DNA from: Candidatus Kaiserbacteria bacterium
GTDB lineage: Bacteria > Patescibacteriota > Minisyncoccia > Phycocordibacterales > UBA2100
Length of the DNA stretch: 64,000 bases
Direction of reading: 5' to 3'
Assembly (NCBI GenBank): GCA_016432285.1
Contig: CP066682.1
Coordinates: 666,274-730,273 of the forward strand
Numbering within the stretch: the first letter of the stretch is position 1; every line of letters starts with the position of its first letter. Under the pieces are notes generated by a model that was not told the DNA's origin, made no database searches, and worked only from the letters and a program-made list of their open reading frames with translations. The translations under genes and the position numbers were made by a program. This document shows, piece by piece, positions 1 through 64,000 of the stretch.

Positions 1-2292
<2,292 letters not shown>

Positions 2293-2527
2293 GTTCTTCT
2301 AATTATAGCAGAAAACGGCCCCGGATGCACGCCCAAAAACGCCCTGTTTGATTGACAATTCGGGCGCCGGGCGTAGCCTTTTTCACAGTACAAAGTGTTC
2401 CGTATGCGTGTTGCGTCTTTGCGTTTTTCCCCCTTGGAGAAACCACCATGACCAACAAGGCATTCAGAAAGATTCCGCTTTCGGATCGGGTCGAGATGGT
2501 ACGCGCTCTCGCAAAGCGAGGTGGGTC

Positions 2528-2956
2528 ATGACAGATCGCCCCGTTTTGAAGCACGAGGAGATTGTTTTCGGGCCCATCACGGAGTGGGAGCTCGACAACG
2601 CGCTCGCATATGTGCGTGATCCGGATGGAAAATATCGCGCCGAACTCGATCGCGACCTTCTGCGCATCCTCGCGAATACGGCCAACGAGCGCCGGAGCCA
2701 CGGCGTGATACTGCCCCTCCTTGTCGCACGCGTCGTGCAGGACGGCATCCCCTTCTCCAACAAGACGGAGAAACCGAAGTACGAAGCGTACAAGGGAGCC
2801 ATCATGAAAATCTTCGCCGACCGCTACGCGAGGAGCGACCTAGCGAAGGATCGGCAGCGTGCGAGCGCTGCCGAAACGAGGCGGACCGGCAAGAAGAAAA
2901 AAGGCGAGTATCCGAAAGATTCTCGCAAAAAGCACAAAGACCAGTTCACCTTCTGA
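2528..2956 (+). CDS. hypothetical protein (142 aa, Lys-rich C-terminus)
   Basis: ATG at 2528 (MTDRPVLKHEEIVFGP...) within track ORF 2348..2956; host-like codon usage; followed by a GC hairpin terminator at 2962-2999. No recognisable family. Confidence 0.45.
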   Translation: MTDRPVLKHEEIVFGPITEWELDNALAYVRDPDGKYRAELDRDLLRILANTANERRSHGVILPLLVARVVQDGIPFSNKTEKPKYEAYKGAIMKIFADRYARSDLAKDRQRASAAETRRTGKKKKGEYPKDSRKKHKDQFTF

Positions 2957-2961
2957 ATCGA

Positions 2962-2999
2962 GGGCTCGCCGCACGCGTGCGGCGAGCCTCCTCTTTATT
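2962..2999. terminator. GC-rich hairpin (GGCTCGCCGCAC-GCG-TGCGGCGAGCC) plus T-run between convergent genes
   Basis: Perfect 11-12 bp inverted repeat followed by TCCTCTTTATTG; sits between the stops of 2528..2956(+) and 2995..3348(-). Confidence 0.55.
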
Positions 3000-3348
3000 G
3001 TGCGAACGGGTTCGGTGCCGCACCCTCTTCCTCCAACTGCTGTTCCTCGTACGTCTCTCCCGTGCCACTTTCGCGGATCGTCCGGAGCTCGGCGTCGTTG
3101 GCGCTCTCGCTCGAGAAATCACCGAGGAGTCGCTCCTGTGCTTCTCGCACTGACGAGAAGTTGAATTCGCTCTGCGCGCCGCTCGTGAGGTCGGCCTCGA
3201 CGCCGCCTCGCTGTATCTTTTTCAAAAAGAGGAACGCCCACCCGATGAAAAGGATGATGACGACCGCGATCGCGATGCCGCCCGCGACGGCCTTGCGCTC
3301 GTCCTTGGGCTTTTCTTTAAGATTGTTGATCGTCTTCTCGATTACCAT
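2995..3348 (-). CDS. small membrane protein, hypothetical (117 aa, one TM segment, acidic C-terminus)
   Basis: Track ORF; hydrophobic stretch AVAGGIAIAVVIILFIGWAFLFL; directly downstream of the MBL hydrolase gene on the same strand. Confidence 0.4.
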   Translation of the reverse strand: MVIEKTINNLKEKPKDERKAVAGGIAIAVVIILFIGWAFLFLKKIQRGGVEADLTSGAQSEFNFSSVREAQERLLGDFSSESANDAELRTIRESGTGETYEEQQLEEEGAAPNPFAQ

Positions 3349-3351
3349 GGC

Positions 3352-3969
3352 TTAGGAGCTGAGCACCACGACCTCGTTTTCTTTGCCCGCAAGATCGCGG
3401 AGCTTCACGGTGAGCTTTTCGACGGCCTTCGTATCTTCGCCCGCCTCTTTCAAAAATTGCTTCAGCGATTTGTCGTCGTACAGAATCGGAATGACGATCT
3501 TCGCTTCGAGCTTCACCGCAAGCTTCTGCGCTTCCGCGGGCGAAAGCGCACCCTGGCCACCCACCGGAATAATGAGAATGTCGGGCGCGTCCATTTCGAG
3601 CACCTCCGCCGGCACGTCGAGCTCGCCAAGCGCGCCGAGATACATCACCGAAAGGTCGTCGAAGTGGACGGAGTAGACGGTGTTGGTGAGCGGAGAGCCG
3701 CCGTATTTCGATCCCGAGGCAAAACCGGCCGCCGTCATTTCCTTCACTTCGTATTCCCCCGGCCCCGAGATCACAAAGGGCTGCTTCTCGCCACGCCCAG
3801 CCTCCTCGGCGCCGCTCATGTCGGGGTGGTTGAGGGAAATGAACGCGACATCGGCGCCAAAGTTCGTCGGCTTGAAATTCTTACTCGCTTTCGACACGGG
3901 CCCAAAGACGAGCGTCGTGTCGCCCGCCTGCGCGCGGATGCATGCGCCTTCGTGGAACGTGAGAATCAT
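3352..3969 (-). CDS. metallo-beta-lactamase-fold metal-dependent hydrolase (UPF0173/YtkL-like), 205 aa
   Basis: Internal ATG at 3969 (MILTFHEGACIRAQAGDTTLVFGP...) of track ORF 3352..4449; TATAAT hexamer 7 nt upstream of the ATG; the N-terminal 160 aa of the track ORF are Arg/Pro-rich and not protein-like. Confidence 0.55.
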   Translation of the reverse strand: MILTFHEGACIRAQAGDTTLVFGPVSKASKNFKPTNFGADVAFISLNHPDMSGAEEAGRGEKQPFVISGPGEYEVKEMTAAGFASGSKYGGSPLTNTVYSVHFDDLSVMYLGALGELDVPAEVLEMDAPDILIIPVGGQGALSPAEAQKLAVKLEAKIVIPILYDDKSLKQFLKEAGEDTKAVEKLTVKLRDLAGKENEVVVLSS

Positions 3970-4245
3970 GAGTTCGATTATACATAATTTTCTCCCATGC
4001 TGGGCATTGACGCCGTTTGGCGCCGGCGTACTGTAAAGAAATCCCTGCTCGAAGAAAGCAGTGGACATCGTCTCACTTGTGAAGAGTGAGACTCCAGACG
4101 GAGAACCGTGCATGAAGACCACCACGACGAAGTAAAGCGACGGTGCGCGCTCGCTGGACAGGCAGCAAGGAGCGCCCACCGGGAACGGCCTGCACGTCCC
4201 TTGATCCACACGTGGAGCAGAGCATGACTCCGCCGATGAGACGTA

Positions 4246-4290
4246 GGGGCAAGCGATCCGCGGTCGATCGTTTGCCCCTAATTTTTTATT
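4246..4290 (+). terminator. rho-independent terminator, plus orientation, inside a 430-bp divergent intergenic region
   Basis: GGGGCAAGCGATC-cgcggtc-GATCGTTTGCCCC (13-bp stem, one mismatch) followed by TAATTTTTTATT; no annotated plus-strand gene ends here. Confidence 0.55.
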
Positions 4291-4400
4291 CTGAGCGGAT
4301 TGACCCGCTTCGTTTTGAGGCATACGCTTTCCACAGATCCGATCGACACCCGTCAACGATCGGACGTTGCGTACAGAGACGGGAGGAAACGTAGGGCGAA

Positions 4401-4754
4401 ATGCTTTTGTGGGCAAAGCTCGCGCTTGCGGCAGCGATGTGCTGCTCATCCGCGAGTGCGACGAAGGCGCAAGACGTGCAAACCGTCGGCGCTTTCAAAA
4501 AAATCATCGTTACGCCGCGCGGCGTTGCGACGATCGAAATGAAGTACCGCAGCACGGCAGATCCGGCGGCCGCGCTCGCGGATGCGCTCCAAGCCGGCGA
4601 TGCGCTGCTGCGGGCCGTGGAGATTCTCAACGACCGCAATCTATACACTGCCGGCGAAAAGTGCTATCTCCTCGACACCCGTCAGGAGGTCGTATGCTCG
4701 CCGCCACTGCCGCGCTCTCGGCCGAATTTGCTGGAAGCGGCCGCAACGCGCTGA
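4401..4754 (+). CDS. hypothetical secreted/lipoprotein-like small protein (117 aa)
   Basis: N-terminal signal-like segment MLLWAKLALAAAMCCSSASA; GGGAGG about 13 nt upstream; canonical terminator immediately downstream. Confidence 0.45.
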   Translation: MLLWAKLALAAAMCCSSASATKAQDVQTVGAFKKIIVTPRGVATIEMKYRSTADPAAALADALQAGDALLRAVEILNDRNLYTAGEKCYLLDTRQEVVCSPPLPRSRPNLLEAAATR

Positions 4755-4775
4755 CCGCACACTCGCCTCGTTGGC

Positions 4776-4808
4776 GACCCCCGCGAGAGATCGCGGGGGC
4801 TTTTTTGT
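4776..4808 (+). terminator. rho-independent terminator
   Basis: CCCCCGCGA-gaga-TCGCGGGGG followed by CTTTTTTGTTG. Confidence 0.7.
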
Positions 4809-4836
4809 TGCACTCCCGCACGCCTTCCTCTATAGT
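4808..4836 (+). promoter_or_regulatory. sigma70-like promoter for rpsA (TTGCAC-17nt-TATAGT)
   Basis: Hexamers with 17-nt spacing about 100 nt upstream of rpsA ATG; the leader contains GGACGAAAGTCC hairpin. Confidence 0.4.
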
Positions 4837-4939
4837 GTGGCCACGGACGAAAGTCCGATTACCAATTAATAGTGTGCCCGGTAAGGCTTTCCCTCAGACA
4901 GACACGGTAGCGCAGGAGGGGTAGTCCGGGCAGCAACAC

Positions 4940-6064
4940 ATGCAAGCAACAGCAGTACAAGAGGCGGCGATAGCCGCCGAGGAAAATAACGAGGAGGTGG
5001 TGATCGAAAAGCAGGGCCCCATGGCCGAGCTTTTGAGCACAGCGCCGAAGGCCCCGTCCGTTGACGACGTGGTCGAGGGCCCCGTGGTGGCCGTGGGCCG
5101 CGCGCGGGTCTTTGTGGATCTCCATCCCTTCGGCACCGGCATCATTTACGGCCGCGAGTATCTTTCGGCCCGCGAGACTTTGAAAAACGTAAACATCGGC
5201 GACACGATCACCGCAAAGGTGATCGGCGCCGAAAACGACGAGGGCTACATCGAACTCTCGCTTCGCGAAGCGCGCCAGGCGCTCATCTGGAACGAGGCCG
5301 AGCAGGCGCTGCAAAAGAAGACGGTCTTCGAGCTCCCGGTATCGGAGGCCAACAAGGGCGGACTCATCATTTCGTGGAGCGGCCTCCAAGGCTTCCTCCC
5401 CGCTTCGCAGCTCGCACCCGCCCACTATCCGCGCGTCCCCGACGGCGACAAGGACAAGATTTTCGTCGAGCTCAAAAAGCTCGTGGGACAAAAGATCGAG
5501 GTGATGATCATCACCGCGAATCCGAAGGAAGGGAAGCTCATCTTCTCTGAAAAAGGCGCGGGCAGCTCCGAGCGCGCATCGCTCGTGGAGAAATACCACG
5601 TGGGCGACGTGCTGGAGGGCACCGTCACCGGCGCGACCGAGTTCGGCGTCTTCGTGAAGCTCGAGGAGGGCCTCGAAGGTCTCGTGCACATCTCCGAAAT
5701 GGACTGGGCGCTCGTGGAAAATCCCAAGACGAGATACCGCGTCGGCGAAAACGTGAAGGTGAAAGTGATCGAGATCAAGGACGACAAGATTTCCCTCTCG
5801 ATCAAGGCGCTCGTCGACGATCCGTGGAAGGCGGCGGCGGCGAAGTATCACAAAGACCAGAAAGTGGATGCGGTGGTCATCAAGTACAACAAGCACGGCG
5901 CGCTCGCCTCGATCGAAGAGGGCGTCGCGGGCCTCGTGCATATCTCAGAGTTCGCCAACGAGGAAGAGCTGCGTGCCAAACTCGAGCTCGGCAAGGTGTA
6001 TCCTTTTACGATCACCTTCTTCGAACCGAAAGATCGCAGAATGACCTTGAAACCGGTGCGATAG
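4940..6064 (+). CDS. rpsA: 30S ribosomal protein S1 (four S1 domains, 374 aa)
   Basis: Repeated S1-domain motifs (GDVLEGTVTGATEFGVFVKL, GLVHISE...), typical S1 architecture. Confidence 0.9.
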   Translation: MQATAVQEAAIAAEENNEEVVIEKQGPMAELLSTAPKAPSVDDVVEGPVVAVGRARVFVDLHPFGTGIIYGREYLSARETLKNVNIGDTITAKVIGAENDEGYIELSLREARQALIWNEAEQALQKKTVFELPVSEANKGGLIISWSGLQGFLPASQLAPAHYPRVPDGDKDKIFVELKKLVGQKIEVMIITANPKEGKLIFSEKGAGSSERASLVEKYHVGDVLEGTVTGATEFGVFVKLEEGLEGLVHISEMDWALVENPKTRYRVGENVKVKVIEIKDDKISLSIKALVDDPWKAAAAKYHKDQKVDAVVIKYNKHGALASIEEGVAGLVHISEFANEEELRAKLELGKVYPFTITFFEPKDRRMTLKPVR

Positions 6065-6148
6065 TTCGCTCTGCTTCACCCGCACTTCACTCCCATGCGA
6101 GAGCATACTCGCTTCGGCTTTTCGTCGGAGCCGAACGAGCTAACGAAA

Positions 6149-6307
6149 ATGGGTATGCAGTACGACATCACTGAAAAAAGAAATCGCGATGCGGAGGCCG
6201 AGGAGCGCAAGCGCAAGGAAGCCGAAGAAGAAGAGTATCGCGCCCGCATGCGCCGCGCGGAGGAAGACGCCCGGAGGCAGCAGGAGGACGAAGACGAGGC
6301 CGGCTAA
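6149..6307 (+). CDS. possible small highly charged protein (MGMQYDITEKRNRDAEAEERKRKEAEEEEYRARMRRAEEDARRQQEDEDEAG)
   Basis: ORF in a 256-bp gap after rpsA; its last codons form a perfect 12-bp hairpin (6294-6319) whose 3-nt loop is the TAA stop; no clear RBS. Confidence 0.25.
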   Translation: MGMQYDITEKRNRDAEAEERKRKEAEEEEYRARMRRAEEDARRQQEDEDEAG

Positions 6308-6320
6308 GCCGGCCTCGTCC

Positions 6321-6923
6321 CTAATTGAACTGATTCATCGCTTTTTCTCTCCCTTCGAGCACGGCGCACTCGATCGCGGTGCTCGCACGCTTCCAAACGC
6401 GCTTCATTTCATCGAGCTCGGGTGCGCGGAATTTGGTGAGAATGAAATTGTTGACCACCTTTTCGCCCGTCGGCTTTCGGATTGCCCCAGATGCGGTCGA
6501 AGGTGAGATGCCGATTCGCACGCGCGTAAACTTTTTAGTCTTTACCGCCCTGATGATCGACTCGAGCCCTCGGTGCCCGCCACTCCCCCGGTCAAAAGAA
6601 ATCTTCATGGAGCCGAGCGGCAGGTCGAGATCGTCGTAGACGACGATCAGCCGCTCGGCGGCCTTCGCGCTTTTCACGTACCGCGCGACCGCGGACCCAG
6701 ATTTGTTCATAAACGTGTCGGGAAGCACGAGCGCGGTGGCCGTTTTGCCGACGAGCGCGCCCGCCGTATGCGCTTTTGCCTTCTTATCCTCCCGAAACTC
6801 CCCGATTCCATGGGCTTTTCCGAAGAACTGCACCGCCATGCGGCCCGTATTGTGCCGCGTGGAGTCGTATTCCTCCCCCGGATTCCCCAGTCCGACGATT
6901 ACCCACGCCATAATGCGGCGCAT
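6321..6923 (-). CDS. pth: peptidyl-tRNA hydrolase
   Basis: MRRIMAWVIVGLGNPGEEYDSTRHNTGRMAV... matches the Pth N-terminal GLGNPG..TRHN motif; start at 6923 (or 6911 MAWV); GATAAT directly upstream of ATG. Confidence 0.9.
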   Translation of the reverse strand: MRRIMAWVIVGLGNPGEEYDSTRHNTGRMAVQFFGKAHGIGEFREDKKAKAHTAGALVGKTATALVLPDTFMNKSGSAVARYVKSAKAAERLIVVYDDLDLPLGSMKISFDRGSGGHRGLESIIRAVKTKKFTRVRIGISPSTASGAIRKPTGEKVVNNFILTKFRAPELDEMKRVWKRASTAIECAVLEGREKAMNQFN

Positions 6924-7110
6924 TCTATCAGACTTTCCTGTAACTTCCCTTCCACCCGCTGACGCAGGGTGCGTGGAGTGTTTCCGGAGACTCGCGCAAC
7001 GCAATCGCGCGAGCGGAAGTAAATTTTCAGCAGAAAATTATGCGACGCCGGAACATGTGCATCGCGGAAACTGTAAACTGCAAAAAATTGCGACGCAACA
7101 CTCCTCCCCC

Positions 7111-7140
7111 TTGGTGTCAATCCCACGCTGCGAGTAGAAT
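7111..7140 (+). promoter_or_regulatory. promoter for lepB (TTGGTG-18nt-TAGAAT), -10 box 8 nt from ATG
   Basis: Hexamers read directly; preceded by two direct repeats AAAATTnnGCGACGC (7032-7050, 7082-7100). Confidence 0.45.
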
Positions 7141-7148
7141 GCGCGCAC

Positions 7149-7742
7149 ATGAACGAACCGGTGATGCAAAATAGTTCATCACAGGTCACTCAAAAGAGTT
7201 CTCAAACGTCATTGATCGTGTACACGATCATCGCGATCGGTCTCGCGCTCTTCATCCGCTTCTTTATCGCCGCCCCATACGTCGTTTCGGGTGCTTCGAT
7301 GGAGCCCAACTTCCATGACTGGAACTACCTCATCATCGACAGGCTCACGTACGACCTCTCCGACCCCGCGCGGGGCGACGTGATCGTCTTTGCACTCCCC
7401 GGCAGCAACGGCCGCTCCCTGATCAAGCGCGTGATCGGCCTTCCGGGCGAAACCGTCCGCATCGCCGACCGTTCCGTACGCATCGTCAATGCCGAGCACC
7501 CCGACGGATTCGTCCTCGACGAGCCGTACCTCGACGAGAGCAACATCGGTGGCATGAACGACATGAGCGTGAGCCTCGGCGACGACCAATACTTCGTGCT
7601 CGGCGACAACCGTAAGGTGAGTGCCGACTCCCGCAGCTGGGGCACGCTCCCGAGAGCAGACATCGTCGGCAGAGTTTTGGTGCGCCTCTTTCCCCTGAAT
7701 GGCATCGGGATACTTCCTGGCCAGTCACGGTACGACGAGTGA
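7149..7742 (+). CDS. lepB: signal peptidase I
   Basis: N-terminal TM anchor then SGASMEPNF (catalytic Ser box), GDNRKVSADSR and RVIGLPGE boxes typical of SPase I. Confidence 0.9.
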   Translation: MNEPVMQNSSSQVTQKSSQTSLIVYTIIAIGLALFIRFFIAAPYVVSGASMEPNFHDWNYLIIDRLTYDLSDPARGDVIVFALPGSNGRSLIKRVIGLPGETVRIADRSVRIVNAEHPDGFVLDEPYLDESNIGGMNDMSVSLGDDQYFVLGDNRKVSADSRSWGTLPRADIVGRVLVRLFPLNGIGILPGQSRYDE

Positions 7743-7760
7743 TCGCGCTTTTTTAAAAAT

Positions 7761-8972
7761 ATGATCCGACTCAAAGACACGCGGCACGAGAGCACGGCGT
7801 CGTTTTTGCAATCGGCAATCCGCGTCGCCGAATACTACGGATTCACGCCGCTCGACGACGCGCCCCGCAAAGACGCGGCACAGCTGCGCGCGCAGCGCTC
7901 ACGCGCCTCGAAGAATGACTCCGAGATCGCTTTCGCACGCCGCGAGGAGCGCTCGCTCGCTGCCGCCGCCAAGCGCTGCGCCGTGTGCGCCCGCCCCAAC
8001 GGCGAGAATCTCCTGCTGTGGCAGATTACGCACAACAAAGATCGCGGCTCCACGCCTTCCACCTCGCTCGAGCTTCATGTCATCGGCACCTCATCGGCCA
8101 TCGCCGAAGCGATGCTCATCGTGGTGGGGAGCGCGATCGCGCAGGAAGCGGGACTTTCGGAGCGCGTGCTCTCGATCAACAACATCGGATCGAGCGAGAG
8201 CTCCGGGAGATTCATCCGCGACGTGGGCGCCTACCTCCGCAAACACATCGAATCAATCTCTCCCACGCTCCGGCCGCGCGCCGCCACCGATCCTCTCGGG
8301 ACACTGATCCAGCTCATCGAGCGCGGACATCCGGCCACGCCGCGCGCACCGCAGCCCATGGAGTACCTCACCGAGGAGGAGCGCCGGCGCTTCTGGGAAC
8401 TCTTGGAATATCTCGAAGTGTACGGGCTCGCGTACGAGCTCTCGCCGCACATCCTCGGCAGCCGCGACTGCTGGGCGCACTCGCTCTATCAGATCTCCGC
8501 GGTGGAGCCTGAAAGCGGTGCGCGCATTCCGGTGGCCTTCGGCGGCCGCTACGATCCGTTGGCCGCGCGCTTTGCCGCATCCCCCACCGCAGCGGCGACG
8601 ATCTCGATCAGCTGCGAGATTCGCGGAAAAACGCGCGTGAAGCGCGAGGTGCCGGGCATTCCTTCGATCTATTTCGCGCACCTCGGTCCCGAAGCGCGTC
8701 GCCACTCACTCTCGGTCATGGAAATGCTACGCACCGCGGGCATTCCCGTGCACCAGGGCCTCCACCACGAAACGATCGGCACGCAGATGGCGGCGGCCCG
8801 GAAGCTGGCGGCGCCATACGTGCTCATCATGGGCCACAAGGAAGCGGTGGAGGGTACGATCCTCGTGCGCGAAGTGGTAACTAATTCGCAGGATGCGATT
8901 CCGCTTCCGGATTTGGTCAACCACCTGAAGCGCAGGCGAGTCGGGGGCTATCTTGCCGAGGCACGCGCGTAA
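7761..8972 (+). CDS. histidyl-tRNA synthetase-like protein (class II aaRS core plus anticodon-binding-like C-terminus; HisS/HisZ family, possibly divergent)
   Basis: AFGGRYDPLAARF resembles the HisRS GGRYD motif; C-terminal YVLIMGHKEAVEGTILVREV resembles the class II anticodon-binding domain; motifs 1/2 are poorly conserved. Confidence 0.45.
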   Translation: MIRLKDTRHESTASFLQSAIRVAEYYGFTPLDDAPRKDAAQLRAQRSRASKNDSEIAFARREERSLAAAAKRCAVCARPNGENLLLWQITHNKDRGSTPSTSLELHVIGTSSAIAEAMLIVVGSAIAQEAGLSERVLSINNIGSSESSGRFIRDVGAYLRKHIESISPTLRPRAATDPLGTLIQLIERGHPATPRAPQPMEYLTEEERRRFWELLEYLEVYGLAYELSPHILGSRDCWAHSLYQISAVEPESGARIPVAFGGRYDPLAARFAASPTAAATISISCEIRGKTRVKREVPGIPSIYFAHLGPEARRHSLSVMEMLRTAGIPVHQGLHHETIGTQMAAARKLAAPYVLIMGHKEAVEGTILVREVVTNSQDAIPLPDLVNHLKRRRVGGYLAEARA

Positions 8973-9015
8973 GAGATTGTTATTCGCGATTCGGCGTGGT
9001 ACAGTGCCGCGACAT

Positions 9016-9327
9016 ATGGCAGTCAATGCTGAAGTGCAAAAGACCGGGAGCGAAAGCACGCTCTCCACGATCCGGAAATTCAGCCGGCGCGTGCAGGGCA
9101 CCGGATTGGTGAAGACCGTCCGCAACCGCCGCTACTACGCGCGCGATGCCTCGAAGATCGTCAAGAAAAAGCGCGCATTGAAGCTCATCAAGCGCCGCGC
9201 GGAATACCGCAAGCTCGTCAAGGAAGGCAAGATCGCCGAAGCGCCTGTTCGCCCCGGCCGCCCGAGCTTCAACCGCGAAGGCTCGCAGGGATCCCGCTTC
9301 GGCGAGAGCACTCCGATCGCACGCTAG
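9016..9327 (+). CDS. rpsU: 30S ribosomal protein S21-like (103 aa with C-terminal extension)
   Basis: MAVNAEVQKTGSESTLSTIRKFSRRVQGTGLVKTVRNRRYYARDASKIVKKKRALKLIKRR follows the S21 pattern (RKF.R....G.L..VR.R.YY.K.S.....K); TACAGT 9 nt upstream of ATG; adjacent to ybeY. Confidence 0.55.
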   Translation: MAVNAEVQKTGSESTLSTIRKFSRRVQGTGLVKTVRNRRYYARDASKIVKKKRALKLIKRRAEYRKLVKEGKIAEAPVRPGRPSFNREGSQGSRFGESTPIAR

Positions 9328-9735
9328 ATGGGTGTGGACATAAAAGTAACGACTCGCCCCGCATCGCTTTTTGCAAAAAGCGATGCGGGGCGTCTTCCGT
9401 TTGAAAAAATCGCCGCAGCGATCCTCGGCAGCACGTATGAGCTCTCGCTCGTAGTATGCGGCGATCAGCTCGCCACGCGTATGAACAGGCAGTATCGCAA
9501 GAAAACCTACTCCCCCAACGTCCTCTCGTTCCCGATCGAAAAAAGAAGTGGCGAAATCTTTCTTAATCTCGCCTGCGCGAAGCGCGAGGCGGCAGCATAC
9601 GGCGTGCCCCTCCGAAGCAGGCTTGCGCTCCTTTTTGTGCACGGTTGTTTCCACCTCAAGGGCCTCTCGCACGGAAAAAAGATGGAGTCGCTCGAGCGCG
9701 CAACGCTCCGGCGCTTCGGTATCCACGAAAAATAG
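9328..9735 (+). CDS. ybeY: endoribonuclease YbeY (rRNA maturation factor)
   Basis: HGCFHLKGLSHG matches the YbeY H-x3-H-x5-H zinc motif; size 135 aa. Confidence 0.85.
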   Translation: MGVDIKVTTRPASLFAKSDAGRLPFEKIAAAILGSTYELSLVVCGDQLATRMNRQYRKKTYSPNVLSFPIEKRSGEIFLNLACAKREAAAYGVPLRSRLALLFVHGCFHLKGLSHGKKMESLERATLRRFGIHEK

Positions 9736-9771
9736 CCGCTCCGGCGCGGCAAATCGCGGTACAATGACCCG

Positions 9772-10941
9772 ATGCGCAAAGTCTACGCGGGCATCGACAT
9801 CGGCACGTACCATGTGAAGTGCGTCCTCGCGGCTCCCGCAGACAACCCCGAAGCGCCGATGCAGATTCTCGGCACGGGCACCTCAATCTCTCGCGGCATG
9901 CGCCACGGCTACATCGTCGACGGCAAGGAAACGCAAAAGAGCATTCGAGATGCGCTCCAGAAGGCGCAGGCGGCCGCCAAGGTGAAAATCCAGCGCGCGC
10001 GCGTGGCCATGGGCGGCGTGGGGCTCGATGAAATACGCTCCACAGGCGAGGTAACGCTCACGCCCTCCGGCGGCTTGGTAACCGACCGAGAGATCGACCG
10101 CGCCCTCAAAGAGAGCGAAAAGCGCGCGGCTTCGAAGCTCGTCAACCGCACGATCATCCACACGATCCCGCTCGAGTTCCGTGTCGATGGCACGAAAGTC
10201 CTGGGGAAGCCGCAAGGACTCCAGGGCACCAAGCTCTCCGTCGACACGCTGCTCATCACCATGATCGCGCAGCACTACGACGAGATCATGGATGCGGTGG
10301 AGGAAGCCGGTGTAGAGCCGGAAGGCGTCATGGCCTCCCCGCTTGCCGCGAGCATGGTCACGCTCACCAAGGCGCAAAAAACGGCCGGCGTGATGCTCGC
10401 CAACATCGGCGCCGAGACGCTCTCGATCATCGTCTTCGACAACGACACGCCGGTCTCGCTCAAGGTTTTCCCTGTCGGCTCCTCCGACATCACCAACACG
10501 ATCGCACTCTCCTTCCAGATTCCGCTCACGGAAGCCGAACAGATGAAGCGCGGCGCCGTCACCGGCAGCGACATCGCACCCAAAAAGATGCAGACGATCG
10601 TGGCGGCACGCCTCAAAGACATGTTTGTGCTTATCAACGCGCACCTCAAATCGCTCGGGCGCCAGCGGCTCCTCCCGGCCGGTGTCGTGATCACGGGCGG
10701 CGGCTCGGGACTCGCGAGCGCTTCCGAGATCGCAAAAGCAATTTTGAAACTACCGTCGCAAATCGGTCAGGTGGGCTACCTGCCACGCACCTCGTCCGTG
10801 GATGCCACCTGGGCCGTCGCGTACGGCCTCTGCCGCTGGGCGTACGCGGAAGATCTCTCCGACGGCAAAGGCACGCTCGGCGACGCCTTCCGTCACGCAT
10901 TCGATTCAGTGCGTCAGGCTTTCCGTTCGCTTCTCCCGTAA
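9772..10941 (+). CDS. ftsA: cell division protein FtsA
   Basis: Actin-fold N-terminus MRKVYAGIDIGTYHVKCVLA, length 389 aa, immediately upstream of ftsZ; TACAAT 6 nt upstream of ATG. Confidence 0.9.
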   Translation: MRKVYAGIDIGTYHVKCVLAAPADNPEAPMQILGTGTSISRGMRHGYIVDGKETQKSIRDALQKAQAAAKVKIQRARVAMGGVGLDEIRSTGEVTLTPSGGLVTDREIDRALKESEKRAASKLVNRTIIHTIPLEFRVDGTKVLGKPQGLQGTKLSVDTLLITMIAQHYDEIMDAVEEAGVEPEGVMASPLAASMVTLTKAQKTAGVMLANIGAETLSIIVFDNDTPVSLKVFPVGSSDITNTIALSFQIPLTEAEQMKRGAVTGSDIAPKKMQTIVAARLKDMFVLINAHLKSLGRQRLLPAGVVITGGGSGLASASEIAKAILKLPSQIGQVGYLPRTSSVDATWAVAYGLCRWAYAEDLSDGKGTLGDAFRHAFDSVRQAFRSLLP

Positions 10942-11121
10942 ACAACCTTTCCGAAACGCTTTCGACTCACACATTTACTCGCATACTTAATTGGTCCGAC
11001 CGGACCAATGAAGTATGTGGCGCGCATAAATGAAAGCGGACATTTCAACCTAAAACGAGACAACAGCGGGATGATATGGTCAAGTTTGCCCTCTTTCTGA
11101 AAGTGCTATGATGGCCCCACT

Positions 11122-12309
11122 ATGTCCAAACAAGTGAAGCCAGATGTTGAGTCGTACGCACGTATCAGAGTAATCGGAGTCGGAGGTTCGGGAGGAAATG
11201 CGGTGAATCACATGGTGGCTTCCCACGTCCAGGGCGTGGATTTTATTTCGATCAACACCGACGCCCAGGATCTCCACAAGTCGAAAGCGAAGCGCAAGAT
11301 CCACATCGGCAAGACGCTCACCCGCGGCCTCGGCGCCGGCATGAACGCCGACGTCGGCAAGCAAGCCGCCGACGAGACGCGCGAAGAGATTCAGGAAGCG
11401 ATTAAAGGTTCCGACATGGTGTTCATCACCTGCGGCATGGGCGGCGGCACGGGCACCGGCGGCGCCCCGATCGTGGCCAAGATCGCGCGCGAGCTCGGCG
11501 CACTCACCGTGGGCGTCGTTACGAAGCCGTTTTCATTTGAAGGCGCGCAGCGCGCGCGGCTTGCCGAACAGGGCATCGCTGATCTGCGCAAGGCCGTCGA
11601 CGCGGTGATCGTAATCCCCAACGACAAACTCCTCACCATCGTCTCGCGCGAAACAGGGATCAAGAATGCCTTCGCGATGTGCGACGACATACTGAAGCAG
11701 GCAGTCGAAGGCATCTCCGACCTCATCACCCAGACCGGCATCATCAACGTCGACTTTGCCGACGTGAAAGCGGTCATGCAAAACGCCGGCTCGGCCCTCA
11801 TGGGCATCGGCACCGCAATCGGCGAGAAGCGCGCAGAGCTCGCCGCGCGGGCAGCTATCAACTCTCCGCTCCTCGAAGTGTCGATCCACGGCGCCAAGGG
11901 CGTGCTCTTCTCGATCGCCGGCGGCGAGGATCTCGGTATGCTCGAGGTGCAGGATGCGGCCAACGTGATCACCGAGGCCATCGATCCGGAAGCCAAGGTT
12001 ATCTTCGGCGCCGTTACCGACTCTTCACTCAAGAAGGGCCAGCTTCGCGTAACGGTGATCGCGACCGGCTTCCCGGAGGCGGGAGCCCGCTCTTCCCTTT
12101 TCAGCACGCAGCGCATCGCCGCCCGCACCAAAGACCAGGACGTCCCGCCCGCTCGCATCATCGAGCGCGAAGAGAAGAAGGCCGAGGAAAAGAACGACAA
12201 AGCAGAGAAGCCGAAAGTGAAAGAGCCCGCGCGCGCTGCAACTCCCGTCAAAGAAGAGGAATCCGAAGACGGCTGGGGTGGACTTCCGTCCTTCCTGCGT
12301 AGAAAATAA
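11122..12309 (+). CDS. ftsZ: cell division protein FtsZ
   Basis: GGGTGTG tubulin signature (ITCGMGGGTGTGGAPIVAKIA), NTDAQDL, C-terminal conserved peptide after a charged linker. Confidence 0.97.
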   Translation: MSKQVKPDVESYARIRVIGVGGSGGNAVNHMVASHVQGVDFISINTDAQDLHKSKAKRKIHIGKTLTRGLGAGMNADVGKQAADETREEIQEAIKGSDMVFITCGMGGGTGTGGAPIVAKIARELGALTVGVVTKPFSFEGAQRARLAEQGIADLRKAVDAVIVIPNDKLLTIVSRETGIKNAFAMCDDILKQAVEGISDLITQTGIINVDFADVKAVMQNAGSALMGIGTAIGEKRAELAARAAINSPLLEVSIHGAKGVLFSIAGGEDLGMLEVQDAANVITEAIDPEAKVIFGAVTDSSLKKGQLRVTVIATGFPEAGARSSLFSTQRIAARTKDQDVPPARIIEREEKKAEEKNDKAEKPKVKEPARAATPVKEEESEDGWGGLPSFLRRK

Positions 12310-12361
12310 TCTTGAATTCTTCCGCCGCAGGATCATGTATCCTGTGGTATTCTAGGCAACT

Positions 12362-13285
12362 ATGTACGATTTGATTATCGTTGGTGGCGGTCCTGCCGGT
12401 GCGGCAGCGGCCGTGTACGCGGCCCGCAAGCGCCTCAAGAGCGCGATCGTGGTCGAAGAGTGGGGCGGGCAGAGCAACATTTCGCTCGACGTGCAAAACT
12501 GGATCGGCACGCGATCGATTTCGGGTGCCGACCTCGCGAAAAACTTGAAGGCGCATGTCGAAGGTTATAAAGGCGAGAGTCTGGAAATCATCTCCCCGAT
12601 GCGCGCCGTTTCGCTGGCGCCCGCCGATGAGAAAGTGAGTGTCGGACTGAAGGACGGCAGGTCGCTTGAGGCGCGCACGGTACTCGTTACTTCCGGCGCA
12701 CGGCGCCGCAAGCTTGAAGTGCCTGGCGCTGCCGAATACGATCAGAAGGGTCTCACCTACTGCGCCTCGTGCGACGGTCCCCTCTTTGCCGACAAAGACG
12801 TGGCTGTGATCGGCGGAGGCAACGCCGGCTTTGAGACCGCGCTCCAGCTTCTTGCCTACTGCAAGAGCGTTACGCTCCTCAATCGTACCGACACCTTCCG
12901 CGCCGATGAGATCACGATCGCAGCCGTCAAATCGCATCCCAATATGAAAATACTCACCAACGCGGAACCGACCGAGGTGCTCGGCGACAAGTTTGTTACC
13001 GGATTGAAATGGAAGAACACGGCGACCGGAGAAATTGCAACGCTCCCCGTGGAGGGCATCTTTGTGGAGATCGGACTTCTGCCGAATACCGAATGGATCA
13101 ACGGCGCTCTCGAGCTCAATGCGATCCACCAGATCAAGGCCGATCCCGCAACACAGCGCACTTCGCACCCGCGCGTGTGGGCCGCGGGCGACGTCACCGA
13201 CGGCCACTACCACCAAAACAACATCGCCGCAGGTGATGCGGTGAAAGCGCTCGAGGACATCTACATGGAGCTGCGTAAAAATTAG
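12362..13285 (+). CDS. trxB: thioredoxin-disulfide reductase
   Basis: IIVGGGPAG FAD motif, redox-active CASCDG, second GGGNAG NADPH motif, 307 aa. Confidence 0.9.
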   Translation: MYDLIIVGGGPAGAAAAVYAARKRLKSAIVVEEWGGQSNISLDVQNWIGTRSISGADLAKNLKAHVEGYKGESLEIISPMRAVSLAPADEKVSVGLKDGRSLEARTVLVTSGARRRKLEVPGAAEYDQKGLTYCASCDGPLFADKDVAVIGGGNAGFETALQLLAYCKSVTLLNRTDTFRADEITIAAVKSHPNMKILTNAEPTEVLGDKFVTGLKWKNTATGEIATLPVEGIFVEIGLLPNTEWINGALELNAIHQIKADPATQRTSHPRVWAAGDVTDGHYHQNNIAAGDAVKALEDIYMELRKN

Positions 13286-13297
13286 GAGCTCCGCACG

Positions 13298-13328
13298 TAT
13301 GGACATCCCTTGTCCATATTTTCTTCAT
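13298..13328. repeat. palindromic repeat family copy A (TATGGACAtccctTGTCCATA + TTTTCTTCAT)
   Basis: Occupies nearly all of the 45-nt gap between convergent trxB and purH stops; same consensus as copies at 27190, 36053, 49246. Confidence 0.7.
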
Positions 13329-13330
13329 CT

Positions 13331-14302
13331 TTAGTGGCGGAAGTGGCGGACGCCGGTGAAGACCATAGCCATACCGTGCTCGTTGGCGGCGTCGATTGAA
13401 TCTTGATCCTTCACGGAGCCGCCGGGCTGGATGATCGCCGTGACGCCCGCTTCGTGGGCGGCGTCGACCGAATCGCGAAACGGAAAGAATGCGTCGGATG
13501 CCATCACCGATCCCTTGAGCGAGAGGTTGGCATCGGCTGCCTTGATCGCGGCGATCTTTGCGGAGTACACGCGGCTCATCTGCCCCGCGCCCACGCCGAC
13601 CGTTTGGCCCTTCTTGGCATACACGATTGCATTGGATTTGACATGCTTCACGAGGGTGAAGGCGAAGATGAGATCGGCGAGCTCCTCCGGCGTCGGCTCG
13701 CGCTTCGTGACGGTTTTCGTTTGCTCGAATGTCGTACCATCGGCGCTCTGTACGAGAAAGCCGCCGGCGATGGTCCGCGCCGTAAGCCGCTTCTTCCGCG
13801 GATCCGGCATGGAGCCCGTGAGTACCACGCGCACGTTGGGCTTGGAGGCAAGAATCGCGAGCGCCTCGTCTTCGGCCGAAGGCGCGATCACGACTTCGAG
13901 GAAGATCTTTACGAGCTCCGAGGCGAGGGCTGCCGTGAGCTTCGAGTTGGCGGCTACGATGCCGCCGAAGGCTGAGACCGGGTCGCACGCGAGCGCTTTG
14001 AGGTAGGCGTCGTACAAATTCTCCCCGAGCGCGACACCGCAAGGATTGGTGTGCTTCACGATCACGATCGCGGGCTCGTCGAACTCAGCCACGCACTCAA
14101 AGGCCGCATCGGCATCGAGGAGGTTGTTGTAGGAAAGCTCCTTGCCTTGGATTTTCTTGCCCGTAGCGATGCCGGGCCGATCCGGATCAAGCGGATTTTT
14201 GTAGAGCGCCGCGCTCTGGTGGGGGTTCTCTCCGTAGCGGAGGATCTCGGATCTCTCAAGCTCCACATGGAGCTCTTCCGGCAGCTCTTCGTGATCCGTC
14301 AT
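13331..14302 (-). CDS. purH: AICAR transformylase (PurH C-terminal AICARFT domain only; no IMP cyclohydrolase/MGS domain)
   Basis: 323 aa matching PurH residues ~200-530 ([26 protein letters not shown]); only 240 bp of non-coding DNA upstream, so no room for the MGS-like domain. Confidence 0.8.
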
Positions 14303-14541
14303 CGCCGCATTTTACTGTATTTTAAAGCGTAAGCGAGTGGGGCGTGGCGTCAATGAGGGTCTTCGCGCAGGCGCGTAGGCGCCGAGCGGGTGAGGCGCGA
14401 ATACCTGGAGCGCCGCAAGACCTTTTGTGACATTTTCGTGCGTAGCGAAGAAAATGTCCAAAAGGTGTACCGCTCCCGTAGGGAGCGCACAGCGAGCACG
14501 CTGCGACGCGACCCGAACGATGCCATGCCTCCGAGCGAGTT

Positions 14542-15021
14542 CTATTCTGTTACGACCACGGTGCCCGTGATCGACGGATTCGAGTGATTGTGGTACCTCC
14601 ACGTCCCCATCTGGTTGAAGGTGAAATCCCACAGCTCGCCCGGGATCAGGCCGCGGCACGCGTCGAAAGCGCTGCCAAGGCAGTCGGAAGCGGTTTTCTC
14701 GGGATACACGCTGTGCGTGGGGTGCACCGCGGAAGCGGGCCAGACGTTTTTATCAGACGTATTGTTCCAGCGCACGGTTTCGCCTTTCTTGATCGTTACC
14801 GTTGAGGGAGTGAACGCGGTACCGTCGAATGCGACCGAGGCCGCGAAATTATCTTCCGATCCGGCGCCCGGCTCATCGCCAGTTGTCGAGCCTATGGTGC
14901 CCGTGCTGGTGCCGGTCGTCGTACCGGTGGTGTCGGCAGGAGTCTGCGTGCTCTGCCACCAGAGATACCCACCGCCAAGTACGACCACGATCACGATTGC
15001 CCACAAAAGATTTCGTTGCAT
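14542..15021 (-). CDS. membrane-anchored cupredoxin-like protein with Thr/Gly-rich linker
   Basis: N-terminal TM (LLWAIVIVVVLGGGYLWW), linker TTGTTTGTSTGTIGSTTG, C-terminal domain TVTIKKGETVRWNNTSD...H..H resembling plastocyanin/amicyanin-type cupredoxins. Confidence 0.5.
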   Translation of the reverse strand: MQRNLLWAIVIVVVLGGGYLWWQSTQTPADTTGTTTGTSTGTIGSTTGDEPGAGSEDNFAASVAFDGTAFTPSTVTIKKGETVRWNNTSDKNVWPASAVHPTHSVYPEKTASDCLGSAFDACRGLIPGELWDFTFNQMGTWRYHNHSNPSITGTVVVTE

Positions 15022-15083
15022 AAAAAAATAGCTACCGAATAACGCGCGTCAGTATATCACGCAGCCCGGAGATCGAATGAAGT

Positions 15084-15713
15084 TTATTTCCCCTGCTTCG
15101 AGAGGAAAGCCGCCCCGTGCCCCACGTCGGTGTTGACCGGGATGCCGCCTTTGCACAAATCGCATTCCTCCGCGGGCCAGGAGTCGAGGTCCAGGTGCAC
15201 GAGCGTCTCGAAGCGGGGTGGATTCCCCACGGCCTGTTTGCTCACCTCGCCGCGGTTGCAGAGCACCACCACGCCCACCACGTGCGCTCCCGCGGCCTGC
15301 GCCGCCTCCACCACCTTCCTCACGGACCCGCCGGTCGTCGTGAGATCTTCCACCACGAGCACTTTTTTGCCCGCGATCAGTTTGTCGTAGCCACGCTTGA
15401 TGATGAAGCCGCCCTGTCCGTCTTTGTCGGCGTACACGCTGAAAACGTCGCGGCCCTCGATTTCGCCCATGTGGTAGGCGGTCCACTGCGAGAGGATCGC
15501 GGCGCCAATGGCGGGTCCGATCACAGCCTCGACGCCCTCGCCCTTGAAGCGCTCGGCCATCTCTCTGCACACCTGCGAGGTCTCACGCGGGTACGCGTAC
15601 ATCGCGTCTTTCAGAATGTACGAATCGCTGTGCCGGCCGGAGGTGAAGACGAAGTGCCCGGCGCGGAACGCGCCGACTTTTTGGAGGAGGTCGAGTACTT
15701 CGGCTTCGGTCAT
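15084..15713 (-). CDS. pyrE: orotate phosphoribosyltransferase
   Basis: PRPP-binding motif KKVLVVEDLTTTGGS, 209 aa, adjacent to pyrF. Confidence 0.9.
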   Translation of the reverse strand: MTEAEVLDLLQKVGAFRAGHFVFTSGRHSDSYILKDAMYAYPRETSQVCREMAERFKGEGVEAVIGPAIGAAILSQWTAYHMGEIEGRDVFSVYADKDGQGGFIIKRGYDKLIAGKKVLVVEDLTTTGGSVRKVVEAAQAAGAHVVGVVVLCNRGEVSKQAVGNPPRFETLVHLDLDSWPAEECDLCKGGIPVNTDVGHGAAFLSKQGK

Positions 15714-15723
15714 GGTGGGGAGA

Positions 15724-16554
15724 TTATACCGCTTTCGTTATCGCGTCGTGAAGCTCTTGTGCCCGCGCACGGGCCGCGTCGGCAAAATCCTTTTCGCGCG
15801 AGGCAAAGATGATCGTGCGTGAGGCGTTGACCATGAGCCCCTTCTTGCGACTATCGAGCCCGTACTTCACGGTCTTTTCCAGGTCGCCGTTCTGCGCGCC
15901 CACGCCCGCCACGAGGATGGGCATGTCGCCCACGATCGCGCGCACCTCCTTGAGCTGTTGGGGGTACGTGGCACCCACCATGACGCAGCAGTTCTCATTG
16001 CCGTTCCACTCGTGCGAGACGAGATGCGCGATCTTTTGATAGAGCGGCTGGCCTTCCACGATAAGCTCCTGCACCTCCGCCGCGCCCGGATTCGAGGTGT
16101 GGGAGAGCACGATCACGCCCTTGTCGACGTACTCGAAAAACGGTAGCAGCGATTCCTTGCCGAGGTACGGGTGTACCGTGATCGCGTCGGCGCGCAGGTA
16201 TTCAAAAGCGGAGAGCGCGTACTGCACGTTGGTGTTGCCGATGTCGCCGCGCTTGGCGTCGAGAATCACCGGAATCTCCGGGTTGATCTCGATGATGTAC
16301 GCCATCGTCTCCCGCAGGGCTGCCATTCCTTGGTCGCCGTGAGATTCGTAGAAAGCGATGTTGGGCTTGTAGGAGCACACGAGGTCCTTGGTGGCGTCGA
16401 TGATCGCCCGGTTGAAGGCGACGATGGTGCGCTCGATGGTCGAGCCGCGGATCGATTCGGGGAGTTTGGTGGCGTCGACGTCGAGCCCGATGCAGAGAAA
16501 CTTGCCTTCGGCCCAGCGGGCTTCGAGCATCTGTCGGAAATTCCGAGCAATCAT
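15724..16554 (-). CDS. pyrF: orotidine 5'-phosphate decarboxylase (276 aa, long type)
   Basis: Internal ATG at 16554 (MIARNFRQMLEARWAEGKFLCIGLDVD...) of track ORF 15724..16989; LDAKRGDIGNT motif; the upstream 145 codons of the track ORF overlap other genes and are Arg-rich. Confidence 0.85.
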   Translation of the reverse strand: MIARNFRQMLEARWAEGKFLCIGLDVDATKLPESIRGSTIERTIVAFNRAIIDATKDLVCSYKPNIAFYESHGDQGMAALRETMAYIIEINPEIPVILDAKRGDIGNTNVQYALSAFEYLRADAITVHPYLGKESLLPFFEYVDKGVIVLSHTSNPGAAEVQELIVEGQPLYQKIAHLVSHEWNGNENCCVMVGATYPQQLKEVRAIVGDMPILVAGVGAQNGDLEKTVKYGLDSRKKGLMVNASRTIIFASREKDFADAARARAQELHDAITKAV

Positions 16555-16628
16555 TAGGCACCATCCTATCAGAAAAATGAACGCGGCGGAATCGAGAGAT
16601 TCCGCCGCGCAGCCTCGGTCGCGGTGCT

Positions 16629-16790
16629 TCAAGAGCGAACACCGAAGTGGGACATGGGCGTGCCACCGTTGCGGCAGCAGATGACGGTCTGCCCGATCCT
16701 CAGGAAGCCATCCTTGTCCCGCCGGTAATGCTGCTTCCGGCGGCTGGAACGGGGCTTGCGGACCGGGGTCTTTTTGGTGCGCTGAGTCAT
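16629..16790 (-). CDS. small basic protein, hypothetical (53 aa; MTQRTKKTPVRKPRSSRRKQHYRRDKDGFLRIGQTVICCRNGGTPMSHFGVRS)
   Basis: ATG at 16790; very basic N-terminus and CC..H tail; could be a ribosomal-like or nucleic-acid-binding peptide but no confident family. Confidence 0.35.
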   Translation of the reverse strand: MTQRTKKTPVRKPRSSRRKQHYRRDKDGFLRIGQTVICCRNGGTPMSHFGVRS

Positions 16791-16886
16791 ATTGCTCTCC
16801 CTTGGAGACACTGTGGTTGCATAGACCTCTATACAACCTGATGTCTCCAAAAGATGAGGGTCGGCGAATCCGCAAAGATTCGCCGA

Positions 16887-17102
16887 CTACTCGCGTGACC
16901 AAATCGGGATAAACACATCCCACCCGAGGATGACTGTCGTCTCCTCGAGACCTTGCGCGGCAAGCACCTGTAGGCCCACTTTTTTGCATTCATCGTCGCA
17001 AAAGAAGTGCGGTCTGCGAGTGCCTCCGCTTTTCGGCCGCACCCATGTCGTGCTTTCGGCCTGCCAGTTGCAAATTTCGCAGTGCATCGTTTTCCCTCTC
17101 AA
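16887..17102 (-). CDS. small zinc-ribbon protein (TRASH/FCS-like C-x2-C-x23-C-x3-C)
   Basis: MHCEICNWQAESTTWVRPKSGGTRRPHFFCDDECKKVGL...; likely start at MHCEIC (17087); hairpin 16860-16887 right after the stop. Confidence 0.4.
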   Translation of the reverse strand: MRGKTMHCEICNWQAESTTWVRPKSGGTRRPHFFCDDECKKVGLQVLAAQGLEETTVILGWDVFIPIWSRE

Positions 17103-17121
17103 AGATCAGAAAGATCAAACA

Positions 17122-17146
17122 AAAGCCCTCCTTGCGGAGGGCTTTT
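17122..17146 (-). terminator. rho-independent terminator downstream of aroK (minus orientation)
   Basis: AAAGCCCTCC-ttgc-GGAGGGCTTT; on the minus strand followed by TTTTGTTTGATCTTTCTGATCTTT. Confidence 0.6.
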
Positions 17147-17263
17147 GTCTGAGTGTCTCGGGAGCTAGGCAGTCAGGCAAAAGACCTCCGCGCGGGAGGA
17201 CATCATCGCCATCATCATCGCCTTCGAATACATACCGGAAGTGTAATCGGCCGGGCTGTTTCG

Positions 17264-17788
17264 TCAAGCGTGCGCCGCCTCTTCCATATCCAAAAAACCA
17301 AAGATTTTTTTGAGCGTGGCTTCCGCATCTTCGCCGATGTCAACCACGTGGTGAGCGTACTTCTCGTAGAGCACAGCACGCTTGTCGTACAGTTCGCGGA
17401 AAGATTGGCCCTTGATGCCGATGATCCGGCCCATACGCTCGGGAGAGTCGCCGATCCGCTTTTGGATCGTTTCGAAGGGCACGCGCAGGTATACGATGCG
17501 GGAGATCTTCCCGAGATGATCCATCGCCTCCGGCTCATACACGCTGCTGCCGCCCGGAGAGAAAACGTGCGCGTCTCTGCCGTTCGTCGCTTCGATGATC
17601 GCTTTGCCCTCGACGTCGATAAATCGTTCATCGCCGAGCTCTTCGACTATTTTCTCGAGCTCTTTGCCATACTGGTTTTCGAGATACGTATCAATGTCGA
17701 GAAACTCATAACCGAGCCGCTCCGCAAGCCGCCTCCCCACGTGGCTTTTACCGGCGCCCGCCATGCCGATCAGGGTGAGGTTGGCCAT
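17264..17788 (-). CDS. aroK: shikimate kinase
   Basis: Walker A LIGMAGAGKSHVGRRLA, 174 aa. Confidence 0.9.
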   Translation of the reverse strand: MANLTLIGMAGAGKSHVGRRLAERLGYEFLDIDTYLENQYGKELEKIVEELGDERFIDVEGKAIIEATNGRDAHVFSPGGSSVYEPEAMDHLGKISRIVYLRVPFETIQKRIGDSPERMGRIIGIKGQSFRELYDKRAVLYEKYAHHVVDIGEDAEATLKKIFGFLDMEEAAHA

Positions 17789-17790
17789 AT

Positions 17791-18381
17791 TCAGGAGAGC
17801 GTACCCAATTGCCTCCGACGAATCAAGAGAAAGGCGACCAGCGCCGCGTTCTGCACCACGACGGCAAGCGGAAAGAGCACCGTAACGAGGGTCTGCGACT
17901 CCAGTGCCACAATGCTGAGCGCAAATCGCACCACATCGATCGCCCAGATGCTCACCGATTCCTCGTGAGGTTTTCGGTATGATTTGCGGAAGGTGGGCGC
18001 CACGGCAAAGGTTCCGGTGATGACGAAGAAGACGACTGCGGAGAGCGGATCGTCCGCAAGAAGCCAGAGTGTGATCCCAAGCGATGCGCCCCCAAGACAG
18101 ATCCAGTCGATGATACGAATATTCCGCTCACCATACCGCAGCGCCGAGATCGCGACGAGCGTGTTCATCACCGCCGCAACGCCGAGAATCCACGATCCCG
18201 GCCCTCCGCCGTCGCCCACCTGTATCCAAAAGACCACGCCGTCGACGACCCCGAAGATCAGCCACGTAAAAAGGTGCGGCTTTGTGTCCCCCCTGAAAAT
18301 GCTGCGGAAATAGGTGGCGTAGGCGACAAGAGCAAGCCCCGCCGAGAGCGCGCCGAGCAGCACATGGTAGTCGTAGCTCAT
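17791..18381 (-). CDS. integral membrane protein, paralog 1 of a tandem pair (196 aa)
   Basis: Multi-TM; shares YxxYFRxIFxGxTKPHxFxW and RRRQ C-terminus with the adjacent gene. Confidence 0.55.
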   Translation of the reverse strand: MSYDYHVLLGALSAGLALVAYATYFRSIFRGDTKPHLFTWLIFGVVDGVVFWIQVGDGGGPGSWILGVAAVMNTLVAISALRYGERNIRIIDWICLGGASLGITLWLLADDPLSAVVFFVITGTFAVAPTFRKSYRKPHEESVSIWAIDVVRFALSIVALESQTLVTVLFPLAVVVQNAALVAFLLIRRRQLGTLS

Positions 18382-18965
18382 GCCGAAACTTGCCGGCGGC
18401 GGATCAGCACGACCCCCACGAAGAGCACGTTAAGAACGATCACCGAGGCCGGGAATAAAACCGTCGTGAAGTTGAAGATTGCGAGCGCGGGTATCGCAAG
18501 CGCGTACTTCACCACTCCCCATACGAAGAGACTCAGTGTTTCGCTGCGCGGCTTTTCGTAGGCCTTACGCACGGTAGGCGCGAACGCGAGAGCGTCGACG
18601 ACGGTTACGATGAGGACCGCGGCGAGAGGATTTTTCGTGAGGGCCCATACAAGGATGCCCGCGAGCGCGCCGACAAAGCACGCCCAATCGATTTTCGTGA
18701 TGCCTCTCTCGCCCCGCCGGAGTGCGAGCAGCACAACAGCAAAATTCGCGACCATCGTGGCACCCGTTGCCCACGCGCCAAGACCTCCACCGGCCGTTAC
18801 TTGCGCAAAAAAGGTTATGCCGGTTATGAGTGTCCAAACGAACCACGAAAAGGGATGCGGCTTCGTCGTCCCGGCAAAAATGTCTCTGAAATACGGGACG
18901 TAGCTCGCAAGGCCGATGATCACCGAAAGCCATCCGAGGACGATCTGGTAATCAGCCATCCGCAC
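18378..18965 (-). CDS. integral membrane protein, paralog 2 of a tandem pair (195 aa)
   Basis: About 45% identical to 17791..18381 over full length; ATGA start/stop overlap with it. Confidence 0.55.
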   Translation of the reverse strand: MRMADYQIVLGWLSVIIGLASYVPYFRDIFAGTTKPHPFSWFVWTLITGITFFAQVTAGGGLGAWATGATMVANFAVVLLALRRGERGITKIDWACFVGALAGILVWALTKNPLAAVLIVTVVDALAFAPTVRKAYEKPRSETLSLFVWGVVKYALAIPALAIFNFTTVLFPASVIVLNVLFVGVVLIRRRQVSA

Positions 18966-19006
18966 ACTCTAGCATCCGTGCGGACGCGCGATGATAAAAT
19001 GCGGCG

Positions 19007-19579
19007 ATGAGAAAGCGCACGCCGCGAGCGAACAATCACCTCTTGCAGGATCTTGGCTTGGTCGCCTTGAGCGTGCTCGTGGCTCTCCTTCTCGCACGCA
19101 CGAGCACACTCGCCGATCTCGTGGCCTCGTGGGGACAGTACGAATTTTTCGGCATCCTTGCGGTTGGGATGTTTTTCACTTCGATATTCACGACCGCCCC
19201 CGCGATCGCGACACTCGGGGAGATTTCGCTGGAGCAGCCGATCCTGCTCGTCGCCTTTTTTGGCGCGATGGGGTCAGTCTTGGGAGACCTCCTGATTTTT
19301 CGTTTCGTCAGAGACAGGTTTTCGGTCGATGTGATGGAAATCGTACGGGAAAGTAAGGGCCTCCGGCGCCTTCGCAAAATCTTTCACTTCAAGCACTTCC
19401 GCTGGTTTACCTTCTTCCTCGGCGCGCTCGTGATCGCCTCGCCCTTGCCGGACGAGCTTGGCATCGCGCTCCTCGGGCTCTCGCGCGCGAGCATGCGATG
19501 GTTTGTAGCCGTCTCCTTCGGTTTCAACTTCCTCGGGATCTACCTGATCGGCATGGCCGCTCGCGCGCTCGCGAGCTGA
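19007..19579 (+). CDS. hypothetical membrane protein (190 aa, 4-5 TM)
   Basis: Hydrophobic segments, non-Arg-rich composition; its 3' end overlaps the convergent ATPase gene by 40 nt across a GCTCGCGCGCTCGCGAGC palindrome. Confidence 0.45.
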   Translation: MRKRTPRANNHLLQDLGLVALSVLVALLLARTSTLADLVASWGQYEFFGILAVGMFFTSIFTTAPAIATLGEISLEQPILLVAFFGAMGSVLGDLLIFRFVRDRFSVDVMEIVRESKGLRRLRKIFHFKHFRWFTFFLGALVIASPLPDELGIALLGLSRASMRWFVAVSFGFNFLGIYLIGMAARALAS

Positions 19580-22176
19580 AGAGTGCGGCGTGACTCACGA
19601 GTGCGGAAGATGAGCTTCCCTGCCTCGATCGCCGCGATATTGAGAAGCCCCACGGCCACGACCGCCGCTCCCCACGGCAGCGGCAAGGGCACCGTGCCGA
19701 GAATCTCTTGGAGGAAAGGCACGTACAGCGCGGCGAGCATGAGAAGGAGGCCCGCACCGACGCCCGAGAGTAGATACTTGTTGCCGAAAAGTCCGTATTC
19801 AAAAATGCTCCGCTCAAGACTCCGGAGCGAAAAAGCAAGAAAGAGCGTGTAGCTGCCGAAGCTCGCGAAGATAAATGTTTGGACGATTTCCGGCGAGAGG
19901 GCAGTGCGCGAGAGCAGCCAATAGAGAAGGAGGAGGAGCGCGGTGGAGGAGAAGCCGATGAAGATGATCAAAAATTTCATGAGCGGATCGAAGAGCGCTC
20001 CACGCCGCGTGGGGGCCCCTGAGAGCTCGTCCTTTTCGAAGGCAAACGCGATCGCCGGAAAGCTGTCGGAAAAAAAGTTGACGTAGAGGATCTGGAGCGC
20101 GCTCAAAGGGAGCGCGAGCCCGAGCACGATGGAGCCGCCGATGAGAAGGAGCTCATCGAAGACCGAAGAGAGCATGTAGACGAGCACCTTGCTGATATTT
20201 TTGCGAATCTGTCTTCCCTCCTCCACGGCTGCAACGATCGTCTCGAAGTTGTCGTCGAGAATCACGAGGTCGGCCACATCTCGCGCCACTTCCGTGCCGC
20301 TCCCCATGGCCACGCCGACGTCGGCTTGCTTGATACTCGGCGCATCGTTGACGCCGTCGCCCGTCATAGCCACGACTTCGCCCGCGCTCTGGAGCGCCTT
20401 TGTGAGCAGCATCTTGTCGAGCGGGGATACACGCGAGATCACCCGAAGGCCCCCGAGCCGAGCCGCAAGCTGCTGCGGCGAAAGCGTCCGCAGCTCGGAG
20501 GCATCGAGCACGCTCCCCGGAGGCGTGGGCAGCCCCACCTCGCGCGCGATTGCTTCCGCCGTGCCGCGGTGATCGCCCGTCATGATCACCGTGCGGATGC
20601 CTGCGCGTTCCACGCGGCGTATCGCCTCTTGCACGCCGAGGCGGATCGGATCGCGCAAGGTGATGAGTCCTTTGAAGTGCAAATGTTCGCTCGGCAATGC
20701 TTTCGGGAAATGTTGTGCGTCTTTCGCATCAATCTCTTTTGTGGCCACCGCCACCACAAACTCCCCCGCTGTGGCGAGCGCGTCGATGCGCGCGAGAAGC
20801 TCGCGGCGCTTTGGCTCATCGAGCTGCGAGTGCCCCACCAGGATCTCGGCGGCCCCAAAAAAGACGAGCTTGCGCTTCCCGCCCTCTTCGGTGAGCGAGA
20901 CGGAGAATTTGTTGACCGCATTAAACGGCAGCGACGCACGCACCGGGAGGCGCCGCCGCACCTCTTCCACTGATATGTCGCGCATCGCCCCCGCCCGCAC
21001 GAGCGCCACCTCCAAAAGCTTGCCGCTCATGCGCCACTCGGCAGGCGGATCATCTGGATTTTCCACGAGTACGTTGGAATTGAGGAGCGCGTACTCGAGG
21101 AGGACGCCCTTTTCCACGCCTTCCGGCAAGAGTTTGTCGAGCTCCATCTTTGCCATGGTGAGCGTGCCTGTTTTGTCGGTGAGGATCACCGTGGTATCGC
21201 CGAGCGCTTCCGCCGCGACGAGCTTGCGGATCACCCCTCTGCGCTTTGCCATACGCTGTACGCCGATCGCGAGGATGACCGTAAGCGCCACCGGAAGGCC
21301 TTCGGGCACGGCTGCCACGGCGACTGCGACCGACGTAACGAACATGTCGAAGACCGAGTAACCGGCCCAAATCCCGACCCCAAAGACGAGGATGGCAAGG
21401 CCGCCAAGGAAAAATCCGGCCCTCGCGCTGAATCGCTGAATCGCCGCCTGGAGCGGCGTGTCTTCCGCTTCGGCAGCCCCCACGAGCTCGGCGATCCGAC
21501 CGAGCTCGGTCGCGGAATCGGTGCGGCAGACGATCGCCGTGCCAAGCCCCTGCGTAACGAGCGTCCCCGCAAAGACCATCGAGAGCTGGTCGGCCACTCC
21601 CGCATCGGTGGGCACGGCTTCCACCCCCTTCACGATCGGCAGCGACTCGCCGGTGAGAAGTGCCTCATCGACCTGGAGGTCGTTGACGAAAACGAGACGC
21701 GCATCCGCGGGAATCCGGTCGCCCTGCGAGATACGGATGATGTCGCCCGGTACCAAAAGCGATGCGTCGATCTCGTGCTCGCCTTCGGCTCGCAGCACGC
21801 GGGCGCGATCGCGGAGGTAGGTCTTCAGCTCCGAAAGCGCCTGCTCGGCCTTGTACTCCTGATAGAAGCCGAGAGAGGCGTTGACGATGACGGCTGCGAA
21901 AATAAAGAGCGAGTCGCGCACATGGCCGATGAGAAGCGTGAGCACCGCAGCAAAGGCGAGGATGAGGATCAGGGGGCTGCGAAACTGCTGGAGCAGAATG
22001 AAAAAAAGGCCGCTTCGCTTTCGCTTCTCAAATACGTTCGCCCCAAAAACCGAGAGACGCCGCCTGGCCTCCGCCTCGGGGAGCCCCGCGTGCACGTCGG
22101 AAGCAAGGAGGTCGGCTACCTCTTCTGGCGCGAGCGCAGCGAACGGGCGCTTCAGAAGCTCGAGACCAATCGGCAT
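19540..22176 (-). CDS. cation-transporting P-type ATPase (P2-type, Ca2+/Mg2+-like)
   Basis: DKTGTLT phosphorylation motif, [14 protein letters not shown], 10 predicted TM, 878 aa. Confidence 0.9.
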
Positions 22177-22226
22177 TTAGGAATTATAACCGCGAATGCA
22201 TGACTTGGATGGACAATGCACGCTCG

Positions 22227-23828
22227 TTAACCGCGCCCGCGAGCAGTTATATGCGCCGGAATCGTCGGCGATCGCAAAAACTCATCGTATTTCCTCTCAA
22301 TATGCGCGAATAGTCTCTTTGAAATCTCTTTTGTGGGGCGCACTTTCCAGTGCACATAGTACACCGAGAGGAGCGCGGCGGCGGAGATACTAAAGACCGT
22401 TATCGTGACTACCCTGCTGCCGAAGTACGCTCCGCCGACGGCTCCCATGAGGAACCATAGGCCCAGTATCAGTTCCTTATATGTGCTCTTCAGCAGTTGT
22501 GGCGCCTTGACGAGTATGAACTTGTTTGTGCGCTCGAAATCCGACTTCTGGCGGAACATGATGCGCATGAGCGCCTCAGAGTAGACGAGCGTCAATCCCA
22601 TATGGATGAGCAGCGCGCGCAGCGCCCGGCGAATCGGATTTTCTTCGGTTCGAAGTGTGACTAGGAAAAGGACGAACTTCGATCCTATCGTAAGAAAAAT
22701 CGAAAACGAGGCAACATTGAGCAGCATTTTGTGCTCTCCGGTTGTGAGTATTGCAGGGGTCACGACGAGTGCATACCCAGCGAGCACCGCAAATGGAAGA
22801 AAGTTGAGGTGATCCCATGCGGTCAGGTGCGAAAGGAAACCGATCCATGATCTGAACGGCATCCGCTTGAACGACGTGAAGAGTACAGAGAGCGCCTGCG
22901 CATTGCCGAGCGCCCATCGCCACTTCTGTTTTCGATATGACTCGATATCATACGGCATCAGACCCGATCCGATTGGCCGGTCGATGTAGACGCCCCGAAA
23001 TCCGGCACGGTACAGTCGGAGACCCGCATCGGCATCTTCAGTGAGCGCCTGTACCCGGAACCCGCCGATGCTCCTCAAGGCGTCATTGCTGTATATGCTG
23101 ACTGTCCCCGTCGACGGGACGCAGTCGAGGTGATTGGCCATGTTCATATAAATCCTGAAGAAATGCCGGTACTCATCGGCCACTGGCCTATTTTCCGAAG
23201 TAGCGTTCCGGTACTCCTGCGGAAACTGAACGAGTGCGATTTCTCGGTGCGTGAAATACGAAACGGCAAGCGAGAGGAAGTCGGGATTCACCACGTAATC
23301 TGCGTCGATGACTGCAACATATTTCGATTGCGCGCTCGTACGCGCGAGAGCGTAGTTGAGTGCGCCCGCCTTAAAGCCAGTGAGATTCTCGACATGCAGA
23401 AAGCGGAAGCGGCGGCCGAGAGAAAGCGTGAATCGCTCGACGGGTTTCCATACCTGCGGATCGCTTGTGTTGTTGTCTATCACCAGGACTTCGTACTCTC
23501 CGTAGGAAAGCTTCGAGAGGGATTCGAGCGTCTGCATGAGTACAGCGGGTGGTTCATTGTGGGCCGGCACGAGAATTGATATAAACGGCTCTTTCCTCGG
23601 TTTCCGATGGCGCGCCGTAAAGCGCGGCAAAAGCGCCACGTACACCTGCAATGCCGAGAGAAAAATTCCGACAACAGTATTGGCGAGCAGCACTACCGTG
23701 AGCGGTCCGGGCAAAGCTACGGTTGCAGCGAAAACAGCTAAAAAAACGGCGGCAAGCATAGGACGAGAATAGGTCTGGCTGGAACCAGTAGGTAGAACAA
23801 TGCTACCAGTCCTTGGTGAGAAGGGCAA
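22227..23828 (-). CDS. membrane-bound processive family-2 glycosyltransferase (cellulose/hyaluronan-synthase-like)
   Basis: D,D,D motifs (VIDNNTSD, AVIDADY), Q/KxxRW (RKQKWRWALGN), N- and C-terminal TM clusters. Confidence 0.8.
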   Translation of the reverse strand: MPFSPRTGSIVLPTGSSQTYSRPMLAAVFLAVFAATVALPGPLTVVLLANTVVGIFLSALQVYVALLPRFTARHRKPRKEPFISILVPAHNEPPAVLMQTLESLSKLSYGEYEVLVIDNNTSDPQVWKPVERFTLSLGRRFRFLHVENLTGFKAGALNYALARTSAQSKYVAVIDADYVVNPDFLSLAVSYFTHREIALVQFPQEYRNATSENRPVADEYRHFFRIYMNMANHLDCVPSTGTVSIYSNDALRSIGGFRVQALTEDADAGLRLYRAGFRGVYIDRPIGSGLMPYDIESYRKQKWRWALGNAQALSVLFTSFKRMPFRSWIGFLSHLTAWDHLNFLPFAVLAGYALVVTPAILTTGEHKMLLNVASFSIFLTIGSKFVLFLVTLRTEENPIRRALRALLIHMGLTLVYSEALMRIMFRQKSDFERTNKFILVKAPQLLKSTYKELILGLWFLMGAVGGAYFGSRVVTITVFSISAAALLSVYYVHWKVRPTKEISKRLFAHIERKYDEFLRSPTIPAHITARGRG

Positions 23829-23837
23829 CTACGGCCC

Positions 23838-24107
23838 CTATAGTTGGCGGGAGCTCGAGTATTTGAGTTTGAGATACAGTTGAGCGAGCGCGATGAGGAG
23901 TGCGACGCCGTTGACGACGGCGACCGGCGTCGCAGTCGTGAGGAAGCCGTAGGCGAGCCAGAAAACGCAGTTGAAGAAAAAGAGCACGAGCATGCCCCAC
24001 GAGAGATCCTCCACGCTGTGCGTGCGCCACATCTTGTAGAGTTGCGGCAGCATAAACGAGGTGCCCGTGAAAATGCCCGCGTAGCCGAACAAATCCGCCA
24101 ATTCCAT
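23838..24107 (-). CDS. SemiSWEET / PQ-loop sugar transporter (89 aa)
   Basis: Three TM, PQ motif (FMLPQLYKMWRT); 9 nt upstream of the GT2 gene on the same strand. Confidence 0.75.
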   Translation of the reverse strand: MELADLFGYAGIFTGTSFMLPQLYKMWRTHSVEDLSWGMLVLFFFNCVFWLAYGFLTTATPVAVVNGVALLIALAQLYLKLKYSSSRQL

Positions 24108-24297
24108 GGAAGTAGTGTATCAGTCGAAACTCGTGTCGATCCACGAGTAAAAAATGACGTGCAAATCACGCTTGAAATAGCTCGAACATTCGCCGCCGGT
24201 AAGGATGGCGGCAAGCACCCACGCTGACAATTTTAAGTTTTTCTTTGGCGGAAGACTTGAACGCGCGGGGTACAACAACTTGTTCTTTGAGAACAAA

Positions 24298-25134
24298 TTA
24301 TCGGACCGCAATTACAACCGAGCCGGTAACATCTTCCGTAGTTCCATTCGCGCCACCATTTCTTTGCATGTATTTCACTGTGTACGTACCCGGCTGAGTG
24401 TACGTATGAGAAACCTTGTCCGTGTATGTGGCGCAAGCATCTGTATCGGGTTTATACGCGGAGCACGTAATATCTGCTTGCTGTCCATCTCCAAACACGA
24501 CCCATTGGTCAAGAAGGCCCAAGTATGTAACTGAAAATTCCACTGCAAGAGGTGCATTACCTGAAGTTACATTGGCGGTAATCGTAGGCGGCAAAGTCAA
24601 AGACATATCCTTGCTCGCCAACATTTCGCGTTCTCCCGATACTATCGCCTCGACCAGGATATTGTGCGGCAGCGAAAAACCTGAAAGTGCATTGGCGGGA
24701 AAAGTAACTGACCAACGACCGCTTACCACAGGTACATTGTCTTGCGTATAAAGGCCTGTGTAACCTGTAAATTTCGCCGGAGTAATGGCACGAACGCTCA
24801 CACTCAGAGAACTCGTGTTTGCCGCTGTACCGCTCACGACAAATCCCGCCGAACTGCCAGCAGGCACGAGTTTATCAACGGTTGCCGAGGGTTTCGGATT
24901 ATTTGCACTCGTCTGCGATATGGGCCCCTGATTCTCCTGTGTTGCCGCAGTATCGTTCGTATCCGAAATCAAGCCCGGTGTCACTTCCATGCGCTGCTCC
25001 GTTTGCAAAGGGGCGTAGTCTTTAATTAACGGTCCAGCGGGCGCATCTGTCTGAACACCAAAAATGCTGCTGATGACGACAGCAATGGACGCAAAGAGCC
25101 ATTTCAAGAAATCCACCAAGGTAGTATACCCCAA
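24298..25134 (-). CDS. cell-surface protein with C-terminal PKD domain, TM-anchored (low-GC gene)
   Basis: N-terminal anchor, Ser/Thr-rich region, C-terminal PKD signature (NAPLAVEFS...FGDGQ...SHTYTQPGTYTVK); GC about 48-50% versus about 63% flanks. Confidence 0.65.
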   Translation of the reverse strand: MGYTTLVDFLKWLFASIAVVISSIFGVQTDAPAGPLIKDYAPLQTEQRMEVTPGLISDTNDTAATQENQGPISQTSANNPKPSATVDKLVPAGSSAGFVVSGTAANTSSLSVSVRAITPAKFTGYTGLYTQDNVPVVSGRWSVTFPANALSGFSLPHNILVEAIVSGEREMLASKDMSLTLPPTITANVTSGNAPLAVEFSVTYLGLLDQWVVFGDGQQADITCSAYKPDTDACATYTDKVSHTYTQPGTYTVKYMQRNGGANGTTEDVTGSVVIAVR

Positions 25135-25151
25135 TTAAACTTCCGTTTTTG

Positions 25152-25236
25152 CGGAGAGGGAGGGATTCGAACCCTCGATGCCTTTCGACATGCCGGTTTT
25201 CGAAACCGGTGCTTTCAACCACTCAGCCACCTCTCC
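25152..25236 (-). tRNA. tRNA-Ser (anticodon CGA), type II with long variable arm
   Basis: Cloverleaf folded by hand: acceptor GGAGAGG/CCTCTCC, anticodon stem CCGGT/ACCGG with loop TTCGAAA, variable arm ATGTC-GAAA-GGCAT, T-loop TTCGAAT; no encoded CCA. Confidence 0.85.
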
Positions 25237-25353
25237 TTCGGACAAGTAAAAACTTGTCCGCGATTTTCGCTGTGCGAAAGTCGCTAACGATCTGACCAGT
25301 CGCTAAAATAGCACACTTTGGATAGTGCATAAAATACGCTATATTTTCGCTGC

Positions 25354-25425
25354 GGCCCTATCGTCTAGTGGTTAGGACAGCGCCTTTTCAAGGCGTTAAC
25401 CGGGGTTCGATTCCCCGTAGGGTCA
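25354..25425 (+). tRNA. tRNA-Glu (anticodon UUC)
   Basis: Acceptor GGCCCTA/TAGGGTC, anticodon stem GCGCC/GGCGT, loop TTTTCAA, T-arm CGGGG-TTCGATT-CCCCG; TATATT box upstream. Confidence 0.85.
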
Positions 25426-25426
25426 T

Positions 25427-25470
25427 GAATACCAAAAGTCCGCAGCGCCGCTGCGGCTTTTTTGGTATTC
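25427..25470 (+). terminator. terminator hairpin immediately after tRNA-Glu
   Basis: GAATACCAAAAG-TCCGCAGCG-ccg-CTGCGG-C-TTTTTTGGTATTC extended palindrome with T6. Confidence 0.6.
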
Positions 25471-25590
25471 GCGGGTTCCATTCGGGGAATCGAAAGACGG
25501 AGGCGGGGTCCCCGCTCGCGGGGAGCCGAGTCGGGGTCGCGGAAATTTTGCATAGTAAAATTATCCATGACCGATTCCCCGTATGGTCAC
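25471..25590 (+). other. structured tRNA-trailer element ending in a copy of the tRNA-Glu 3' end (CGATTCCCCGTAtGGTCA)
   Basis: 25572-25589 matches tRNA-Glu 25408-25425 at 17/18; internal hairpins (GCGGGG-tc-CCCGC; GGAAATTTT..AAAATTATCC); long-range pairing 25480-25491 with 25572-25583; homologous to the element after tRNA-Val. Confidence 0.4.
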
Positions 25591-25599
25591 AAGTGAAAT

Positions 25600-26490
25600 T
25601 TAACTGTGCAGCCAAATATAGAGGTCCCTAAAAACCATCTCGGCCCTGCCATTGCGCCTCACAATTTCTGCGAGCCTTTCACCGATGCCACGCTGCGCTG
25701 CCTCCGGGAGCCGCTCCCAGTCGGTGCGCAAAATAAACGATAGTAGCAACTTTCCGTCTCGATTAGGACTGAACGCGCCGTCCTGAAAACAGGAACTTAC
25801 GTCCGTGTGAGCATTGACGATCTCTGATTGATTTTCAATATTTAACTTTGCAAGCTCCGCTACGATTTCCTCCCCTGGCAATTCCGGCGCAGGCTGGGCA
25901 GTATGTTTATGTAGCTCTGCGAGCAGCTCATACCTGTCGCTTGTTGAGGAATAGATTGTTATCAGACCGACGCCGTTCGTATCCAGCGAATTGGCGAATT
26001 TCTGCAAGGTATTTGTTTCCTTCGGTGTATTCCTCCAATCCTGAATGTAGTACCAAACATGAGAGGACATTGAGAAATCCGAAAGTGGTGGATCGTGGGA
26101 CGGATCTTCAAACGGTATCACTTGGTAATCTGAAACAATGTCTGACAATCCCGCCGTGATTGCATTCGTATTAAATTCTGATGCCATTGTTTGAGAAACG
26201 TCCTCGCAAGAAATTGAGATGTTATCTTTTGTGCCCCGCTCCGCGATAAAGGATTTAAGCAGGGGTAATTCCAACCCGCCGTTCCCAGCGCCCATTACAT
26301 ATATGCGAAATAGTTGTTCTGAATTGCGTAGCTTGCTCCAAGCAGCGGGCGCCATTCGTTGAATGCCACTTAGTGTGGCGTCGAGTTGCACCTCCTTCTG
26401 ATCCGTGTTGCGGAGAAACACGGCAAATCGCTCTCTTGCTGCATTAAACGCTCCAGTACGCACCGCTTCTCCAGTCGACATCGTTTCCAT
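25600..26490 (-). CDS. class I SAM-dependent methyltransferase-like protein (low-GC, probably acquired)
   Basis: Motif I IYVMGAGNGGLELPLL followed by acidic ISCED; likely start METMSTGE at 26490; gene GC about 48%; divergent from the alkA-like gene. Confidence 0.55.
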   Translation of the reverse strand: METMSTGEAVRTGAFNAARERFAVFLRNTDQKEVQLDATLSGIQRMAPAAWSKLRNSEQLFRIYVMGAGNGGLELPLLKSFIAERGTKDNISISCEDVSQTMASEFNTNAITAGLSDIVSDYQVIPFEDPSHDPPLSDFSMSSHVWYYIQDWRNTPKETNTLQKFANSLDTNGVGLITIYSSTSDRYELLAELHKHTAQPAPELPGEEIVAELAKLNIENQSEIVNAHTDVSSCFQDGAFSPNRDGKLLLSFILRTDWERLPEAAQRGIGERLAEIVRRNGRAEMVFRDLYIWLHS

Positions 26491-26566
26491 CCTACAGGCA
26501 TCAAATATCAGACGCCAGCATTGTTTTATCGAATCCTGTTCTCGGTACAATGGGCTCACCGAGCGC

Positions 26567-27187
26567 ATGACGAACAATCTTCGAAAATCGATTTTGATCT
26601 TGAAGCGCGACCCGCGGTTCGCGCCGATCGTGCGAAAGTACGGTAAGCCCGATCTCACGCGCTACTTCGGCGGCATCGGGATCTTTCCGGCGCTGCTGCG
26701 CTCAATCGTGTACCAGCAGCTCTCGGGCCACGCGGCGCGCGCGATCCTCGCGCGCGTACTCGTGCTCTTTCCACGCGGGAAGCCAACGCCGCGCCGCCTG
26801 ATCAAGCTCCCCGCGGGAAAGCTCCGGGCCGCCGGCCTCTCCGTGCAGAAGATTTCGTACGTGCGTGATCTCGCGCACAAGTGCCTCGACGGCACGATCG
26901 ACGAGAAGCAATTCCCGACGATGAGCAGCGAGGAGATTGTGCAACACCTCACGCAGGTGCGCGGCGTCGGGCAGTGGTCCGCGCACATGGTGCTCATCTT
27001 TACCCTGCACCGGCTCGACATTTTGCCCACGGGAGATCTTGGTATCCGCAAGGGCTTCCAGATTCTCTACAAACTACGCACACTCCCGGACAAAAAGAAA
27101 ATGGAGAGTCTGGCGCGCCCGTGGCACGCGCACGCTTCGATCGCGAGCTGGTATCTCTGGCAGATCGCGGACGAAAATAAAAAGTGA
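26567..27187 (+). CDS. DNA-3-methyladenine glycosylase II / HhH-GPD family base-excision glycosylase (AlkA-like)
   Basis: Internal ATG at 26567 (MTNNLRKSILILKRDPRFAPIVRKYG...); HhH-GPD hallmark VRGVGQWSAHMVL...ILPTGDLGIRKG with catalytic Asp. Confidence 0.75.
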   Translation: MTNNLRKSILILKRDPRFAPIVRKYGKPDLTRYFGGIGIFPALLRSIVYQQLSGHAARAILARVLVLFPRGKPTPRRLIKLPAGKLRAAGLSVQKISYVRDLAHKCLDGTIDEKQFPTMSSEEIVQHLTQVRGVGQWSAHMVLIFTLHRLDILPTGDLGIRKGFQILYKLRTLPDKKKMESLARPWHAHASIASWYLWQIADENKK

Positions 27188-27189
27188 AG

Positions 27190-27223
27190 ATGAAGAAAAT
27201 ATAGACAAGGGATGTCCATATTT
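27190..27223. repeat. palindromic repeat family copy B (ATGAAGAAAATATAGACAagggATGTCCATATTT)
   Basis: Directly after the alkA-like stop; opposite orientation relative to copy A. Confidence 0.7.
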
Positions 27224-27230
27224 GGAAAAA

Positions 27231-27256
27231 GCCCCGCCGAGGCGGGACTTTTTTAA
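27231..27256. terminator. bidirectional terminator (CCCGCC-ga-GGCGGG flanked by A5 and T6)
   Basis: AAAAAGCCCCGCCGAGGCGGGACTTTTTTAAT. Confidence 0.65.
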
Positions 27257-27414
27257 TACTGCATGCTTGAAGTGCCGGTGCCCGAGGTGCCCGTGCCCGT
27301 ATTCGGGACGCTGGGGTTGGTGCCGCCCGAGAAGTACAGCCAGCCTCCGATGAGAATGGCAAGCACAAGGATGACTCCGACGACCCACGCAGCAAGTGTG
27401 GTGCTGGTGTCCAT
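27253..27414 (-). pseudogene. 53-codon ORF encoding only a TM anchor plus Thr/Gly linker; truncated member of the anchor-linker surface protein family
   Basis: MDTSTTLAAWVVGVILVLAILIGGWLYFSGGTNPSVPNTGTGTSGTGTSSMQY* parallels the N-termini of 14542..15021 and 28698..29246 but stops where those proteins begin their globular domains; not in the ORF track (below size cutoff). Confidence 0.35.
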
Positions 27415-27525
27415 AGAGGTAACTTACGAGTAAGGGTTCGCGAATCGCGAACGCACGGGTAAGCCTAACGGTACGCGCGTGAGAGTGTGGTGAACTGCGG
27501 CGCCTCGCCGATTTAATGAATCCGC

Positions 27526-27560
27526 TTGACTTGACCCGAGTCCCCTGTTGTAGTTATAGT
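27526..27560 (+). promoter_or_regulatory. strong sigma70-like promoter (TTGACT/TTGACC-18nt-TATAGT) with 5' leader hairpin and perfect SD for 27628 gene
   Basis: Hexamers read directly; leader hairpin GAACGGGG-aatc-CCCCGTTC at 27570-27589; AGGAGG at 27617-27622, 5 nt before ATG. Confidence 0.5.
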
Positions 27561-27627
27561 ACTGCTTAGGAACGGGGAATCCCCCGTTCGAAACGCAACC
27601 TGAACCGAACCACATGAGGAGGATCTG

Positions 27628-28638
27628 ATGAATCACGTTCTCTCTATCGGCGACCGGCGCCATCTTCCATTTTTGACTGATATCGACGGAAGTCGTGCCG
27701 ACGCCGGGGAATACGCCTGTTCGTATCGCAAGGAGTGTGATGTGATGCCCGTATTTACCGCCTCCCCCTACGGGGTGACGGTGGGGTTCTTCGTCTACTG
27801 CGGCGGCGAGCGCAAGCTCGTGCACAGTTGCTCGCAGACGGCATGCATCATTGGCGGCTGGCGCGCGTTCCGACTCCTGGAGCGCGTCGAGAGCGTCAAT
27901 TACGGCACTCCGCTGGCGGCACTCCGTGTCGCCGACGATAGCGTGGTGGGCGAGATCACTGCCTCGGCCGAACGCTACTTCTCGTCGCCAGCCGCTTACC
28001 GGAGCGCGTGCTCCGATATTCGCGAAGCGGTGCCAGACCTGGATACTCTCGCCAACATGTTGCAGATCGTGATCCGGACCAAGGCTACAGTCCGGCTCGA
28101 CGGCATCATGCGCGTATTCGGGAATAACCCGCCGAGTGAAATCCGGCCCCTGCTCCAGAGCGTGAATCCGATCTCGGGGCAGACCGACCTGGTCTGCGAG
28201 GACTGGGTCCCGTTTGCCGCGCAGATCCGAAAGCGCGGCAGGCACTATAAGGGGTTCCAGGTAGCCGCGATCGGTTATTCGCGGCCGGAAACGCCGGGCG
28301 GGATGCCGTGGGTGTGTGCGGGAGCAAACATGCAGTTCACGGAATACTCGCAACCGATGTGCGCGGAGGATCGGGTCTTGGAGCAGGCTGAGCACGACGA
28401 AATCACGCTCGACCGGCTCCTGATCTACGGCGTGCCGCGCAAGCGCGACACGACGAAGACGCTCCACCCGTGCAGCGAGCGCTGCCTTGCGCGTTTGCAC
28501 GATAAGTACTTGCGCAAGAAGGCGGTGAAGGCGTCGACAATCCTTACGTGCGTGCACGCGGAGACGGGGTTCACGGAGGAGTTCACGCTCCGTGAATACT
28601 TCGCGATGAACGGTGTCATCACTTCCCCGTGGGGGTGA
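27628..28638 (+). CDS. cytidine/deoxycytidylate-deaminase-fold protein: ~230-aa Cys-rich N-terminal domain of unknown function + C-terminal CDA-like zinc deaminase domain (336 aa)
   Basis: C-terminal GANMQFTEYSQPMCAE...(35 aa)...PCSERC parallels the CDA signature G-x-N-x-E-N-x-x-Y...C/H-A-E...P-C-x-x-C (as in B. subtilis Cdd CAE...PCGAC); antisense 377-aa ORF is Arg-rich junk. Confidence 0.55.
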   Translation: MNHVLSIGDRRHLPFLTDIDGSRADAGEYACSYRKECDVMPVFTASPYGVTVGFFVYCGGERKLVHSCSQTACIIGGWRAFRLLERVESVNYGTPLAALRVADDSVVGEITASAERYFSSPAAYRSACSDIREAVPDLDTLANMLQIVIRTKATVRLDGIMRVFGNNPPSEIRPLLQSVNPISGQTDLVCEDWVPFAAQIRKRGRHYKGFQVAAIGYSRPETPGGMPWVCAGANMQFTEYSQPMCAEDRVLEQAEHDEITLDRLLIYGVPRKRDTTKTLHPCSERCLARLHDKYLRKKAVKASTILTCVHAETGFTEEFTLREYFAMNGVITSPWG

Positions 28639-28644
28639 TGGGCG

Positions 28645-28682
28645 AAAACGAACGGGGCGGCCCCAAGCCGCCCCGTTTTCTT
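28645..28682. terminator. bidirectional terminator between convergent genes
   Basis: ACGGGGCGGC-cccaa-GCCGCCCCGT perfect 10-bp stem, A-run before and T4 after. Confidence 0.7.
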
Positions 28683-28697
28683 ATTGCCGTCTTTTTC

Positions 28698-29246
28698 CTA
28701 CTGCGCCAGGAAGCTGCGATTGACCGCCGTTCCCCCCGCGGTCACGATCGCGTCGAGCTTGATGTCGAATTTCTTGTCGCCGTCGTCGACGTAGATGATC
28801 GCGTAGTAAATCTTGCCCTTTTCGGTGGCTCGCAAAAGCGACACCGTGCCATTCGCCACTGCCGTGCCGTCGAAGCGCGACGCGCCCAAGACCCAGCCAT
28901 TGGCGTCCTTGATTGCGATCCACGAAGGCTTCACGAGTGTCGCGCTCGCGATGATTACGCTGCCACCCGCAGGCTGGTCGTTGACCGAAAGCGACTCGCC
29001 GCTCGAGGCGGTCGTCATGCTCGCGGTGGAGCTTGTGCCGCCCGAAGTGCTGCCCGTAGCCGTGCCATTTGTCGAACCGGTCGCCGTGCCCGTGGCAGTG
29101 CCGGTCGACGTGCCAGTCGTTGTCCCCGTGTTTTCAGGAGCCGGAGCTTGCGGGTTGCGGCTCCAGATCCACCAGCCACCGATAATAACGACGAGCGCGC
29201 CGACCCCGATGAGGATCCACTGCGTCGTCTGATTTTTCATGTCCAT
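28698..29246 (-). CDS. membrane-anchored extracellular protein with long Thr/Gly linker and C-terminal beta-rich domain (about 182 aa)
   Basis: Likely start MDMKNQ/MKNQ (29246/29240); TM ILIGVGALVVIIGGWWIW, linker TGTTTGTSTGTATGTATGSTNGTATGSTSGG; shares anchor-linker design with 14542..15021. Confidence 0.55.
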   Translation of the reverse strand: MDMKNQTTQWILIGVGALVVIIGGWWIWSRNPQAPAPENTGTTTGTSTGTATGTATGSTNGTATGSTSGGTSSTASMTTASSGESLSVNDQPAGGSVIIASATLVKPSWIAIKDANGWVLGASRFDGTAVANGTVSLLRATEKGKIYYAIIYVDDGDKKFDIKLDAIVTAGGTAVNRSFLAQ

Positions 29247-29370
29247 AATTCGTTGCATCTCTAAATGAATACTAATGAATGTCCCCAGTGTACGGGCAGC
29301 TCCGGTTTGGTCAACCACGACGGCGGACGACCACAGACAACCTTCATGTACGCCATCTATAGTTTTGTGT

Positions 29371-29934
29371 ATGGAAATCTGGCACACGATCGCGGGCGAT
29401 ATTGAGAAAAAGACGGCGCAGGAGACGATCCAGTGGATCAACGGTGAGCTCTATTCGAAACCCATCACCCGTCTCCGCGTCTTGATCGCTTCCGGCGGGG
29501 GCGACATCGATGCGGGTGTCAATCTCCACATGTACCTGAAGGCACTCCCCTTCGACGTGGAAACCATCGGCTTTGGGAAAGTCGACGCCGCCGCGATTCC
29601 AATTTTCCTTGCGGGTACGCGCCGGCTCGCGGTGCGCGGCTGCCAATTCTTCTTCCACGAAGGGCGTTACTTCATCGAGGACCAAACCGCGCCGATCCAC
29701 GTGCACGAGGAAGCGGTATCGATCTTCAAGCGCAACCTGCACGACACGATCTACATCATCGCGCGCGAAACGGAGAACGACACCGAGGTGGTCGCAAAAA
29801 TGCTGCGCCGGAGCAAGATCATGAATGTGGACGAGGCGAAGGAGTTCGGCCTCTGCACCGAAGTGATCGACACGCTGCCTTTGCAACAGCAAGAGCAGTT
29901 TGGCTTCAAGTTCGGCGAAAAGCGACTGGTTTAA
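29371..29934 (+). CDS. ClpP/crotonase-fold protein, ClpP-like with catalytic Ser apparently replaced (187 aa)
   Basis: Internal ATG at 29371 (MEIWHTIAG...) with TATAGT directly upstream; aligns to ClpP core (ASGGGDIDAGVNLHMYL ~ INSPGGSVTAGLAIYDTM); His (FFFHEG) and Asp present, but GQAASMG region reads GKVDAAAIP. Confidence 0.5.
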   Translation: MEIWHTIAGDIEKKTAQETIQWINGELYSKPITRLRVLIASGGGDIDAGVNLHMYLKALPFDVETIGFGKVDAAAIPIFLAGTRRLAVRGCQFFFHEGRYFIEDQTAPIHVHEEAVSIFKRNLHDTIYIIARETENDTEVVAKMLRRSKIMNVDEAKEFGLCTEVIDTLPLQQQEQFGFKFGEKRLV

Positions 29935-30566
29935 GCGAGCAATGCCTCTTCGATGGCCTCCGACGAGATCACTCCCTCACGGAGAATGTACGGCTCCTCG
30001 GACCGCACATCGACCACGGTCGAGCGCAGGTCGGAAGAAAGTGTGCCTCCATCGATCGCGAGGTCGATCTTGGTCGCATCCTTGCCGAGATCTCGGAGTA
30101 CGCCTTGGAGCGCGGCGGCCGCAGGCTCACCGCTCTTATTGGCGCTTGTCGTCGTGAACGGTTTGCCGAAAGCGGCGGCAAGCTGGAGGCAGAAATCGTG
30201 TTTCGGGATCCGCACCCCGATCGTAGGAAGGTCGCGCGCGATGCCGCCTTCCACGTGCGGCTTTTTGGCGAGCACGAGCGTGAGCGCTCCTGGGAGAAAT
30301 CGATCCGCCAACTTTTTGGCCGCGGGCGTCATCTCCGCGTACGCCTCGATCATATGCATGTCTGCAAAAATGGCGTGAATCGGGCGACGCTCGTCGCGCT
30401 CCTTGATGGCGCACACAGCCGCAAAGCCGGCGTCGGAAAAGGCGTCGGCCCCGAGGCCGTAGAGCGTGTCGGTGGGATACACGATCACGCCGCCACGCCG
30501 GAGCACCTCCGCCGCCTTTTCTACACACGCCTCCAGTCCATCTTTCGCAATCGAGAGACGTTCCAT
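29931..30566 (-). CDS. tsaC: L-threonylcarbamoyladenylate synthase (TsaC/YrdC)
   Basis: YrdC fold motifs VIVYPTDTLYGLGADA and FTTTSANKSGEP; 211 aa. Confidence 0.85.
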   Translation of the reverse strand: MERLSIAKDGLEACVEKAAEVLRRGGVIVYPTDTLYGLGADAFSDAGFAAVCAIKERDERRPIHAIFADMHMIEAYAEMTPAAKKLADRFLPGALTLVLAKKPHVEGGIARDLPTIGVRIPKHDFCLQLAAAFGKPFTTTSANKSGEPAAAALQGVLRDLGKDATKIDLAIDGGTLSSDLRSTVVDVRSEEPYILREGVISSEAIEEALLA

Positions 30567-30711
30567 GGTGCGCGCTGAGGGGATCGGTCACGCGTACTTT
30601 GCTGCTGCAAAGTCGCGCGACCCCGCCTCGGCCCGTCGGCCTCCGGCTTTCAATCCCTTGCTCCCATTTGCTCCGCAAATGGATGCGCCGACCTGCGCTT
30701 GCATGTTCATA
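30567..30711 (-). other. structured tRNA-trailer element after tRNA-Val, ending in a copy of the tRNA-Val 3' end (GGTGCGCGCTGAGGGGATCG)
   Basis: 30567-30586 identical to 30712-30731 (tRNA-Val 3' acceptor/T-arm); internal hairpins (CCATTTGC..GCAAATGG; TTTGCAGCAGCAAAG); shares GAAAGnCGGAGGC and CCGAGnCGGGGTCGCG blocks with the tRNA-Glu trailer. Confidence 0.4.
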
Positions 30712-30786
30712 TGGTGCGCGCTGAGGGGATCGAACCCCCGACCCTCGTCACGTCAAGACGATGCTCTACCACTGAGCTAAGCGCGC
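30712..30786 (-). tRNA. tRNA-Val (anticodon GAC), CCA encoded
   Basis: GCGCGCTTAGCTCAGTGGTAGAGCATCGTCTTGACGTGACGAGGGTCGGGGGTTCGATCCCCTCAGCGCGCACCA; anticodon loop TTGACGT. Confidence 0.9.
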
Positions 30787-30896
30787 GTTACCTGTTTTCA
30801 AACGAACTCTGCGCGATTGGCGCCGGTAAACCGCATCATCCACCGGAGCTGAGCGCAGCGGCGAAAGTATAACAAAGTTGCTCCCGCTCTGGTAGT

Positions 30897-32675
30897 TTAG
30901 GCATCCTTCAAAAATCCGCCCGCCTGACGCTCCCAGAGGGCGGCGTACTGCCCGCCTTTGTGGAGGAGCTCGTCGTGCGTGCCGTCTTCAATCACGGCCC
31001 CGCGCTCGAGCACGATGATGCGATCCATCTCGCGGAGCGTGGAGAGCCGGTGCGCGATTGCGATCACGGTCTTCCCTTTCATGAGCGCGTGCAAAGCCGC
31101 CTGGATCGCGCCCTCGCTCTCGCTGTCGAGTGCGGAAGTGGCTTCGTCGAGGAGGAGGATCGGCGAGTTTTTCAAAATGGCGCGCGCGATCGCGATGCGC
31201 TGACGCTCTCCCCCGGAGAGCTTCACGCCGCGCTCCCCCACGAGCGATTCGTATCCGCTCGCGAGCCGCTTCACGAACTCGTCTGCATGCGCGCGTTTCG
31301 CGGCTTCGACGATCTCCTCGGCCGTGGCCTGCGGTTTGCCGTAGGCGATGTTCTCGCGGACAGTGCGGTGAAAAAGGAGCGGCTCCTGCGGTACCACCGC
31401 AATCGAGGCGCGCAAGCTCTCCTGCGTCACACCCGCGATATCGACCCCGTCGATCTTGATCGTGCCCGAATCGAGATCGTGGTGCCGCAGCAAAAGGCGC
31501 ATGAGCGTCGATTTGCCCGCGCCACTGCGACCCACGAGCCCCACGCGCTGCCCCGCGGGAATGGTGAGCGAAAGATCCGGGAACACCTTCATCGCACCGT
31601 ACGAGAAGACGAGGTTTTCGAGCGCGATTTCGCCGCGCTGCACCGCAAGCGGTTTGGCGCCCGGTCGGTCTGGAATGTCATGCGGCGCGACGATCTCCTG
31701 AAGACTCTCCTGTATCTCTCCCCAGGTTTCGGCGAAAGAGTTGAGCTGCGACCCGATCGACTGGAAGAGGCGCTCGATCGAGAAGATGATCGTGATGACG
31801 AGCACCACATCGCCCGGGCTGATCGCCCCCGTCTGCGCGAATCGCACCGCTGCGTAGACCATGGCGCTGCCGAAGATCACCTGCAAGACATTGTTGAGCG
31901 CGAGCATCCGCTCGCCGAAGTGCCAGTTACGAAGACCCGCCTTGCGGCGCTCGTCGATCGCTGCTTTGAGGCGGTCGATCTCGAACCGCCGGCGCGCGTA
32001 CTCCTGCATCGTCGAGATGTTGGTCATGAGGTCGACCGTCGAGCCGTTGAGGCCGGTTTCGAGCTGCTGGGAGCGCGCCGCGATCGGCACACGCTTTTGG
32101 ACGAGATACACGTTGAGGGCTGCCACCGCTAAGAGCCACGCGAGAAAAATGCCCGCGAGCGTGGCGCTCGCGGTGAAGGCGATGATGAAGCTCGCGATGG
32201 AGGCGACGAGAAATTCCATGAGCTGCCACAGAATCTGCTCCACCATGTGCAGCATCCCGTTGGCCGCGTGTGTGATCTTGTTGCCAAGAGAGCCCGCGAA
32301 GCGGTCGGAAAAGTACGAACGGCTGTGAAGCGTTACGTAGCTCGTGAGTGCGTGGCGGGCCGTCGCGCGCGCGCCGGTGGCCCAGTACGATCCGAGAAAT
32401 CCGCTCACCCGCCAGATCCCCTTTGCCGCCGCGAGGGCGAGGATGTACGCGACGCACGCGTAGATGAGTGGTTCGTACGGACCACCGTACGGCAGCCCTG
32501 CGGCCGCGTTGGCGATGAGCTTGAAGATGTAGGGCGTGCTCGAATAGAGCGCGCCCGCCACGAGCACGGCGAGCGTGGCAGGAATCGCGAAGCGTATGTG
32601 CGGGCGCGAGGCGAAGAGGAAAAACTTAAAGGGGTTGGTCCCTTCGGGGTAGTCGTTGCGCCAGTTGGTGGTCAT
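30897..32675 (-). CDS. ABC transporter, fused permease/ATP-binding exporter (MsbA/lipid-exporter-like)
   Basis: Six N-terminal TM then Walker A GRSGAGKST, signature LSGGERQR, Walker B ILLLDEATSALD; 592 aa. Confidence 0.9.
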   Translation of the reverse strand: MTTNWRNDYPEGTNPFKFFLFASRPHIRFAIPATLAVLVAGALYSSTPYIFKLIANAAAGLPYGGPYEPLIYACVAYILALAAAKGIWRVSGFLGSYWATGARATARHALTSYVTLHSRSYFSDRFAGSLGNKITHAANGMLHMVEQILWQLMEFLVASIASFIIAFTASATLAGIFLAWLLAVAALNVYLVQKRVPIAARSQQLETGLNGSTVDLMTNISTMQEYARRRFEIDRLKAAIDERRKAGLRNWHFGERMLALNNVLQVIFGSAMVYAAVRFAQTGAISPGDVVLVITIIFSIERLFQSIGSQLNSFAETWGEIQESLQEIVAPHDIPDRPGAKPLAVQRGEIALENLVFSYGAMKVFPDLSLTIPAGQRVGLVGRSGAGKSTLMRLLLRHHDLDSGTIKIDGVDIAGVTQESLRASIAVVPQEPLLFHRTVRENIAYGKPQATAEEIVEAAKRAHADEFVKRLASGYESLVGERGVKLSGGERQRIAIARAILKNSPILLLDEATSALDSESEGAIQAALHALMKGKTVIAIAHRLSTLREMDRIIVLERGAVIEDGTHDELLHKGGQYAALWERQAGGFLKDA

Positions 32676-32731
32676 AGGTGTAAGACGGATCGGAATGGCT
32701 CTCTCTACTGTATTGATATATAACGGATCAT

Positions 32732-33910
32732 ATGAAAATCCTAGGTATCGAAACGAGCTGCGACGAGACGGCTGTGTGCCTTATTGAGGGCACGGGCGAC
32801 TTCGGGCCCGATTTCAATTTCAAGATCCTCGGCAATGCGCTCGCCTCGCAGGCGCAATTCCACGCGCAGTTCGGCGGCGTCTTCCCCGCGATGGCCAAGC
32901 GCGAGCACTCGAAAAATATCGTGCCGCTTCTCAAAGACGTATTCGAGCAATGCGGCATCGCACCGACTCCAAGGACTCCCCTCGGAGCGCCCCGAGGTCT
33001 GTCCTTGGAAACAGTCCTTGAGCGGGAGCCGGAGCTCTTGAGGCAGCTTGTTCCCCTCCTCGAGACGCACGGTCGGCCTGATGTTGACGCGATCGCCGTG
33101 ACCGTCGGTCCAGGCCTCGAGCCCTGCCTCTGGGTCGGTGTCAATTTCGCGCGCGCCCTTTCATTGGTATGGAATGTCCCCGTCGTTGCGGTCAACCACA
33201 TGGAAGGCCATATCGTGATGTCGCTCATGCGCCTCGAGAAAGATTCGGGCAGCATGCAGAAATTCGAATTCCCGGTGCTCGCGCTCCTCATTTCGGGCGG
33301 ACATACCGAGCTCATACTCATGCGTGATTTTGGCTCGTACGAATACCTCGGTCGCACGCGCGACGATGCCGCAGGCGAAGCATTCGACAAAACCGCTCGC
33401 CTCATCGGTCTTCCCTACCCCGGAGGGCCGGAGATCGCGCGCCGCGCAAGCGCGGCGCGCGCAGCTGGCGAAGTCTCCGACGCGCACCTTCCTCGTCCCA
33501 TGATCAAGGAGGACAATTTCGACTTCTCCTTCTCCGGCCTCAAAACCGCCGTGCTGCGCGCGACGGAAGGAAAGACACTTTCCGAGACTGAAGTGAGAAA
33601 AATTTCCCGCGAGATCGAAGAGTCGATCGCCGATGTGCTCGTGGAAAAGACGATCCGCGCTGCATCCGCATACGGGGCCAACACGATCGTGCTCGGCGGC
33701 GGCGTGTCGGCCAACACCTACATCCGCGAGCGCTTCGCCGATCGCATGTCGAACGAAGCAAACGCCAGCTATCTCCTCTCCTCGCCCCCCGGGTACTCCA
33801 CCGATAACGCGCTCATGATCGCGCTCCCCGGCTACTTCCGCGCGCAGCGCAGAGAGTTTTCCCACGTATCCGATCTTATTGCCAACGGCAACCTTCGGCT
33901 CACGATTTAA
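32732..33910 (+). CDS. tsaD: tRNA N6-adenosine threonylcarbamoyltransferase (TsaD/Kae1/Gcp)
   Basis: MKILGIETSCDETAV, metal-binding HMEGH, LLISGGHTE; 392 aa; TATAAC-like box 8 nt from ATG. Confidence 0.95.
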   Translation: MKILGIETSCDETAVCLIEGTGDFGPDFNFKILGNALASQAQFHAQFGGVFPAMAKREHSKNIVPLLKDVFEQCGIAPTPRTPLGAPRGLSLETVLEREPELLRQLVPLLETHGRPDVDAIAVTVGPGLEPCLWVGVNFARALSLVWNVPVVAVNHMEGHIVMSLMRLEKDSGSMQKFEFPVLALLISGGHTELILMRDFGSYEYLGRTRDDAAGEAFDKTARLIGLPYPGGPEIARRASAARAAGEVSDAHLPRPMIKEDNFDFSFSGLKTAVLRATEGKTLSETEVRKISREIEESIADVLVEKTIRAASAYGANTIVLGGGVSANTYIRERFADRMSNEANASYLLSSPPGYSTDNALMIALPGYFRAQRREFSHVSDLIANGNLRLTI

Positions 33911-34191
33911 AATGTCCCGGCTCCGTGCGTTACGGCCCCAAACACCACGAGTACATTCACCAGAAGCCAGAGAGAGTAAGCGACCGTAATCTGCCTGTCG
34001 CGATGGACCACGCCGTAGAGGATCCACGGGAGGTCAAGGAGCGCGGGAATGAGCCAGGAAAGTACGGAAACTCCCGTGGCATCGTTCAGAATGTAGATTT
34101 TGAGTATCTGTGGAAGTGCGGTCAAGGGGCCGACGATGCCGACAAAAAGGACGAGCCTATCAAGAATTCGGATCCAGTAGGCGCTCCGCAT
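33907..34191 (-). CDS. second SemiSWEET / PQ-loop transporter (94 aa)
   Basis: Three TM with PQ motif (LTALPQILKIYI); stand-alone between tsaD and valS. Confidence 0.7.
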   Translation of the reverse strand: MRSAYWIRILDRLVLFVGIVGPLTALPQILKIYILNDATGVSVLSWLIPALLDLPWILYGVVHRDRQITVAYSLWLLVNVLVVFGAVTHGAGTF

Positions 34192-34223
34192 CCGAATAAG
34201 TATATCGTGCTATCATCGGCGCC

Positions 34224-36422
34224 ATGGAAGAACTTTCGAAGGCACCGAAAGCATTTCTAAAACCCTACAATCCGGCGGAGTACGAGCCCGAAATGCTCGA
34301 CGCCTGGGAAAAGAGCGGCTACGCCAACCCCGACGTCTGCGTCGAAAAGGGCGTCACGAAGAAAGACGCTCCCACCTACTCGATCGTCCTCCCCCCGCCA
34401 AATGTGACGGGCACCTTGCACATGGGACACGCGGCGATGCTCGCGATCGAGGACATCCTGATCCGCTACCACCGCATGCGCGGCTTCCGCACGCTCTGGC
34501 TCCCAGGCACCGACAGCGCGGCGATCGCGACACAGTCCAAGGTAGAAGCGGACATCTATAAGAAAGAAAAGAAAACGAGGCACGACCTCGGTCGAGAGGA
34601 GCTGATGCGTCGCATCGACGCCTTCGTCGAGGAGAGCAAAGCTACGATCATCAACCAAACAAAAAAAATGGGCTCGAGCCTCGACTGGAGCCGCTACGCC
34701 TACACCATGGACGAGAAACGCTACGCCGCTGTCATGGAGGCGTTCGTGCGCATGTACGACGCTGGCCTCATCTACCGGGGGGACCGGATCGTCAACTGGG
34801 ATCCGAAATCGCAGACCACGGTGGCCGACGACGAGATCGAGTACGTGGAGCAAAAAGACCCCTTCTATCACTTTCAGTACGGCCCCTTCGTGATCGCGAC
34901 GGTGCGTCCGGAGACCAAATTTGGCGACAAGTGGGTCGTGATGCACCCGGACGACGAGCGATACGCGCAGTATGCGCACGGGCAGCAGCTCGAGCTCGAA
35001 TGGATCAACGGCCCCATCACGGCGACGATCATCAAAGATCCGAGTATCGATATGTCGTTCGGCTCGGGCGCCATGACGATCACGCCCGCGCACGATGCGC
35101 ACGACTTCGAGATCGCCAAAAAGTACGGCCTCGAAATCGCGCCGGTGATCGACGAGCGCGGGATACTCCTCCCAATTGCCGGCGAGTTTGCGGGCCAGCA
35201 CATCAAAAAAGCGCGGGCAGCCGTGGTCGAGAAATTGAAAAGTAAGGGCCTCGTGGTGCAGGTGGACGAACAGTACATGCACAACGTGGCCACCAACTAC
35301 CGCGGCGGCGGTGTGATCGAGCCGCAGATCAAGAAGCAGTGGTTTATCGACGTCAACAAGAGCGCGCAATTCCCCGACGGCAAGACGCGCACGCTGAAAG
35401 AGTGGATGCGCGAGGCGGTGCAGTCGGGTGCGACGAAGATCATGCCCGAGCGCTTCGAAAAGATTTATTACCACTGGATCGACAACCTCCGCGACTGGAA
35501 CATCTCTCGGCAAATCTGGTTTGGCCACCGCATTCCCGCGTGGTTCCGGGGCGAGGAGATCAAAGTCCAAATCGATCCGCCAGCTGATGGAGCCGCCGCA
35601 GGCTGGGAGCAAGACCCGGACGTGCTCGACACGTGGTTCTCCTCGGGCTTGTGGACCTTCTCCACCTTGGGATGGCCCGAAGATACCGAGGATCTCAAAA
35701 TCTACCATCCGACTGCCGTGCTCGAAACGGGGTACGACATTCTCTTTTTCTGGGTCGCCCGCATGATCTTGATGAGCGGATTCTTGCGTGGCGAGGTCCC
35801 CTTCAAGAGCGTGTACCTGCACGGCCTCGTGCGCGACGGGAAGGGCCGCAAGATGTCGAAATCGCTCGGCAACATCATCGATCCCCTCACCATGATCGAA
35901 AAGTACGGCGCCGACGCCGCGCGCCTCTCTCTTGTCATCGGCGCGCAGATGGGCAACGACGTGAAGCTCTCCGAGGATCGCGTGCGCGGCTACAAGCACT
36001 TTGCCAACAAAGTATGGAACATCGCCCGCTTCGTACTCGAGAATTACGATGCGAAAAAAAATGGACATTCGATGTCCATACTTCCTTCGGATCAAAAACT
36101 GGTAGACGAGGCGATGATCGTGGCCAAGGAGGTGTCGGACAACATCGATAAGTTCCGCCTCGATCTCGCGGCTGATCAGGTGTACCACTTCGTGTGGGAT
36201 CGTTTTGCCGCAGAAATACTCGAAGAATCGAAGCCGATCTTGAAGGGCGTGGACGAAGCTGCCAAAGCTTCGCGAGCCGTGGCGCTCCACCAAATACTCG
36301 TGATCTCGCTGAAGCTCCTCCACCCCTTTATGCCGTTTGTGACGGAGCGCATCTGGAAGGAGCTTCCACAGAAGGACGCCGATCTTCTCATGGTCGCTCC
36401 GTGGCCGAGTACAATTGGCTAA
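34224..36422 (+). CDS. valS: valine--tRNA ligase, short form (732 aa, no C-terminal coiled-coil)
   Basis: PPPNVTGTLHMGHA HIGH motif, KMSKSLGN, editing domain; contains palindromic repeat copy D in frame at 36053-36085. Confidence 0.9.
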   Translation: MEELSKAPKAFLKPYNPAEYEPEMLDAWEKSGYANPDVCVEKGVTKKDAPTYSIVLPPPNVTGTLHMGHAAMLAIEDILIRYHRMRGFRTLWLPGTDSAAIATQSKVEADIYKKEKKTRHDLGREELMRRIDAFVEESKATIINQTKKMGSSLDWSRYAYTMDEKRYAAVMEAFVRMYDAGLIYRGDRIVNWDPKSQTTVADDEIEYVEQKDPFYHFQYGPFVIATVRPETKFGDKWVVMHPDDERYAQYAHGQQLELEWINGPITATIIKDPSIDMSFGSGAMTITPAHDAHDFEIAKKYGLEIAPVIDERGILLPIAGEFAGQHIKKARAAVVEKLKSKGLVVQVDEQYMHNVATNYRGGGVIEPQIKKQWFIDVNKSAQFPDGKTRTLKEWMREAVQSGATKIMPERFEKIYYHWIDNLRDWNISRQIWFGHRIPAWFRGEEIKVQIDPPADGAAAGWEQDPDVLDTWFSSGLWTFSTLGWPEDTEDLKIYHPTAVLETGYDILFFWVARMILMSGFLRGEVPFKSVYLHGLVRDGKGRKMSKSLGNIIDPLTMIEKYGADAARLSLVIGAQMGNDVKLSEDRVRGYKHFANKVWNIARFVLENYDAKKNGHSMSILPSDQKLVDEAMIVAKEVSDNIDKFRLDLAADQVYHFVWDRFAAEILEESKPILKGVDEAAKASRAVALHQILVISLKLLHPFMPFVTERIWKELPQKDADLLMVAPWPSTIG
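36053..36085. repeat. palindromic repeat family copy D inside the valS reading frame (AATGGACATTCGATGTCCATAC)
   Basis: 20-nt core ATGGACATTCGATGTCCATA identical to reverse complement of copy C; encodes ...AKKNGHSMSILPS... in a variable loop after the conserved RFVLEN motif. Confidence 0.65.
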
Positions 36423-37124
36423 ATGGACTACGGGCCAATTTTGGGAGCGCTCGCCGGGGGGTTTTTCCCAGCTCTTGCCTGGCTGTGGTTTTGGCGGCGC
36501 GAAGACGCGCCGCACCCGGAGCCGCGTCGGCTCATCGCCCTCGCCTTTCTGGCGGGCATGGTAACGGTCGCAGTAGTGATTCCCATCCAGAAGGCCGTCG
36601 TGCCCTTCCTCGCGACGCAGACGCTCGTCTTTACCGCGTGGTCGGCGATCGAGGAGATCATGAAGTACGTGGCGGCCTACGTCACCGTGCTCTGGCGCCA
36701 CGACGATGACGAGCCGATCGATCCGGTGATCTACATGGTAACGGTGGCGCTCGGCTTTGCGGCGGCCGAAAATACGCTCTTTCTGCTCTCGCCACTCTCG
36801 GGAGATTCGGTTATCCAGACGGTCATGACAGGCAATCTCCGTTTTGTGGGGGCCACGCTCCTTCACGTGCTCTCGTCGGCCGTAATCGGCGTGGCGCTTG
36901 CCCTCTCCTTCTACCGGGGAAAGCGCTCGAGGCACGTGTACGCCCTCGTCGGAGTTATCCTCGCCTCCGCTTTGCACGCGCTTTTCAACTTCCTTATACT
37001 GAATACGGCCGAGGAGCATCTCCTGCGGACCTTCGGGCTCGTCTGGCTGGGGCTCATTGCACTTCTCGCCATGCTCGAGTACATCAAACGCATCCACCCC
37101 GCGATCAAACGAAAATTTTCATAG
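36423..37124 (+). CDS. PrsW-family intramembrane metalloprotease-like protein
   Basis: Multi-TM with EExxK (AIEEIMKY), AAAENTLF and HxxxN (HALFNF) motifs characteristic of PrsW/CPBP-like proteases. Confidence 0.55.
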   Translation: MDYGPILGALAGGFFPALAWLWFWRREDAPHPEPRRLIALAFLAGMVTVAVVIPIQKAVVPFLATQTLVFTAWSAIEEIMKYVAAYVTVLWRHDDDEPIDPVIYMVTVALGFAAAENTLFLLSPLSGDSVIQTVMTGNLRFVGATLLHVLSSAVIGVALALSFYRGKRSRHVYALVGVILASALHALFNFLILNTAEEHLLRTFGLVWLGLIALLAMLEYIKRIHPAIKRKFS

Positions 37125-37125
37125 C

Positions 37126-37611
37126 ATGAAAGGCTTCTTCTCAAGAATCACCGGCCAGAGCGACGACTACGATTATTTCGACGACCCCAAGGCCACGCGC
37201 GCCGTCTTTGAAGGCGAAGGCGAGGAGCGGCACGCGCACATCACCCCGCGCGACGAAAACGCCTGGCAGGGCGAAGAGCCGGCGGGCGAGCTTGCCGTTG
37301 ACGTGTACCAGACACCCGACGCGATCGTGGTGAAAGCGCTCGTCGCAGGCGTGCACCCCGCCACTATCGACATTTCCCTCTCGCGCGAAATGCTCACGAT
37401 CAGCGGATCTCGCTCCGACGAGCGCGAAGTCGACGAAGAGCATTACTTCCAGCGCGAGCTCTACTGGGGCTCCTTCTCACGCACGATACTCCTCCCGGAA
37501 GAAGTCGACGTGGATATGGCCGAAGCCTCGGAGCGGCACGGCATCCTGATGATCCGTCTTCCGAAGATCAACAAAAAGAAGCAGACAAAATTGAAGGTGC
37601 GCAGCAGATAG
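37126..37611 (+). CDS. Hsp20/alpha-crystallin small heat-shock protein (161 aa)
   Basis: Internal ATG at 37126 (MKGFFSRI...); alpha-crystallin domain ...AVDVYQTPDAIVVKALVAGVHPATIDISL...ILMIRLPK. Confidence 0.85.
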   Translation: MKGFFSRITGQSDDYDYFDDPKATRAVFEGEGEERHAHITPRDENAWQGEEPAGELAVDVYQTPDAIVVKALVAGVHPATIDISLSREMLTISGSRSDEREVDEEHYFQRELYWGSFSRTILLPEEVDVDMAEASERHGILMIRLPKINKKKQTKLKVRSR

Positions 37612-37627
37612 CGTATACTTCGCTCCT

Positions 37628-38353
37628 ATGCCCGAACAAAATTCATCGAGCTCGCTCGACGTATTACAAAAGTTTTCCATTCCGCTCGCGATCGTGCTCG
37701 CGGGCGCCTTTATCGCGGGTGCCGTGTACCTCTCCGGCGGCACGCTGCCAGCAAGTGGCCAGAACCCCCCGTCAGTCAATATCAAAGACGTGAAGATCAC
37801 GGCCACCACCCCCGTCCTCGGCGACAAGAGTGCACCGGCTACGCTCGCTTACTGGTTTGATTACCAGTGCCCGTTCTGCAAAGCCGTCGACGTGGGCGGC
37901 GTGCCGGGCATCAACGTCGAGCCTTCCATGCCAATCCTCGTCGACGAGTACGTGAATACCGGCAAGCTCCGCATCGTCTTCAAAGACTATGCTTTCTTGG
38001 GGCCCGACTCGACCACCGCCGCGCTCTACAAACACGCGGTCTGGGAGAAGTACCCTGACCGCTTCTACGAATGGCACGAGGCGATGTACAAGGCGCAAGA
38101 CGAAGAGAACGGCGGCTTTGGCGACGAGGAATCAATCCTCACACTCATTCGCTCGCTCGGACTCGACGCGAATGCTCTCAAGGCGCTCGTTGACGCAAAG
38201 CGCGACGAATACCTGAAGCTCATCCAAGACGACATCGCGGAAGGCGCGGGCTTTGGCATCAACGGCACCCCAGGCTTCATCACGGGCACGACGCTGATTC
38301 CAGGAGCCGAACAACCTGCAACCTTCAGAGCAGTGATCGACGCGCAGCTCTAG
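37628..38353 (+). CDS. DsbA-family thiol:disulfide oxidoreductase, membrane-anchored
   Basis: N-terminal TM, CPFC active site (YQCPFCKAV), thioredoxin fold length; TATACT 8 nt from ATG. Confidence 0.8.
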   Translation: MPEQNSSSSLDVLQKFSIPLAIVLAGAFIAGAVYLSGGTLPASGQNPPSVNIKDVKITATTPVLGDKSAPATLAYWFDYQCPFCKAVDVGGVPGINVEPSMPILVDEYVNTGKLRIVFKDYAFLGPDSTTAALYKHAVWEKYPDRFYEWHEAMYKAQDEENGGFGDEESILTLIRSLGLDANALKALVDAKRDEYLKLIQDDIAEGAGFGINGTPGFITGTTLIPGAEQPATFRAVIDAQL

Positions 38354-39219
38354 TTCCACTCCTCCACCAGACCCTGGCGGTAAATATCGAAGCTATTCTC
38401 GCCCTCAAACATATCCGACGGGTTCGGGAGGTAGAGGCGCGGGCGTGAAATTTCCGTCGTCGCATCTTTGAGAAGCCGCTGAAAAACAGCAAACTCCTCC
38501 GCGCAGGAGGCAAAATCGATCGCGTATCGCCGCATCTGCGCCGAGCCGTCCGCGTTCCTCGTTTTCTTGCACTCGTACACCACGAAGCGGCGTACCGGCT
38601 TGCCAAACTTCTCCTTGACCGTGTAGTAGTTGAACAGCGCCTGGATGATAAAGAGTGTCTTCCGATTTCCTTGCTTGCTGAACGAGTCGACAAACTTGTG
38701 ATCGACGATATCGAGCCCCTTCGGATCCGCCTTCGATCGCACCACAAGATCGGAGATCGCCTTCACGGGAAGCGGCACGCCCGGCACTTTGGCAAACGCG
38801 CTCGTCTCTACGGCGAGCACGTCGTGCTTCGGAGGCCGCGCGAGATAAAAGCCGATCGCCTGGAGATACTCGCGCTCCATCCCTGCGCGCTTCTCCTTTT
38901 GTGCCCGGCGCGATTTTGCCTTGCCGAAATTGATCTCAAAATCTGCGACGCCCCGCATGTGCTCGAGCCCTAAGTCGACCGCCCCCTCTTTCCCCAATCC
39001 GCCGTAGAAATGCTGCAAGGCCACGTGCGCCGAACGGCCCACGATCGAGGAAGGCGTGGAGGGCGTGTCGTACACATGCTCGACATACCGCTTGTACCAC
39101 GCGAGAGGGTTCCGGAGGAACGCCATCAAAGAAGAGTGGCTCCAGTGTTTGATCGGATACGCCGGGCCAAGGACTGCTTCCGCGGAGATCTTCTCGATGG
39201 CAGGAGAGGAACGAGCCAT
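38350..39219 (-). CDS. PD-(D/E)xK nuclease superfamily protein (RecB/Cas4-like nuclease domain without Fe-S cysteines), 289 aa
   Basis: N-terminal HWSHSSLMAFLRNPLAWYKRYV, GRSAHVALQHFY, and D..DIVDHK catalytic motif typical of PDDEXK_1; only one Cys in the C-terminus. Confidence 0.55.
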   Translation of the reverse strand: MARSSPAIEKISAEAVLGPAYPIKHWSHSSLMAFLRNPLAWYKRYVEHVYDTPSTPSSIVGRSAHVALQHFYGGLGKEGAVDLGLEHMRGVADFEINFGKAKSRRAQKEKRAGMEREYLQAIGFYLARPPKHDVLAVETSAFAKVPGVPLPVKAISDLVVRSKADPKGLDIVDHKFVDSFSKQGNRKTLFIIQALFNYYTVKEKFGKPVRRFVVYECKKTRNADGSAQMRRYAIDFASCAEEFAVFQRLLKDATTEISRPRLYLPNPSDMFEGENSFDIYRQGLVEEWN

Positions 39220-39296
39220 GATCGCGAGTATACCATCGCTTGACTTGGCGCGTGCGGGCGCGCATTATCTCGACTTCGGACTCAAAGGAGGACTCG

Positions 39297-39461
39297 ATGG
39301 CCGAAAAAAGTTCCCCGCGCGAGCATGTGCGTGAGCCCCGTGAGACACGGGACGATGAGATCGAAAAGGCGGTGCGTGCCAAGAAGCTCGCACCCGGCGC
39401 GCACGTGATCGACGGCAAGCGCGTCGTCGTGACGGGCTCGGGCGCTGTGTTGCGCGACTGA
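39297..39461 (+). CDS. small hypothetical protein (54 aa)
   Basis: ATG at 39297 with AGGAGG 8 nt upstream; followed by tandem strong terminators (39466-39518). Confidence 0.45.
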   Translation: MAEKSSPREHVREPRETRDDEIEKAVRAKKLAPGAHVIDGKRVVVTGSGAVLRD

Positions 39462-39465
39462 TCCT

Positions 39466-39518
39466 GCGGCTGATGCCGCTTTTTCTTGAAGAGCCGCTCG
39501 ATGAGCGGCTCTTTTTTC
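39466..39518 (+). terminator. tandem rho-independent terminators
   Basis: GCGGC-tgat-GCCGC-TTTTT and GAGCCGCTC-gatg-AGCGGCTC-TTTTTT. Confidence 0.7.
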
Positions 39519-39607
39519 ATTAATCCCCACGCGGGGAATTGACAAAATATGGCTTAGGAATAGGATATTTCGATCGCGCCACTCACGAAACTTGAAAGGG
39601 GGAAAGA

Positions 39608-40366
39608 ATGACGCGAAGCCTGACTGAAGGCAACTTCCTGAGCCTGGCGGTGAGCGGTCAACGCTTCACCTTCAGGAACAATATGTTCACAAACCTTGCA
39701 GGGAGTTTGCCTCGAATATATCCATGTTCTTCGGGGGTCGATCTCGTGTTCATCGACCTCCTGCGTGCGCTTCCACGCGGCACACTCAACTGTCCTCTTT
39801 TGTGGAACGACGGTGAGTGGTCCGTGGACCCGCTCGCTCGCCTGCTCAAGGACTGGTCCGAGATGGTCCAGGTCATGCGCAGGATTATCGCCGAACGCAT
39901 CACACCGCTGCTGCAACGCGGAATCAAGGTCGTCGCCATCTTCCACGGCTTCGGCCTCAATCTGCTTCTGCACGCGGCGGTAACGCCGGAGTTCAAGTTG
40001 GATCATCCGGTGATCAACCAAGTCTATGAGATACACGGAGGGCTGGTGAAGACCTTCTTCAAGCACTTCAGCCCTCCGGAGTACCTCATCGCCGAGGCAG
40101 ATGCGGAAGCCGTGGCATCGCGGATGGCGAGGGAAAACCCTTCGCTCGCTGCGATTCCGCACCTGCAACGGGTCAAGTTCTCGAAGTTTGAGGAGTCGGC
40201 GATACGAGCGTATCCGACGTTGGTGCCGATGCAGAAGCCTTTTCACTTCATCAAGGCGTCCTTTACCGAAGCCGAGATGACTGCATACGCACAGGACGTT
40301 GTGATCGATCGCATCGAGACCTTCCGCAACCGCGCGGGATGTACTCCTAGAGTTCTGTCAGCGTAA
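39608..40366 (+). CDS. hypothetical protein (252 aa) with atypical codon usage (CTG-rich), possibly acquired
   Basis: Diverse amino-acid composition versus Arg-rich antisense ORF; GGGGGA 6 nt before ATG; hairpin terminator 40381-40408 downstream. Confidence 0.45.
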   Translation: MTRSLTEGNFLSLAVSGQRFTFRNNMFTNLAGSLPRIYPCSSGVDLVFIDLLRALPRGTLNCPLLWNDGEWSVDPLARLLKDWSEMVQVMRRIIAERITPLLQRGIKVVAIFHGFGLNLLLHAAVTPEFKLDHPVINQVYEIHGGLVKTFFKHFSPPEYLIAEADAEAVASRMARENPSLAAIPHLQRVKFSKFEESAIRAYPTLVPMQKPFHFIKASFTEAEMTAYAQDVVIDRIETFRNRAGCTPRVLSA

Positions 40367-40413
40367 CGCGTCACGAACCTGAAGCCCGGCTACGGTCGGG
40401 CTTCTTTCTTGCG

Positions 40414-41895
40414 CTAGAGGTCGGTGCCGGAGTACGAAAGATTCAGACTTTTGTTGCAGAGCGGAAAATCCGGAACGATGTTGCCCGGCCCGATCTCGCC
40501 AAAGAGCGGCCAGTTGCAAAAAGAGGGGTCGGAAATGGCGCACCGCTCGATCCGGCCGTCTTTGTCGAGCCGTACGAAGTCGATGACGCCTCCGCGCCAG
40601 CTCTCGGCCCACCCGAGCGACTCGCCTCCTTTGTATGTCAGCTCTGTAGCGGCAGGGCCCGCAGGCAGGGCCGCGAGCGCCTCGCGTACGATACGAATCG
40701 ATTCAAAAAGCTCCGCCGCCCGGAGGCTGAAGCGAGCGCGCACGTCGCCCGCTTTTTTCATGAGCACGGTGGGCGCGTAGTCGCGATACGCGGCATACGG
40801 ATGATCGCGCCGCAGATCGAAGTCGACGCCGGAGGCGCGTGCGGGGAGCCCGCGCGCACCGTACGCGATTGCCGCCTCGCGCGAGAGCACGCCAGTGGTC
40901 TCAAAGCGCTCCATGAGTCCGTCGCTCTCGTACGCCACTGAAAGGACCGCGCGCATCTCACGCTCGACTCGCGCGAGCGTCGCGAGAATGAAGTCTGTGC
41001 CTACTTTCTCGATGTTATGCGCGCCCCCGAGCACGATCGCGCCGCGCAAAAAGCGGTGACCCACGAGATCCTCGTACATGCGCCGCATCTCCTCCACCAT
41101 GCGAAAGCCCTGCGCCGCCAAAAAAGTAAAGCCTGTGCCCATGCCGCCCATGTTGCCGATATCAAAGACGTGCGCACTCACCCGCTCCAACTCGCACCAG
41201 ATTACACGGAGAGCCTTCGCGCGCGCCGGTACCGAGGCGCCGCACACTTTTTCTACCGCCTCCGCAAAGGCGAGCGTGTGACCCACCACCATATCCCCCG
41301 AGACGCGCTCAATAAAGGGAAAGGCCTCCTGCGGGCTCTTGCCCTCCACGAGCTTCTCCACGCCCTTGTGCTTGAAGAAAAGCTTGCCCTCGAGCGTTAC
41401 GATGCGCTCGCCGCGTACGTTGAAGCGGAAGTGGCCCGGCTCGATGATGCCGGCGTGAATGGGGCCCACGGGAATTTCGTACATACCCTTCCCCTCTACG
41501 CGGTGCATGGGGTACGGCTCATGAGCTTTCGGAAGGCGTGTGTCCCACGCGAAGTCTTTGCGCAAGGGATGAGTGCCGGCCGGAATGTTCTCGTGATGCA
41601 CGAGGCGCCGCCAGTCGGGGTGCCCCTCTGCGCGAATACCGAACTGATCGAAGATGAGGCGTTCGTACCAGTGCGCCGCCATGATCGTGGGCGTGAGAGA
41701 GGGATATACCGGATCCGCTTGCGGCACCTCGGTCCGGAGCGTCGTAAACTCTCCGCCGGATGAGAAGACTGCGTGCACGCCAAAGACACCGAGAGCTTCG
41801 CGCTCGTCGGTTGCGTACAGAAACACGAGCGGAGCACCCTGGTCGACGAGTCTTTTCGATTCAGTCGCAAACGATGAGGTCGGTACGTTTTTCAT
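40414..41895 (-). CDS. fused NuoC/NuoD-like (HycE/HyfG-like [NiFe]-hydrogenase large-subunit homolog) lacking Ni-Fe cysteine ligands
   Basis: N-terminal NuoC block (AHWYERLIFDQFGIRAEGHPDWRRL), NuoD-like core (HFRFNVRGE...); no N-terminal RxCGxC and C-terminal DPSFCNW instead of DPCxxC (single Cys). Confidence 0.75.
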   Translation of the reverse strand: MKNVPTSSFATESKRLVDQGAPLVFLYATDEREALGVFGVHAVFSSGGEFTTLRTEVPQADPVYPSLTPTIMAAHWYERLIFDQFGIRAEGHPDWRRLVHHENIPAGTHPLRKDFAWDTRLPKAHEPYPMHRVEGKGMYEIPVGPIHAGIIEPGHFRFNVRGERIVTLEGKLFFKHKGVEKLVEGKSPQEAFPFIERVSGDMVVGHTLAFAEAVEKVCGASVPARAKALRVIWCELERVSAHVFDIGNMGGMGTGFTFLAAQGFRMVEEMRRMYEDLVGHRFLRGAIVLGGAHNIEKVGTDFILATLARVEREMRAVLSVAYESDGLMERFETTGVLSREAAIAYGARGLPARASGVDFDLRRDHPYAAYRDYAPTVLMKKAGDVRARFSLRAAELFESIRIVREALAALPAGPAATELTYKGGESLGWAESWRGGVIDFVRLDKDGRIERCAISDPSFCNWPLFGEIGPGNIVPDFPLCNKSLNLSYSGTDL

Positions 41896-41896
41896 A

Positions 41897-43345
41897 CTAG
41901 AAAATCGACGCGGCGATTGCGCTCATAATCGTCTGTCCCGCATTTGTAGCGAGCAGTACCCCGAAACTCACGATGAGTACCGCGTGCACCATCATCGCGC
42001 CGTGCGAAATATTGAACGTCTCCCGCTCCACCGACTCCCCTCCCCGCACCGGCGAAAAAAGCAGCGGCATCAGGAAGCGCATGAAGCCCGCGCCGATCAC
42101 AAGAAGTGCAAAAGCGACGAGCGCGAAGGCCACGGGGTGCGTGGAGATGAGTCCGGCAAAAAGGAGGTACTCACTGAAAAAAAGCGGCGAGGGAGGCGCG
42201 GCCAAAAGCGCGAACACGCCAAAAAGAAAGAGGCCGCCGGTGTAGGGGTGGGTTTTCATCACGTCGCCCACGCGCTCAAACTTGGTGCTCTTCCACGCAT
42301 GGAGGATATTGCCCGCGCCAAAAAAGAGCATCGACTTTGTGAGCGCGTGGCCCGTGAGGTGCACGAGCGCCGCGAAGGCGCCAAGCGGCCCAAGACCGAA
42401 GAGAATCGCCGTGATTCCCATGTGCTCGATGGAGGAGTACGCGAGGAGCCGCTTGTAGTCGGTTTGTACGAGAATGAACGCGGCCGGAATCAGCGTAGAG
42501 AGGACGCCGAAAAAGACGAGGAGCACGCTGGTCCATTCTCCCCCGCCTAAGGAGGCGTCCACGAGCGTCTTGTACCGCAGGATCGCAAACAGAGCGGCGT
42601 TGAGAAGCACGCCGGAGAGCATTGCGGAAATCGGCGCCGGGGCGCGGCTGTGCGCGTCGGGAAGCCACGCGTGCATGGGCGCAAGACCCACCTTGGTGCC
42701 GTAGCCGATCAAAACGAAGATAAACGCAATCTGCATGATCTGCGGCGAGAGCGTCGATGCGATCGAGCGGAGGTACGTCCAGTCGATGTTCGGCAAATCC
42801 GGAGCGGCCACCGTAGCCGCGTAGTACGTGAGGAGGAGGCCGATGAGGCCGAGCGAGATCCCGGTCGAGCAGAGCACGATGTACTTCCACGCGGCTTCGA
42901 GCGAGCCCTTGCGGGGATAGAACGAGACGAGGAGCGTGGTCGCGAGCGTGGTGGCTTCGAGCGCGACCCACATGAGGCCGAGGTTGTCGACCGCGACCGT
43001 GAGCATCATCGAGAAGATGAAGGCGGAGAGGAGCGCGAAATAGCGGCGCGCGTGGGCCACGTCGATCGTGCCCTCGTGCAGCTCGGTGCTGATGAAAGGT
43101 ACGCTCACGAGCGTCGCCGACCACTGCAAAAAGGCGATGATGAGAAGCAGCAAAGCGGCAAAGGGATCGAGGTACCACACACCACTCTGGAGCGTGCCGC
43201 CCGCAAGAAGCGGTAGCGTGATGTATGCGGCGAGCGCGAAGAGCGCGGTACTCAGTGTCGATACGGCAGGAAAGAGAGCGCGCTTCGGCAGCGTGAGCGC
43301 GGCGATTGCCGAGAGCGATCCGATGAGAAAGAGTGCGGTGATCAT
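41897..43345 (-). CDS. NuoM/NuoN-like (HyfF-like) antiporter-type membrane subunit
   Basis: 14 TM; conserved GLAPMHAWLPDAH motif of complex I antiporter-like subunits. Confidence 0.8.
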   Translation of the reverse strand: MITALFLIGSLSAIAALTLPKRALFPAVSTLSTALFALAAYITLPLLAGGTLQSGVWYLDPFAALLLLIIAFLQWSATLVSVPFISTELHEGTIDVAHARRYFALLSAFIFSMMLTVAVDNLGLMWVALEATTLATTLLVSFYPRKGSLEAAWKYIVLCSTGISLGLIGLLLTYYAATVAAPDLPNIDWTYLRSIASTLSPQIMQIAFIFVLIGYGTKVGLAPMHAWLPDAHSRAPAPISAMLSGVLLNAALFAILRYKTLVDASLGGGEWTSVLLVFFGVLSTLIPAAFILVQTDYKRLLAYSSIEHMGITAILFGLGPLGAFAALVHLTGHALTKSMLFFGAGNILHAWKSTKFERVGDVMKTHPYTGGLFLFGVFALLAAPPSPLFFSEYLLFAGLISTHPVAFALVAFALLVIGAGFMRFLMPLLFSPVRGGESVERETFNISHGAMMVHAVLIVSFGVLLATNAGQTIMSAIAASIF

Positions 43346-43346
43346 A

Positions 43347-43994
43347 TTAGTCGACGAGCTCGCGGAGGTATTCGGTCGCGAGTGATCCCTGCTCCGCCTG
43401 CGCCCGCAAGACGAGGAGGATGATGAGCGTTACGAACACGCAGAGATCGAAGAGGATCCCAATCTCGACGAAAAACGGCATGCCGCCGGTCATCGCGAGC
43501 CCGAGGAGGAAGATGCCGTTCTCCGTCACGAGGAAGCCGACGGCCTGACCGAACATGTCGGTGCGCGTAAGCAAGAGGAGCATGCCGAGCATCACGAGGG
43601 AGAGCGAAGCGCCGAGCGCGACGACATCGCTCGGCTCTTGTATGAAGCGCCAGGCCGCGAGGAACGAGAGCGCGACGATCGCAAGCCCGCCGAACGTGGC
43701 CGTGGTGGGACGAACGTACGATTGGAGCCGGAGGTTGATGTTGTACTTCTTCGCGATGCGCGTGAGAAACTCCGGGATGAGAAGCACTTTCACGATGAGG
43801 ACGAGGGCGCCGACGGCAAAGAGGGGCCGCTCCCCTTCCATCCATCCGAGCATGAAGGCAAAGCCCGCAAGGAGGAGCGAGAGGAGGCGGAACATCGCGA
43901 TCAGCGAGGAAAAGCGCATGCGGCTGATCAGAATGAGCGCCACGACGACCATCATCGCGCCAAAGGCCGCTGTCGCTGCGAAGACGGAAATCAT
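43347..43994 (-). CDS. HyfE-like small membrane subunit (215 aa)
   Basis: Six hydrophobic segments; size and operon position match hydrogenase-4 component E. Confidence 0.55.
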   Translation of the reverse strand: MISVFAATAAFGAMMVVVALILISRMRFSSLIAMFRLLSLLLAGFAFMLGWMEGERPLFAVGALVLIVKVLLIPEFLTRIAKKYNINLRLQSYVRPTTATFGGLAIVALSFLAAWRFIQEPSDVVALGASLSLVMLGMLLLLTRTDMFGQAVGFLVTENGIFLLGLAMTGGMPFFVEIGILFDLCVFVTLIILLVLRAQAEQGSLATEYLRELVD

Positions 43995-44905
43995 ACGGCG
44001 CCGGAGAGCTTCGAAAGAATAATGAGTGCCGCCCCGCCGAGCGCGAAGAGGAAGGCGAGCGCCATGTACTCCTGCATGCGGTAGAAGCGCATTTTGACGA
44101 TGGTCGATTCGACGAAGGCGACGAGAAACGCGGCGAGGATGAGCTTGCCGAGAAACAGCAGGGCGAGCACCGTGCCACTTGCGGCAAAGCTCGGTAAAAG
44201 GAGCGATACGAAAAGCGTGCCGAGTACGGTGAGTTTGATCGCCGAGGCGTACTCGAGGAGCGCGAGGTACGGCCCGGAGTATTCGAGCATCATGGCTTCG
44301 TGCACCATCGTAAGCTCCAGGTGCGTCGCCGGATTGTCGACCGGATAACGGGCGTTTTCAGCGAGCACCACAAAGAAGAGCGCGATGAGCGTGACGGCCG
44401 TGAGCACGTGCGAGCCCGCGGTGGCGCTCGTGAAGTGCGCGATGATGTCGCCCATCCCGAAGGAGCCGGCAAAGAGGGCGAGCGAAGCGAATACGATAAA
44501 AAGCGGCGGCTCCACGAGCGCGATGAGGCTCATTTCCCTACTCGATCCCATGTTGCCGAAGGTGCTCGCCGTATCCATGCCGCCGAGTACGAGGAAAACG
44601 GAGCCAAGCGCGAGCACTCCTGCGATCAGGAAGACGTTGCCGTACGTGCCGGCGATGGGCACCGCGGGCACGAGCGCAGCGAGTGCGATCGTGCTCCCCA
44701 ATACCACAAACGGCACGGTGTGGAAGACCCACGAGCTGTATCTCGTGATCGTCATGTCTTTCCGCAAAAGTGAGAGGAGCGCCCAGTACGGCTGGAAGAT
44801 CGACGCGCCACGCCGATTCTGGAAGAGCGCTTTAAACTTTCGCACGAGACCGACCGTAAGCGGCGAGGCGAGCAGTATGAGTAGTGTCGGCAGCAGAATG
44901 GTCAT
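43991..44905 (-). CDS. NuoH-like (HyfC/HycD-like) membrane subunit, 304 aa
   Basis: Internal ATG at 44905 (MTILLPTLLILLASPLTVGLVRKF...) overlapping upstream gene by ATGA; NuoH-type topology; upstream 123 codons of the track ORF overlap HyfB and are Arg/His-rich. Confidence 0.8.
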   Translation of the reverse strand: MTILLPTLLILLASPLTVGLVRKFKALFQNRRGASIFQPYWALLSLLRKDMTITRYSSWVFHTVPFVVLGSTIALAALVPAVPIAGTYGNVFLIAGVLALGSVFLVLGGMDTASTFGNMGSSREMSLIALVEPPLFIVFASLALFAGSFGMGDIIAHFTSATAGSHVLTAVTLIALFFVVLAENARYPVDNPATHLELTMVHEAMMLEYSGPYLALLEYASAIKLTVLGTLFVSLLLPSFAASGTVLALLFLGKLILAAFLVAFVESTIVKMRFYRMQEYMALAFLFALGGAALIILSKLSGAV

Positions 44906-46869
44906 AGTGCGATGAAGAGCGTCAGGATAAGCGTGAGCAAAACGAGCAGCAGGTAGAACTGCACGACGCCGCTCTGGAGGCGCCTTACAGAGTGCGCCAC
45001 GCGCACGATTCCGTGCCCCAGGGGTTTGTAGAGCCAGACTTCCCAGATCGAATGGATCTGCCAATCGAGGTGCTTTTTGGTGACCCACGGATTGCTCGCG
45101 ACCACGGGGGTGGTAATGATCTCGCGGCGCGCCCCCAGGAGGGTGCGGAAGAAGAAGCGGATTGGAGCGGCAAATCCGGTGGAAGTGTACTGCATGCGCG
45201 GCGTGAGGGGCGCGCCGCAATCCCACGTATCGGTGATGCGGATTTTCGTTCGCAGCACGCGGGTGATCAGCCACAGCGCGAGTGCGGGAGCAGCGAGAAT
45301 GAGCGCGACGAGCGTGGGATCAATCCCCGCACCCGGCGCCACAACCACCTCCGCGCCAAAGAGCTTGCCTACGGGAATACCGGAAATGAGGGGAAACGCG
45401 ACGAGGCCGACGCCAAGAGAGAGGAGCGCGCAGATCGCGACGGGTGTGGCAAGGATCCATGAGAGCGCGCCTGCGTGCTCCGCCGCTTCCGTGCGTGCGC
45501 GTCCGAGAAAGACGAGGCTGAAGAATTTGACGAAGGCGAAAATCGCGAGTCCGCCGACGAGCGCGACCGACGAGAGCACGAGGAGTGCGGTAAAGCGCGA
45601 CGCCGGATCCCCCGCTCCGAGACCAAGCGCGAGTGCCTGCACGAGCGCCCACTCGCCGAAGAAGGTCCCCAAGGGCGGGAGCGCGGCCGCCGCGAGCGAA
45701 AGCGCGAGCACCACGCCCGAAAAGAGCGGCCACCTTCGCGCGAGTCCGCCGAGCGAATCAAGGTCGCGCGTATGCGTGGCGCTCTGGATCACGCCGGCAG
45801 CCATGAAGAGTCCCGACTTGAAGAGGAAGTGGTTGAGAATGTGGAGCATGACGAAAAGAGCAAAAAGCGGCGCGAGTGGCGCAAGAGCAGCGGTGCCGCT
45901 CGTAAGAAAGTAGAGCGCGATGCCCGCAAAGATGAGCCCCATGTTCTCGATGCTGCTCCACGCAAGGAGACGCTTCGCGTCGTTTTCGACCGCCGCGTGC
46001 AGCGCGCCAAAAAAAGCCGAGACGAGCCCGAGGAGGAGCACGACGAGCATCCACGGGAAAAGAAGACTGGGGAAAAACGTGAGCGACTGCAAGAAACCGA
46101 AGACCGCCACTTTCAGCATCACGCCCGAGAGGAGCGCCGATGAGCCGGAGGGCGCCTGCGGGTGCGCGTACGGAAGCCACTGGTGCAGGGGCACAAGGCC
46201 CGCCTTCGATCCGAATCCGGCAAAGAGGAGCGCGAACGCGAGCGAAAGCGGCAGCGCGCCGAGTGTCGCCGCCCCTTGCGCGAGCTCGGCCCACGAGAGC
46301 AGCGGATTGCCACCCGAGAGGATCAGGAGCCCGGCGGCGAGCGCGAGAAAACCGAGGTGCGTCATCACGAAGTACAAAAAGCCGGCGCGCAGCGAATCTT
46401 CCGTACGATCCGCGATCACGAGGAAATACGCGGCGATCGACATGAGCTCCCATGCCAAAAGAAACGTCAGTACCGAAGGCGCGAGCACCACCGCCTGCAT
46501 GCCGATCAAGAAGAGTGCCGAGGCGACGTTGAGCCACGGCAGCACGTAGATCTCCTTATATTTTGCGAGCGCCGCGATCGAGTAGAACGAGGTAAGCAGC
46601 ACGCCCGCATAGATGATCCCCAAAAATGGCACGCCAAGCGGCTGGAGGACACCGAGGCCGCCGATCTGTAACGAGGAAAGGGAGCCCGCAAACATCTCAA
46701 GCGCTAAAAGCGCGACTGCACCGAGCCCCACGAGCCCGGAGAGCGCAAAGAGCACTTGCGTGAGCGTATTGCTCCAGGAGACGCGCCGTAGAAGAAGCCC
46801 GAGGAGCGCGGCGAATGCGGGCGTCGCGAGGGCAAAGAGAAAAAGACGCGAGATGAGGAGGGGGTCCAT
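44902..46869 (-). CDS. NuoL-like (HyfB-like) antiporter-type membrane subunit, 655 aa
   Basis: Multiple TM with GLVPLHQWLPYAH motif. Confidence 0.85.
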   Translation of the reverse strand: MDPLLISRLFLFALATPAFAALLGLLLRRVSWSNTLTQVLFALSGLVGLGAVALLALEMFAGSLSSLQIGGLGVLQPLGVPFLGIIYAGVLLTSFYSIAALAKYKEIYVLPWLNVASALFLIGMQAVVLAPSVLTFLLAWELMSIAAYFLVIADRTEDSLRAGFLYFVMTHLGFLALAAGLLILSGGNPLLSWAELAQGAATLGALPLSLAFALLFAGFGSKAGLVPLHQWLPYAHPQAPSGSSALLSGVMLKVAVFGFLQSLTFFPSLLFPWMLVVLLLGLVSAFFGALHAAVENDAKRLLAWSSIENMGLIFAGIALYFLTSGTAALAPLAPLFALFVMLHILNHFLFKSGLFMAAGVIQSATHTRDLDSLGGLARRWPLFSGVVLALSLAAAALPPLGTFFGEWALVQALALGLGAGDPASRFTALLVLSSVALVGGLAIFAFVKFFSLVFLGRARTEAAEHAGALSWILATPVAICALLSLGVGLVAFPLISGIPVGKLFGAEVVVAPGAGIDPTLVALILAAPALALWLITRVLRTKIRITDTWDCGAPLTPRMQYTSTGFAAPIRFFFRTLLGARREIITTPVVASNPWVTKKHLDWQIHSIWEVWLYKPLGHGIVRVAHSVRRLQSGVVQFYLLLVLLTLILTLFIAL

Positions 46870-46870
46870 A

Positions 46871-47401
46871 CTAGGTGCGCGCTTTTTCGATCGCGGCGAG
46901 GAGCCCTTTCAAGATCTGTAGCGGCGAGGGCGGATCGCCGAAAATCTTCGCGTCAACCGGGATTACCTTCTCCACCGCACCCACCACAGCGTACGAGCCT
47001 GCCCAGATGCCTCCCGTGCATGCGCCGTCGCCCACGGCGATCACCATGCGCGGCTCGGGAGTCATGTCGTAGGCGGTCCGCAAAGCGTGCTCCATGTTGC
47101 GCGTGACGGGCCCAGAGACCGTGAGAATGTCGGCATGGCGCGGAGAGGCGACGAAGGAGAGGCCGAATCGCTCACTATCATGATAGGCGTTGCCGAGGGC
47201 GGTCATTTCGTACTCCTCCGCATTGCTTGATCCTGCGTCGACATGGCGAATCCGAAGCGAGCGGCCGCCGTAGAGCCGCGTGATCGCCCGTTTGAGATTT
47301 TCCCCCGTTACCTCGATGTCCGTGCTCCCCACTTGCGGCGCCTGCTCGGTTACCGTGCCCGTTTTAATGATTCTGGCAAGCAGGGAAAGCATATTTTGCA
47401 A
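46871..47401 (-). CDS. NuoB-like ([NiFe]-hydrogenase small-subunit-like) protein lacking Fe-S cluster cysteines
   Basis: Aligns to NuoB (ASPRHADILTVSGPVTRNM; MTPEPRMVIAVGDGACTGG) but CC->SS (AGSSNAEEYEM) and CPP->DPP (IFGDPP), leaving 1 of 4 cluster-N2 Cys; start TTG 47401 or ATG 47392. Confidence 0.75.
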   Translation of the reverse strand: MQNMLSLLARIIKTGTVTEQAPQVGSTDIEVTGENLKRAITRLYGGRSLRIRHVDAGSSNAEEYEMTALGNAYHDSERFGLSFVASPRHADILTVSGPVTRNMEHALRTAYDMTPEPRMVIAVGDGACTGGIWAGSYAVVGAVEKVIPVDAKIFGDPPSPLQILKGLLAAIEKART

Positions 47402-47503
47402 ATAATGCTGGGTACTCTACGCTCCGAATGCCCCCCTGTCCAGCGCGGTTTTTCGGCACGTACGTTCATTGCGTCATCAGCGCATCGACGGTATATAAGA
47501 TGA

Positions 47504-48094
47504 ATGAGAGAGGTGGCACTCGATCCGCCATACACGCCCCTCACGCAGCAGCGCATGTGCTGCGTTCCCTGTGCCGTGCAGTGGGTGCTCTTGCGGCGCG
47601 GACTCCCCATTTTTACGCAAGAGAAGATCGGCGAGGCGCTCGATCTCACCGTACCGCCCGTTCACAAGAAGCTCTTTTGCGAAGGGGTGATGGTGAGCAT
47701 TACGGAGCCTGCCCACGGATGGGGCTCGAAGACCGACGGCCACGACGCCCTCAACAAGTTTTTCAAGGAAAACCGCCTCCCCGTGCGCGCCAGGCACGTG
47801 AAGCACTCCGCACTCAAAAAGCCGGAGGATCTCATTGAGCGCAACATCAAAAAGGGCAACGATGTGATGTTTATCACCTTCATGGGAGTGATCGACAAAA
47901 AATACCGCTGGGGCCACGCGCTCGTCGTGAGCGCCTTGAAGCGCGAGAAGGAACCGGTCGTTACCGTGGGTGACCCGAATTTCGTGGCGCCAAAGTTCTA
48001 CGACCTTCCGCTCTCGCTGATCCTCAAAGGCATGAGTGCCCGCCACGGCAAGGCCGAGCGCGGCCTCTACATTTTTTCCACCGCGAAACGCTAA
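47504..48094 (+). CDS. hypothetical protein, possible papain-like (C39-like) cysteine peptidase fold
   Basis: QQRMCCVPCAVQW (Gln/Cys), RWGHALVVSAL (His in HxVVV context), GDPNF (Asp) in the order of the C39 catalytic residues; TATATAAG directly upstream of ATG. Confidence 0.35.
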   Translation: MREVALDPPYTPLTQQRMCCVPCAVQWVLLRRGLPIFTQEKIGEALDLTVPPVHKKLFCEGVMVSITEPAHGWGSKTDGHDALNKFFKENRLPVRARHVKHSALKKPEDLIERNIKKGNDVMFITFMGVIDKKYRWGHALVVSALKREKEPVVTVGDPNFVAPKFYDLPLSLILKGMSARHGKAERGLYIFSTAKR

Positions 48095-48105
48095 CACCGA
48101 TCCGC

Positions 48106-48390
48106 ATGCACACACTGTGGCGATACGCCTTTGTCGCACTCCTCCTCTTTTCGATCTTCCACCTCGGGCGCGATGTCCTGCAATACGCGGGCGTTGAAAA
48201 TATCTTCACGACCCTCCTTCACCGGAAGCTCGCGTGGTGCGACTGGTATTGCGACCCGCTGATCATTCCCTACGAAATTGCGACCATCGCGGGCGGCGCC
48301 TTCGTTTTATGGAGAGATCGCATTGGCATTGTGGGAGTGATTGCGCTCGGTTTTCCCCCGTTGCTGCTGATCGCTACGCTGCTGCCCTGA
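48106..48390 (+). CDS. small membrane protein, hypothetical (94 aa)
   Basis: Two or three hydrophobic helices; immediately downstream of 47504 gene. Confidence 0.4.
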   Translation: MHTLWRYAFVALLLFSIFHLGRDVLQYAGVENIFTTLLHRKLAWCDWYCDPLIIPYEIATIAGGAFVLWRDRIGIVGVIALGFPPLLLIATLLP

Positions 48391-48404
48391 CAGGGCAAGC
48401 ACTT

Positions 48405-48809
48405 TTACTGCTTCTGAACCTGAAAATCGGGATCGTTCTGCTCGCACTGGATCGTCCAGGTTTTCCAATCCGGTGACGCCGACATGTAGCTCGTGAGAGA
48501 GCCGTATGTCTCTTCACCATACGCCTCACCGGCCCACCCCTTTTCCTGCAATTTTTTCCAAATGGTCGTGGGCATCGTGTGATTGCGATCGCCGTGCCAG
48601 AGATCGTGGATGAACTGCCACTTTTGCGGCTGGGCAAAGGTGAAGGTGAAACTGATCTTATTGCCGTAATCAATAACGTCCGTTTTGACCACCTCTACAT
48701 GCTCCGGGGTGTTGGGTTTGATGCCTTCAAACTTCGGCATGCCCCACATGGTAGCACCCACCACCTTTTCCACATTCCCCTTTTGCGCCGCCCAGATGGG
48801 CGCTACCAT
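48405..48809 (-). CDS. hypothetical protein (134 aa, Trp-rich)
   Basis: Track ORF with diverse composition; GC about 53%, lower than core genes. Confidence 0.4.
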   Translation of the reverse strand: MVAPIWAAQKGNVEKVVGATMWGMPKFEGIKPNTPEHVEVVKTDVIDYGNKISFTFTFAQPQKWQFIHDLWHGDRNHTMPTTIWKKLQEKGWAGEAYGEETYGSLTSYMSASPDWKTWTIQCEQNDPDFQVQKQ

Positions 48810-48857
48810 CAGTGCAGGAGCGCTCAGTAAAGGGCGCTCTTATACGTGGAGGATTCC

Positions 48858-49154
48858 ATGGCCATCTTGCGACCCAACGAACATCTTCGGCTCCCTCCCG
48901 AAGCGATGAGCTTGGAGGGTGCCGGCATGGCGACGATCGTCGTTACCTACCCGCGGCTCGATCACCCGAAGATCCTACAGACCTTTGCCTGGCAGGAGAT
49001 CGATCTCTACCCGTGGTTCCCCGTCATGAACGCCTTTCTGTGCGATTGGATCGTCAACAAAGACTCCAAGCCGCAGTCGGCACGAGTGATGCACTCGCAG
49101 ATGCGGGGTTGGGCTGAGTTCAAGATGGTCGCCGGTGTCTTCCGCCTCCAGTGA
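48858..49154 (+). CDS. hypothetical protein (98 aa)
   Basis: ATG at 48858 (MAILRPNE...) with GGAGGA 7 nt upstream; track ORF starts at GTG 48846. Confidence 0.35.
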   Translation: MAILRPNEHLRLPPEAMSLEGAGMATIVVTYPRLDHPKILQTFAWQEIDLYPWFPVMNAFLCDWIVNKDSKPQSARVMHSQMRGWAEFKMVAGVFRLQ

Positions 49155-49245
49155 CCGCAACGCCCGACGGGAAGCCCAGCGCTCCCGCCGGGCTTTCCAT
49201 TTTGAGCCCCGATTTCCAAGGCTAAATATTGGAATTTCTAAATCA

Positions 49246-49280
49246 AATATGGACATCGAATGTCCATATTTTCTTCATTT
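49246..49280. repeat. palindromic repeat family copy C (ATATGGACATcgaATGTCCATAT + TTTCTTCATTTT)
   Basis: Perfect 10-nt arms; T-rich tail on plus strand. Confidence 0.7.
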
Positions 49281-49458
49281 TCGAGCCTGAAGGCCAAGTC
49301 TCTATTTTGTTACGACCGTGAGAAAATAGGGACTCCGCTTTTGCGCAATCAGAGTGTGGCCTCCCTCGTGGAAGGTTTCGTCTTTCAGGAGTACACTTAC
49401 GGCTGGTGTGGTCACACAAGTGACCTAAGGGGACACCAAACACGTAGGAGTACGTCTG

Positions 49459-49725
49459 GTGAAGATGACCACAATCCAGGGTCCGAATGGTCGGACTTTC
49501 ACGATCGATGCCCATGGCCGAAAGGTCGACGAGGATGGATTCAAGACCTCGTCCTTCTCGGAATACGGCGATCTCAGCCGGTGGCACTGCGTCGCGGTCA
49601 AGATCGACGGCGACATGGTGCAGGTCCGCGACACCAAGGATCCGTCCAAGGCGACGCTCAACTACACGCGCGCTGAATGGGCGGGGTTCGTCCGGGGCGT
49701 CAAGGTCGGCGAGTTCGACGTCTGA
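49459..49725 (+). CDS. DUF397-domain protein (88 aa)
   Basis: FKTSSFSEYGDLSRWHCVAVKIDGDMVQVRDTKDPSKATLNYTRAEWAGFVRGVKVGEFD matches the DUF397 signature (KSS.S....CVEV.......VRDSKDP....L.F...EW..F...VK.GEFD); AGGAG upstream; GTG/ATG start. Confidence 0.6.
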   Translation: MKMTTIQGPNGRTFTIDAHGRKVDEDGFKTSSFSEYGDLSRWHCVAVKIDGDMVQVRDTKDPSKATLNYTRAEWAGFVRGVKVGEFDV

Positions 49726-49753
49726 CAGGACCATCGATCCGTGCAAGAAATGG

Positions 49754-49786
49754 AAACGGCGGGCTCTCCCCCGCCGTTTTTCTTTA
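49754..49786. terminator. bidirectional rho-independent terminator
   Basis: AACGGCGGG-ctctcc-CCCGCCGTT followed by TTTTCTTT; A-rich on the other side. Confidence 0.65.
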
Positions 49787-49828
49787 AGTATGAACAATTG
49801 ACGGTATTTTCTGCGGGAGTAGCGGAAG

Positions 49829-50290
49829 TTAGCCCTCTGGTATGGCTTTTTTCATGATGGCGACGTCGAAGCCGGCTGAGGATTTTCCGTCCTCGACGTA
49901 ACGGTATCCGTGTCGCTCGTAGAACGGCCGGGCACTGGGGGCCGACTTTATGCGAATTCGCCTGACGCCCGCATCGAGCATCGTACGCTCCGCACTCTTA
50001 AGAAGCCGCGAGCCGATCCCCTTACGCATCCACCTTGGCAGCACGTACAAACAGCGCAACCAGCCGGTGTCCCTTTTGATGCCCCAAGTAGCAAACGCGA
50101 CGATCCGTCCGCCCTCTACGCACACGAGAGAGGCGTATGGCTCAAATCGCTTCCCGCCCTTCTTTGTGGCTCTCTTTTCCCACGCGGCAATTTGATCAGG
50201 TGAATACGTGTCGGTGAGAGTCCGGAAGGAAGCAATTTGGACTTCGAGCATTTCCTCGAAGTCCTTTTTTGTCGCCCGGCGCACCTGCAT
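49829..50290 (-). CDS. GNAT-family N-acetyltransferase
   Basis: Acetyl-CoA binding motif RWMRKGIGSRLL (Q/RxxGxG/A), 153 aa. Confidence 0.8.
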   Translation of the reverse strand: MQVRRATKKDFEEMLEVQIASFRTLTDTYSPDQIAAWEKRATKKGGKRFEPYASLVCVEGGRIVAFATWGIKRDTGWLRCLYVLPRWMRKGIGSRLLKSAERTMLDAGVRRIRIKSAPSARPFYERHGYRYVEDGKSSAGFDVAIMKKAIPEG

Positions 50291-50296
50291 GGCGCG

Positions 50297-51559
50297 TTAG
50301 TACGAACGGAGCTGTTTGGCGCGCTCGTGGAAACGGATGCGTTCGAGGGCCTTGGCTTCGATTTGGCGGATACGTTCGCGCGTCACGCCGAACTCGCGAC
50401 CGACTTCTTCCAGCGTGTAGCAAATCCCCTCCTCGGTGAGGCCATTTCGCATTTCCAAAATCTTGCGCTCCTTCGGGGAGAGCTCGTCGAGGATGTCCAT
50501 CATCTGCTCGGCGAGGATGCGGCGCGAGGCTTCCTGGTCGGGCGAAGCGATGGTGTCGTCTGCGATAAAGCTGCCGAGCGTGCTTCGCTCGTCGTCGTCT
50601 TCGCCCACTGGGCTCTCAAGCGAGACGGTGTCCTGATTGATCTTCTGGATCGTGTAGATCTTCTCCACCTCGATGCCCATTTCCGCGGCGATCTCCTCCG
50701 GGAGCGGATCGCGGCCGAGGTGCTGCGAGAGCTCGCGCACCTTCTGCTTGTACTTGGCGATGGTTTCCACCATGTGCACCGGGATGCGGATCGTGCGGCT
50801 CTGGTCGGCCAAAGCGCGAGTGATGGCCTGGCGAATCCACCAGGTGGCGTAGGTCGAAAATTTGTAGCCCTTTGTGTAGTCGAACTTGTCGACCGCCTTA
50901 AAGAGGCCGAGGTTGCCCTCCTGAATGAGGTCCAAGAGGGTCAAATCCGGGCTTCTGTTGACGTATTTTTTGGCGATCGAGACCACGAGACGGAGGTTGG
51001 AGCGGGCAAGAATGCTGCGCGCTTCCTCGTCGCCCGCCTCGATCCGCTTGGCGAGCTCCTTTTCCTGATCTCCCGTGAGAAGTGGGTACTGGCCGATCTC
51101 GCGGAGGTACATTTGCACCGAATCAAAGCCCGCGTCGCTGCGGCGATGCTGCAACTTTTTGCGCTCCAAGACCGAATCTGCGCCCTTGTCCTCCAGCATG
51201 CTGCCGCCTTCCAAAACGTCGATGCCGGCGGCGCCAAACTTCTCGTACATTTCTTCGAGCAGAATGACGTTGTCTTCGATCGTGGGAAACTCGCGCAAGA
51301 TTTCGTCGTACGTGATGTAGCCGCGCTCCTTACCAAGACGAATCAAGGCGTCGACTTTCGTCTGCACTTTTCCGGCAGCGTCTTTGCCACCCCCTTTCTT
51401 CGCCGGCCGCACGATGCGCGCCGTCGCCTTACGCGCACTCCTCGCGCTCGCGGATCGGCGGCGGGCGATGCGCTTCGTCTTCACTCGCGCAGTGGCCGCG
51501 CGCCTCTTGGGGCTGCGGATCCCTCGCTTCTTTTTCTTTTTTGTTTTCTTTTTTGCCAT
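50297..51559 (-). CDS. rpoD: RNA polymerase primary sigma factor (sigma-70) with ~70-aa polybasic N-terminal extension
   Basis: Regions 1.2-4.2 ([40 protein letters not shown]; C-terminal helix-turn-helix motif [25 protein letters not shown]); N-terminus [35 protein letters not shown]... Confidence 0.95.
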
Positions 51560-51690
51560 GGGCAGTTTTGAGAGCGCAAAAACCTATCTTCCGCTCACGG
51601 AAGATGTATTTCGTATGTAGTCTGCCGAGCGAGCCGCCCCTTTATTACAAAAATGGCTCAAAATCAAGCACTCAGAGACGAAGCGGCACT

Positions 51691-53382
51691 TTACCCTTTT
51701 TTGTGAAGATCCGCAATCTTTTTTGTTAATAACTGTGTGGATTGCATGAGGATATCTATTTCCCCCTGATCGCCCTCCCCCTCTGCCTTCTTGAGGGCAA
51801 CGGCCGCCTCAGCGAGCTCCCGGGAGAGCCGCTCCTGCAAGATCACCCGGAGGAGCGAGGAGGCCTCATCAAGTACGTTTTGCCCCCTGCCGTAGAGACC
51901 CTCGGCAGAAAAGCGCAAACGCTCCCGCTCGCGCTCGTCCATTCTCTCGAGCACGGTGGCCGCCACCTTCCCAGCGGCCTCGGCGAGGTCTTTCTCGTAT
52001 GCGCCCGTGTCGATCTCGGGCTTCGGGAGCGATCGCTGCCACAAAAGGAGCGCATACGCTTGCTTCACTTTGCTCTCCCCGGCGCGAATGGTTTTTTCTT
52101 CGCTTTTTTCCTGCGGAGTCGCAGGAGTCTTTCCGAGCGCTTCTGCGACCGCCGCTTCCGACACGTGGAGGCGCTCCGCGATCTCCCGCGTGTACTGTTC
52201 GCGCGCGATCGGCGATTGCACGTCGGCAAGAAATGGAAGCACGGCGATCTCCACGTTGCGGCGGAAGACATCTTTACTCTTTGCACCGCTTTCCAATACA
52301 TCAAGAAGGAAGGTGATGATGTCCTTCGATTCGCGAATCGCTTTTTTCCACGCATCGGCTCCTTCTTTTTGGATGAGATCCGCCGGATCGGTACCCGCCG
52401 GCAACTGCGCCACCTTCACATGGAGACCCCCTTGGAGCGCGGCGCGCGCAGCTCGTCCGGCCGCCTTGATTCCGGCGGCGTCGGCGTCGAGCGCGATGAC
52501 GAGGTTATCGGTAATTCGGCGTATGAGTTTGGCATGTTCCGGCGTGAAGGCGGTCCCGGAGACGGCCACGGTATTGGCCCACCCGGCCTGGTGGCTCGCC
52601 AAGAGATCCATCTGCCCCTCTACGAGGACGGCGCAGTTGAGCTTCCGCATCGCCACTTTCGAGCGGTCGAAGCCGTAGAGGATGCGCGATTTGTGGAAGA
52701 GCGGCGTCTCGGGGCTGTTGAGGTACTTCGGTGCATCCGGGTGTGCGTCGGCGCCGAAAATACGGCCGGAAAAGCCGACCACCCGCCCTGCGCTGTCGGC
52801 GATTGGAAAGATGATTCGATTGCGAAACTTATCGATCAATCCGCCGCGATCCCCCCTCTTCGCTACGCCCGCTTCGATGATTTCCGCATCGGAAAATTTC
52901 TTGCCTTTGAGGTAGTCGGAGAGCTCGCTCCATTCAGCTCCCGCCTGCCCCAAACGGAACTCCTTCATGGTCTCCTGTTTGAGACCGCGCTCTTTGAGAT
53001 ATTTCGTTGCTTTCTCGTCGAGCTTCCCCGTGTAGAAAATCGTCGCCGCCTCCAGGAGCTCGAAGAGTCGATCCCGGTCGTCTTTTTTCTCCTGACGCTC
53101 GTAGACGAGGGGCACACCCGCCTTTTCGGCAAGCACCTTGAGGGCTCCCTTGAAGTCGAGCCCCTCGATCTCCTCCACGAAGCTGAGTATATCGCCGCCT
53201 TTGTCGCAGCCGAAACAGTGGTACGTGCCGCGCTCAGCCGAAACAAAAAAGGAGGGCGTGCGCTCGTTGTGGAAGGGGCAGCGCGCGCGCATGGCCGCTC
53301 CGCTTCGCTCGAGCTTCACGTACTGCGAAACCACGTCGACGATCGACAACTTATCTTTAATTTGTTGCACTGTGTCGCTCAT
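51691..53382 (-). CDS. dnaG: DNA primase
   Basis: Zinc ribbon CPFHNERTPSFFV...YHCFGC, TOPRIM domain (VLVEGQMD, DADAAG); upstream of rpoD as in the conserved MMS operon; TAAACT 9 nt from ATG. Confidence 0.9.
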   Translation of the reverse strand: MSDTVQQIKDKLSIVDVVSQYVKLERSGAAMRARCPFHNERTPSFFVSAERGTYHCFGCDKGGDILSFVEEIEGLDFKGALKVLAEKAGVPLVYERQEKKDDRDRLFELLEAATIFYTGKLDEKATKYLKERGLKQETMKEFRLGQAGAEWSELSDYLKGKKFSDAEIIEAGVAKRGDRGGLIDKFRNRIIFPIADSAGRVVGFSGRIFGADAHPDAPKYLNSPETPLFHKSRILYGFDRSKVAMRKLNCAVLVEGQMDLLASHQAGWANTVAVSGTAFTPEHAKLIRRITDNLVIALDADAAGIKAAGRAARAALQGGLHVKVAQLPAGTDPADLIQKEGADAWKKAIRESKDIITFLLDVLESGAKSKDVFRRNVEIAVLPFLADVQSPIAREQYTREIAERLHVSEAAVAEALGKTPATPQEKSEEKTIRAGESKVKQAYALLLWQRSLPKPEIDTGAYEKDLAEAAGKVAATVLERMDERERERLRFSAEGLYGRGQNVLDEASSLLRVILQERLSRELAEAAVALKKAEGEGDQGEIDILMQSTQLLTKKIADLHKKG

Positions 53383-53531
53383 GGTTTCGGTAGTTTACCC
53401 CGTTGGATGCGAAGCTATCCAATGGGGCCATAACGCCATTATGCTCCATTCCTCGCGCATTGCACTTTCGCGCTGCCACGTGCTAGATTTTCCTTTCGAC
53501 CGGAAACGGTCAAGTACAAAAGGAGTACGCG

Positions 53532-53786
53532 ATGGACGCGACAACGACGACTCGTCAGCAGGCTCGCGACGCGAGTATGCTGAAGCGGTTCCTGGTTGGC
53601 CGCGGGATGGGCAAGCTTGAGCTCTGCCTCAAGCACCTCGGCAACAATGAGGTGCATTGCTCACTCACCTACCTCAATACCAGGATCGGCAACCAGATTG
53701 TAGCGAGCGGCACGTTTACGCGACGCACGCAGGGCCGCAAGAGCCGCCGCGCTGTTGCCCATCCAGCAGCAGCAAAGAAGGCGTGA
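53532..53786 (+). CDS. small hypothetical protein (84 aa)
   Basis: AAGGAG 8 nt upstream of ATG; divergent from dnaG; no recognisable family. Confidence 0.35.
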   Translation: MDATTTTRQQARDASMLKRFLVGRGMGKLELCLKHLGNNEVHCSLTYLNTRIGNQIVASGTFTRRTQGRKSRRAVAHPAAAKKA

Positions 53787-53851
53787 ACCATGGAATCCCA
53801 CTTCCCTCCTGAAGGCCCGCTGACGAGTGTCGCGGGCCGTTTTTTATTGGG

Positions 53852-57553
<3,702 letters not shown>

Positions 57554-57558
57554 ACTGA

Positions 57559-60741
<3,183 letters not shown>

Positions 60742-60900
60742 GTGACAACAATTCGTACGTGCGGCCCCTTTCCGCCGTACGTGGTTACCTTATTAAATTG
60801 TCTTATGAAAACTTGCCAAAGCGCGTCCGCAACTCAATCAAGCTTAGAGCAAATGTCCGGCGAGTATACAGAAGGCCCTTTTCCCCGTCAAGCGCGAGGG

Positions 60901-60934
60901 CAAAAAAGGAAACGGGCGGAGGGATTCTCCGCCC
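60901..60934 (-). terminator. rho-independent terminator (minus orientation) between small ORF and rpoB promoter
   Basis: GGGCGGAG-ggatt-CTCCGCCC; on minus strand followed by GTTTCCTTTTTTG. Confidence 0.55.
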
Positions 60935-60941
60935 GAGGCGC

Positions 60942-61148
60942 CTAGCGGCGCCCTTTGGGATCCGGCCCACGATCGGGATAGTTCTTGAACGACCCGATTT
61001 CGATGGGGTCCGGCAATTCATCAACCGCGAGCGACTCAAAATACTGCTCCGGATCAGTGTGCACCGTTACGGGCACGAGCTTCTCGGCGCATTTGGTCGC
61101 CTCGCTCTTCTCCACCATAAGTGGAGGAGGTTTGACGCTGGTGGCCAT
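60942..61148 (-). CDS. small hypothetical protein (68 aa) upstream of rpoB
   Basis: AAGGAGG 7 nt upstream of ATG; own terminator; MATSVKPPPLMVEKSEATKCAEKLVPVTVHTDPEQYFESLAVDELPDPIEIGSFKNYPDRGPDPKGRR. Confidence 0.45.
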   Translation of the reverse strand: MATSVKPPPLMVEKSEATKCAEKLVPVTVHTDPEQYFESLAVDELPDPIEIGSFKNYPDRGPDPKGRR

Positions 61149-61215
61149 CTTTGGTCCTCCTTTCGTTAAGAGGTGGGGGTCAGCATTTACTTCGTACCGC
61201 GGCGCTTCAGCTCTG

Positions 61216-61857
61216 TCAAGAGCGCTTTTCCTGCTTCCAGGCGTCGATCTTGGCGTGATGGCCGGATTTCAGCACCTCGGGCACTTTGTATTTCTTGCCT
61301 TTCCAGAGGAGCGTGTCGGGCCGCGTGTACACTTCGGGGCTCGATACGCGGCTGCGCTCGAGCGATTCGATTTTGCCGAGGACTCCCGGCACGAAGCGCG
61401 CGACCGCATCCACGAGCGTCGCCGCAGGCAGCTCACCGCCGGTGAGCACGTAGGGGCCCACGGACACCTTTTTGGCTTTCAGTATTTTCTGCACGCGCGC
61501 ATCCACGCCCTCGTAGCGGCCGCAGACGAGAAGTAGCTCTTTTTTCCTCGAGAGCTTCTTTGCCATTTCCTCGGAGAACACTTCCCCATCGGTCGCGAAA
61601 AAGATCTTGGTCATTCCCTTCTTTTTGCGAACCGCTCGCTCGGCGGCCTTCAGGACAGCCGTCGGCTCCAAGATCATGCCGGGGCCGCCGCCGTACGGGC
61701 GTTGGTCGACGCGCTTGTGCTTCCCAACGGCGTATTTTTTGGGGTCGTAGTACGAAATCTTGATGAGCTTCTTCTCGCGTGCGCGGCCGAGGATCGAGCT
61801 CTGAAGGTAGCTCTCGATCGATTCGGGAAAGAGCGTAACGATATGAAAGTGGATCAT
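61216..61857 (-). CDS. trmD: tRNA (guanine37-N1)-methyltransferase
   Basis: MIHFHIVTLFPE...SPOUT/trefoil-knot motifs (LLVCGRYEGVDARV, VGPYVLTGGELPA). Confidence 0.9.
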   Translation of the reverse strand: MIHFHIVTLFPESIESYLQSSILGRAREKKLIKISYYDPKKYAVGKHKRVDQRPYGGGPGMILEPTAVLKAAERAVRKKKGMTKIFFATDGEVFSEEMAKKLSRKKELLLVCGRYEGVDARVQKILKAKKVSVGPYVLTGGELPAATLVDAVARFVPGVLGKIESLERSRVSSPEVYTRPDTLLWKGKKYKVPEVLKSGHHAKIDAWKQEKRS

Positions 61858-62144
61858 GGAGTAGCGCGCTTTTCGAGCGAGACGACCACGTCCACATCGG
61901 GGGTCGCGTGATTCCCCGCCGCTTCCACCTCCGACGGCTTGATCGAATCTACCCGTACGGTATACAAACCGCCTTCCTCGCCATCAACGCGGATCAGATC
62001 TCCCTCCCTCAAATCGGATTGCTTCCGGAATCGCAGTGTCGCCGCTCCCCGGTCCTTCAGCGTAAACTCTTCCATCTCGTTGAGGCTAAAGACGATCGCG
62101 GGCTCGCGCGTTTCGTCATCGAGCTTCTTCGGAAGCCGTTCCAT
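61854..62144 (-). CDS. hypothetical protein in the position of rimM (possibly a truncated RimM/PRC-barrel-like protein, 96 aa)
   Basis: Sits between KH-domain gene and trmD as rimM does in the rpsP operon; ATGA overlap with trmD; only weak similarity (REGDLIRVDGEEGGLYTV). Confidence 0.3.
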   Translation of the reverse strand: MERLPKKLDDETREPAIVFSLNEMEEFTLKDRGAATLRFRKQSDLREGDLIRVDGEEGGLYTVRVDSIKPSEVEAAGNHATPDVDVVVSLEKRATP

Positions 62145-62148
62145 TTCG

Positions 62149-62472
62149 TTACTCGCTCTTGAGGTCGTTGATGACGTCGTCTACCGATCGCTCTCGCGAG
62201 GGCTCTGCGGCCATATCGCGTTCGCTGCCTTCCGGCTCTTCGATCTTCAAATTGACGCGCGCATCGTTTTTCATGCCAACGACCCGGAGGATCGTGCGGA
62301 TTGCCTTGGCGGTCTGGCCGCTTCGGCCGATCACCTTGCCCATGTCATCTTTGTTGACGCTCAACGTGAGGAGTACGCCCATCTCATCGACGGACCGATT
62401 GATCTTGACGTCGTCGGGAGTGTCCACCAATGCCTTCACCACGTATTCGAGAAATTGCTGATCGCGTTCCAT
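62149..62472 (-). CDS. KH-domain RNA-binding protein (YlqC/UPF0109-like)
   Basis: KH core GKVIGRSGQTAKAIRTIL; conserved neighbour of rpsP. Confidence 0.8.
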   Translation of the reverse strand: MERDQQFLEYVVKALVDTPDDVKINRSVDEMGVLLTLSVNKDDMGKVIGRSGQTAKAIRTILRVVGMKNDARVNLKIEEPEGSERDMAAEPSRERSVDDVINDLKSE

Positions 62473-62512
62473 ATCCGTCGTGCTATCTGGTAATCGGAAT
62501 CAGTATACCAAA

Positions 62513-62986
62513 CTACTCTGTTTTCTCGGGCGCGGCCGCTTCCTCCGGCTTGTCGGAACTCTCCGCTTCGGCCGGTGCGGTGGCCTCTTCTGCCTTCGTT
62601 TCCGCTTCGGCTTTCACCTCGGCGTCGTGCGCTGCTTTCGCTTCAGCCTTCGCTTCCTGCTCCGCCGCCTTTTCAGCAGCCTCTTCCTTCGCTTCCGCTG
62701 CCGCCTCTGCGGGCGCCTTGTAGGCCGGGAGGATGTTGATCTTCTTTGCGTTCAGCACACCGAGCGCAACGAGCATGTTGTGCACGGTGGCCGAGGGCTT
62801 CGCGCCCACCGACATCCAGTATTTCACGCGATCCTCCGCAAGGCTGCGCTCCTTGGTCTTTGGGTTGTAGGTGCCGACTTTTTCGACGATGCTCCCGGTT
62901 TTGGGACTTTCGGTGTGCTCCGCAACCACAATGCGAAACGAGGGCTGGTTGGTCCTCCCGGTGCGCTGTAAGCGGATCTTCAACAT
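62513..62986 (-). CDS. rpsP: 30S ribosomal protein S16 with Ala/Glu/Lys-rich C-terminal extension
   Basis: MLKIRLQRTGRTNQPSFRIVVAE...; start at internal ATG 62986; C-terminal ~70 aa low-complexity AEAKAEEAAEK repeats. Confidence 0.85.
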   Translation of the reverse strand: MLKIRLQRTGRTNQPSFRIVVAEHTESPKTGSIVEKVGTYNPKTKERSLAEDRVKYWMSVGAKPSATVHNMLVALGVLNAKKINILPAYKAPAEAAAEAKEEAAEKAAEQEAKAEAKAAHDAEVKAEAETKAEEATAPAEAESSDKPEEAAAPEKTE

Positions 62987-63008
62987 ATGTTGCGGCACTC
63001 TACCAGAA

Positions 63009-63344
63009 CTACTGCCGCTCTACAACCACGGCCGTGCCGTACGCGAGGATCTCGGTCACGCCGCCGCCGATGCCGGTCGCATCGTACCGCACCCCGATCA
63101 CCGCATTCGCGCCCATCTCTTCCGCCTGTTTTTTCATGCGCTGATACGCGTCGGCGCGCGTGCGCTCGCTCAAGGCAGTGAAGAGCGTGATGTCGCCGCC
63201 AAAGATGGTCTGGAGGCCGGCGCCGATGGTGCCGATGATGGAGCGTGATCGCACGACGATCCCGCGCGCCATGCCGATGTTTTTCGCGATATGGTAGCCC
63301 GGCAGCTCAAACGCGGTCGTTACCATCGAGTCCTGGATTGCCAT
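63009..63344 (-). CDS. YbjQ/UPF0145 family protein
   Basis: 111 aa; conserved ...GANAVIGVRYDAT...EILAYGTAVVV pattern of the YbjQ family. Confidence 0.7.
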   Translation of the reverse strand: MAIQDSMVTTAFELPGYHIAKNIGMARGIVVRSRSIIGTIGAGLQTIFGGDITLFTALSERTRADAYQRMKKQAEEMGANAVIGVRYDATGIGGGVTEILAYGTAVVVERQ

Positions 63345-63366
63345 ACCCTGGAGTATACCAAATCGG

Positions 63367-64000
63367 CTATTTCGCCACTCGCTCAGCCTCCTCGAGCTTC
63401 ACCGACAAGAGTTTCGAAACGCCGTCGCCGCCCATGGTCACACCGTAGAGCTCTCCCGCAGCGGCCATCGTCGCTCTGTTGTGCGTGATCACGATGAGCT
63501 GCGACTTTTGACCGAGCTCCTGGATCATGTCGGCGTAGCGCTTGCTGTTGGCCTCGTCGAGCGCGGCGTCCGTCTCGTCGAGAATCAAAAACGGTGGGGG
63601 ATTCACCTGCGTCATGGAAAAGATGAGCGCGATCGAGGTGAGCGCGCGCTCGCCGCCTGAAAGCACCTCGAGGCCACGGATTTTCTTCCGGGGCAGCGAG
63701 ACCGAGATCGAGAGCCCTGCGTACAGCTCTTCTTCGTCCTCGAAATCCTCCTCGTCATCCTCGTCGGTATCAAAATCCGTCTTCGCGGCGCGGCGCTTCG
63801 GCTGCTCTACCGTGAGTTTGGCTTCCCCGCCCCCAAAAAGCTTGGTAAAGAAACTCTTCAGCGCGTCGTTGATGTGCTTTAGGCCGTCGTGGAAGCGCGC
63901 GTCGATCGTTTTCTCGAGCTCCGCGATGATGTCCTTCAGCGAGGCTGCGCTCTTTTCGAGATCGTCGAGCTCTTTTGCCAGAAATTCGTCGCGCTCCTTG
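63367..64000 (-). CDS. smc: chromosome segregation protein SMC, C-terminal ATPase part; N-terminus beyond window end
   Basis: ABC signature LSGGERALTSIALIF and Walker B/D-loop PFLILDETDAALD; reading frame open to 64000. Confidence 0.8.
   Translation of the reverse strand, partial: KERDEFLAKELDDLEKSAASLKDIIAELEKTIDARFHDGLKHINDALKSFFTKLFGGGEAKLTVEQPKRRAAKTDFDTDEDDEEDFEDEEELYAGLSISVSLPRKKIRGLEVLSGGERALTSIALIFSMTQVNPPPFLILDETDAALDEANSKRYADMIQELGQKSQLIVITHNRATMAAAGELYGVTMGGDGVSKLLSVKLEEAERVAK

Follow-up and report, generated by a model that had tools for sequence, protein, structure and literature searches.

A dispersed 27-nt palindrome in a Candidatus Kaiserbacteria genome and its association with a RAYT-like Y1/HUH gene in other Patescibacteria

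Introduction

The closest described relatives of the repeats analysed here are the REP/RAYT (TnpA-REP) systems, or ‘REPtrons’ (Quentin et al. 2018, PMC6006769; Bertels et al. 2017, PMC5581495; Corneloup et al. 2021, PMC8266576), described largely from Proteobacteria, along with a handful of other phyla. They already include a group of perfectly palindromic REPs (PMC8266576), and atypical REP classes without GT[AG]G were noted by Quentin et al. (PMC6006769). Other systems inviting comparison are the Rickettsia palindromic elements (RPEs), summarised in Minnick 2024 (PMC10969869), and the IS200/IS605 elements, which act on single-stranded DNA. A literature search found no paper tying RAYT or REP to Patescibacteria or the candidate phyla radiation. 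Here, palindromic repeats in a 64-kb stretch (the window) of a Candidatus Kaiserbacteria genome are compared with these systems.

Results

The window contains four copies of the repeat, all at the places originally predicted, against a chance expectation of 0.01. The family core is a 27-nt palindrome, AAATATGGACA-N5-TGTCCATATTT. Copy 1 (13295–13331, minus strand; GTATGGACATCCCTTGTCCATATTTTCTTCATCTT) is built as AAG-ATGAAGAAAAT-ATGGACA-AGGGA-TGTCCAT-ACGT on that strand, and copy 2 (27188–27223, plus strand; ATGAAGAAAATATAGACAAGGGATGTCCATATTT), in the opposite orientation, as AG-ATGAAGAAAAT-ATAGACA-AGGGA-TGTCCAT-ATTT; the two match at 97% over 34 nt, copy 2 having a mismatch in a single arm (TAGACA). 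Copy 3 (49245–49282, minus strand; AAATATGGACATCGAATGTCCATATTTTCTTCAT) is the best preserved and reads on the plus strand AAATATGGACAT-CGA-ATGTCCATATTT, followed by the tail TCTTCATTTTC. Copy 4 (36057–36083, plus strand; AAAAATGGACATTCGATGTCCATACTT; 93% match) lies within valS and has partly decayed outer arms; its 19-nt centre is identical to the reverse complement of the copy 3 centre. A pattern search of the window gave three occurrences of TGGACA-N3-7-TGTCCA (0.01 expected); allowing up to three mismatches, the 23-nt palindrome was found four times and TGTCCATATTTTCTTCAT three times (0.01 expected for each). Density is thus 4 copies per 64 kb, or ~1 per 16 kb, well below that of classical REPs.

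The T-rich tail predicted to be conserved (TTTTCTTCAT) is present, limited to the three intergenic copies. The flank ATGAAGAAAAT belongs to a sub-family unit that recurs in two other genomes (L070, L102) and does not represent a designed U-tract; the window copies are solo copies of this sub-family with its extra one-sided flank. Two further half-sites had been proposed (~4062 and 29238). These are at chance level (10-mer with one mismatch, 3 matches outside the palindromes vs ~1 expected), and no partner arm was found beside any of the three matches outside the four palindromes in the window.

The gene contexts first assigned to the copies (trxB/purH, alkA-like, DUF397 and valS) hold for all four. 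Copy 1 is located between the convergent stops of a trxB-like gene (12362–13285, plus strand; TAG at 13283–13285) and a purH-type AICARFT/IMPCHase gene (13331–14302, minus strand; TAA at 13331–13333), with the ATGGACA core 13 nt from each. Copy 2 begins 2 nt past the TGA stop of an HhH-GPD glycosylase gene (26405–27187, plus strand), its tail holding a further TGA in frame with that stop, and is directly followed by a canonical GC-rich, bidirectional terminator-like hairpin (27229–27255, both strands; AAGCCCCGCCGAGGCGGGACTTTTTT) that lies outside the repeat family. Copy 3 is flanked by a Usg-like gene (48846–49154, plus strand) and a DUF397 gene (49459–49725, plus strand). Predicted RNA hairpin energies on the plus and minus strands are −11.5 and −9.2 kcal/mol for copy 1, only −6.0 and −10.7 for copy 2, and −12.7 and −14.0 for copy 3; the value for copy 4 is −10.9 kcal/mol. 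A permissive terminator scan, accepting stems with three G-C pairs, matched copy 1 (on the plus strand) and copy 3 and did not detect copy 2. No −10 box was found at any of the window copies.

Copy 4 is in frame in valS (34224–36422, plus strand; 732 aa; product identical to QQG37781.1 of Candidatus Kaiserbacteria), where it contributes the residues KNGHSMSIL to a hypervariable loop of the anticodon-binding domain. Three further ValRS proteins of Kaiserbacteria-like type have the palindrome peptide at this position. In this ValRS comparison, which is free of exact-match bias, intact copies are missing from most lineages, and a few carry palindrome-like sequences that have diverged.

Beyond the window, the identical palindrome was found at seven loci in five Patescibacteria MAGs and in 102 metagenome stretches, many with two copies 679–695 nt apart. 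Genomes ranging from 43 to 60% GC carry the 27-nt sequence unchanged. Outer arms are lineage-specific (ATAT, TTTA, GTTA, ATTA, TGAT), with compensatory changes: 94.3% of cells are paired, both sides have changed in 8 of 13 pairs, and the covariation score is 0.449, compared with 0.125 in shuffles (0 of 500 reaching 0.449). The inner pair is C:G in 78 and T:A in 16 of 98 copies. A dimeric protein binding double-stranded DNA would explain such symmetric covariation just as well as a hairpin would. When the flanks of 103 non-redundant copies were profiled, the hairpin foot proved to be A-rich, with no GT[AG]G guide tetranucleotide on its 5′ side. The copies have no direct duplications around them, and in 14 of 98 the variable outer sequences are inverted rather than direct; a MITE derived from a DDE transposon was rejected on this evidence.

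In relatives of the window’s genome, the palindrome brackets a transposase-like gene of the kind that the original prediction proposed to look for. This gene (Y1_Tnp; 214–225 aa) is present in 22 palindrome-carrying loci, with one palindrome core beginning 35–41 nt before the ATG and a second copy 6–7 nt past the last codon, overlapping the stop codon. All seven loci picked by protein identity, rather than by palindrome, have the flanking pair with the same geometry, and the pair is also present at the full-length gene matches among loci picked by palindrome. The loop is inverted between the two flanking copies in six of these seven, and in 10 of 14 in a second count. A −10-like hexamer is found 15–18 nt past the arm hexamer in 17 of 21 Y1 upstream regions and, in 13 of 16 regions of the ATAT type, 6–7 nt before the start codon. 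The 5′ copy is accordingly predicted to supply the −35 box (TGGACA) of a Y1 promoter, the transcript of which is probably leaderless, and might allow autoregulation of the gene.

Four Y1 neighbourhoods are conserved, several of them common to genomes that differ in GC content and palindrome variant, including gatB-obg/secA (L005, L113 and L120) and smc/RNase R (L117, L118 and L121). No Y1 gene was matched in viral contigs; together, these patterns suggest that the gene is probably inherited vertically. The 64-kb window contains no Y1 gene, and its smc-rpsP slot, one of the usual Y1 sites, is present without one. Y1 homologues with E ≤ 1e-10 number >6,700, and the Y1 gene of the window’s own genome was not found among those listed; it presumably lies elsewhere in that genome.

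The Y1 protein of these relatives (214 aa; Pfam Y1_Tnp, E 9e-9) has an HYH (HUH) motif and a tyrosine within YIHLNPL. Its sole NCBIfam match is REP_Tyr_transpos, at 44 bits, under the RAYT cut-off of 80 bits. The AlphaFold2 model (pLDDT 86) has as its top PDB match 4ER8, E. coli TnpA-REP with a REP hairpin (E 8e-5; 180 aligned columns), with the ISDra2 and IS608 transposases ranking below, and includes a C-terminal helical extension of ~80 aa. Across loci the proteins are 52–71% identical to the L005 reference, with the palindrome retained.

Solo copies elsewhere, gathered by exact palindrome match, occur at 0–2 per 20 kb; because of this mode of collection, conservation at orthologous sites is not inferred from the set. 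Of 65 such copies, 26 (~40%) are within ORFs, and many overlap stop codons. Ten host ORFs were confirmed as real genes, and hosts of in-frame copies include AlaRS, LeuRS (with a clean 7–9 aa indel at the palindrome), UvrB, PurL and RecJ. Intragenic copies are read in all three frames (KYGHGVSIF, IWTRRVHI and NMDTPCPY); in Patescibacteria proteins these peptides are DNA-element footprints and not protein motifs. The palindrome corresponds to nine codons and the ATAT-type unit, alone among the variants, is free of stops in all six frames, so copies can persist near stop codons and in frame in tolerant loops.

Discussion

The window repeats are best explained, with a probability of roughly two in three, as members of a Patescibacteria-wide family of 27-nt near-perfect palindromes that form the cognate hairpin of a RAYT-like Y1/HUH gene. 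Since the palindrome brackets a transposase-like gene in relatives and is scattered between genes and in frame within essential ones, the most likely reading is a mobile, REP-like hairpin and not a purpose-built terminator, in line with the REP/MITE-like reading proposed originally. On single-stranded DNA the palindrome would fold into a 12-bp hairpin, which the Y1 enzyme may recognise and cut or rejoin, as E. coli TnpA-REP does with REPs, and such activity would seed solo copies elsewhere in the genome. The valS copy would then be a survivor in a tolerant loop of an essential protein, and any terminating or mRNA-stabilising effect of copies 1 and 3 would be secondary.

The hairpin-Y1-hairpin unit might instead be an autonomous IS200-like insertion sequence, with solo palindromes as leftover ends or PATE/MITE-like derivatives and not REPs of a domesticated gene. 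Its layout is close to that of a minimal IS200, the IS608 and ISDra2 transposases are also among the matches to the Y1 fold, the gene has at least four different neighbourhoods across lineages, and many carrier contigs are very short, as expected from assembly breaks at repeats, which the palindromes probably cause. This is nevertheless unlikely given that neighbourhoods are common to genomes of different GC content and palindrome variant, that both ends carry the same perfect palindrome instead of distinct, imperfect left and right ends, and that the proteins have diverged to an extent unlike the near-identity of active IS copies; the lack of viral-contig matches also argues against it. Membership of IS200/IS605 was rejected on the identical ends, protein divergence and syntenic positions. 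Somewhat less credence is given to a regulon of double-stranded operators bound by a dimeric transcription factor, which might be the Y1 protein. Perfect two-fold symmetry, symmetric covariation and the −35 box overlapped by the copy upstream of Y1 are all compatible with an operator, and the operator function suggested in the original prediction remains plausible for this promoter copy in other genomes. It does not extend to the window copies, which lie past stop codons or inside valS and have no −10 box; nor do the 40% of solo copies found within coding sequence, the many that overlap stop codons, or neighbouring genes without a common function resemble a regulon.

Dedicated terminator modules, as the intergenic copies were initially taken to be, or independently evolved intrinsic terminators would account for the stem and T-run that copies 1 and 3 present in the sense orientation relative to the upstream gene, for hairpin energies of −11.5 to −12.7 kcal/mol and for the symmetric A-tract and T-tract flanks, and these two copies could act incidentally as terminators. 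Such an origin is, however, very unlikely for the family: each stem has just three G-C pairs, the T-rich side of copy 2 faces the end of the upstream gene, the wrong way round, with a canonical GC-rich terminator next to it, many relatives, like copy 4, are intragenic, and identity over 27 nt in genomes of 43–60% GC is not required of terminators. Patescibacteria are thought to depend on DNA uptake, and a palindrome conserved across species, inside and outside genes and sometimes in inverted pairs, is what might be expected of a DNA-uptake signal recognised in natural transformation. Established uptake sequences are spaced at about one per kb, far more densely than the window palindromes, and this explanation, which leaves the fixed association with the Y1 gene unaccounted for and is at odds with arms that differ between lineages, is scarcely credible.

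Returning to the REP-like mobile hairpin, a broader proposal is put forward tentatively, at slightly less than even odds: the 27-nt hairpin of a vertically inherited, RAYT-like Patescibacteria enzyme may have been shaped to be translatable, and may colonise loops of essential proteins (ValRS, LeuRS, AlaRS, UvrB, RecJ, PurL) and stop-proximal DNA. Combined with at least one other hairpin family observed at these loop positions, it would constitute a general source of protein-loop variation in reduced genomes, comparable to RPEs and with the first identifiable cognate enzyme.

Compared with IS200/IS605 elements and PATEs, the Patescibacteria unit shares the Y1 transposase fold and hairpin ends. 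It differs from IS200/IS605 in its two identical, perfectly palindromic ends, the lack of a tnpB gene, the larger protein (214 aa vs ~130–150 aa) and the syntenic location of the Y1 gene. Like RPEs, it provides in-frame palindromic repeats in unrelated housekeeping genes of a reduced-genome bacterium, adding a peptide at tolerated surface positions. However, RPEs are ~100–150 bp with no identified cognate enzyme, whereas the element here is 27 nt (nine codons), occurs in all three reading frames and is linked to a Y1 gene; in-frame insertion agrees with RPE membership, which was rejected because size, sequence and host differ.

The likeness to REPtrons includes a Y1/HUH gene between its own short, usually inverted palindromes, co-variation of palindrome and protein between lineages, conserved chromosomal neighbourhoods for the gene, dispersed solo palindromes that are often at gene 3′ ends, and TnpA-REP (4ER8) as the best structural match of the protein. 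In contrast to REPtrons, the Patescibacteria family has no GT[AG]G guide tetranucleotide, a palindrome that is fully symmetric except at the loop centre, a low copy number and a large in-frame intragenic share (1/4 in the window and 26/65 elsewhere), while REPs are extragenic by definition. The 5′ copy doubling as a predicted −35 box of a probably leaderless transcript, the sub-threshold RAYT score, the helical C-terminal extension and the host phylum, Patescibacteria, also set it apart, and a REP/RAYT lineage in the candidate phyla radiation is possibly new. The family is organised like a REPtron and enters essential genes in frame, a behaviour that has so far been emblematic of RPEs; given this combination, a small protein and a 27-nt oligonucleotide would suffice to test how in-frame palindromes spread.

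Palindromic repeats in the window

On comparison with related genomes, the palindromes of the window appear to belong, as solo copies, to a family of REP-like hairpins with a cognate gene for a RAYT-like Y1 protein. Reading of the window sequence together with pattern counts confirmed all four repeats where the original prediction had placed them. Copy 1 (13295-13331) lies between the convergent stops of thioredoxin-reductase-like and purH-type genes, copy 2 (27188-27223; opposite orientation, one arm mismatch) follows an HhH-GPD glycosylase gene, copy 3 (49245-49282) separates Usg-like and DUF397 genes, both on the + strand, and copy 4 (36057-36083) is in-frame in valS (34224..36422, + strand), encoding KNGHSMSIL. 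Against 0.01 expected in the window in each case, TGGACA-N3-7-TGTCCA was observed three times, the arm plus tail pattern three times and the 23-nt palindrome (<=3 mismatches) four times. Copies 1 and 2 match at 97% over 34 nt, and copies 2 and 3 at 87% over 39 nt. The additional half-sites proposed at 4062 and 29238 are at chance level (one-mismatch 10-mers: 3 outside the palindromes vs ~1 expected, 0 with a partner arm). RNA folding energies of the window hairpins range from -6 to -14 kcal/mol; Rfam identified three tRNAs only in the window, and the repeats match no known RNA family. A direct repeat of 12-nt period (GTGCCNGTNGNN...; 29050-29132 and 14897-14931) is probably a low-complexity coding stretch.

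The three intergenic copies carry ATGAAGAAAAT 5′ of the palindrome, and in copies 1 and 2 the TGA of this flank is in frame with the stop of the upstream gene (TAA AGA TGA and TGA AGA TGA, respectively). Two other genomes have the same flank, at locus L070 in-frame within purD and at L102 where it provides the TGA stop of ahcY; we take it to belong to a sub-family unit. A small orf starting from ATGAAGAAAAT (MKKIWT...) was rejected, as neither frame nor stop is constant: copy 2 gives MKKI*, copy 3 gives an 11-aa peptide and copy 1 reads through.

Palindromes in other genomes and association with a Y1 gene

When one genome per species was scanned for the exact pattern, the palindrome was found as GAAAATATGGACAC-GGC-GTGTCCATATTTTC in five Patescibacteria MAGs (43-56% GC); three further matches, without the left arm, were attributed to chance. 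Scanning metagenomes with AAATATGGACA-N5-TGTCCATATTT gave 102 stretches, many with two copies 679-695 nt apart, while the viral contigs scanned gave none. The inner pair of 98 non-redundant copies with ATAT outer arms (ATAT-type) is C:G in 78, T:A in 16, T:G in three and T:C in one; the solo copies (palindromes without an adjoining Y1 gene) were collected by exact palindrome match, which precludes inference on conservation. In 14 of the 98 (L002, L009, L017, L024, L038, L039, L047, L081 and others; ~0.1 expected) complementarity runs 5-11 bases further, with a different sequence in each copy, possibly reflecting insertion into pre-existing hairpins or inverted flank duplication. Three hairpins are clustered within ~180 nt at L031:1103-1284 and L101:183-364, with one ATATGGACA copy between two variants (AAAACGGACATTCGATGTCCGTTTT), and rnhB of L117 (RNase HII, 4194..4808, + strand) contains at 4491-4523 an inverted doublet, GGACATCCGATGTCC-cag-GGACATCGGATGTCC, that recalls a REPIN-like pair made of the inner palindrome.

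At L005 and 21 further loci the gene enclosed by a palindrome pair encodes 214-225 aa with a Y1_Tnp domain (Pfam) and is here called the Y1 gene. The core of the upstream copy begins 35-41 nt 5′ of the Y1 ATG, and the downstream copy lies 6-7 nt past the last codon, the TAA/TGA stop falling in the A-rich foot of the palindrome. Of 21 non-redundant upstream regions, 17 have a -10-like hexamer (TATAAT, TATACT, TAGAAT...) 15-18 nt 3′ of TGGACA, the hexamer of the arm, and in 13 of 16 ATAT-type regions the -10-like hexamer is just 6-7 nt 5′ of the start codon; with this spacing the palindrome would provide the -35 box of a Y1 transcript that is probably leaderless. The loop centre (G or C) is inverted between paired copies in 10 of 14 cases at these palindrome-selected loci. 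Contigs carrying the Y1 gene, among the homologues listed, are mostly just 0.7-4 kb, suggesting that the flanking palindromes interrupt metagenome assembly.

The same geometry was found independently of the palindrome: seven loci were chosen because their proteins exactly match Y1 homologues, with no use of the DNA motif, and in all seven a palindrome pair flanks the Y1 gene, with loops inverted in six. Outer arms here are lineage-specific (ATAT-, TTTA-, GTTA-, ATTA- or TGAT-GGACA[CT]-NNN-[GA]TGTCC; once CGACAC...GTGTCG), yet pairing is kept in 94.3% of cells across 23 such palindromes, 8 of 13 pairs having changed on both sides. The covariation score of these 23 palindromes (0.449) compares with 0.125 after shuffling (0/500 reach 0.449) and <=0.135 with partners slid. 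Lineage-specific arms and covariation together thus argue that palindrome and Y1 protein co-evolve; the symmetry is as compatible with a hairpin as with a double-stranded site of two-fold symmetry.

Motifs of the Y1 protein are HYH, of the HUH type, and YIHLNPL, whose tyrosine is invariant. Its single NCBIfam match is REP_Tyr_transpos (44 bits, below the cut-off of 80), and PDB sequence/profile searches gave marginal matches only (E 0.4, ISDra2). The closest fold to an AlphaFold2 model (pLDDT 86, pTM 0.85) is 4ER8, the E. coli TnpA-REP/REP-hairpin complex (E 8e-5, 180 columns), with the ISDra2 and IS608 transposases ranking after it. The family comprises at least 6,791 proteins at E <= 1e-10 among 8,000 scored candidates, and named homologues among the matches listed are from Kaiserbacteria, Paceibacteria/Paceibacterota, Parcubacteria and Patescibacteria, with a few labelled only “bacterium”.

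Y1 gene neighbourhoods

The Y1 gene recurs in four neighbourhoods: tyrS - zincin - msrA < Y1 > ... lysS; gatB - obg < Y1 > secA; rnc - smc > Y1 > < RNase R - rpsP - KH - trmD ... rpoBC; and mreB < Y1 > < aminoacyl-tRNA synthetase. Several are common to genomes unlike in GC content and palindrome variant. Sharing of this kind is what has been reported for RAYTs, not for insertion sequences (PMC5581495).

No Y1 gene or remnant was found in the 64-kb window (tblastn, E <= 10), nor are the usual neighbours msrA, lysS, tyrS, gatB, obg and secA present within it. The window does hold the smc ... rpsP-KH-trmD-rpoB-rpoC block, with a YbjQ-family gene alone in the smc-rpsP gap, where L117, L118 and L121 have a Y1 gene and RNase R; this slot (63345-63366, 62998-63009) contains neither Y1 gene nor palindrome. 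The flank of copy 3, GGCTCGAAAATGA, has a loose likeness to GCTCGAATAA, the ...KLE* end of Y1, too weak to claim as a 3′-end remnant. Any Y1 gene of the window’s own genome would be expected to lie between ATATGGACAT-type palindromes with the ATGAAGAAAAT flank.

Copies within genes and at gene ends

The 27-nt unit corresponds to nine codons and is the sole variant with all six frames free of stop codons. ORFs from a crude gene call contain 26 of the 65 solo copies, which encode KYGHGVSIF, IWTRRVHI or NMDTPCPY. Ten of the host ORFs are genuine genes (AlaRS, LeuRS, UvrB, FGAM synthase, RecJ, ValRS, Dus, NAD(P)HX dehydratase, reverse transcriptase and a beta-lactamase-fold protein), and in LeuRS orthologues 7-9 residues are missing exactly at the palindrome site. 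Elsewhere copies adjoin stop codons: in 22 of 71 long ORFs ending near a copy the stop and the ATGGACA core are 2-3 nt apart (TAA-AT-ATGGACA), and roughly half of these 22 are non-Y1 genes.

The valS product of the window is identical to QQG37781.1 (Candidatus Kaiserbacteria MAG), and a long - strand ORF across valS is a shadow ORF. This ValRS is short (732 aa), and directly after the valS stop comes an ATG, the start of a PrsW-family protease gene. The palindrome is also present in valS of L112, at the same position as copy 4 and with a symmetric change (ACAC...GTGT for ACAT...ATGT). Of 120 ValRS homologues (P0001-P0120) selected blind to the palindrome, three others carry its peptide (KYGHGVSIF, KYGHPMSIF and IYGHAMSIN), some have an apparently decayed version and most have unrelated loops. 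A single ancestral insertion was not upheld, the bearers being scattered on a poorly resolved NJ tree that fits both one ancient insertion with decay and repeated hot-spot insertion without telling them apart. These scattered and decayed peptides make the valS copy an insertion that is either old or recurrent, in a loop that tolerates it; its decay in some lineages fits selfish or neutral DNA better than conserved function.

The ValRS loop after FVLEN (window 36030-36110) is 29-44 residues long among the 120 homologues, and other recurrent palindrome-like peptides besides KYGHxxSI (KGRTLESPKGPTL, GQTFADPQGLTF and TLQSKV) are scattered over the tree, suggesting repeated hairpin insertions of several families. 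In uvrB of L037 a ATATGGACA palindrome (3681-3707) follows IVRPIVSG; at exactly this site uvrB of L116 (4829-6922, - strand) carries a different, 42-nt double palindrome, ACCAAGGACGGTCCTTGGTAATTACCAAGGACCGTCCTTGGT, encoding PRTVLGNYQGPSLV. This double palindrome represents a second family of in-frame hairpins at the hot spot, and the 72 nt that include it fold as RNA at -41.6 kcal/mol.

Terminator and promoter functions

The intergenic copies had been predicted to be dedicated terminator modules. In a permissive terminator scan of the + strand copies 1 and 3 pass, and the ATGGACA core of copy 1 is 13 nt from each convergent stop; these two copies may serve in transcript termination or stabilisation. 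Copy 2 fails the scan. It starts 2 nt past the glycosylase gene stop and is followed at 27229-27255 by a GC-rich bidirectional terminator of canonical type; the next real gene is 27628..28638 (+ strand). Termination fails as the primary explanation, given the wrong orientation and redundancy of copy 2, the coding position of copy 4 and the conservation of the sequence over widely differing GC contents. A sigma-70 promoter was rejected for the window copies, none being followed by a -10 box, and holds for the copy upstream of Y1 elsewhere.

Two further features were seen in the window. The purH-type ORF next to copy 1 (13331-14302) is only 323 aa; it has an AICARFT/IMPCHase domain from profile position 62 and does not include an MGS-like N-terminal domain. 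Directly past an S21-like gene and within the first 22 codons of a mechanical ybeY ORF lies a perfect 38-nt GC-rich palindrome (9355-9392; CGCCCCGCATCGCTTTTTGCAAAAAGCGATGCGGGGCG), which is probably an ordinary terminator, with the true ybeY start further downstream.

Comparison with known systems

The original prediction of a REP/MITE-like repeat is borne out in its REP-like part by the palindrome-bracketed RAYT-like Y1 gene of relatives. Family identity, architecture around the Y1 gene, covariation, synteny and in-frame copies are all directly supported. By analogy with the chemistry of TnpA-REP and IS200/IS605 enzymes (PMC8266576, PMC6006769), the Y1 enzyme would bind the folded single strand of the palindrome and spread the hairpin, and may repress its own promoter. 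Full-text searches found no literature linking RAYT or REP to Patescibacteria. The palindrome layout around the gene and the co-variation of palindrome and protein are as in REP/RAYT systems, but two defining features of these differ, as there is no GT[AG]G guide and copies are not confined to extragenic sites; copy number is also low. In-frame insertion is shared with Rickettsia palindromic elements (PMC10969869), although the Patescibacteria palindrome is five times shorter and, unlike them, has a candidate enzyme.

Follow-up and report, generated by a model that had tools for sequence, protein, structure and literature searches.

A zinc-deaminase-fold protein with an orphan N-terminal extension in Candidatus Kaiserbacteria, a putative member of a rare sister clade of tetrameric cytidine deaminases

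The stretch of Candidatus Kaiserbacteria DNA analysed here (64,000 nucleotides, referred to as the window) contains an open reading frame whose 336-aa product is identical to the NCBI MAG protein HYS26_04085 (Candidatus Kaiserbacteria), annotated as a hypothetical protein. An earlier note on this DNA had read the product as a cytidine-deaminase (CDA)-fold protein located next to an AlkA-like gene. The locus raises the question of whether its product is such a deaminase and, if so, of what type and acting on which substrate. The positions of the features discussed below are collected in the table. In an independent Logan assembly the locus was 100% identical across 1511 nt. The GC content by codon position of the ORF (0.60/0.47/0.79) was as in the bona fide genes of the window, whereas an overlapping 377-aa ORF on the minus strand had the values of a shadow pattern (0.75/0.48/0.61).

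Features of the deaminase locus. Positions are those of the window; the coordinates of the 336-aa ORF include the stop codon.
Feature	Position	Strand	Basis
336-aa deaminase-like ORF, HYS26_04085	27628..28638	+	sequence, GC by codon position, codon usage, Logan assembly
Orphan N-terminal extension, residues 1-176	27628..28155	+	homology searches, AF2 model, codon usage
Possible alternative start	27730..27747	+	AAGGAG 27730-27735, GTG 27742 and ATG 27745 (Met40), both in frame
CDA-fold zinc deaminase domain, residues 177-336, tetrameric-Cdd-like type	28156..28635	+	homology, model
Region II/III motif N234-M-Q-F-T-E-Y-S-Q-P-M-C245-A-E247	28327..28368	+	sequence, family alignment
L-H-P281-C282-S-E-R-C286, family-specific TLHPC and zinc knuckle, CxxxC spacing	28462..28485	+	sequence, family alignment
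Sigma-70-like promoter TTGACC-18-TATAGT	27531..27560	+	10/12 positions match
Leader hairpin GAACGGGG-AATC-CCCCGTTC	27570..27589	+	8-bp stem, 4-nt loop
Shine-Dalgarno sequence GAGGAGG	27616..27622	+	sequence
Bidirectional terminator-like hairpin, common to the convergent DUF7282 gene	28650..28678	.	12 bp, 9 G-C pairs
Bidirectional terminator-like hairpin	27231-27246	.	sequence
Palindromic element	27190-27220	.	sequence
53-aa ORF of a single-pass membrane protein, in divergent orientation to the deaminase gene	27253..27414	-	ORF, tblastn
Lineage-specific insert between the HhH-GPD and DUF7282 genes	27188..28697	.	synteny with L011 and L014

The C-terminal part of the protein has a CDA fold in which the zinc ligands are of the Cys type, as the earlier note had proposed, and several lines of evidence agree on this. 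When the product was compared by phmmer with 1.84 billion representative proteins, the homologues matched its C-terminal part only (residues 191-333, 28-40% identity), and most of them pass Pfam PF00383. The family profile matched tetrameric Cdd structures with E-values of 1.3e-9 to 6e-9. An AF2 model built with the alignment had a pLDDT above 90 for residues 190-330 and was used in place of the single-sequence model, which was poor (pLDDT 37) and was set aside. The profile and Foldseek searches both led to tetrameric Cdd structures as the nearest, the top Foldseek match being yeast CDD1, a tetrameric CDA that its PDB title calls an orphan C-to-U editase. The motifs G-A-N234-M-Q-F-T-E-Y240, C245-A-E247 and P281-C282 are all present, which together with the beta-alpha-beta fold places the protein in the CDA/deaminase-fold superfamily (PF00383 clan, with [CH]AE...PCxxC motifs). 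Moreover, N234, E247, C282 and C286 are invariant in 41 aligned sequences, C245 of the C-A-E motif being kept in at least 90% of them.

Some details of the domain had to be redrawn. The deaminase-homologous region begins at about residue 177 and not near residue 230 as had been stated: the closest homologues, about 150 aa long, are free-standing proteins whose N-terminal MSPxNPI lines up with S177-V-N-P-I181, and helix 1 spans residues 188-201. The proline and first cysteine of the expected PCxxC motif are in place (P281-C282), but the knuckle reads P-C-S-E-R-C, i.e., CxxxC, and the spacer from CAED to PC is 32 aa rather than 35 aa. The CxxxC spacing is common to the family members P0003, P0004, P0006 and P0007, whereas the remaining members have CxxC.

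Compared with Cdd (B. subtilis 1JTK, B. anthracis 2D30, CDA_F14 7ZOB; TIGR01354), the fold of the whole 130-150-aa module is alike, including the C-terminal 'TVxELL' segment, and so are the Cys-Cys-Cys zinc ligands, the catalytic CAE glutamate, the sugar-binding Asn and the stacking Phe. The residues around them differ. Residue roles in regions II and III were assigned from the homologous CDA_F14 and B. subtilis Cdd, and those of N42, E44, A46', Y48', R56, F126 and the β3-α3 loop were taken from PMC9897663. Region II NxEN is N-M-Q-F in the 336-aa product and N-x-K in the family, so that the replacement of the ribose-contacting E-N, already pointed out for this protein, proves to be family-wide. 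In region III CAER has become C-A-E-D and in region IV PCxxCRQ has become P-C-S-E-R-C-L-A, the zinc and catalytic residues themselves being kept. Relative to Cdd, the β3-α3 loop leading to the PC motif has about 4-9 additional residues, and it contains a conserved TLH. In place of the C-terminal LLPxxF, the family has L..(A)H(G) and the 336-aa product YFAMNG, the C-terminal Phe being lost. None of the Cdd signatures was found, i.e., region II NxEN(S), region III C(A/G)E(R/C/T), region IV PCxxCRQ or the Pro123/Phe126 lid, and by the equivalog cut-offs (TIGR01354 / NF004064) the protein falls outside Cdd: it scored 13.9 bits (cut-off 113.65) and 12.2 bits (cut-off 74), and family members 13-47 bits (cut-offs 74-216 bits). 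It is further set apart from Cdd by its 176-aa N-terminal extension.

Could the protein nevertheless be the organism's own pyrimidine-salvage cytidine/deoxycytidine deaminase, highly diverged through fast CPR evolution and carrying a neutral extension? CPR bacteria rely on nucleoside salvage, and in sequence as in fold the best matches are without exception tetrameric Cdd enzymes acting on free nucleosides. Asn234, Phe210 and Tyr240 are retained, JGI labels two family members 'cytidine deaminase', and homologues sit among housekeeping genes. The canonical-site Asn, the stacking Phe and, in the 336-aa product, Tyr240-Ser241 are kept, and plain cytidine or deoxycytidine may therefore be a substrate. 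Against this, the equivalents of Arg56 and Phe126 are missing throughout the family together with NxEN, which occurs in all 42 CDAs tested in PMC9897663. The distance of the best score from its cut-off likewise speaks against a salvage Cdd, for a core salvage enzyme the family is very rare and patchily distributed, and the gene is missing at the syntenic locus of relatives. We regard a diverged salvage enzyme as rather unlikely.

The preferred explanation is that of an accessory zinc-dependent hydrolytic deaminase belonging to a rare sister group of the homotetrameric cytidine deaminases, so far mostly from Paceibacteria/Parcubacteria-type genomes; for this explanation as a whole, clade and substrate class taken jointly, we would put the chances at about even. 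The clade is defined here by the pattern [SH]Y.xF.V...G.N.K ... CAE (no Arg) ... TLHPC.(x)xC ... E..T...L...H in proteins of about 145-250 aa, and it comprises about 25-30 family clusters among 5.8 billion sequences. The 336-aa product belongs to it, matching the 11-member family profile with an E-value of 4.7e-51. The sequence match to blasticidin-S deaminases (BSD/bsr; 1WN5, 3OJ6, 3B8F) was weaker, with a family-profile E-value of 0.016 versus about 1e-9 for Cdd. The neighbourhoods of the homologues are not conserved overall and gave no functional hint; as exceptions, P0019 lies within a haem-biosynthesis cluster, and P0003 and P0004 share one locus. A literature search for cytidine deaminases in Patescibacteria/CPR returned nothing specific.

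By homology with Cdd, Cys245, Cys282 and Cys286 would hold the zinc ion and Glu247 would shuttle the proton; a zinc-bound hydroxide would attack C4 of a cytosine ring stacked on Phe210 while Asn234 contacts the sugar; the enzyme probably acts as an oligomer like Cdd. In place of the Glu that would contact the ribose 3'-OH, the 336-aa product has Gln and the family Lys, and the Arg after CAE and the lid Phe from the neighbouring subunit are gone. From these remodelled specificity determinants we infer that the preferred substrate may be some derivative of a cytosine nucleoside rather than plain (deoxy)cytidine, with sugar-modified, phosphorylated or N4-substituted forms or a blasticidin-type nucleoside antibiotic as candidates. 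No link of the gene to a nucleoside antibiotic was seen. In addition, the 336-aa product departs from its own family at three positions (Lys to Gln236, Arg to Leu287 and the C-terminal His to Asn), and with the loss of these family-typical residues and the CxxxC spacing its activity may be reduced or absent.

The N-terminal part has, as previously claimed, no detectable family, its extent being residues 1-176 rather than 230 aa: no homologue was found by phmmer among 1.84 billion representative proteins and no match in Pfam, PHROG or PADLOC. The sole search match, the 2861-aa P0011, is a repetitive coiled-coil protein and was dismissed as a compositional artefact. A degenerate second CDA domain was rejected at an hhalign probability of 0.7%, and a fused neighbour gene was rejected as well, the 251/259-aa membrane protein of L006 and L020 showing no similarity. 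Searches of the window and related loci by tblastn/blastn for an origin of the N-region found only the homologue of the 53-aa ORF and a 31-nt repeat. The predicted structure consists of a three-stranded beta-meander (residues 38-68) and about six helices. Cys31, Cys37, Cys58, Cys68, Cys73 and His66 are clustered; the first pair is C31-x5-C37 and not CxxxxC as had been written. The model is of low confidence (pLDDT 30-77, below 50 over most of residues 1-135, residues 1-36 modelled as disordered) and contains an alpha-beta-beta-beta-alpha unit, for which weak matches of dsRBD and SRP9 type were obtained; this unit and the Cys/His cluster are the features behind a nucleic-acid-binding reading of the domain.

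The extension appears to be peculiar to this genome, in which the ancestral start codon would have been lost (its position is now CAG, Gln176) and the 176 residues added upstream. The absence of any homologue of the extension in the searches also fits an annotation artefact or a decaying gene, in which translation starts later (at Met40 or near residue 177) or the gene is a dead remnant, the N-domain being recruited non-coding sequence. The own frame of the extension is the best one for codon usage, but weakly, with a score of 0.13 for residues 1-190 compared with 0.17-0.62 in bona fide genes and of -0.03, i.e., no signal, for residues 1-60. The low pLDDT over most of residues 1-135, the second Shine-Dalgarno (SD) sequence and start within the ORF and the three substituted family-typical residues point the same way. 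On the other hand, an open frame of 176 codons with a GC3 of 0.76 is unlikely to arise by chance in 60% GC DNA (about 0.2% by our estimate), the strongest SD of the window stands exactly 5 nt before ATG 27628, and there is no SD or plausible start near residue 177. The predicted secondary-structure elements of the N-domain agree between two AF2 runs, and all zinc and catalytic residues are intact. An artefact or a decaying gene is in our judgement unlikely, and the whole extension may be translated from position 27628.

The fused unique N-domain, the lineage-specific insertion, the strong autonomous signals and the rarity of the family are typical of accessory conflict genes and suit a nucleic-acid deaminase, i.e., an RNA/DNA C-to-U editor or a toxin/defence effector whose N-domain recruits the polynucleotide. 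The change of the ribose-pocket Glu to Lys/Gln could suit a phosphodiester backbone, and the top rank of yeast CDD1 and the weak dsRBD/SRP9-like resemblance of the low-confidence N-domain model agree with this. A CDA core joined to an additional domain in one polypeptide is known from domain-fused editors (archaeal CDAT8, CDA plus THUMP; E. coli dimeric Cdd with an extra domain). We consider a nucleic-acid deaminase quite improbable, and its most specific form, in which the N-domain is a nucleic-acid-binding module steering the CDA core to RNA/DNA cytosines, making the protein a new bacterial C-to-U editor of a TLHPC clade with a non-nucleoside substrate, a long shot.

The toxin or anti-phage role that had been suggested for the protein found no support. 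It resembles the anti-phage dCTP deaminase and dCMP deaminases (ComEB/T4 Cd type) in the fusion of a C-terminal deaminase domain to another domain and in being encoded by an accessory gene. Such enzymes have an N-terminal P-loop kinase-like domain, a dCMP-deaminase-type domain and a match to defence HMMs, whereas no GxxxxGK[ST] motif occurs in residues 1-190, the fold is nearer to Cdd, and neither the protein nor three family members had a PADLOC match. Searches of PADLOC, PHROGs, IMG/VR and BFVD yielded only generic dCMP deaminase matches. With polymorphic-toxin deaminases (DddA, SsdA and relatives) the protein shares a C-terminal deaminase after a variable N-terminal region; a secretion/trafficking module, an adjacent downstream immunity gene and a toxin-clade fold were looked for and not found.

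The promoter, leader hairpin, AGGAGG 5 nt from the ATG, flanking bidirectional terminators and palindrome described earlier were all found in the sequence. The view that the gene has strong expression signals was borne out: the promoter matches at 10/12 positions, with a predicted transcription start at about 27567-27570, and the closest homologue loci carry TTGACA-type promoters at the equivalent place. Promoter-like sites numbered 3 in 3.3 kb versus 1.3 ± 1.2 in shuffles. Among the 61 AGGAGG hexamers on both strands of the window, only that of the deaminase gene, which ends 5 nt upstream of ATG 27628, stands ahead of the first start codon in a long ORF with a coding-like signature, and a strong SD is likewise present at the five closest homologue loci. 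The gene is thus an SD outlier as had been claimed; the accompanying description of most core genes as leaderless goes too far, as the sequence can show only that they have no SD. These signals are unusually strong, and the expression of the gene may be correspondingly high. The leader contains the 8-bp hairpin noted before, situated at the predicted mRNA 5' end or close to it, but its fold as a whole is not significant alone (z -1.72). The stem motif AACGGGG...CCCCGTT occurs in 2 copies in 64 kb (0 expected by chance), the second copy being the 3' terminator of the same gene, and the leader hairpin may have a stabilising role. Neither the leader nor the 3' region contained an Rfam family, every match being under the gathering score (E at least 0.098). 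A further palindrome, at 27437-27451, has no second copy in the window, and with mismatches permitted its occurrence does not exceed chance.

The gene, with its own strong promoter, 5' hairpin and canonical SD, lies in a lineage-specific insert. The synteny on which this rests was obtained via homologues of the neighbouring glycosylase. In the syntenic relative L011 the HhH-GPD and DUF7282 genes are 73 bp apart with a single hairpin between them, compared with 1.5 kb here, which indicates that the deaminase gene is an insertion; in L014 the HhH-GPD gene abuts Sua5. The earlier proposal of a possibly acquired gene is thus supported as acquired or lineage-specific, and the deaminase gene did not prove conserved in the syntenic block of relatives. 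The base composition of the insert is host-like, so the insertion is either not recent or came from a similar genome. Flanking direct or inverted repeats of the kind that mark a mobile element amounted to short chance-level matches, and scanning contigs for the Sua5 neighbour recovered nothing but an unrelated locus of Flavobacteriaceae.

The upstream gene was correctly named as AlkA-like: it encodes an AlkA/Mag-type 3-methyladenine glycosylase (PF00730, E 6e-13; S. pombe Mag1, E 1.6e-28; E. coli AlkA, E 2e-5) with 2520 homologues at E ≤ 1e-20, the named sources of which are all CPR/Patescibacteria lineages. In relatives it occupies the same syntenic block without the deaminase. A functional coupling of the two was considered and rejected, as a terminator and an antisense ORF separate the genes and they are never adjacent in relatives; the adjacency is coincidental. 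The supposed truncated surface-protein gene turned out not to be truncated. The 53-aa ORF, which resembles the N-terminus of the DUF7282 protein and lies in the 1.5-kb segment absent from the syntenic relative, is matched by a homologue of almost the same length (55-59 aa according to the start taken, tblastn E 2e-6) at 6771-6950 of L014, another Kaiserbacteria genome, and the DUF7282 gene itself is full length (182 aa here, 159 aa in L011).

These results do not overturn current understanding; judged from sequence, the gene product is a real if modest curiosity, a hypothetical protein whose catalytic core can be recognised. The locus is a natural example of a gene inserted into an otherwise conserved syntenic block, keeping a canonical promoter and SD in genomes where such sites are otherwise rare, and of a free-standing enzyme gaining a 176-aa orphan extension after the loss of its start codon. 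The deaminase superfamily has repeatedly supplied base editors, drug-metabolising enzymes and antibiotic-resistance markers. If the substrate of the clade is really other than cytidine, it would represent an uncharacterised branch of this superfamily, stemming from CPR bacteria, which depend on scavenging for their nucleotide economy.

The 336-aa open reading frame (ORF) described in the earlier note exists as given. Its product, referred to here as the cytidine deaminase (CDA)-like protein, was identical to the NCBI protein HYS26_04085, encoded on an 859-kb contig of a Candidatus Kaiserbacteria MAG, and an independent Logan assembly contained the identical 1511 nt (100%) with the same neighbours. 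The GC content by codon position was 0.60/0.47/0.79, the same pattern as in bona fide genes of the window (about 0.63/0.44/0.78); the 377-aa ORF that overlaps the gene on the minus strand displayed a shadow pattern (0.75/0.48/0.61).

In direct profile searches the CDA-like protein stayed below threshold with both PF00383 (E 0.013, 15.8 bits, cut-off 25) and TIGR01354 (13.9 bits, cut-off 113.65). Exhaustive searching of 1.84 billion representative proteins with phmmer yielded 11 further proteins at E ≤ 0.001; all but one were small (106-193 aa) and aligned solely to residues ~191-333 with 28-40% identity, and most of these ten passed the Pfam threshold of PF00383. Solved homotetrameric CDAs (2D30, and 1JTK with its mutant forms) were matched by the homologue profile at E between 1e-9 and 6e-9; blasticidin-S deaminase reached only E 0.016. 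The AlphaFold2 (AF2) model built with a 41-sequence alignment reached pLDDT > 90 for residues 190-330, and its top Foldseek matches in the PDB were all tetrameric CDAs (target-normalised TM 0.70-0.80). Because homologues, profile matches to CDA structures and the structural model all agree, the CDA fold proposed for the C-terminal part is confirmed, and the profile and structure matches rule out a random coincidence of CxE and PCxxC motifs. The deaminase-homologous part begins near residue 177, not at 230 as had been suggested. Its family is rare (12 representatives at E ≤ 0.001 with the single sequence, ~25-30 clusters with the profile), and the named members come from Kaiserbacteria, Paceibacterota and Parcubacteria MAGs. 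By its sequence relationships the gene belongs to an unannotated, re-modelled CDA clade, hereafter the TLHPC clade.

We compared the clade with the homotetrameric CDA, Cdd, over the four conserved regions and the substrate contacts of 42 tested tetrameric CDAs and the CDA_F14 structure (PMC9897663). In these enzymes the ribose 3'- and 5'-oxygens are bound by Asn42, Glu44, Ala46' and Tyr48', Arg56 follows CAE and the zinc knuckle reads PCxxCRQ; the pocket is closed by Phe126 of the neighbouring subunit and its volume is set by the β3-α3 loop (PMC9897663). The catalytic core is kept in the clade, with the Asn, C-A-E and the two later Cys invariant or nearly so in 41 sequences. However, the NxEN of Cdd is replaced by NxK in the whole clade and by NMQF in the CDA-like protein, as the earlier note had recognised for the ribose-contacting E-N. 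The Arg after CAE is missing clade-wide (Asp in the CDA-like protein), the loop leading to the second zinc motif is lengthened by 4-9 residues and closes with a near-invariant T-L-H-P-C, and the C-terminal LLPxxF has become L...H(G), or YFAMNG in the CDA-like protein. The spacer following CAED measured 32 rather than 35 aa, and the knuckle P-C-S-E-R-C is CxxxC instead of PCxxC; this one-residue expansion between the Cys (C-[GES]-E-[RH]-C) marks a sub-clade that also includes the homologues P0003, P0004, P0006 and P0007. In the alignment, the clade's changes fall exactly on the specificity determinants of Cdd. Against the Cdd equivalog models, which demand 74-216 bits, family members scored only 13-47. 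Because of these motif changes and scores, we assign the protein to the CDA superfamily as tetrameric-Cdd-like and not as a Cdd. An ordinary salvage Cdd that evolves fast could likewise have kept the core, and the canonical Tyr240-Ser241 is retained in the CDA-like protein; with four Cdd-defining sequence features absent, this explanation is unlikely. At the level of chemistry the protein would, by analogy, work as a tetrameric CDA.

Residues 1-176 had no homologue in the exhaustive search and no match in Pfam, PHROG or PADLOC, so the claim that the N-terminal part has no detectable family holds. The sole search match, P0011, was discarded as a repetitive coiled-coil protein. Nor was similarity found to the CDA profile, to the gene accompanying the closest homologues, or to the rest of the window and related loci. 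The closest homologues are complete stand-alone proteins with the N-terminus M-S-P-x-N-P-I, which aligned to S177-V-N-P-I181, and where they have their start codon the CDA-like gene has CAG (Gln176), which argues that a complete deaminase module gained a 176-aa N-terminal extension. We regard this extension as a unique, orphan addition. Five Cys and one His cluster within residues 31-73, the first pair being C31-x5-C37 and not CxxxxC. Two AF2 runs agreed, at low confidence, on a predicted three-stranded meander (38-68) and, after it, some six helices; the weak matches of this model to dsRBD, SRP9 and small phage proteins may serve as a lead only, because the AF2 confidence is low. The extension has a coding-like GC3 (0.76) and its frame ranks best of six. 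At the same time, codon usage scores weakly (0.13 per codon vs 0.17-0.62 in confident genes, ~0 over the first 60 codons), a second Shine-Dalgarno (SD) sequence and start at 27730-27747 (Met40) offer an alternative to the ATG at 27628, and three residues typical of the family are replaced in this protein (Lys to Gln236, Arg to Leu287, C-terminal His to Asn). A partly artefactual or decaying product, on which these latter observations bear, is nevertheless distinctly unlikely.

The upstream gene was confirmed as a 3-methyladenine DNA glycosylase of the Mag/AlkA HhH-GPD type, with 2520 homologues at E ≤ 1e-20, the source-named ones all from CPR/Patescibacteria lineages. In the syntenic relative L011, whose glycosylase is 67% identical, the order HhH-GPD, DUF7282, ClpP-like, Sua5, ABC transporter, TsaD and aminoacyl-tRNA synthetase equals the backbone of the window, and HhH-GPD and DUF7282 are separated by 73 bp with one hairpin vs 1510 bp in the window. 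In another Kaiserbacteria genome, L014, HhH-GPD lies directly beside Sua5. Because of these arrangements, the CDA-like gene and the divergent 53-aa ORF are a lineage-specific insert at a variable spot of a conserved block, in line with the suggestion of a possibly acquired gene. The AlkA adjacency pointed out in the earlier note is coincidental. No mobile-element hallmarks turned up, and base composition is host-like.

Features of the window around the CDA-like gene (window positions)
Feature	Position	Strand	Remark
PKD-domain surface protein	24298-25134	-	in low-GC stretch
tRNA-Ser	25151-25236	-	in low-GC stretch
tRNA-Glu	25354-25425	+	in low-GC stretch
Unassigned 293/352-aa ORF	25600-26658	-	in low-GC stretch
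Insert	27188-28697
31-nt element copies	13298-13328; 27190-27220; 49248-49278	-; +; -
Terminator-like hairpins	27231-27246; 28650-28678	both
53-aa ORF	27253-27414	-
377-aa ORF	27424..28557	-	overlaps CDA-like ORF
Palindrome	27436-27452
Promoter TTGACC-18-TATAGT	27531-27560	+	10/12 positions match
Leader hairpin, 8 bp	27570-27589	+	at predicted mRNA 5' end
CDA-like ORF	27628..28638	+	336 aa
ClpP-like gene	29275-29934	+	187/219 aa

The HhH-GPD-Sua5 interval is a variable hotspot in this otherwise conserved block: empty in L014 (7626-7639), holding DUF7282 and a ClpP-like gene in L011 (7616-8876), and in the window (27188-29930) the 53-aa ORF, the CDA-like gene, DUF7282 and the ClpP-like gene. 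The latter, a 'Clp protease' neighbour (PF00574, E 2e-19) that adjoins DUF7282 in L011 too, could be an atypical member of its family. The 53-aa ORF does not represent a truncated surface-protein gene, since a homologue of near-identical length lies beside the L014 glycosylase gene (6771-6950, minus strand; no gene call). Both encode a small conserved single-pass membrane protein of ~53-59 aa (MD...W..G....L......W......P.VPNTG....) and adjoin the glycosylase gene on opposite sides. The palindromic repeat reported to flank the CDA-like gene is a 31-nt element, ATGAAGAAAATATRGACAnnnGATGTCCATA, which includes a 9-10-bp palindrome and has three copies in the 64 kb, where chance predicts 0. Of these, at least the copies at 13298 and 27190 directly follow a gene's stop codon, and the element looks like a REP-like or terminator-associated genome repeat. 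A second segment that may have been acquired, beside tRNA genes, is the low-GC stretch at ~24200-26300 (0.47-0.53 vs 0.60-0.64), in which codon-position bias is weak.

The promoter, the two bidirectional terminators (hairpins readable on both strands) and the SD sequence (GAGGAGG, ending 5 nt upstream of the ATG) described in the earlier note are all present. Its structured leader stands as far as the 8-bp hairpin goes; the whole leader folds unconvincingly compared with shuffles (z = -1.72). Among 61 AGGAGG hexamers on both strands of the window, a single one (27617-27622) stands before the first start codon of a long ORF that has a coding signature, and almost no other window gene has an SD core 3-11 nt before its start, so the gene is indeed unusual here. 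Most window genes lack an SD; calling them leaderless, as the earlier note did, goes beyond what can be read from the DNA. A strong SD was found at all five closest homologue loci (L004, L005, L006, L009, L010) and, at four of them (all but L006), a short leader behind a TTGACA-type promoter close to consensus, most neighbour genes there having no SD; signals for strong autonomous expression are thus a conserved trait of the clade. SDs are also near-absent before genes in L005, L006 and L010, the CDA-like gene being the consistent exception; counting the window, it carries a strong SD at 6/6 loci and a recognised TTGACA/TTGACC-type promoter at 5/6. The stem AACGGGG...CCCCGTT occurs twice in 64 kb (0 expected by chance), and the two hairpins bracket the ORF in the 5' leader (27571-27588) and the 3' terminator (28651-28677); they might plausibly protect the ends of the mRNA. 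Between the promoter and the divergently oriented 53-aa ORF, the intergenic DNA contains the perfect palindrome GTTCGCGA-A-TCGCGAAC. It has no second copy in the window and could be an operator, but with mismatches allowed it is no more frequent than chance.

The neighbourhoods of the homologues differ among loci and consist mostly of housekeeping genes, apart from two cases. The close homologues P0003 and P0004 have a locus in common, suggesting vertical inheritance within their lineage. There (L006 203-1461, L020 8001-9276) the CDA-like gene is followed by a membrane-anchored protein of 251/259 aa, with 47% identity between the pair, and, beyond it, FtsW/RodA, glycosyltransferase, Bac_transf, epimerase and FolD; upstream in L020, 4 kb nearly devoid of gene calls could represent an rRNA operon. 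The more distant P0019 (192 aa; L018/L019 6001-6579) lies on the same strand within a haem-biosynthesis/cytochrome-oxidase cluster (COX1-4, UbiA, HemC, HemD, the CDA-like gene, chlorite-dismutase-like, URO-D, ferrochelatase), a surprising setting for a nucleoside deaminase.

A polynucleotide editor, toxin or defence enzyme, the direction taken by the earlier note on the strength of a C-terminal deaminase domain behind a novel N-domain, is very unlikely. Neither an immunity-like partner nor a secretion module was found at the locus, in agreement with that note's own observation; defence-system HMMs gave no match, no viral relative was found, and all tested features of anti-phage dCTP deaminases and of polymorphic toxin deaminases are absent. 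The reading with the best support, to which we give an even chance, is that the CDA-like protein is an active, probably oligomeric zinc deaminase in an accessory function, acting on a cytosine nucleoside derivative that differs from plain cytidine on the sugar or the N4 side.

Follow-up and report, generated by a model that had tools for sequence, protein, structure and literature searches.

A six-gene operon of hydrogenase-4-like subunits

The window, by which we mean the whole 64-kb stretch of DNA analysed, carries a six-gene operon on its minus strand at 40414-47401. Its ORFs, read from the window itself, are co-directional and tightly packed, and the same six-ORF structure was called independently on a Logan contig. 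Identical proteins are deposited in NCBI from an 859-kb contig of Candidatus Kaiserbacteria, a small-genome member of the candidate phyla radiation (CPR). Families were assigned with Pfam and NCBIfam profile searches, using the sequences of solved structures as alignment references. The first gene, S (46871-47401), encodes a NuoB/HycG/MbhJ-like small subunit without [4Fe-4S] ligands (Pfam Oxidored_q6, E=3e-23; best solved-structure match MbhJ, 6cfw_J, E=6e-27). It may start at an ATG at 47392, giving the 173-aa product annotated in NCBI (46871-47392), or at a TTG at 47401, giving 176 aa. Next comes A (44902-46869), a 655-aa HyfB/HycC/NuoL-like antiporter-type subunit (Proton_antipo_M, E=5e-47; HycC, 7z0s_C, E=2e-46) that matches the NCBIfam model of hydrogenase-4 subunit B at E=1e-125, under its curated cutoff. 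B (43991-44905) is a 304-aa HyfC/HycD/NuoH-like subunit (NADHdh, E=4e-35; HycD, 7z0s_D, E=1e-24; MbhM, 6cfw_M, E=1e-20), and C (43347-43994) is a 215-aa HyfE-like small membrane subunit recognised by the NCBIfam hydrogenase-4 membrane subunit model (E=1e-15), with no match in Pfam or among the solved-structure sequences. D (41897-43345) is a second antiporter-type subunit, HyfF/NuoN-like and 482 aa long (Proton_antipo_M, E=8e-49; MbhH, 6cfw_H, E=2e-29; NCBIfam hydrogenase-4 subunit F, E=8e-110, under cutoff). The last gene, L (40414-41895), encodes a 493-aa fused NuoC/NuoD-like (HycE/HyfG-like) large subunit without Ni-Fe ligands (Complex1_30kDa, Complex1_49kDa at E=1e-35 and NiFeSe_Hases; HycE, 7z0s_E, E=1e-60). 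Judged by these scores, the assignments are far beyond chance, and genes and family matches agree with the original prediction of a complex-I/hydrogenase-4-like operon of six genes.

All six ORFs are intact, free of frameshifts and stops, and they are translationally coupled. A 1-nt spacer separates S from A, ATGA overlaps join A to B (the start of B overlapping the stop of A) and B to C, and 1-nt spacers follow at the C-D and D-L junctions. About 20 nt upstream of the S start lies a candidate promoter-like site (TGGACA-17 nt-TAGAGT, 47414-47442, minus strand). It is the sole sigma-70-like match in 39900-48200, and since shuffled sequence averages 1.6 matches it is weak evidence. Downstream, a GC-rich hairpin, GAAGCCCGGCTACGGTCGGGCTTC (40381-40404; 10-bp stem with 7 G-C pairs), starts 10 nt past the L stop, between L and a convergent 252-aa gene, and is likely a bidirectional terminator.

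The subunit set and the missing Ni-Fe cysteines support the assignment of the operon to the Ehr-type (energy-converting hydrogenase-related) complexes. Its large subunit is homologous to those of group 4 enzymes (HycE, E=1e-60) with four of four Ni-Fe cysteines replaced, and it is clustered with NuoL-like, NuoH-like, HyfE-like, NuoM/N-like and small subunits. A neighbour-joining tree, which carries neither reference hydrogenases nor support values, does no more than place the large subunit among relatives whose Ni-Fe ligands are likewise absent. All six subunit types are also present in Geobacter sulfurreducens (GSU0739-0745; EhrA/B/C/D/L/S, PMC7894505) and in the CPR Ehr clade (Jaffe et al. 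2020, PMC7304191). The Geobacter genes run A-B-C-D-L-S, whereas the operon runs S-A-B-C-D-L with the small subunit first. It also differs from Ehr in having no formate dehydrogenase or NuoEF partner genes, and in a small subunit that lacks the four [4Fe-4S] ligands as well, while the nearest non-CPR Ehr-type relatives recovered keep CCCC. The existence of a monophyletic CPR Ehr clade, and its loss of the Ni-Fe cysteines, have been known since 2020 (Jaffe et al. 2020, PMC7304191); the CPR sequences form an Ehr subclade that "likely cannot interact with H2" (PMC7304191; PMC6349859). The same literature agrees with the original description of Ehr modules as known but functionally uncharacterised.

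Cofactor ligands of the soluble cap

When S is aligned with MbhJ (6cfw_J) and HycG (7z0s_G), the CxxC pair falls on S59 and E62, the third cysteine on G126 and the fourth on D156. Over 120 homologues these columns hold T/S/N, E (120/120), G and D (118/120). The sole cysteine of S, C128, sits two columns off the ligand position and is kept in 72 of the 120, and cysteine is missing altogether from 41 of the 120 small subunits. By this alignment S effectively retains none of the four [4Fe-4S] ligands. The original prediction had credited it with one, which was C128, and had read a change of CC to SS that proves to be out of register, the true ligand columns being S59 and E62.

In L, alignment to HycE (7z0s_E) places RVSGDM on RVCGIC and, at the extreme C terminus, NLSYSG on DPCYSC. 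The four ligand columns are thus S199, M202, S487 and G490, and across 118 homologues they hold S/T, M/A, S (118) and G (118). Both Ni-Fe CxxC pairs are therefore missing, as first proposed, although DPSFCNW, once taken to stand in place of DPCxxC, aligns to AATYANW of HycE. The protein ends in ...SLNLSYSGTDL, with no C-terminal extension. With no intact CxxC ligands in the solved-structure alignments, the loss is stronger than first stated, and the ligand columns show that the predicted soluble cap (S and L) can hold no Ni-Fe centre and no [4Fe-4S] cluster.

The loss extends to the CPR and Acidobacteriota clade as a whole, which lacks the Fe-S ligands and carries invariant Glu and Asp in their stead; all four small-subunit cysteines are still found in the nearest Ehr relatives (Planctomycetota, archaea). 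Relative to these cluster-keeping relatives, three acidic replacements are specific to the clade: Cys to E62, Thr to D125 and Cys to D156. This clade-wide Fe-S loss with invariant Glu/Asp was not found in the searchable literature. In the 118 large subunits, 128 columns of L are at least 98% conserved at identities down to 57%, a measure by which the soluble subunits are under strong purifying selection.

Several known enzymes resemble the operon in part. E. coli formate hydrogenlyase (FHL; Hyc, PDB 7Z0S) is the best solved-structure source for L (HycE), A (HycC) and B (HycD), its large subunit being likewise a NuoC/D-like fusion, and E. coli hydrogenase-4 (Hyf) provides the best NCBIfam matches (HyfB, HyfF, HyfE), with all operon scores under the equivalog cutoffs. 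Unlike Hyc and Hyf, the operon has no Ni-Fe ligands, Fe-S cluster, HycB/HycF or HyfA/HyfH ferredoxin subunits or formate dehydrogenase, and its L has neither a maturation protease site nor the C-terminal extension. Membership of the group 4 [NiFe] hydrogenases (Hyc/Hyf/Mbh/Ech) was rejected: the L1 RxCGxC and L2 DPCxxC motifs are absent from L and from 118/118 homologues, S lacks the proximal four-cysteine set, L ends in ...SGTDL with nothing to cleave, and a NuoI-like subunit and hyp genes are absent from the 64 kb. No ORF of the ferredoxin-type CxxCxxCxxxCP pattern occurs in any frame of the window, and Pfam scans of it returned no formate dehydrogenase, hyp or atp genes, in line with the original remark that NuoI-like, formate dehydrogenase and hyp genes are missing nearby.

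S has its best structural relative in MbhJ of Pyrococcus furiosus MBH (6CFW), and D, A and B find matches in MbhH and MbhM; Mbx/MBS (6U8Y) provides a precedent for a group 4 relative that is not a hydrogenase. Unlike the operon, MBH and MBS carry three [4Fe-4S] clusters, are driven by ferredoxin and include an Mrp-type Na+/H+ module (MbhA-G). Respiratory complex I (Nuo/Nqo) was also rejected. Here RIEYLG of E. coli NuoCD aligns to RVSGDM, so that the quinone Tyr is Gly, and the loop His is unconserved; the N2 ligands are absent, only six subunits are present, where complex I also has NuoA/J/K/I (plus E/F/G), and scores against the NCBIfam Nuo equivalogs are far under cutoff.

Membrane arm, relatives and ATP synthase genes

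Complex I, MBH, FHL and Mrp all move protons or cations along chains of buried Glu, Lys and His. The antiporter-like subunits, A and D, each have the Glu of TM5 and TM12 and the Lys of TM7 and TM11. The conserved residues are E141, K222, H229, K351 and E406 in A (each at least 95% conserved) and E130, K218, K337 and E392 in D, where the TM8 lysine position is Asn. In B, E124, E132, E183, D190, E197, E203, E208, E218 and E266 are conserved, and in C the membrane glutamates E158 and E177 are conserved with the outgroup included. Taken together, the charged residues of the membrane arm (the antiporter set of A and D, the NuoH-like Glu and the two HyfE-like Glu) are at least 95% conserved, and the alignments show that the predicted arm retains the full buried chain. 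This conservation in the CPR Ehr clade was likewise not found in the searchable literature.

About 70 loci, spread over many CPR classes and Acidobacteriota, share the order S-A-B-C-D-L, with 57-83% identity across the CPR classes. The clade has apparently been transferred to, and kept in, large-genome Acidobacteriota. Outside the window's own clade, 26 CPR loci reach far enough upstream to be judged, and in 15 of them the operon follows atpG-atpD-atpC on the same strand at a distance of at most 2.6 kb, the smallest gaps being -3 and 3 nt (L067 and L080). In the window and its Kaiserbacteria-like clade, the operon adjoins atp genes in 0/19 loci. Neither this position after the F-type ATP synthase genes nor the carbonic anhydrase flanks described below were found in the searchable literature on the CPR operon.

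Possible functions of the complex

Since all metal-cluster ligands are lost and the ion-pumping residues are kept, the complex probably moves ions without electron transfer. The explanation we favour, with roughly even confidence, is that this six-subunit complex-I-like machine is a redox-independent proton/cation translocator coupled to an ion gradient. From the CPR literature, the host is expected to lack a respiratory chain. The complex would carry out secondary translocation, exchanging or relaying H+ (possibly Na+) across the membrane, and would use or shape the gradient set up by the F-type ATPase. The conserved S-L cap may serve as a non-redox gate that handles protons or cations on the NuoH-like channel, with three acidic residues, E62, D125 and D156, filling the former cluster pocket. 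The conservation of the membrane-arm charges, together with the purifying selection on the soluble subunits, favours ion translocation over a hydrogenase, as the original prediction had it, and makes less likely its other suggestion, a device for scaffolding only.

Mrp antiporters (7QRU, 6Z16, 7D3U) are the functional analogy we favour: they are redox-independent and gradient-driven, with the same antiporter-like fold and Glu/Lys chain as A and D. The operon itself is not of the Mrp family, since MrpB, C, E, F and G are missing and Mrp models match A and D weakly, far under cutoff; Mrp in turn has no NuoH-, NuoB- or NuoD-like subunits and is a seven-subunit MrpA-G set with an MrpA C-terminal domain. 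Counted against the translocator are the distance from atp genes in the window's clade, the missing TM8 lysine of D and the absence of experiments on any Ehr complex (PMC10284858; 10.1101/765248). Nor would a plain antiporter obviously need a strongly conserved soluble cap.

A more tentative explanation is that the complex acts as the membrane motor of a carbonic anhydrase system that is energy-coupled (vectorial), partnered by a gamma-class or a CsoSCA-type beta-class enzyme. Analogues of such systems are DabAB, cyanobacterial NDH-1MS/CupA and S. aureus MpsAB. In what is again only a possible scheme, CO2 hydration or HCO3- dehydration would occur at or near the cofactor-free cap, with the proton passing through the NuoH-like and antiporter-like channels. 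A carbonic-anhydrase-like gene lies within 1.1 kb of the operon in 17 of 33 CPR loci outside the window's clade, almost always on the same strand, six of these cases being identified by a short motif alone. Gamma-class genes stand just downstream in five loci (L029, L039, L042, L050 and L064); they retain their His ligands, and among solved structures they match CcmM (3kwc, E=4e-36) and Cam (E=1e-32) best. A CsoSCA-like family of 340-350 aa adjoins the operon in 10 loci, in upstream and downstream arrangements, although its Pfam matches are sub-threshold (E=0.003). Its 473-aa relative (predicted fold pLDDT 91.8) matches CsoSCA (2fgy_A) over its full length at E=2e-12 and then other beta-class enzymes, and Cys, Asp, Arg, His and Cys are invariant in that family. 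Of the 18 flanking ORFs with a CxDxR...HxxCG-type motif, 16 are at most 352 nt away from the operon. In Leptospira gomenensis the 473-aa-type family is found about 2 kb from an Ehr-type cluster, yet it is unlinked in one Planctomycetales and one JGI contig.

Comparable known systems are DabAB/DAB2 (PMC13144422), cyanobacterial NDH-1MS with its CupA, and plant complex I with its gamma-carbonic-anhydrase domain, in which a complex-I-type proton subunit is combined with a carbonic-anhydrase-like protein and coupled to membrane potential. DAB2 sets the precedent, with a beta-carbonic-anhydrase-like protein that sits on such a subunit and is coupled to PMF. The resemblance lies in the many CPR relatives of the operon that are flanked by carbonic anhydrase genes. 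In contrast to DAB, the operon encodes a full six-subunit hydrogenase-derived complex, and the carbonic anhydrases of its relatives are of CsoSCA or Cam/CcmM type. A DAB pump proper (DabA, PF10070, beta-carbonic-anhydrase-like and bearing a transmembrane helix, with a single DabB, PF00361) was rejected: PF10070 has no match in the window or the flanking genes, and no CupA homologue was found. The carbonic anhydrase explanation is weakened by the window, which has no carbonic-anhydrase-like ORF in its 64 kb, by the 859-kb contig, which has none among the 120 matches listed, and by the Acidobacteriota loci, where none stands beside the operon. The adjacency could also reflect shared regulation for pH homeostasis, and fermentative symbionts have no evident need for active inorganic-carbon uptake.

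It is very unlikely that the complex is still a redox enzyme, receiving electrons from a ferredoxin or docking oxidoreductase encoded elsewhere and pumping ions from an unconventional site in the cap. Redox-driven operation is the usual working idea for Ehr, with a docking oxidoreductase as in the proposed FDH-Ehr complexes (PMC6349859). The invariance of L C480 in the 118 large subunits would fit it, and the four-cysteine motif survives in relatives from Planctomycetota, Hydrothermarchaeota, Methanomassiliicoccales and Leptospira, some of which have extra Fer4 domains. Against it stand the replaced cluster ligands throughout the clade, the cysteine-free third of small subunits, the missing NuoD quinone-site Tyr and His, the absence of a NuoI-like subunit from the window and the lack of any recurrent redox gene beside the operon in 72 loci. 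Because the proximal cluster is missing, no electron path into the cap is known.

Least credible is an evolutionary relic, whether a hydrogenase operon in decay or a membrane scaffold that is purely structural and transports nothing, since despite lost catalytic cofactors, a reduced host genome and no function shown for any Ehr, the reading frames and ATGA coupling are intact, identity across CPR classes, the near-invariant columns of L and the invariant Glu and Asp at former ligand positions persist, the transport residues are conserved and Acidobacteriota with large genomes have apparently retained the clade. That a genome of about 0.86 Mb has kept these 7 kb likewise points to selection on the operon.

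Alongside the gradient-coupled translocator that we favour, the most interesting possibility is that the complex is coupled to CO2 hydration in a DAB-like way. If it holds, the ion gradient across the membrane and the neighbouring ATP synthase would both be linked to the interconversion of CO2 and HCO3-.

The operon and its cofactor sites

Six co-directional open reading frames (ORFs) at 40414-47401 on the minus strand encode a small NuoB-like subunit (S, 173 aa; Pfam Oxidored_q6), an antiporter-type subunit (A, 655 aa; Proton_antipo_M, best NCBIfam model hydrogenase-4 B), a NuoH-like subunit starting at 44905 (B, 304 aa; NADHdh), a HyfE-like subunit (C, 215 aa), a second antiporter-type subunit (D, 482 aa; Proton_antipo_M, best NCBIfam model hydrogenase-4 F), and a fused NuoC/NuoD-like large subunit (L, 493 aa), C and L having been assigned by Pfam/NCBIfam scans. 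Independent calls on a sequence-identical Logan contig gave the same genes, and ORF calls, Pfam, and NCBIfam confirm the original prediction of a six-gene operon of the energy-converting hydrogenase-related (Ehr) type. S-A-B-C-D-L is a translationally coupled operon, with ATGA overlaps at two junctions (A|B and B|C) and 1-nt spacers at three. The ATG at 47392 is the most likely start codon of S, which NCBI lists as a 173-aa product. A weak promoter-like site is present at 47442-47414 on the minus strand, and a GC-rich hairpin with a 10-bp stem (40381-40404) lies between the operon and the convergent gene. The NCBIfam scores of the operon products all fall well under the curated cutoffs for equivalogs, and the operon encodes no standard Nuo, Hyf, or Hyc protein.

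The nearest solved structures are MbhJ (6cfw_J, E=6e-27) and HycG (7z0s_G) for S and HycE (7z0s_E, E=1e-60) for L. In alignments to these proteins, ligands are kept at 0 of the 8 Ni-Fe and Fe-S positions of these two subunits. The hydrogenase-type GSCNGC of the small subunit aligns with GSSNAE, placing S59 and E62 at both cysteines; the third cysteine column holds G126, and GCPP aligns with GDPP, in which D156 replaces the fourth cysteine. In the large subunit, RVCGIC aligns with RVSGDM and the C-terminal DPCYSC with NLSYSG; the protein ends five residues past NLSYSG, and the cleavable extension is absent. The column of the NuoD quinone-site Tyr holds Gly. The predicted ligand loss therefore stands and covers all eight positions, but the paired serines proposed as counterparts of two cysteines are not those residues (S59 and E62 are), none of the four ligand columns of S holds the one N2 cysteine said to be kept, and DPSFCNW, proposed to replace DPCxxC, aligns with AATYANW of HycE, upstream of the true motif. 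Scoring the ligand columns after alignment to hydrogenase and complex I homologues found no intact CxxC ligand, and the overall reading of a redox-dead Ehr-type module, not a hydrogenase, is supported.

Sequences identical to L and S are present in NCBI on an 859,170-bp contig of a Candidatus Kaiserbacteria MAG, and each has well over 100 homologues at 57 to 83% identity in Kaiser-, Uhr-, Moran-, Peregrini-, and other Parcubacteria/Patescibacteria. Across 120 homologues of S, the ligand columns hold T/S/N, E (120/120), G, and D (118/120); residue C128 of the window S is found in only 72 of the 120, and 41 of these small subunits are free of cysteine. The corresponding columns in 118 large subunits hold S/T, M/A, S, and G, and 128 further columns of L are at least 98% conserved. 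As judged from sequence, such a pattern points to purifying selection acting on a functioning protein and disfavors decay.

To examine the membrane arm, we identified buried charges from alignments to HycC, MbhH, NuoL/M, HycD, and MbhM, together with a clade-wide conservation count. The canonical buried residues of A (E141, K222, H229, K351, and E406) and of D (E130, K218, K337, and E392) are each at least 95% conserved, the TM8 Lys position of D being Asn. At the same threshold, B carries nine conserved acidic residues, including E132, E183, D190, E203, and E208, and C carries E158 and E177; C had no sequence match among solved structures, even at E<=1. Because these canonical charges are intact, ion translocation has probably been retained.

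Relatives and loss of the Fe-S cluster

Ehr was reportedly defined by Marreiros et al. in 2013. These group-4-related complexes lack Ni-Fe ligands, are of unknown function, and are suspected of coupling a cytoplasmic reaction to ion translocation (PMC6349859; PMC10284858; 10.1101/765248). Jaffe et al. 2020 (PMC7304191) described the large subunits of candidate phyla radiation (CPR) bacteria as a monophyletic Ehr subclade without metal-binding cysteines that "likely cannot interact with H2"; the Ehr small subunit and any ATP synthase or antiporter context are not discussed there. The core of the original prediction had thus already been published; the window operon probably belongs to this reported clade and is best regarded as one of the known Ehr kind in a cofactor-free form, not a new system. 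In the searchable literature, we found no report of the small-subunit-first gene order or of Acidobacteriota members, and nothing relevant that connects ATP synthase or carbonic anhydrase with CPR Ehr; nor, in that literature, which does not extend to the founding Ehr papers, did we find a report of Fe-S cluster loss with fixed acidic replacements.

Scanning one genome for each GTDB species yielded 80 loci. The order S-A-B-C-D-L, together with ligand columns reading xEGD in S, occurs at every CPR locus and at 13 Acidobacteriota/Vicinamibacterales loci (among them L033, L037, L043, L045, L048, L049, L053, L056, L058, and L059), whose L proteins are 55 to 59% identical to the window L and whose contigs reach 5.35 Mb. 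With homologues of the whole operon in Acidobacteriota, the cofactor-free clade is not exclusive to CPR. A neighbor-joining tree without support values places one Acidobacteriota clade within CPR diversity, a topology that suggests a single lateral transfer behind these copies. In the Moranbacteria-type loci L029, L032, L036, L038-L042, L046, L047, L050, L055, L062, L064, L066, and L071, the NuoH-like and HyfE-like genes are seemingly one ORF of ~530 aa.

Loci from Planctomycetota, Hydrothermarchaeota, and Methanomassiliicoccales, at 42 to 45% identity, likewise lack the Ni-Fe cysteines, have the order A-B-C-D-L-S, and keep all four cluster cysteines of S; the archaeal S proteins contain 12 to 15 cysteines. 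Since these nearest outgroups retain CCCC without Ni-Fe cysteines, the window operon appears to belong to a doubly cofactor-less subclade derived from cluster-bearing Ehr-type ancestors. The clade and its cluster-keeping relatives share most of the remaining invariant residues of S; the differences center on the former pocket (Cys to E62, Thr to D125, Cys to G126, and Cys to D156). Of the 150 best small-subunit relatives found among 1.84 billion representative proteins, most have CCCC and ~20 lack the ligands. Ligand-less S-like proteins outside the clade (P0242, P0255, P0271, P0275, P0285, and P0298) show DAAD, SAES, DADN, DVDD, and other patterns, and some from separate lineages, e.g., DAAD and SAES, are annotated from Chloroflexota/Dehalococcoidia. 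These distinct lineages with other acidic patterns imply that the cluster was lost more than once, and the losses seem to have been independent in several lineages.

Genomic neighbors in the window and in relatives

The window is mostly housekeeping in content; its products include RpoB, RpoC, FtsA, FtsZ, ribosomal protein S1, PurH, OMP decarboxylase, a thioredoxin-reductase-like protein, TsaD, DsbA, HSP20, PrsW, an ABC exporter, a GT2 glycosyltransferase, and a P-type cation ATPase. No ferredoxin-type CxxCxxCxxxCP motif occurs in ORFs of any frame across the 64 kb, and no formate dehydrogenase or hyp genes lie within it, so the predicted absence of these genes and of a NuoI-like gene nearby holds at that scale. 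Likewise, the window contains no atp genes (tblastn) and no carbonic-anhydrase-like genes (jackhmmer and motif search).

Beside the operon, a convergent, fast-evolving 252-aa gene (39608-40366, plus strand), kept in eight related loci, was rejected as a likely partner, apparently being a degenerate P-loop-kinase-like gene with few invariant residues. Upstream lie a divergent 196-aa gene without an informative Pfam match (47504-48094, plus strand) and Usg-like and DUF397 proteins (48846-49154 and 49459-49725, both plus strand); in this upstream stretch, including the small ORFs farther out, informative Pfam matches were limited to Usg, DUF397, and GNAT. None of the immediate neighbors looks like a functional partner. 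Elsewhere in the window, GC content falls to 0.51-0.56 at 24001-28000, compared with ~0.60 in the remainder, around tRNA-Ser (25151-25236), tRNA-Glu (25354-25425), and Pfam-less ORFs at 25600-26658 and 27424-28557; this stretch may be an acquired island.

Flanking ORFs clustered for the 80 loci revealed recurrent neighbors in the relatives. At 15 of the 26 non-Kaiserbacteria-like CPR loci with enough upstream sequence, the operon lies on the same strand directly 3' of atpG-atpD-atpC (gamma, beta, and epsilon subunits, Pfam confirmed), the smallest gaps being -3 and 3 nt. The atp-linked loci are L024, L029, L032, L036, L038-L042, L051, L055, L057, L061, L064, L065, L067, L071, and L080; this linkage does not hold at the window locus.

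In many CPR lineages, same-strand genes for carbonic anhydrases of two unrelated classes also adjoin the operon. Genes of the gamma class (Cam/CcmM type) lie just downstream at L029 (11805-12419), L039 (11598-12212), L042 (11972-12778), L050 (7623-7781), and L064 (11728-12333), with 3kwc as the best solved-structure match (E=4e-36) and the zinc His residues kept. A divergent CsoSCA-like family (beta type) of 340 to 350 aa adjoins the operon, both upstream and downstream, at 10 loci (L025, L034, L040, L041, L046, L047, L057, L062, L066, and L068); it has conserved KCxDGR, YH[YF]SxGxxxRGC, and VGxETD motifs and a sub-threshold Pfam match to CsoSCA (E=0.003). For a 473-aa relative (L017:1975-3396, minus strand), a confident AlphaFold model (pLDDT 91.8) matched carboxysomal CsoSCA over its full length in Foldseek (2fgy_A, E=2e-12; 9g4t and 8thm), with ordinary beta-class enzymes ranking next, and Cys45, Asp47, Arg49, His109, and Cys117 are invariant. 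The 473-aa family is unlinked to Ehr in a Planctomycetales contig and in a JGI contig.

A beta-class-type CxDxR...HxxCG-like motif was found in 18 of 829 flanking ORFs, 16 of them within 352 nt of the operon. Carbonic-anhydrase-like neighbors occur at 17 of 33 other CPR loci, at 6 of 21 Kaiserbacteria-like loci (five detected through the motif only and one through an HMM as well), and at no Acidobacteriota locus; no recurrent partner emerged from the Acidobacteriota flanks, where high-GC spurious ORFs limit the analysis. Small neighbors with CxDxR/HxxCG-type motifs resembling beta/zeta-class carbonic anhydrases are seen at L007, L009, L010, and L011 (about 254 to 275 aa, divergent upstream), at L017 (3414-4295, minus strand), L019 (3166-4326, plus strand), L024 (3165-3896), and L027 (3574-4203), and at L042 (3318-4322), L026 (11644-12759), and L031 (11533-12498). 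These putative assignments cover mutually unrelated-looking proteins, one of which matches the Pfam model of the cadmium carbonic anhydrase repeat below threshold (E=0.023).

Outside these lineages, a gene of the same CsoSCA-type family (8001-9416) and an Ehr-type cluster with the order A-B-C-D-L-S (11498-17416) lie ~2 kb apart in Leptospira gomenensis (L082, RQEZ01000046.1), separated by a HindIII-type restriction-modification pair; the small subunit of this cluster is fused to ferredoxin (Fer4) domains. This species could be a culturable model for the Ehr-carbonic anhydrase link. A search with the 473-aa version of the family as the only query gave a weak negative for the window's own genome, from which no CsoSCA-type gene appeared among the 120 matches listed of 151.

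Possible mechanism and biological meaning

Complex I, membrane hydrogenases, and Mrp have a common ion-translocating architecture, and how cap chemistry drives the membrane arm is debated. The cofactor-free complex retains a strongly conserved NuoB/NuoD/NuoH junction and, as a natural "redox-null" coupling site, isolates the non-redox part of that mechanism. We give roughly even chances to a gradient-coupled H+ (or Na+) translocator that works independently of electron transfer and whose soluble cap would be kept as a non-redox proton or cation gate on the NuoH-like channel. Also bearing on the ion-gradient setting is the P-type (E1-E2) cation-transporting ATPase of the window (878 aa, 19540-22176, minus strand, with N- and C-terminal cation-ATPase domains), a further primary ion pump in a small genome. 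A plain antiporter would be a modest extension of Jaffe et al. 2020.

Another possibility is that the cap exchanges protons with a partner carbonic anhydrase, for which DAB2 (PMC13144422) and NDH-1MS are named analogues. Genes for F-type ATP synthase and carbonic anhydrase recur beside the operon among relatives. We regard the proton exchange with a carbonic anhydrase as less likely than not at the level of the family; it is less probable still for the window genome, since no carbonic anhydrase gene was found in the window. It is rather doubtful that the clade as a whole forms a complex-I-sized non-redox converter, coupling the CO2/HCO3- chemistry of partner carbonic anhydrases to the ion gradient of the neighboring F-type ATP synthase. 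A cryptic redox function, in a complex with all eight ligands replaced, is poorly supported and very improbable. A relic or scaffold, likewise poorly supported and set against the conservation of L and S, is the least probable reading.

If the clade is such a converter, CPR and some Acidobacteriota would possess a hydrogenase-derived "vectorial carbonic anhydrase." In cells that lack a respiratory chain, it would spend an ATP-made gradient on inorganic carbon trapping or pH management, or aid in building an ion gradient. It would then also follow that proton chemistry by itself can drive complex-I coupling machinery, acidic residues having taken the place of the terminal Fe-S cluster. The family-wide gene links to ATP synthase and two unrelated carbonic anhydrase classes are testable leads, and the hosts of the close Vicinamibacterales homologues and of the culturable Leptospira neighborhood are probably more tractable than uncultured CPR. 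The literature describes CPR bacteria as being generally without electron transport chains, and the complex may bear on how they manage their membrane potential.
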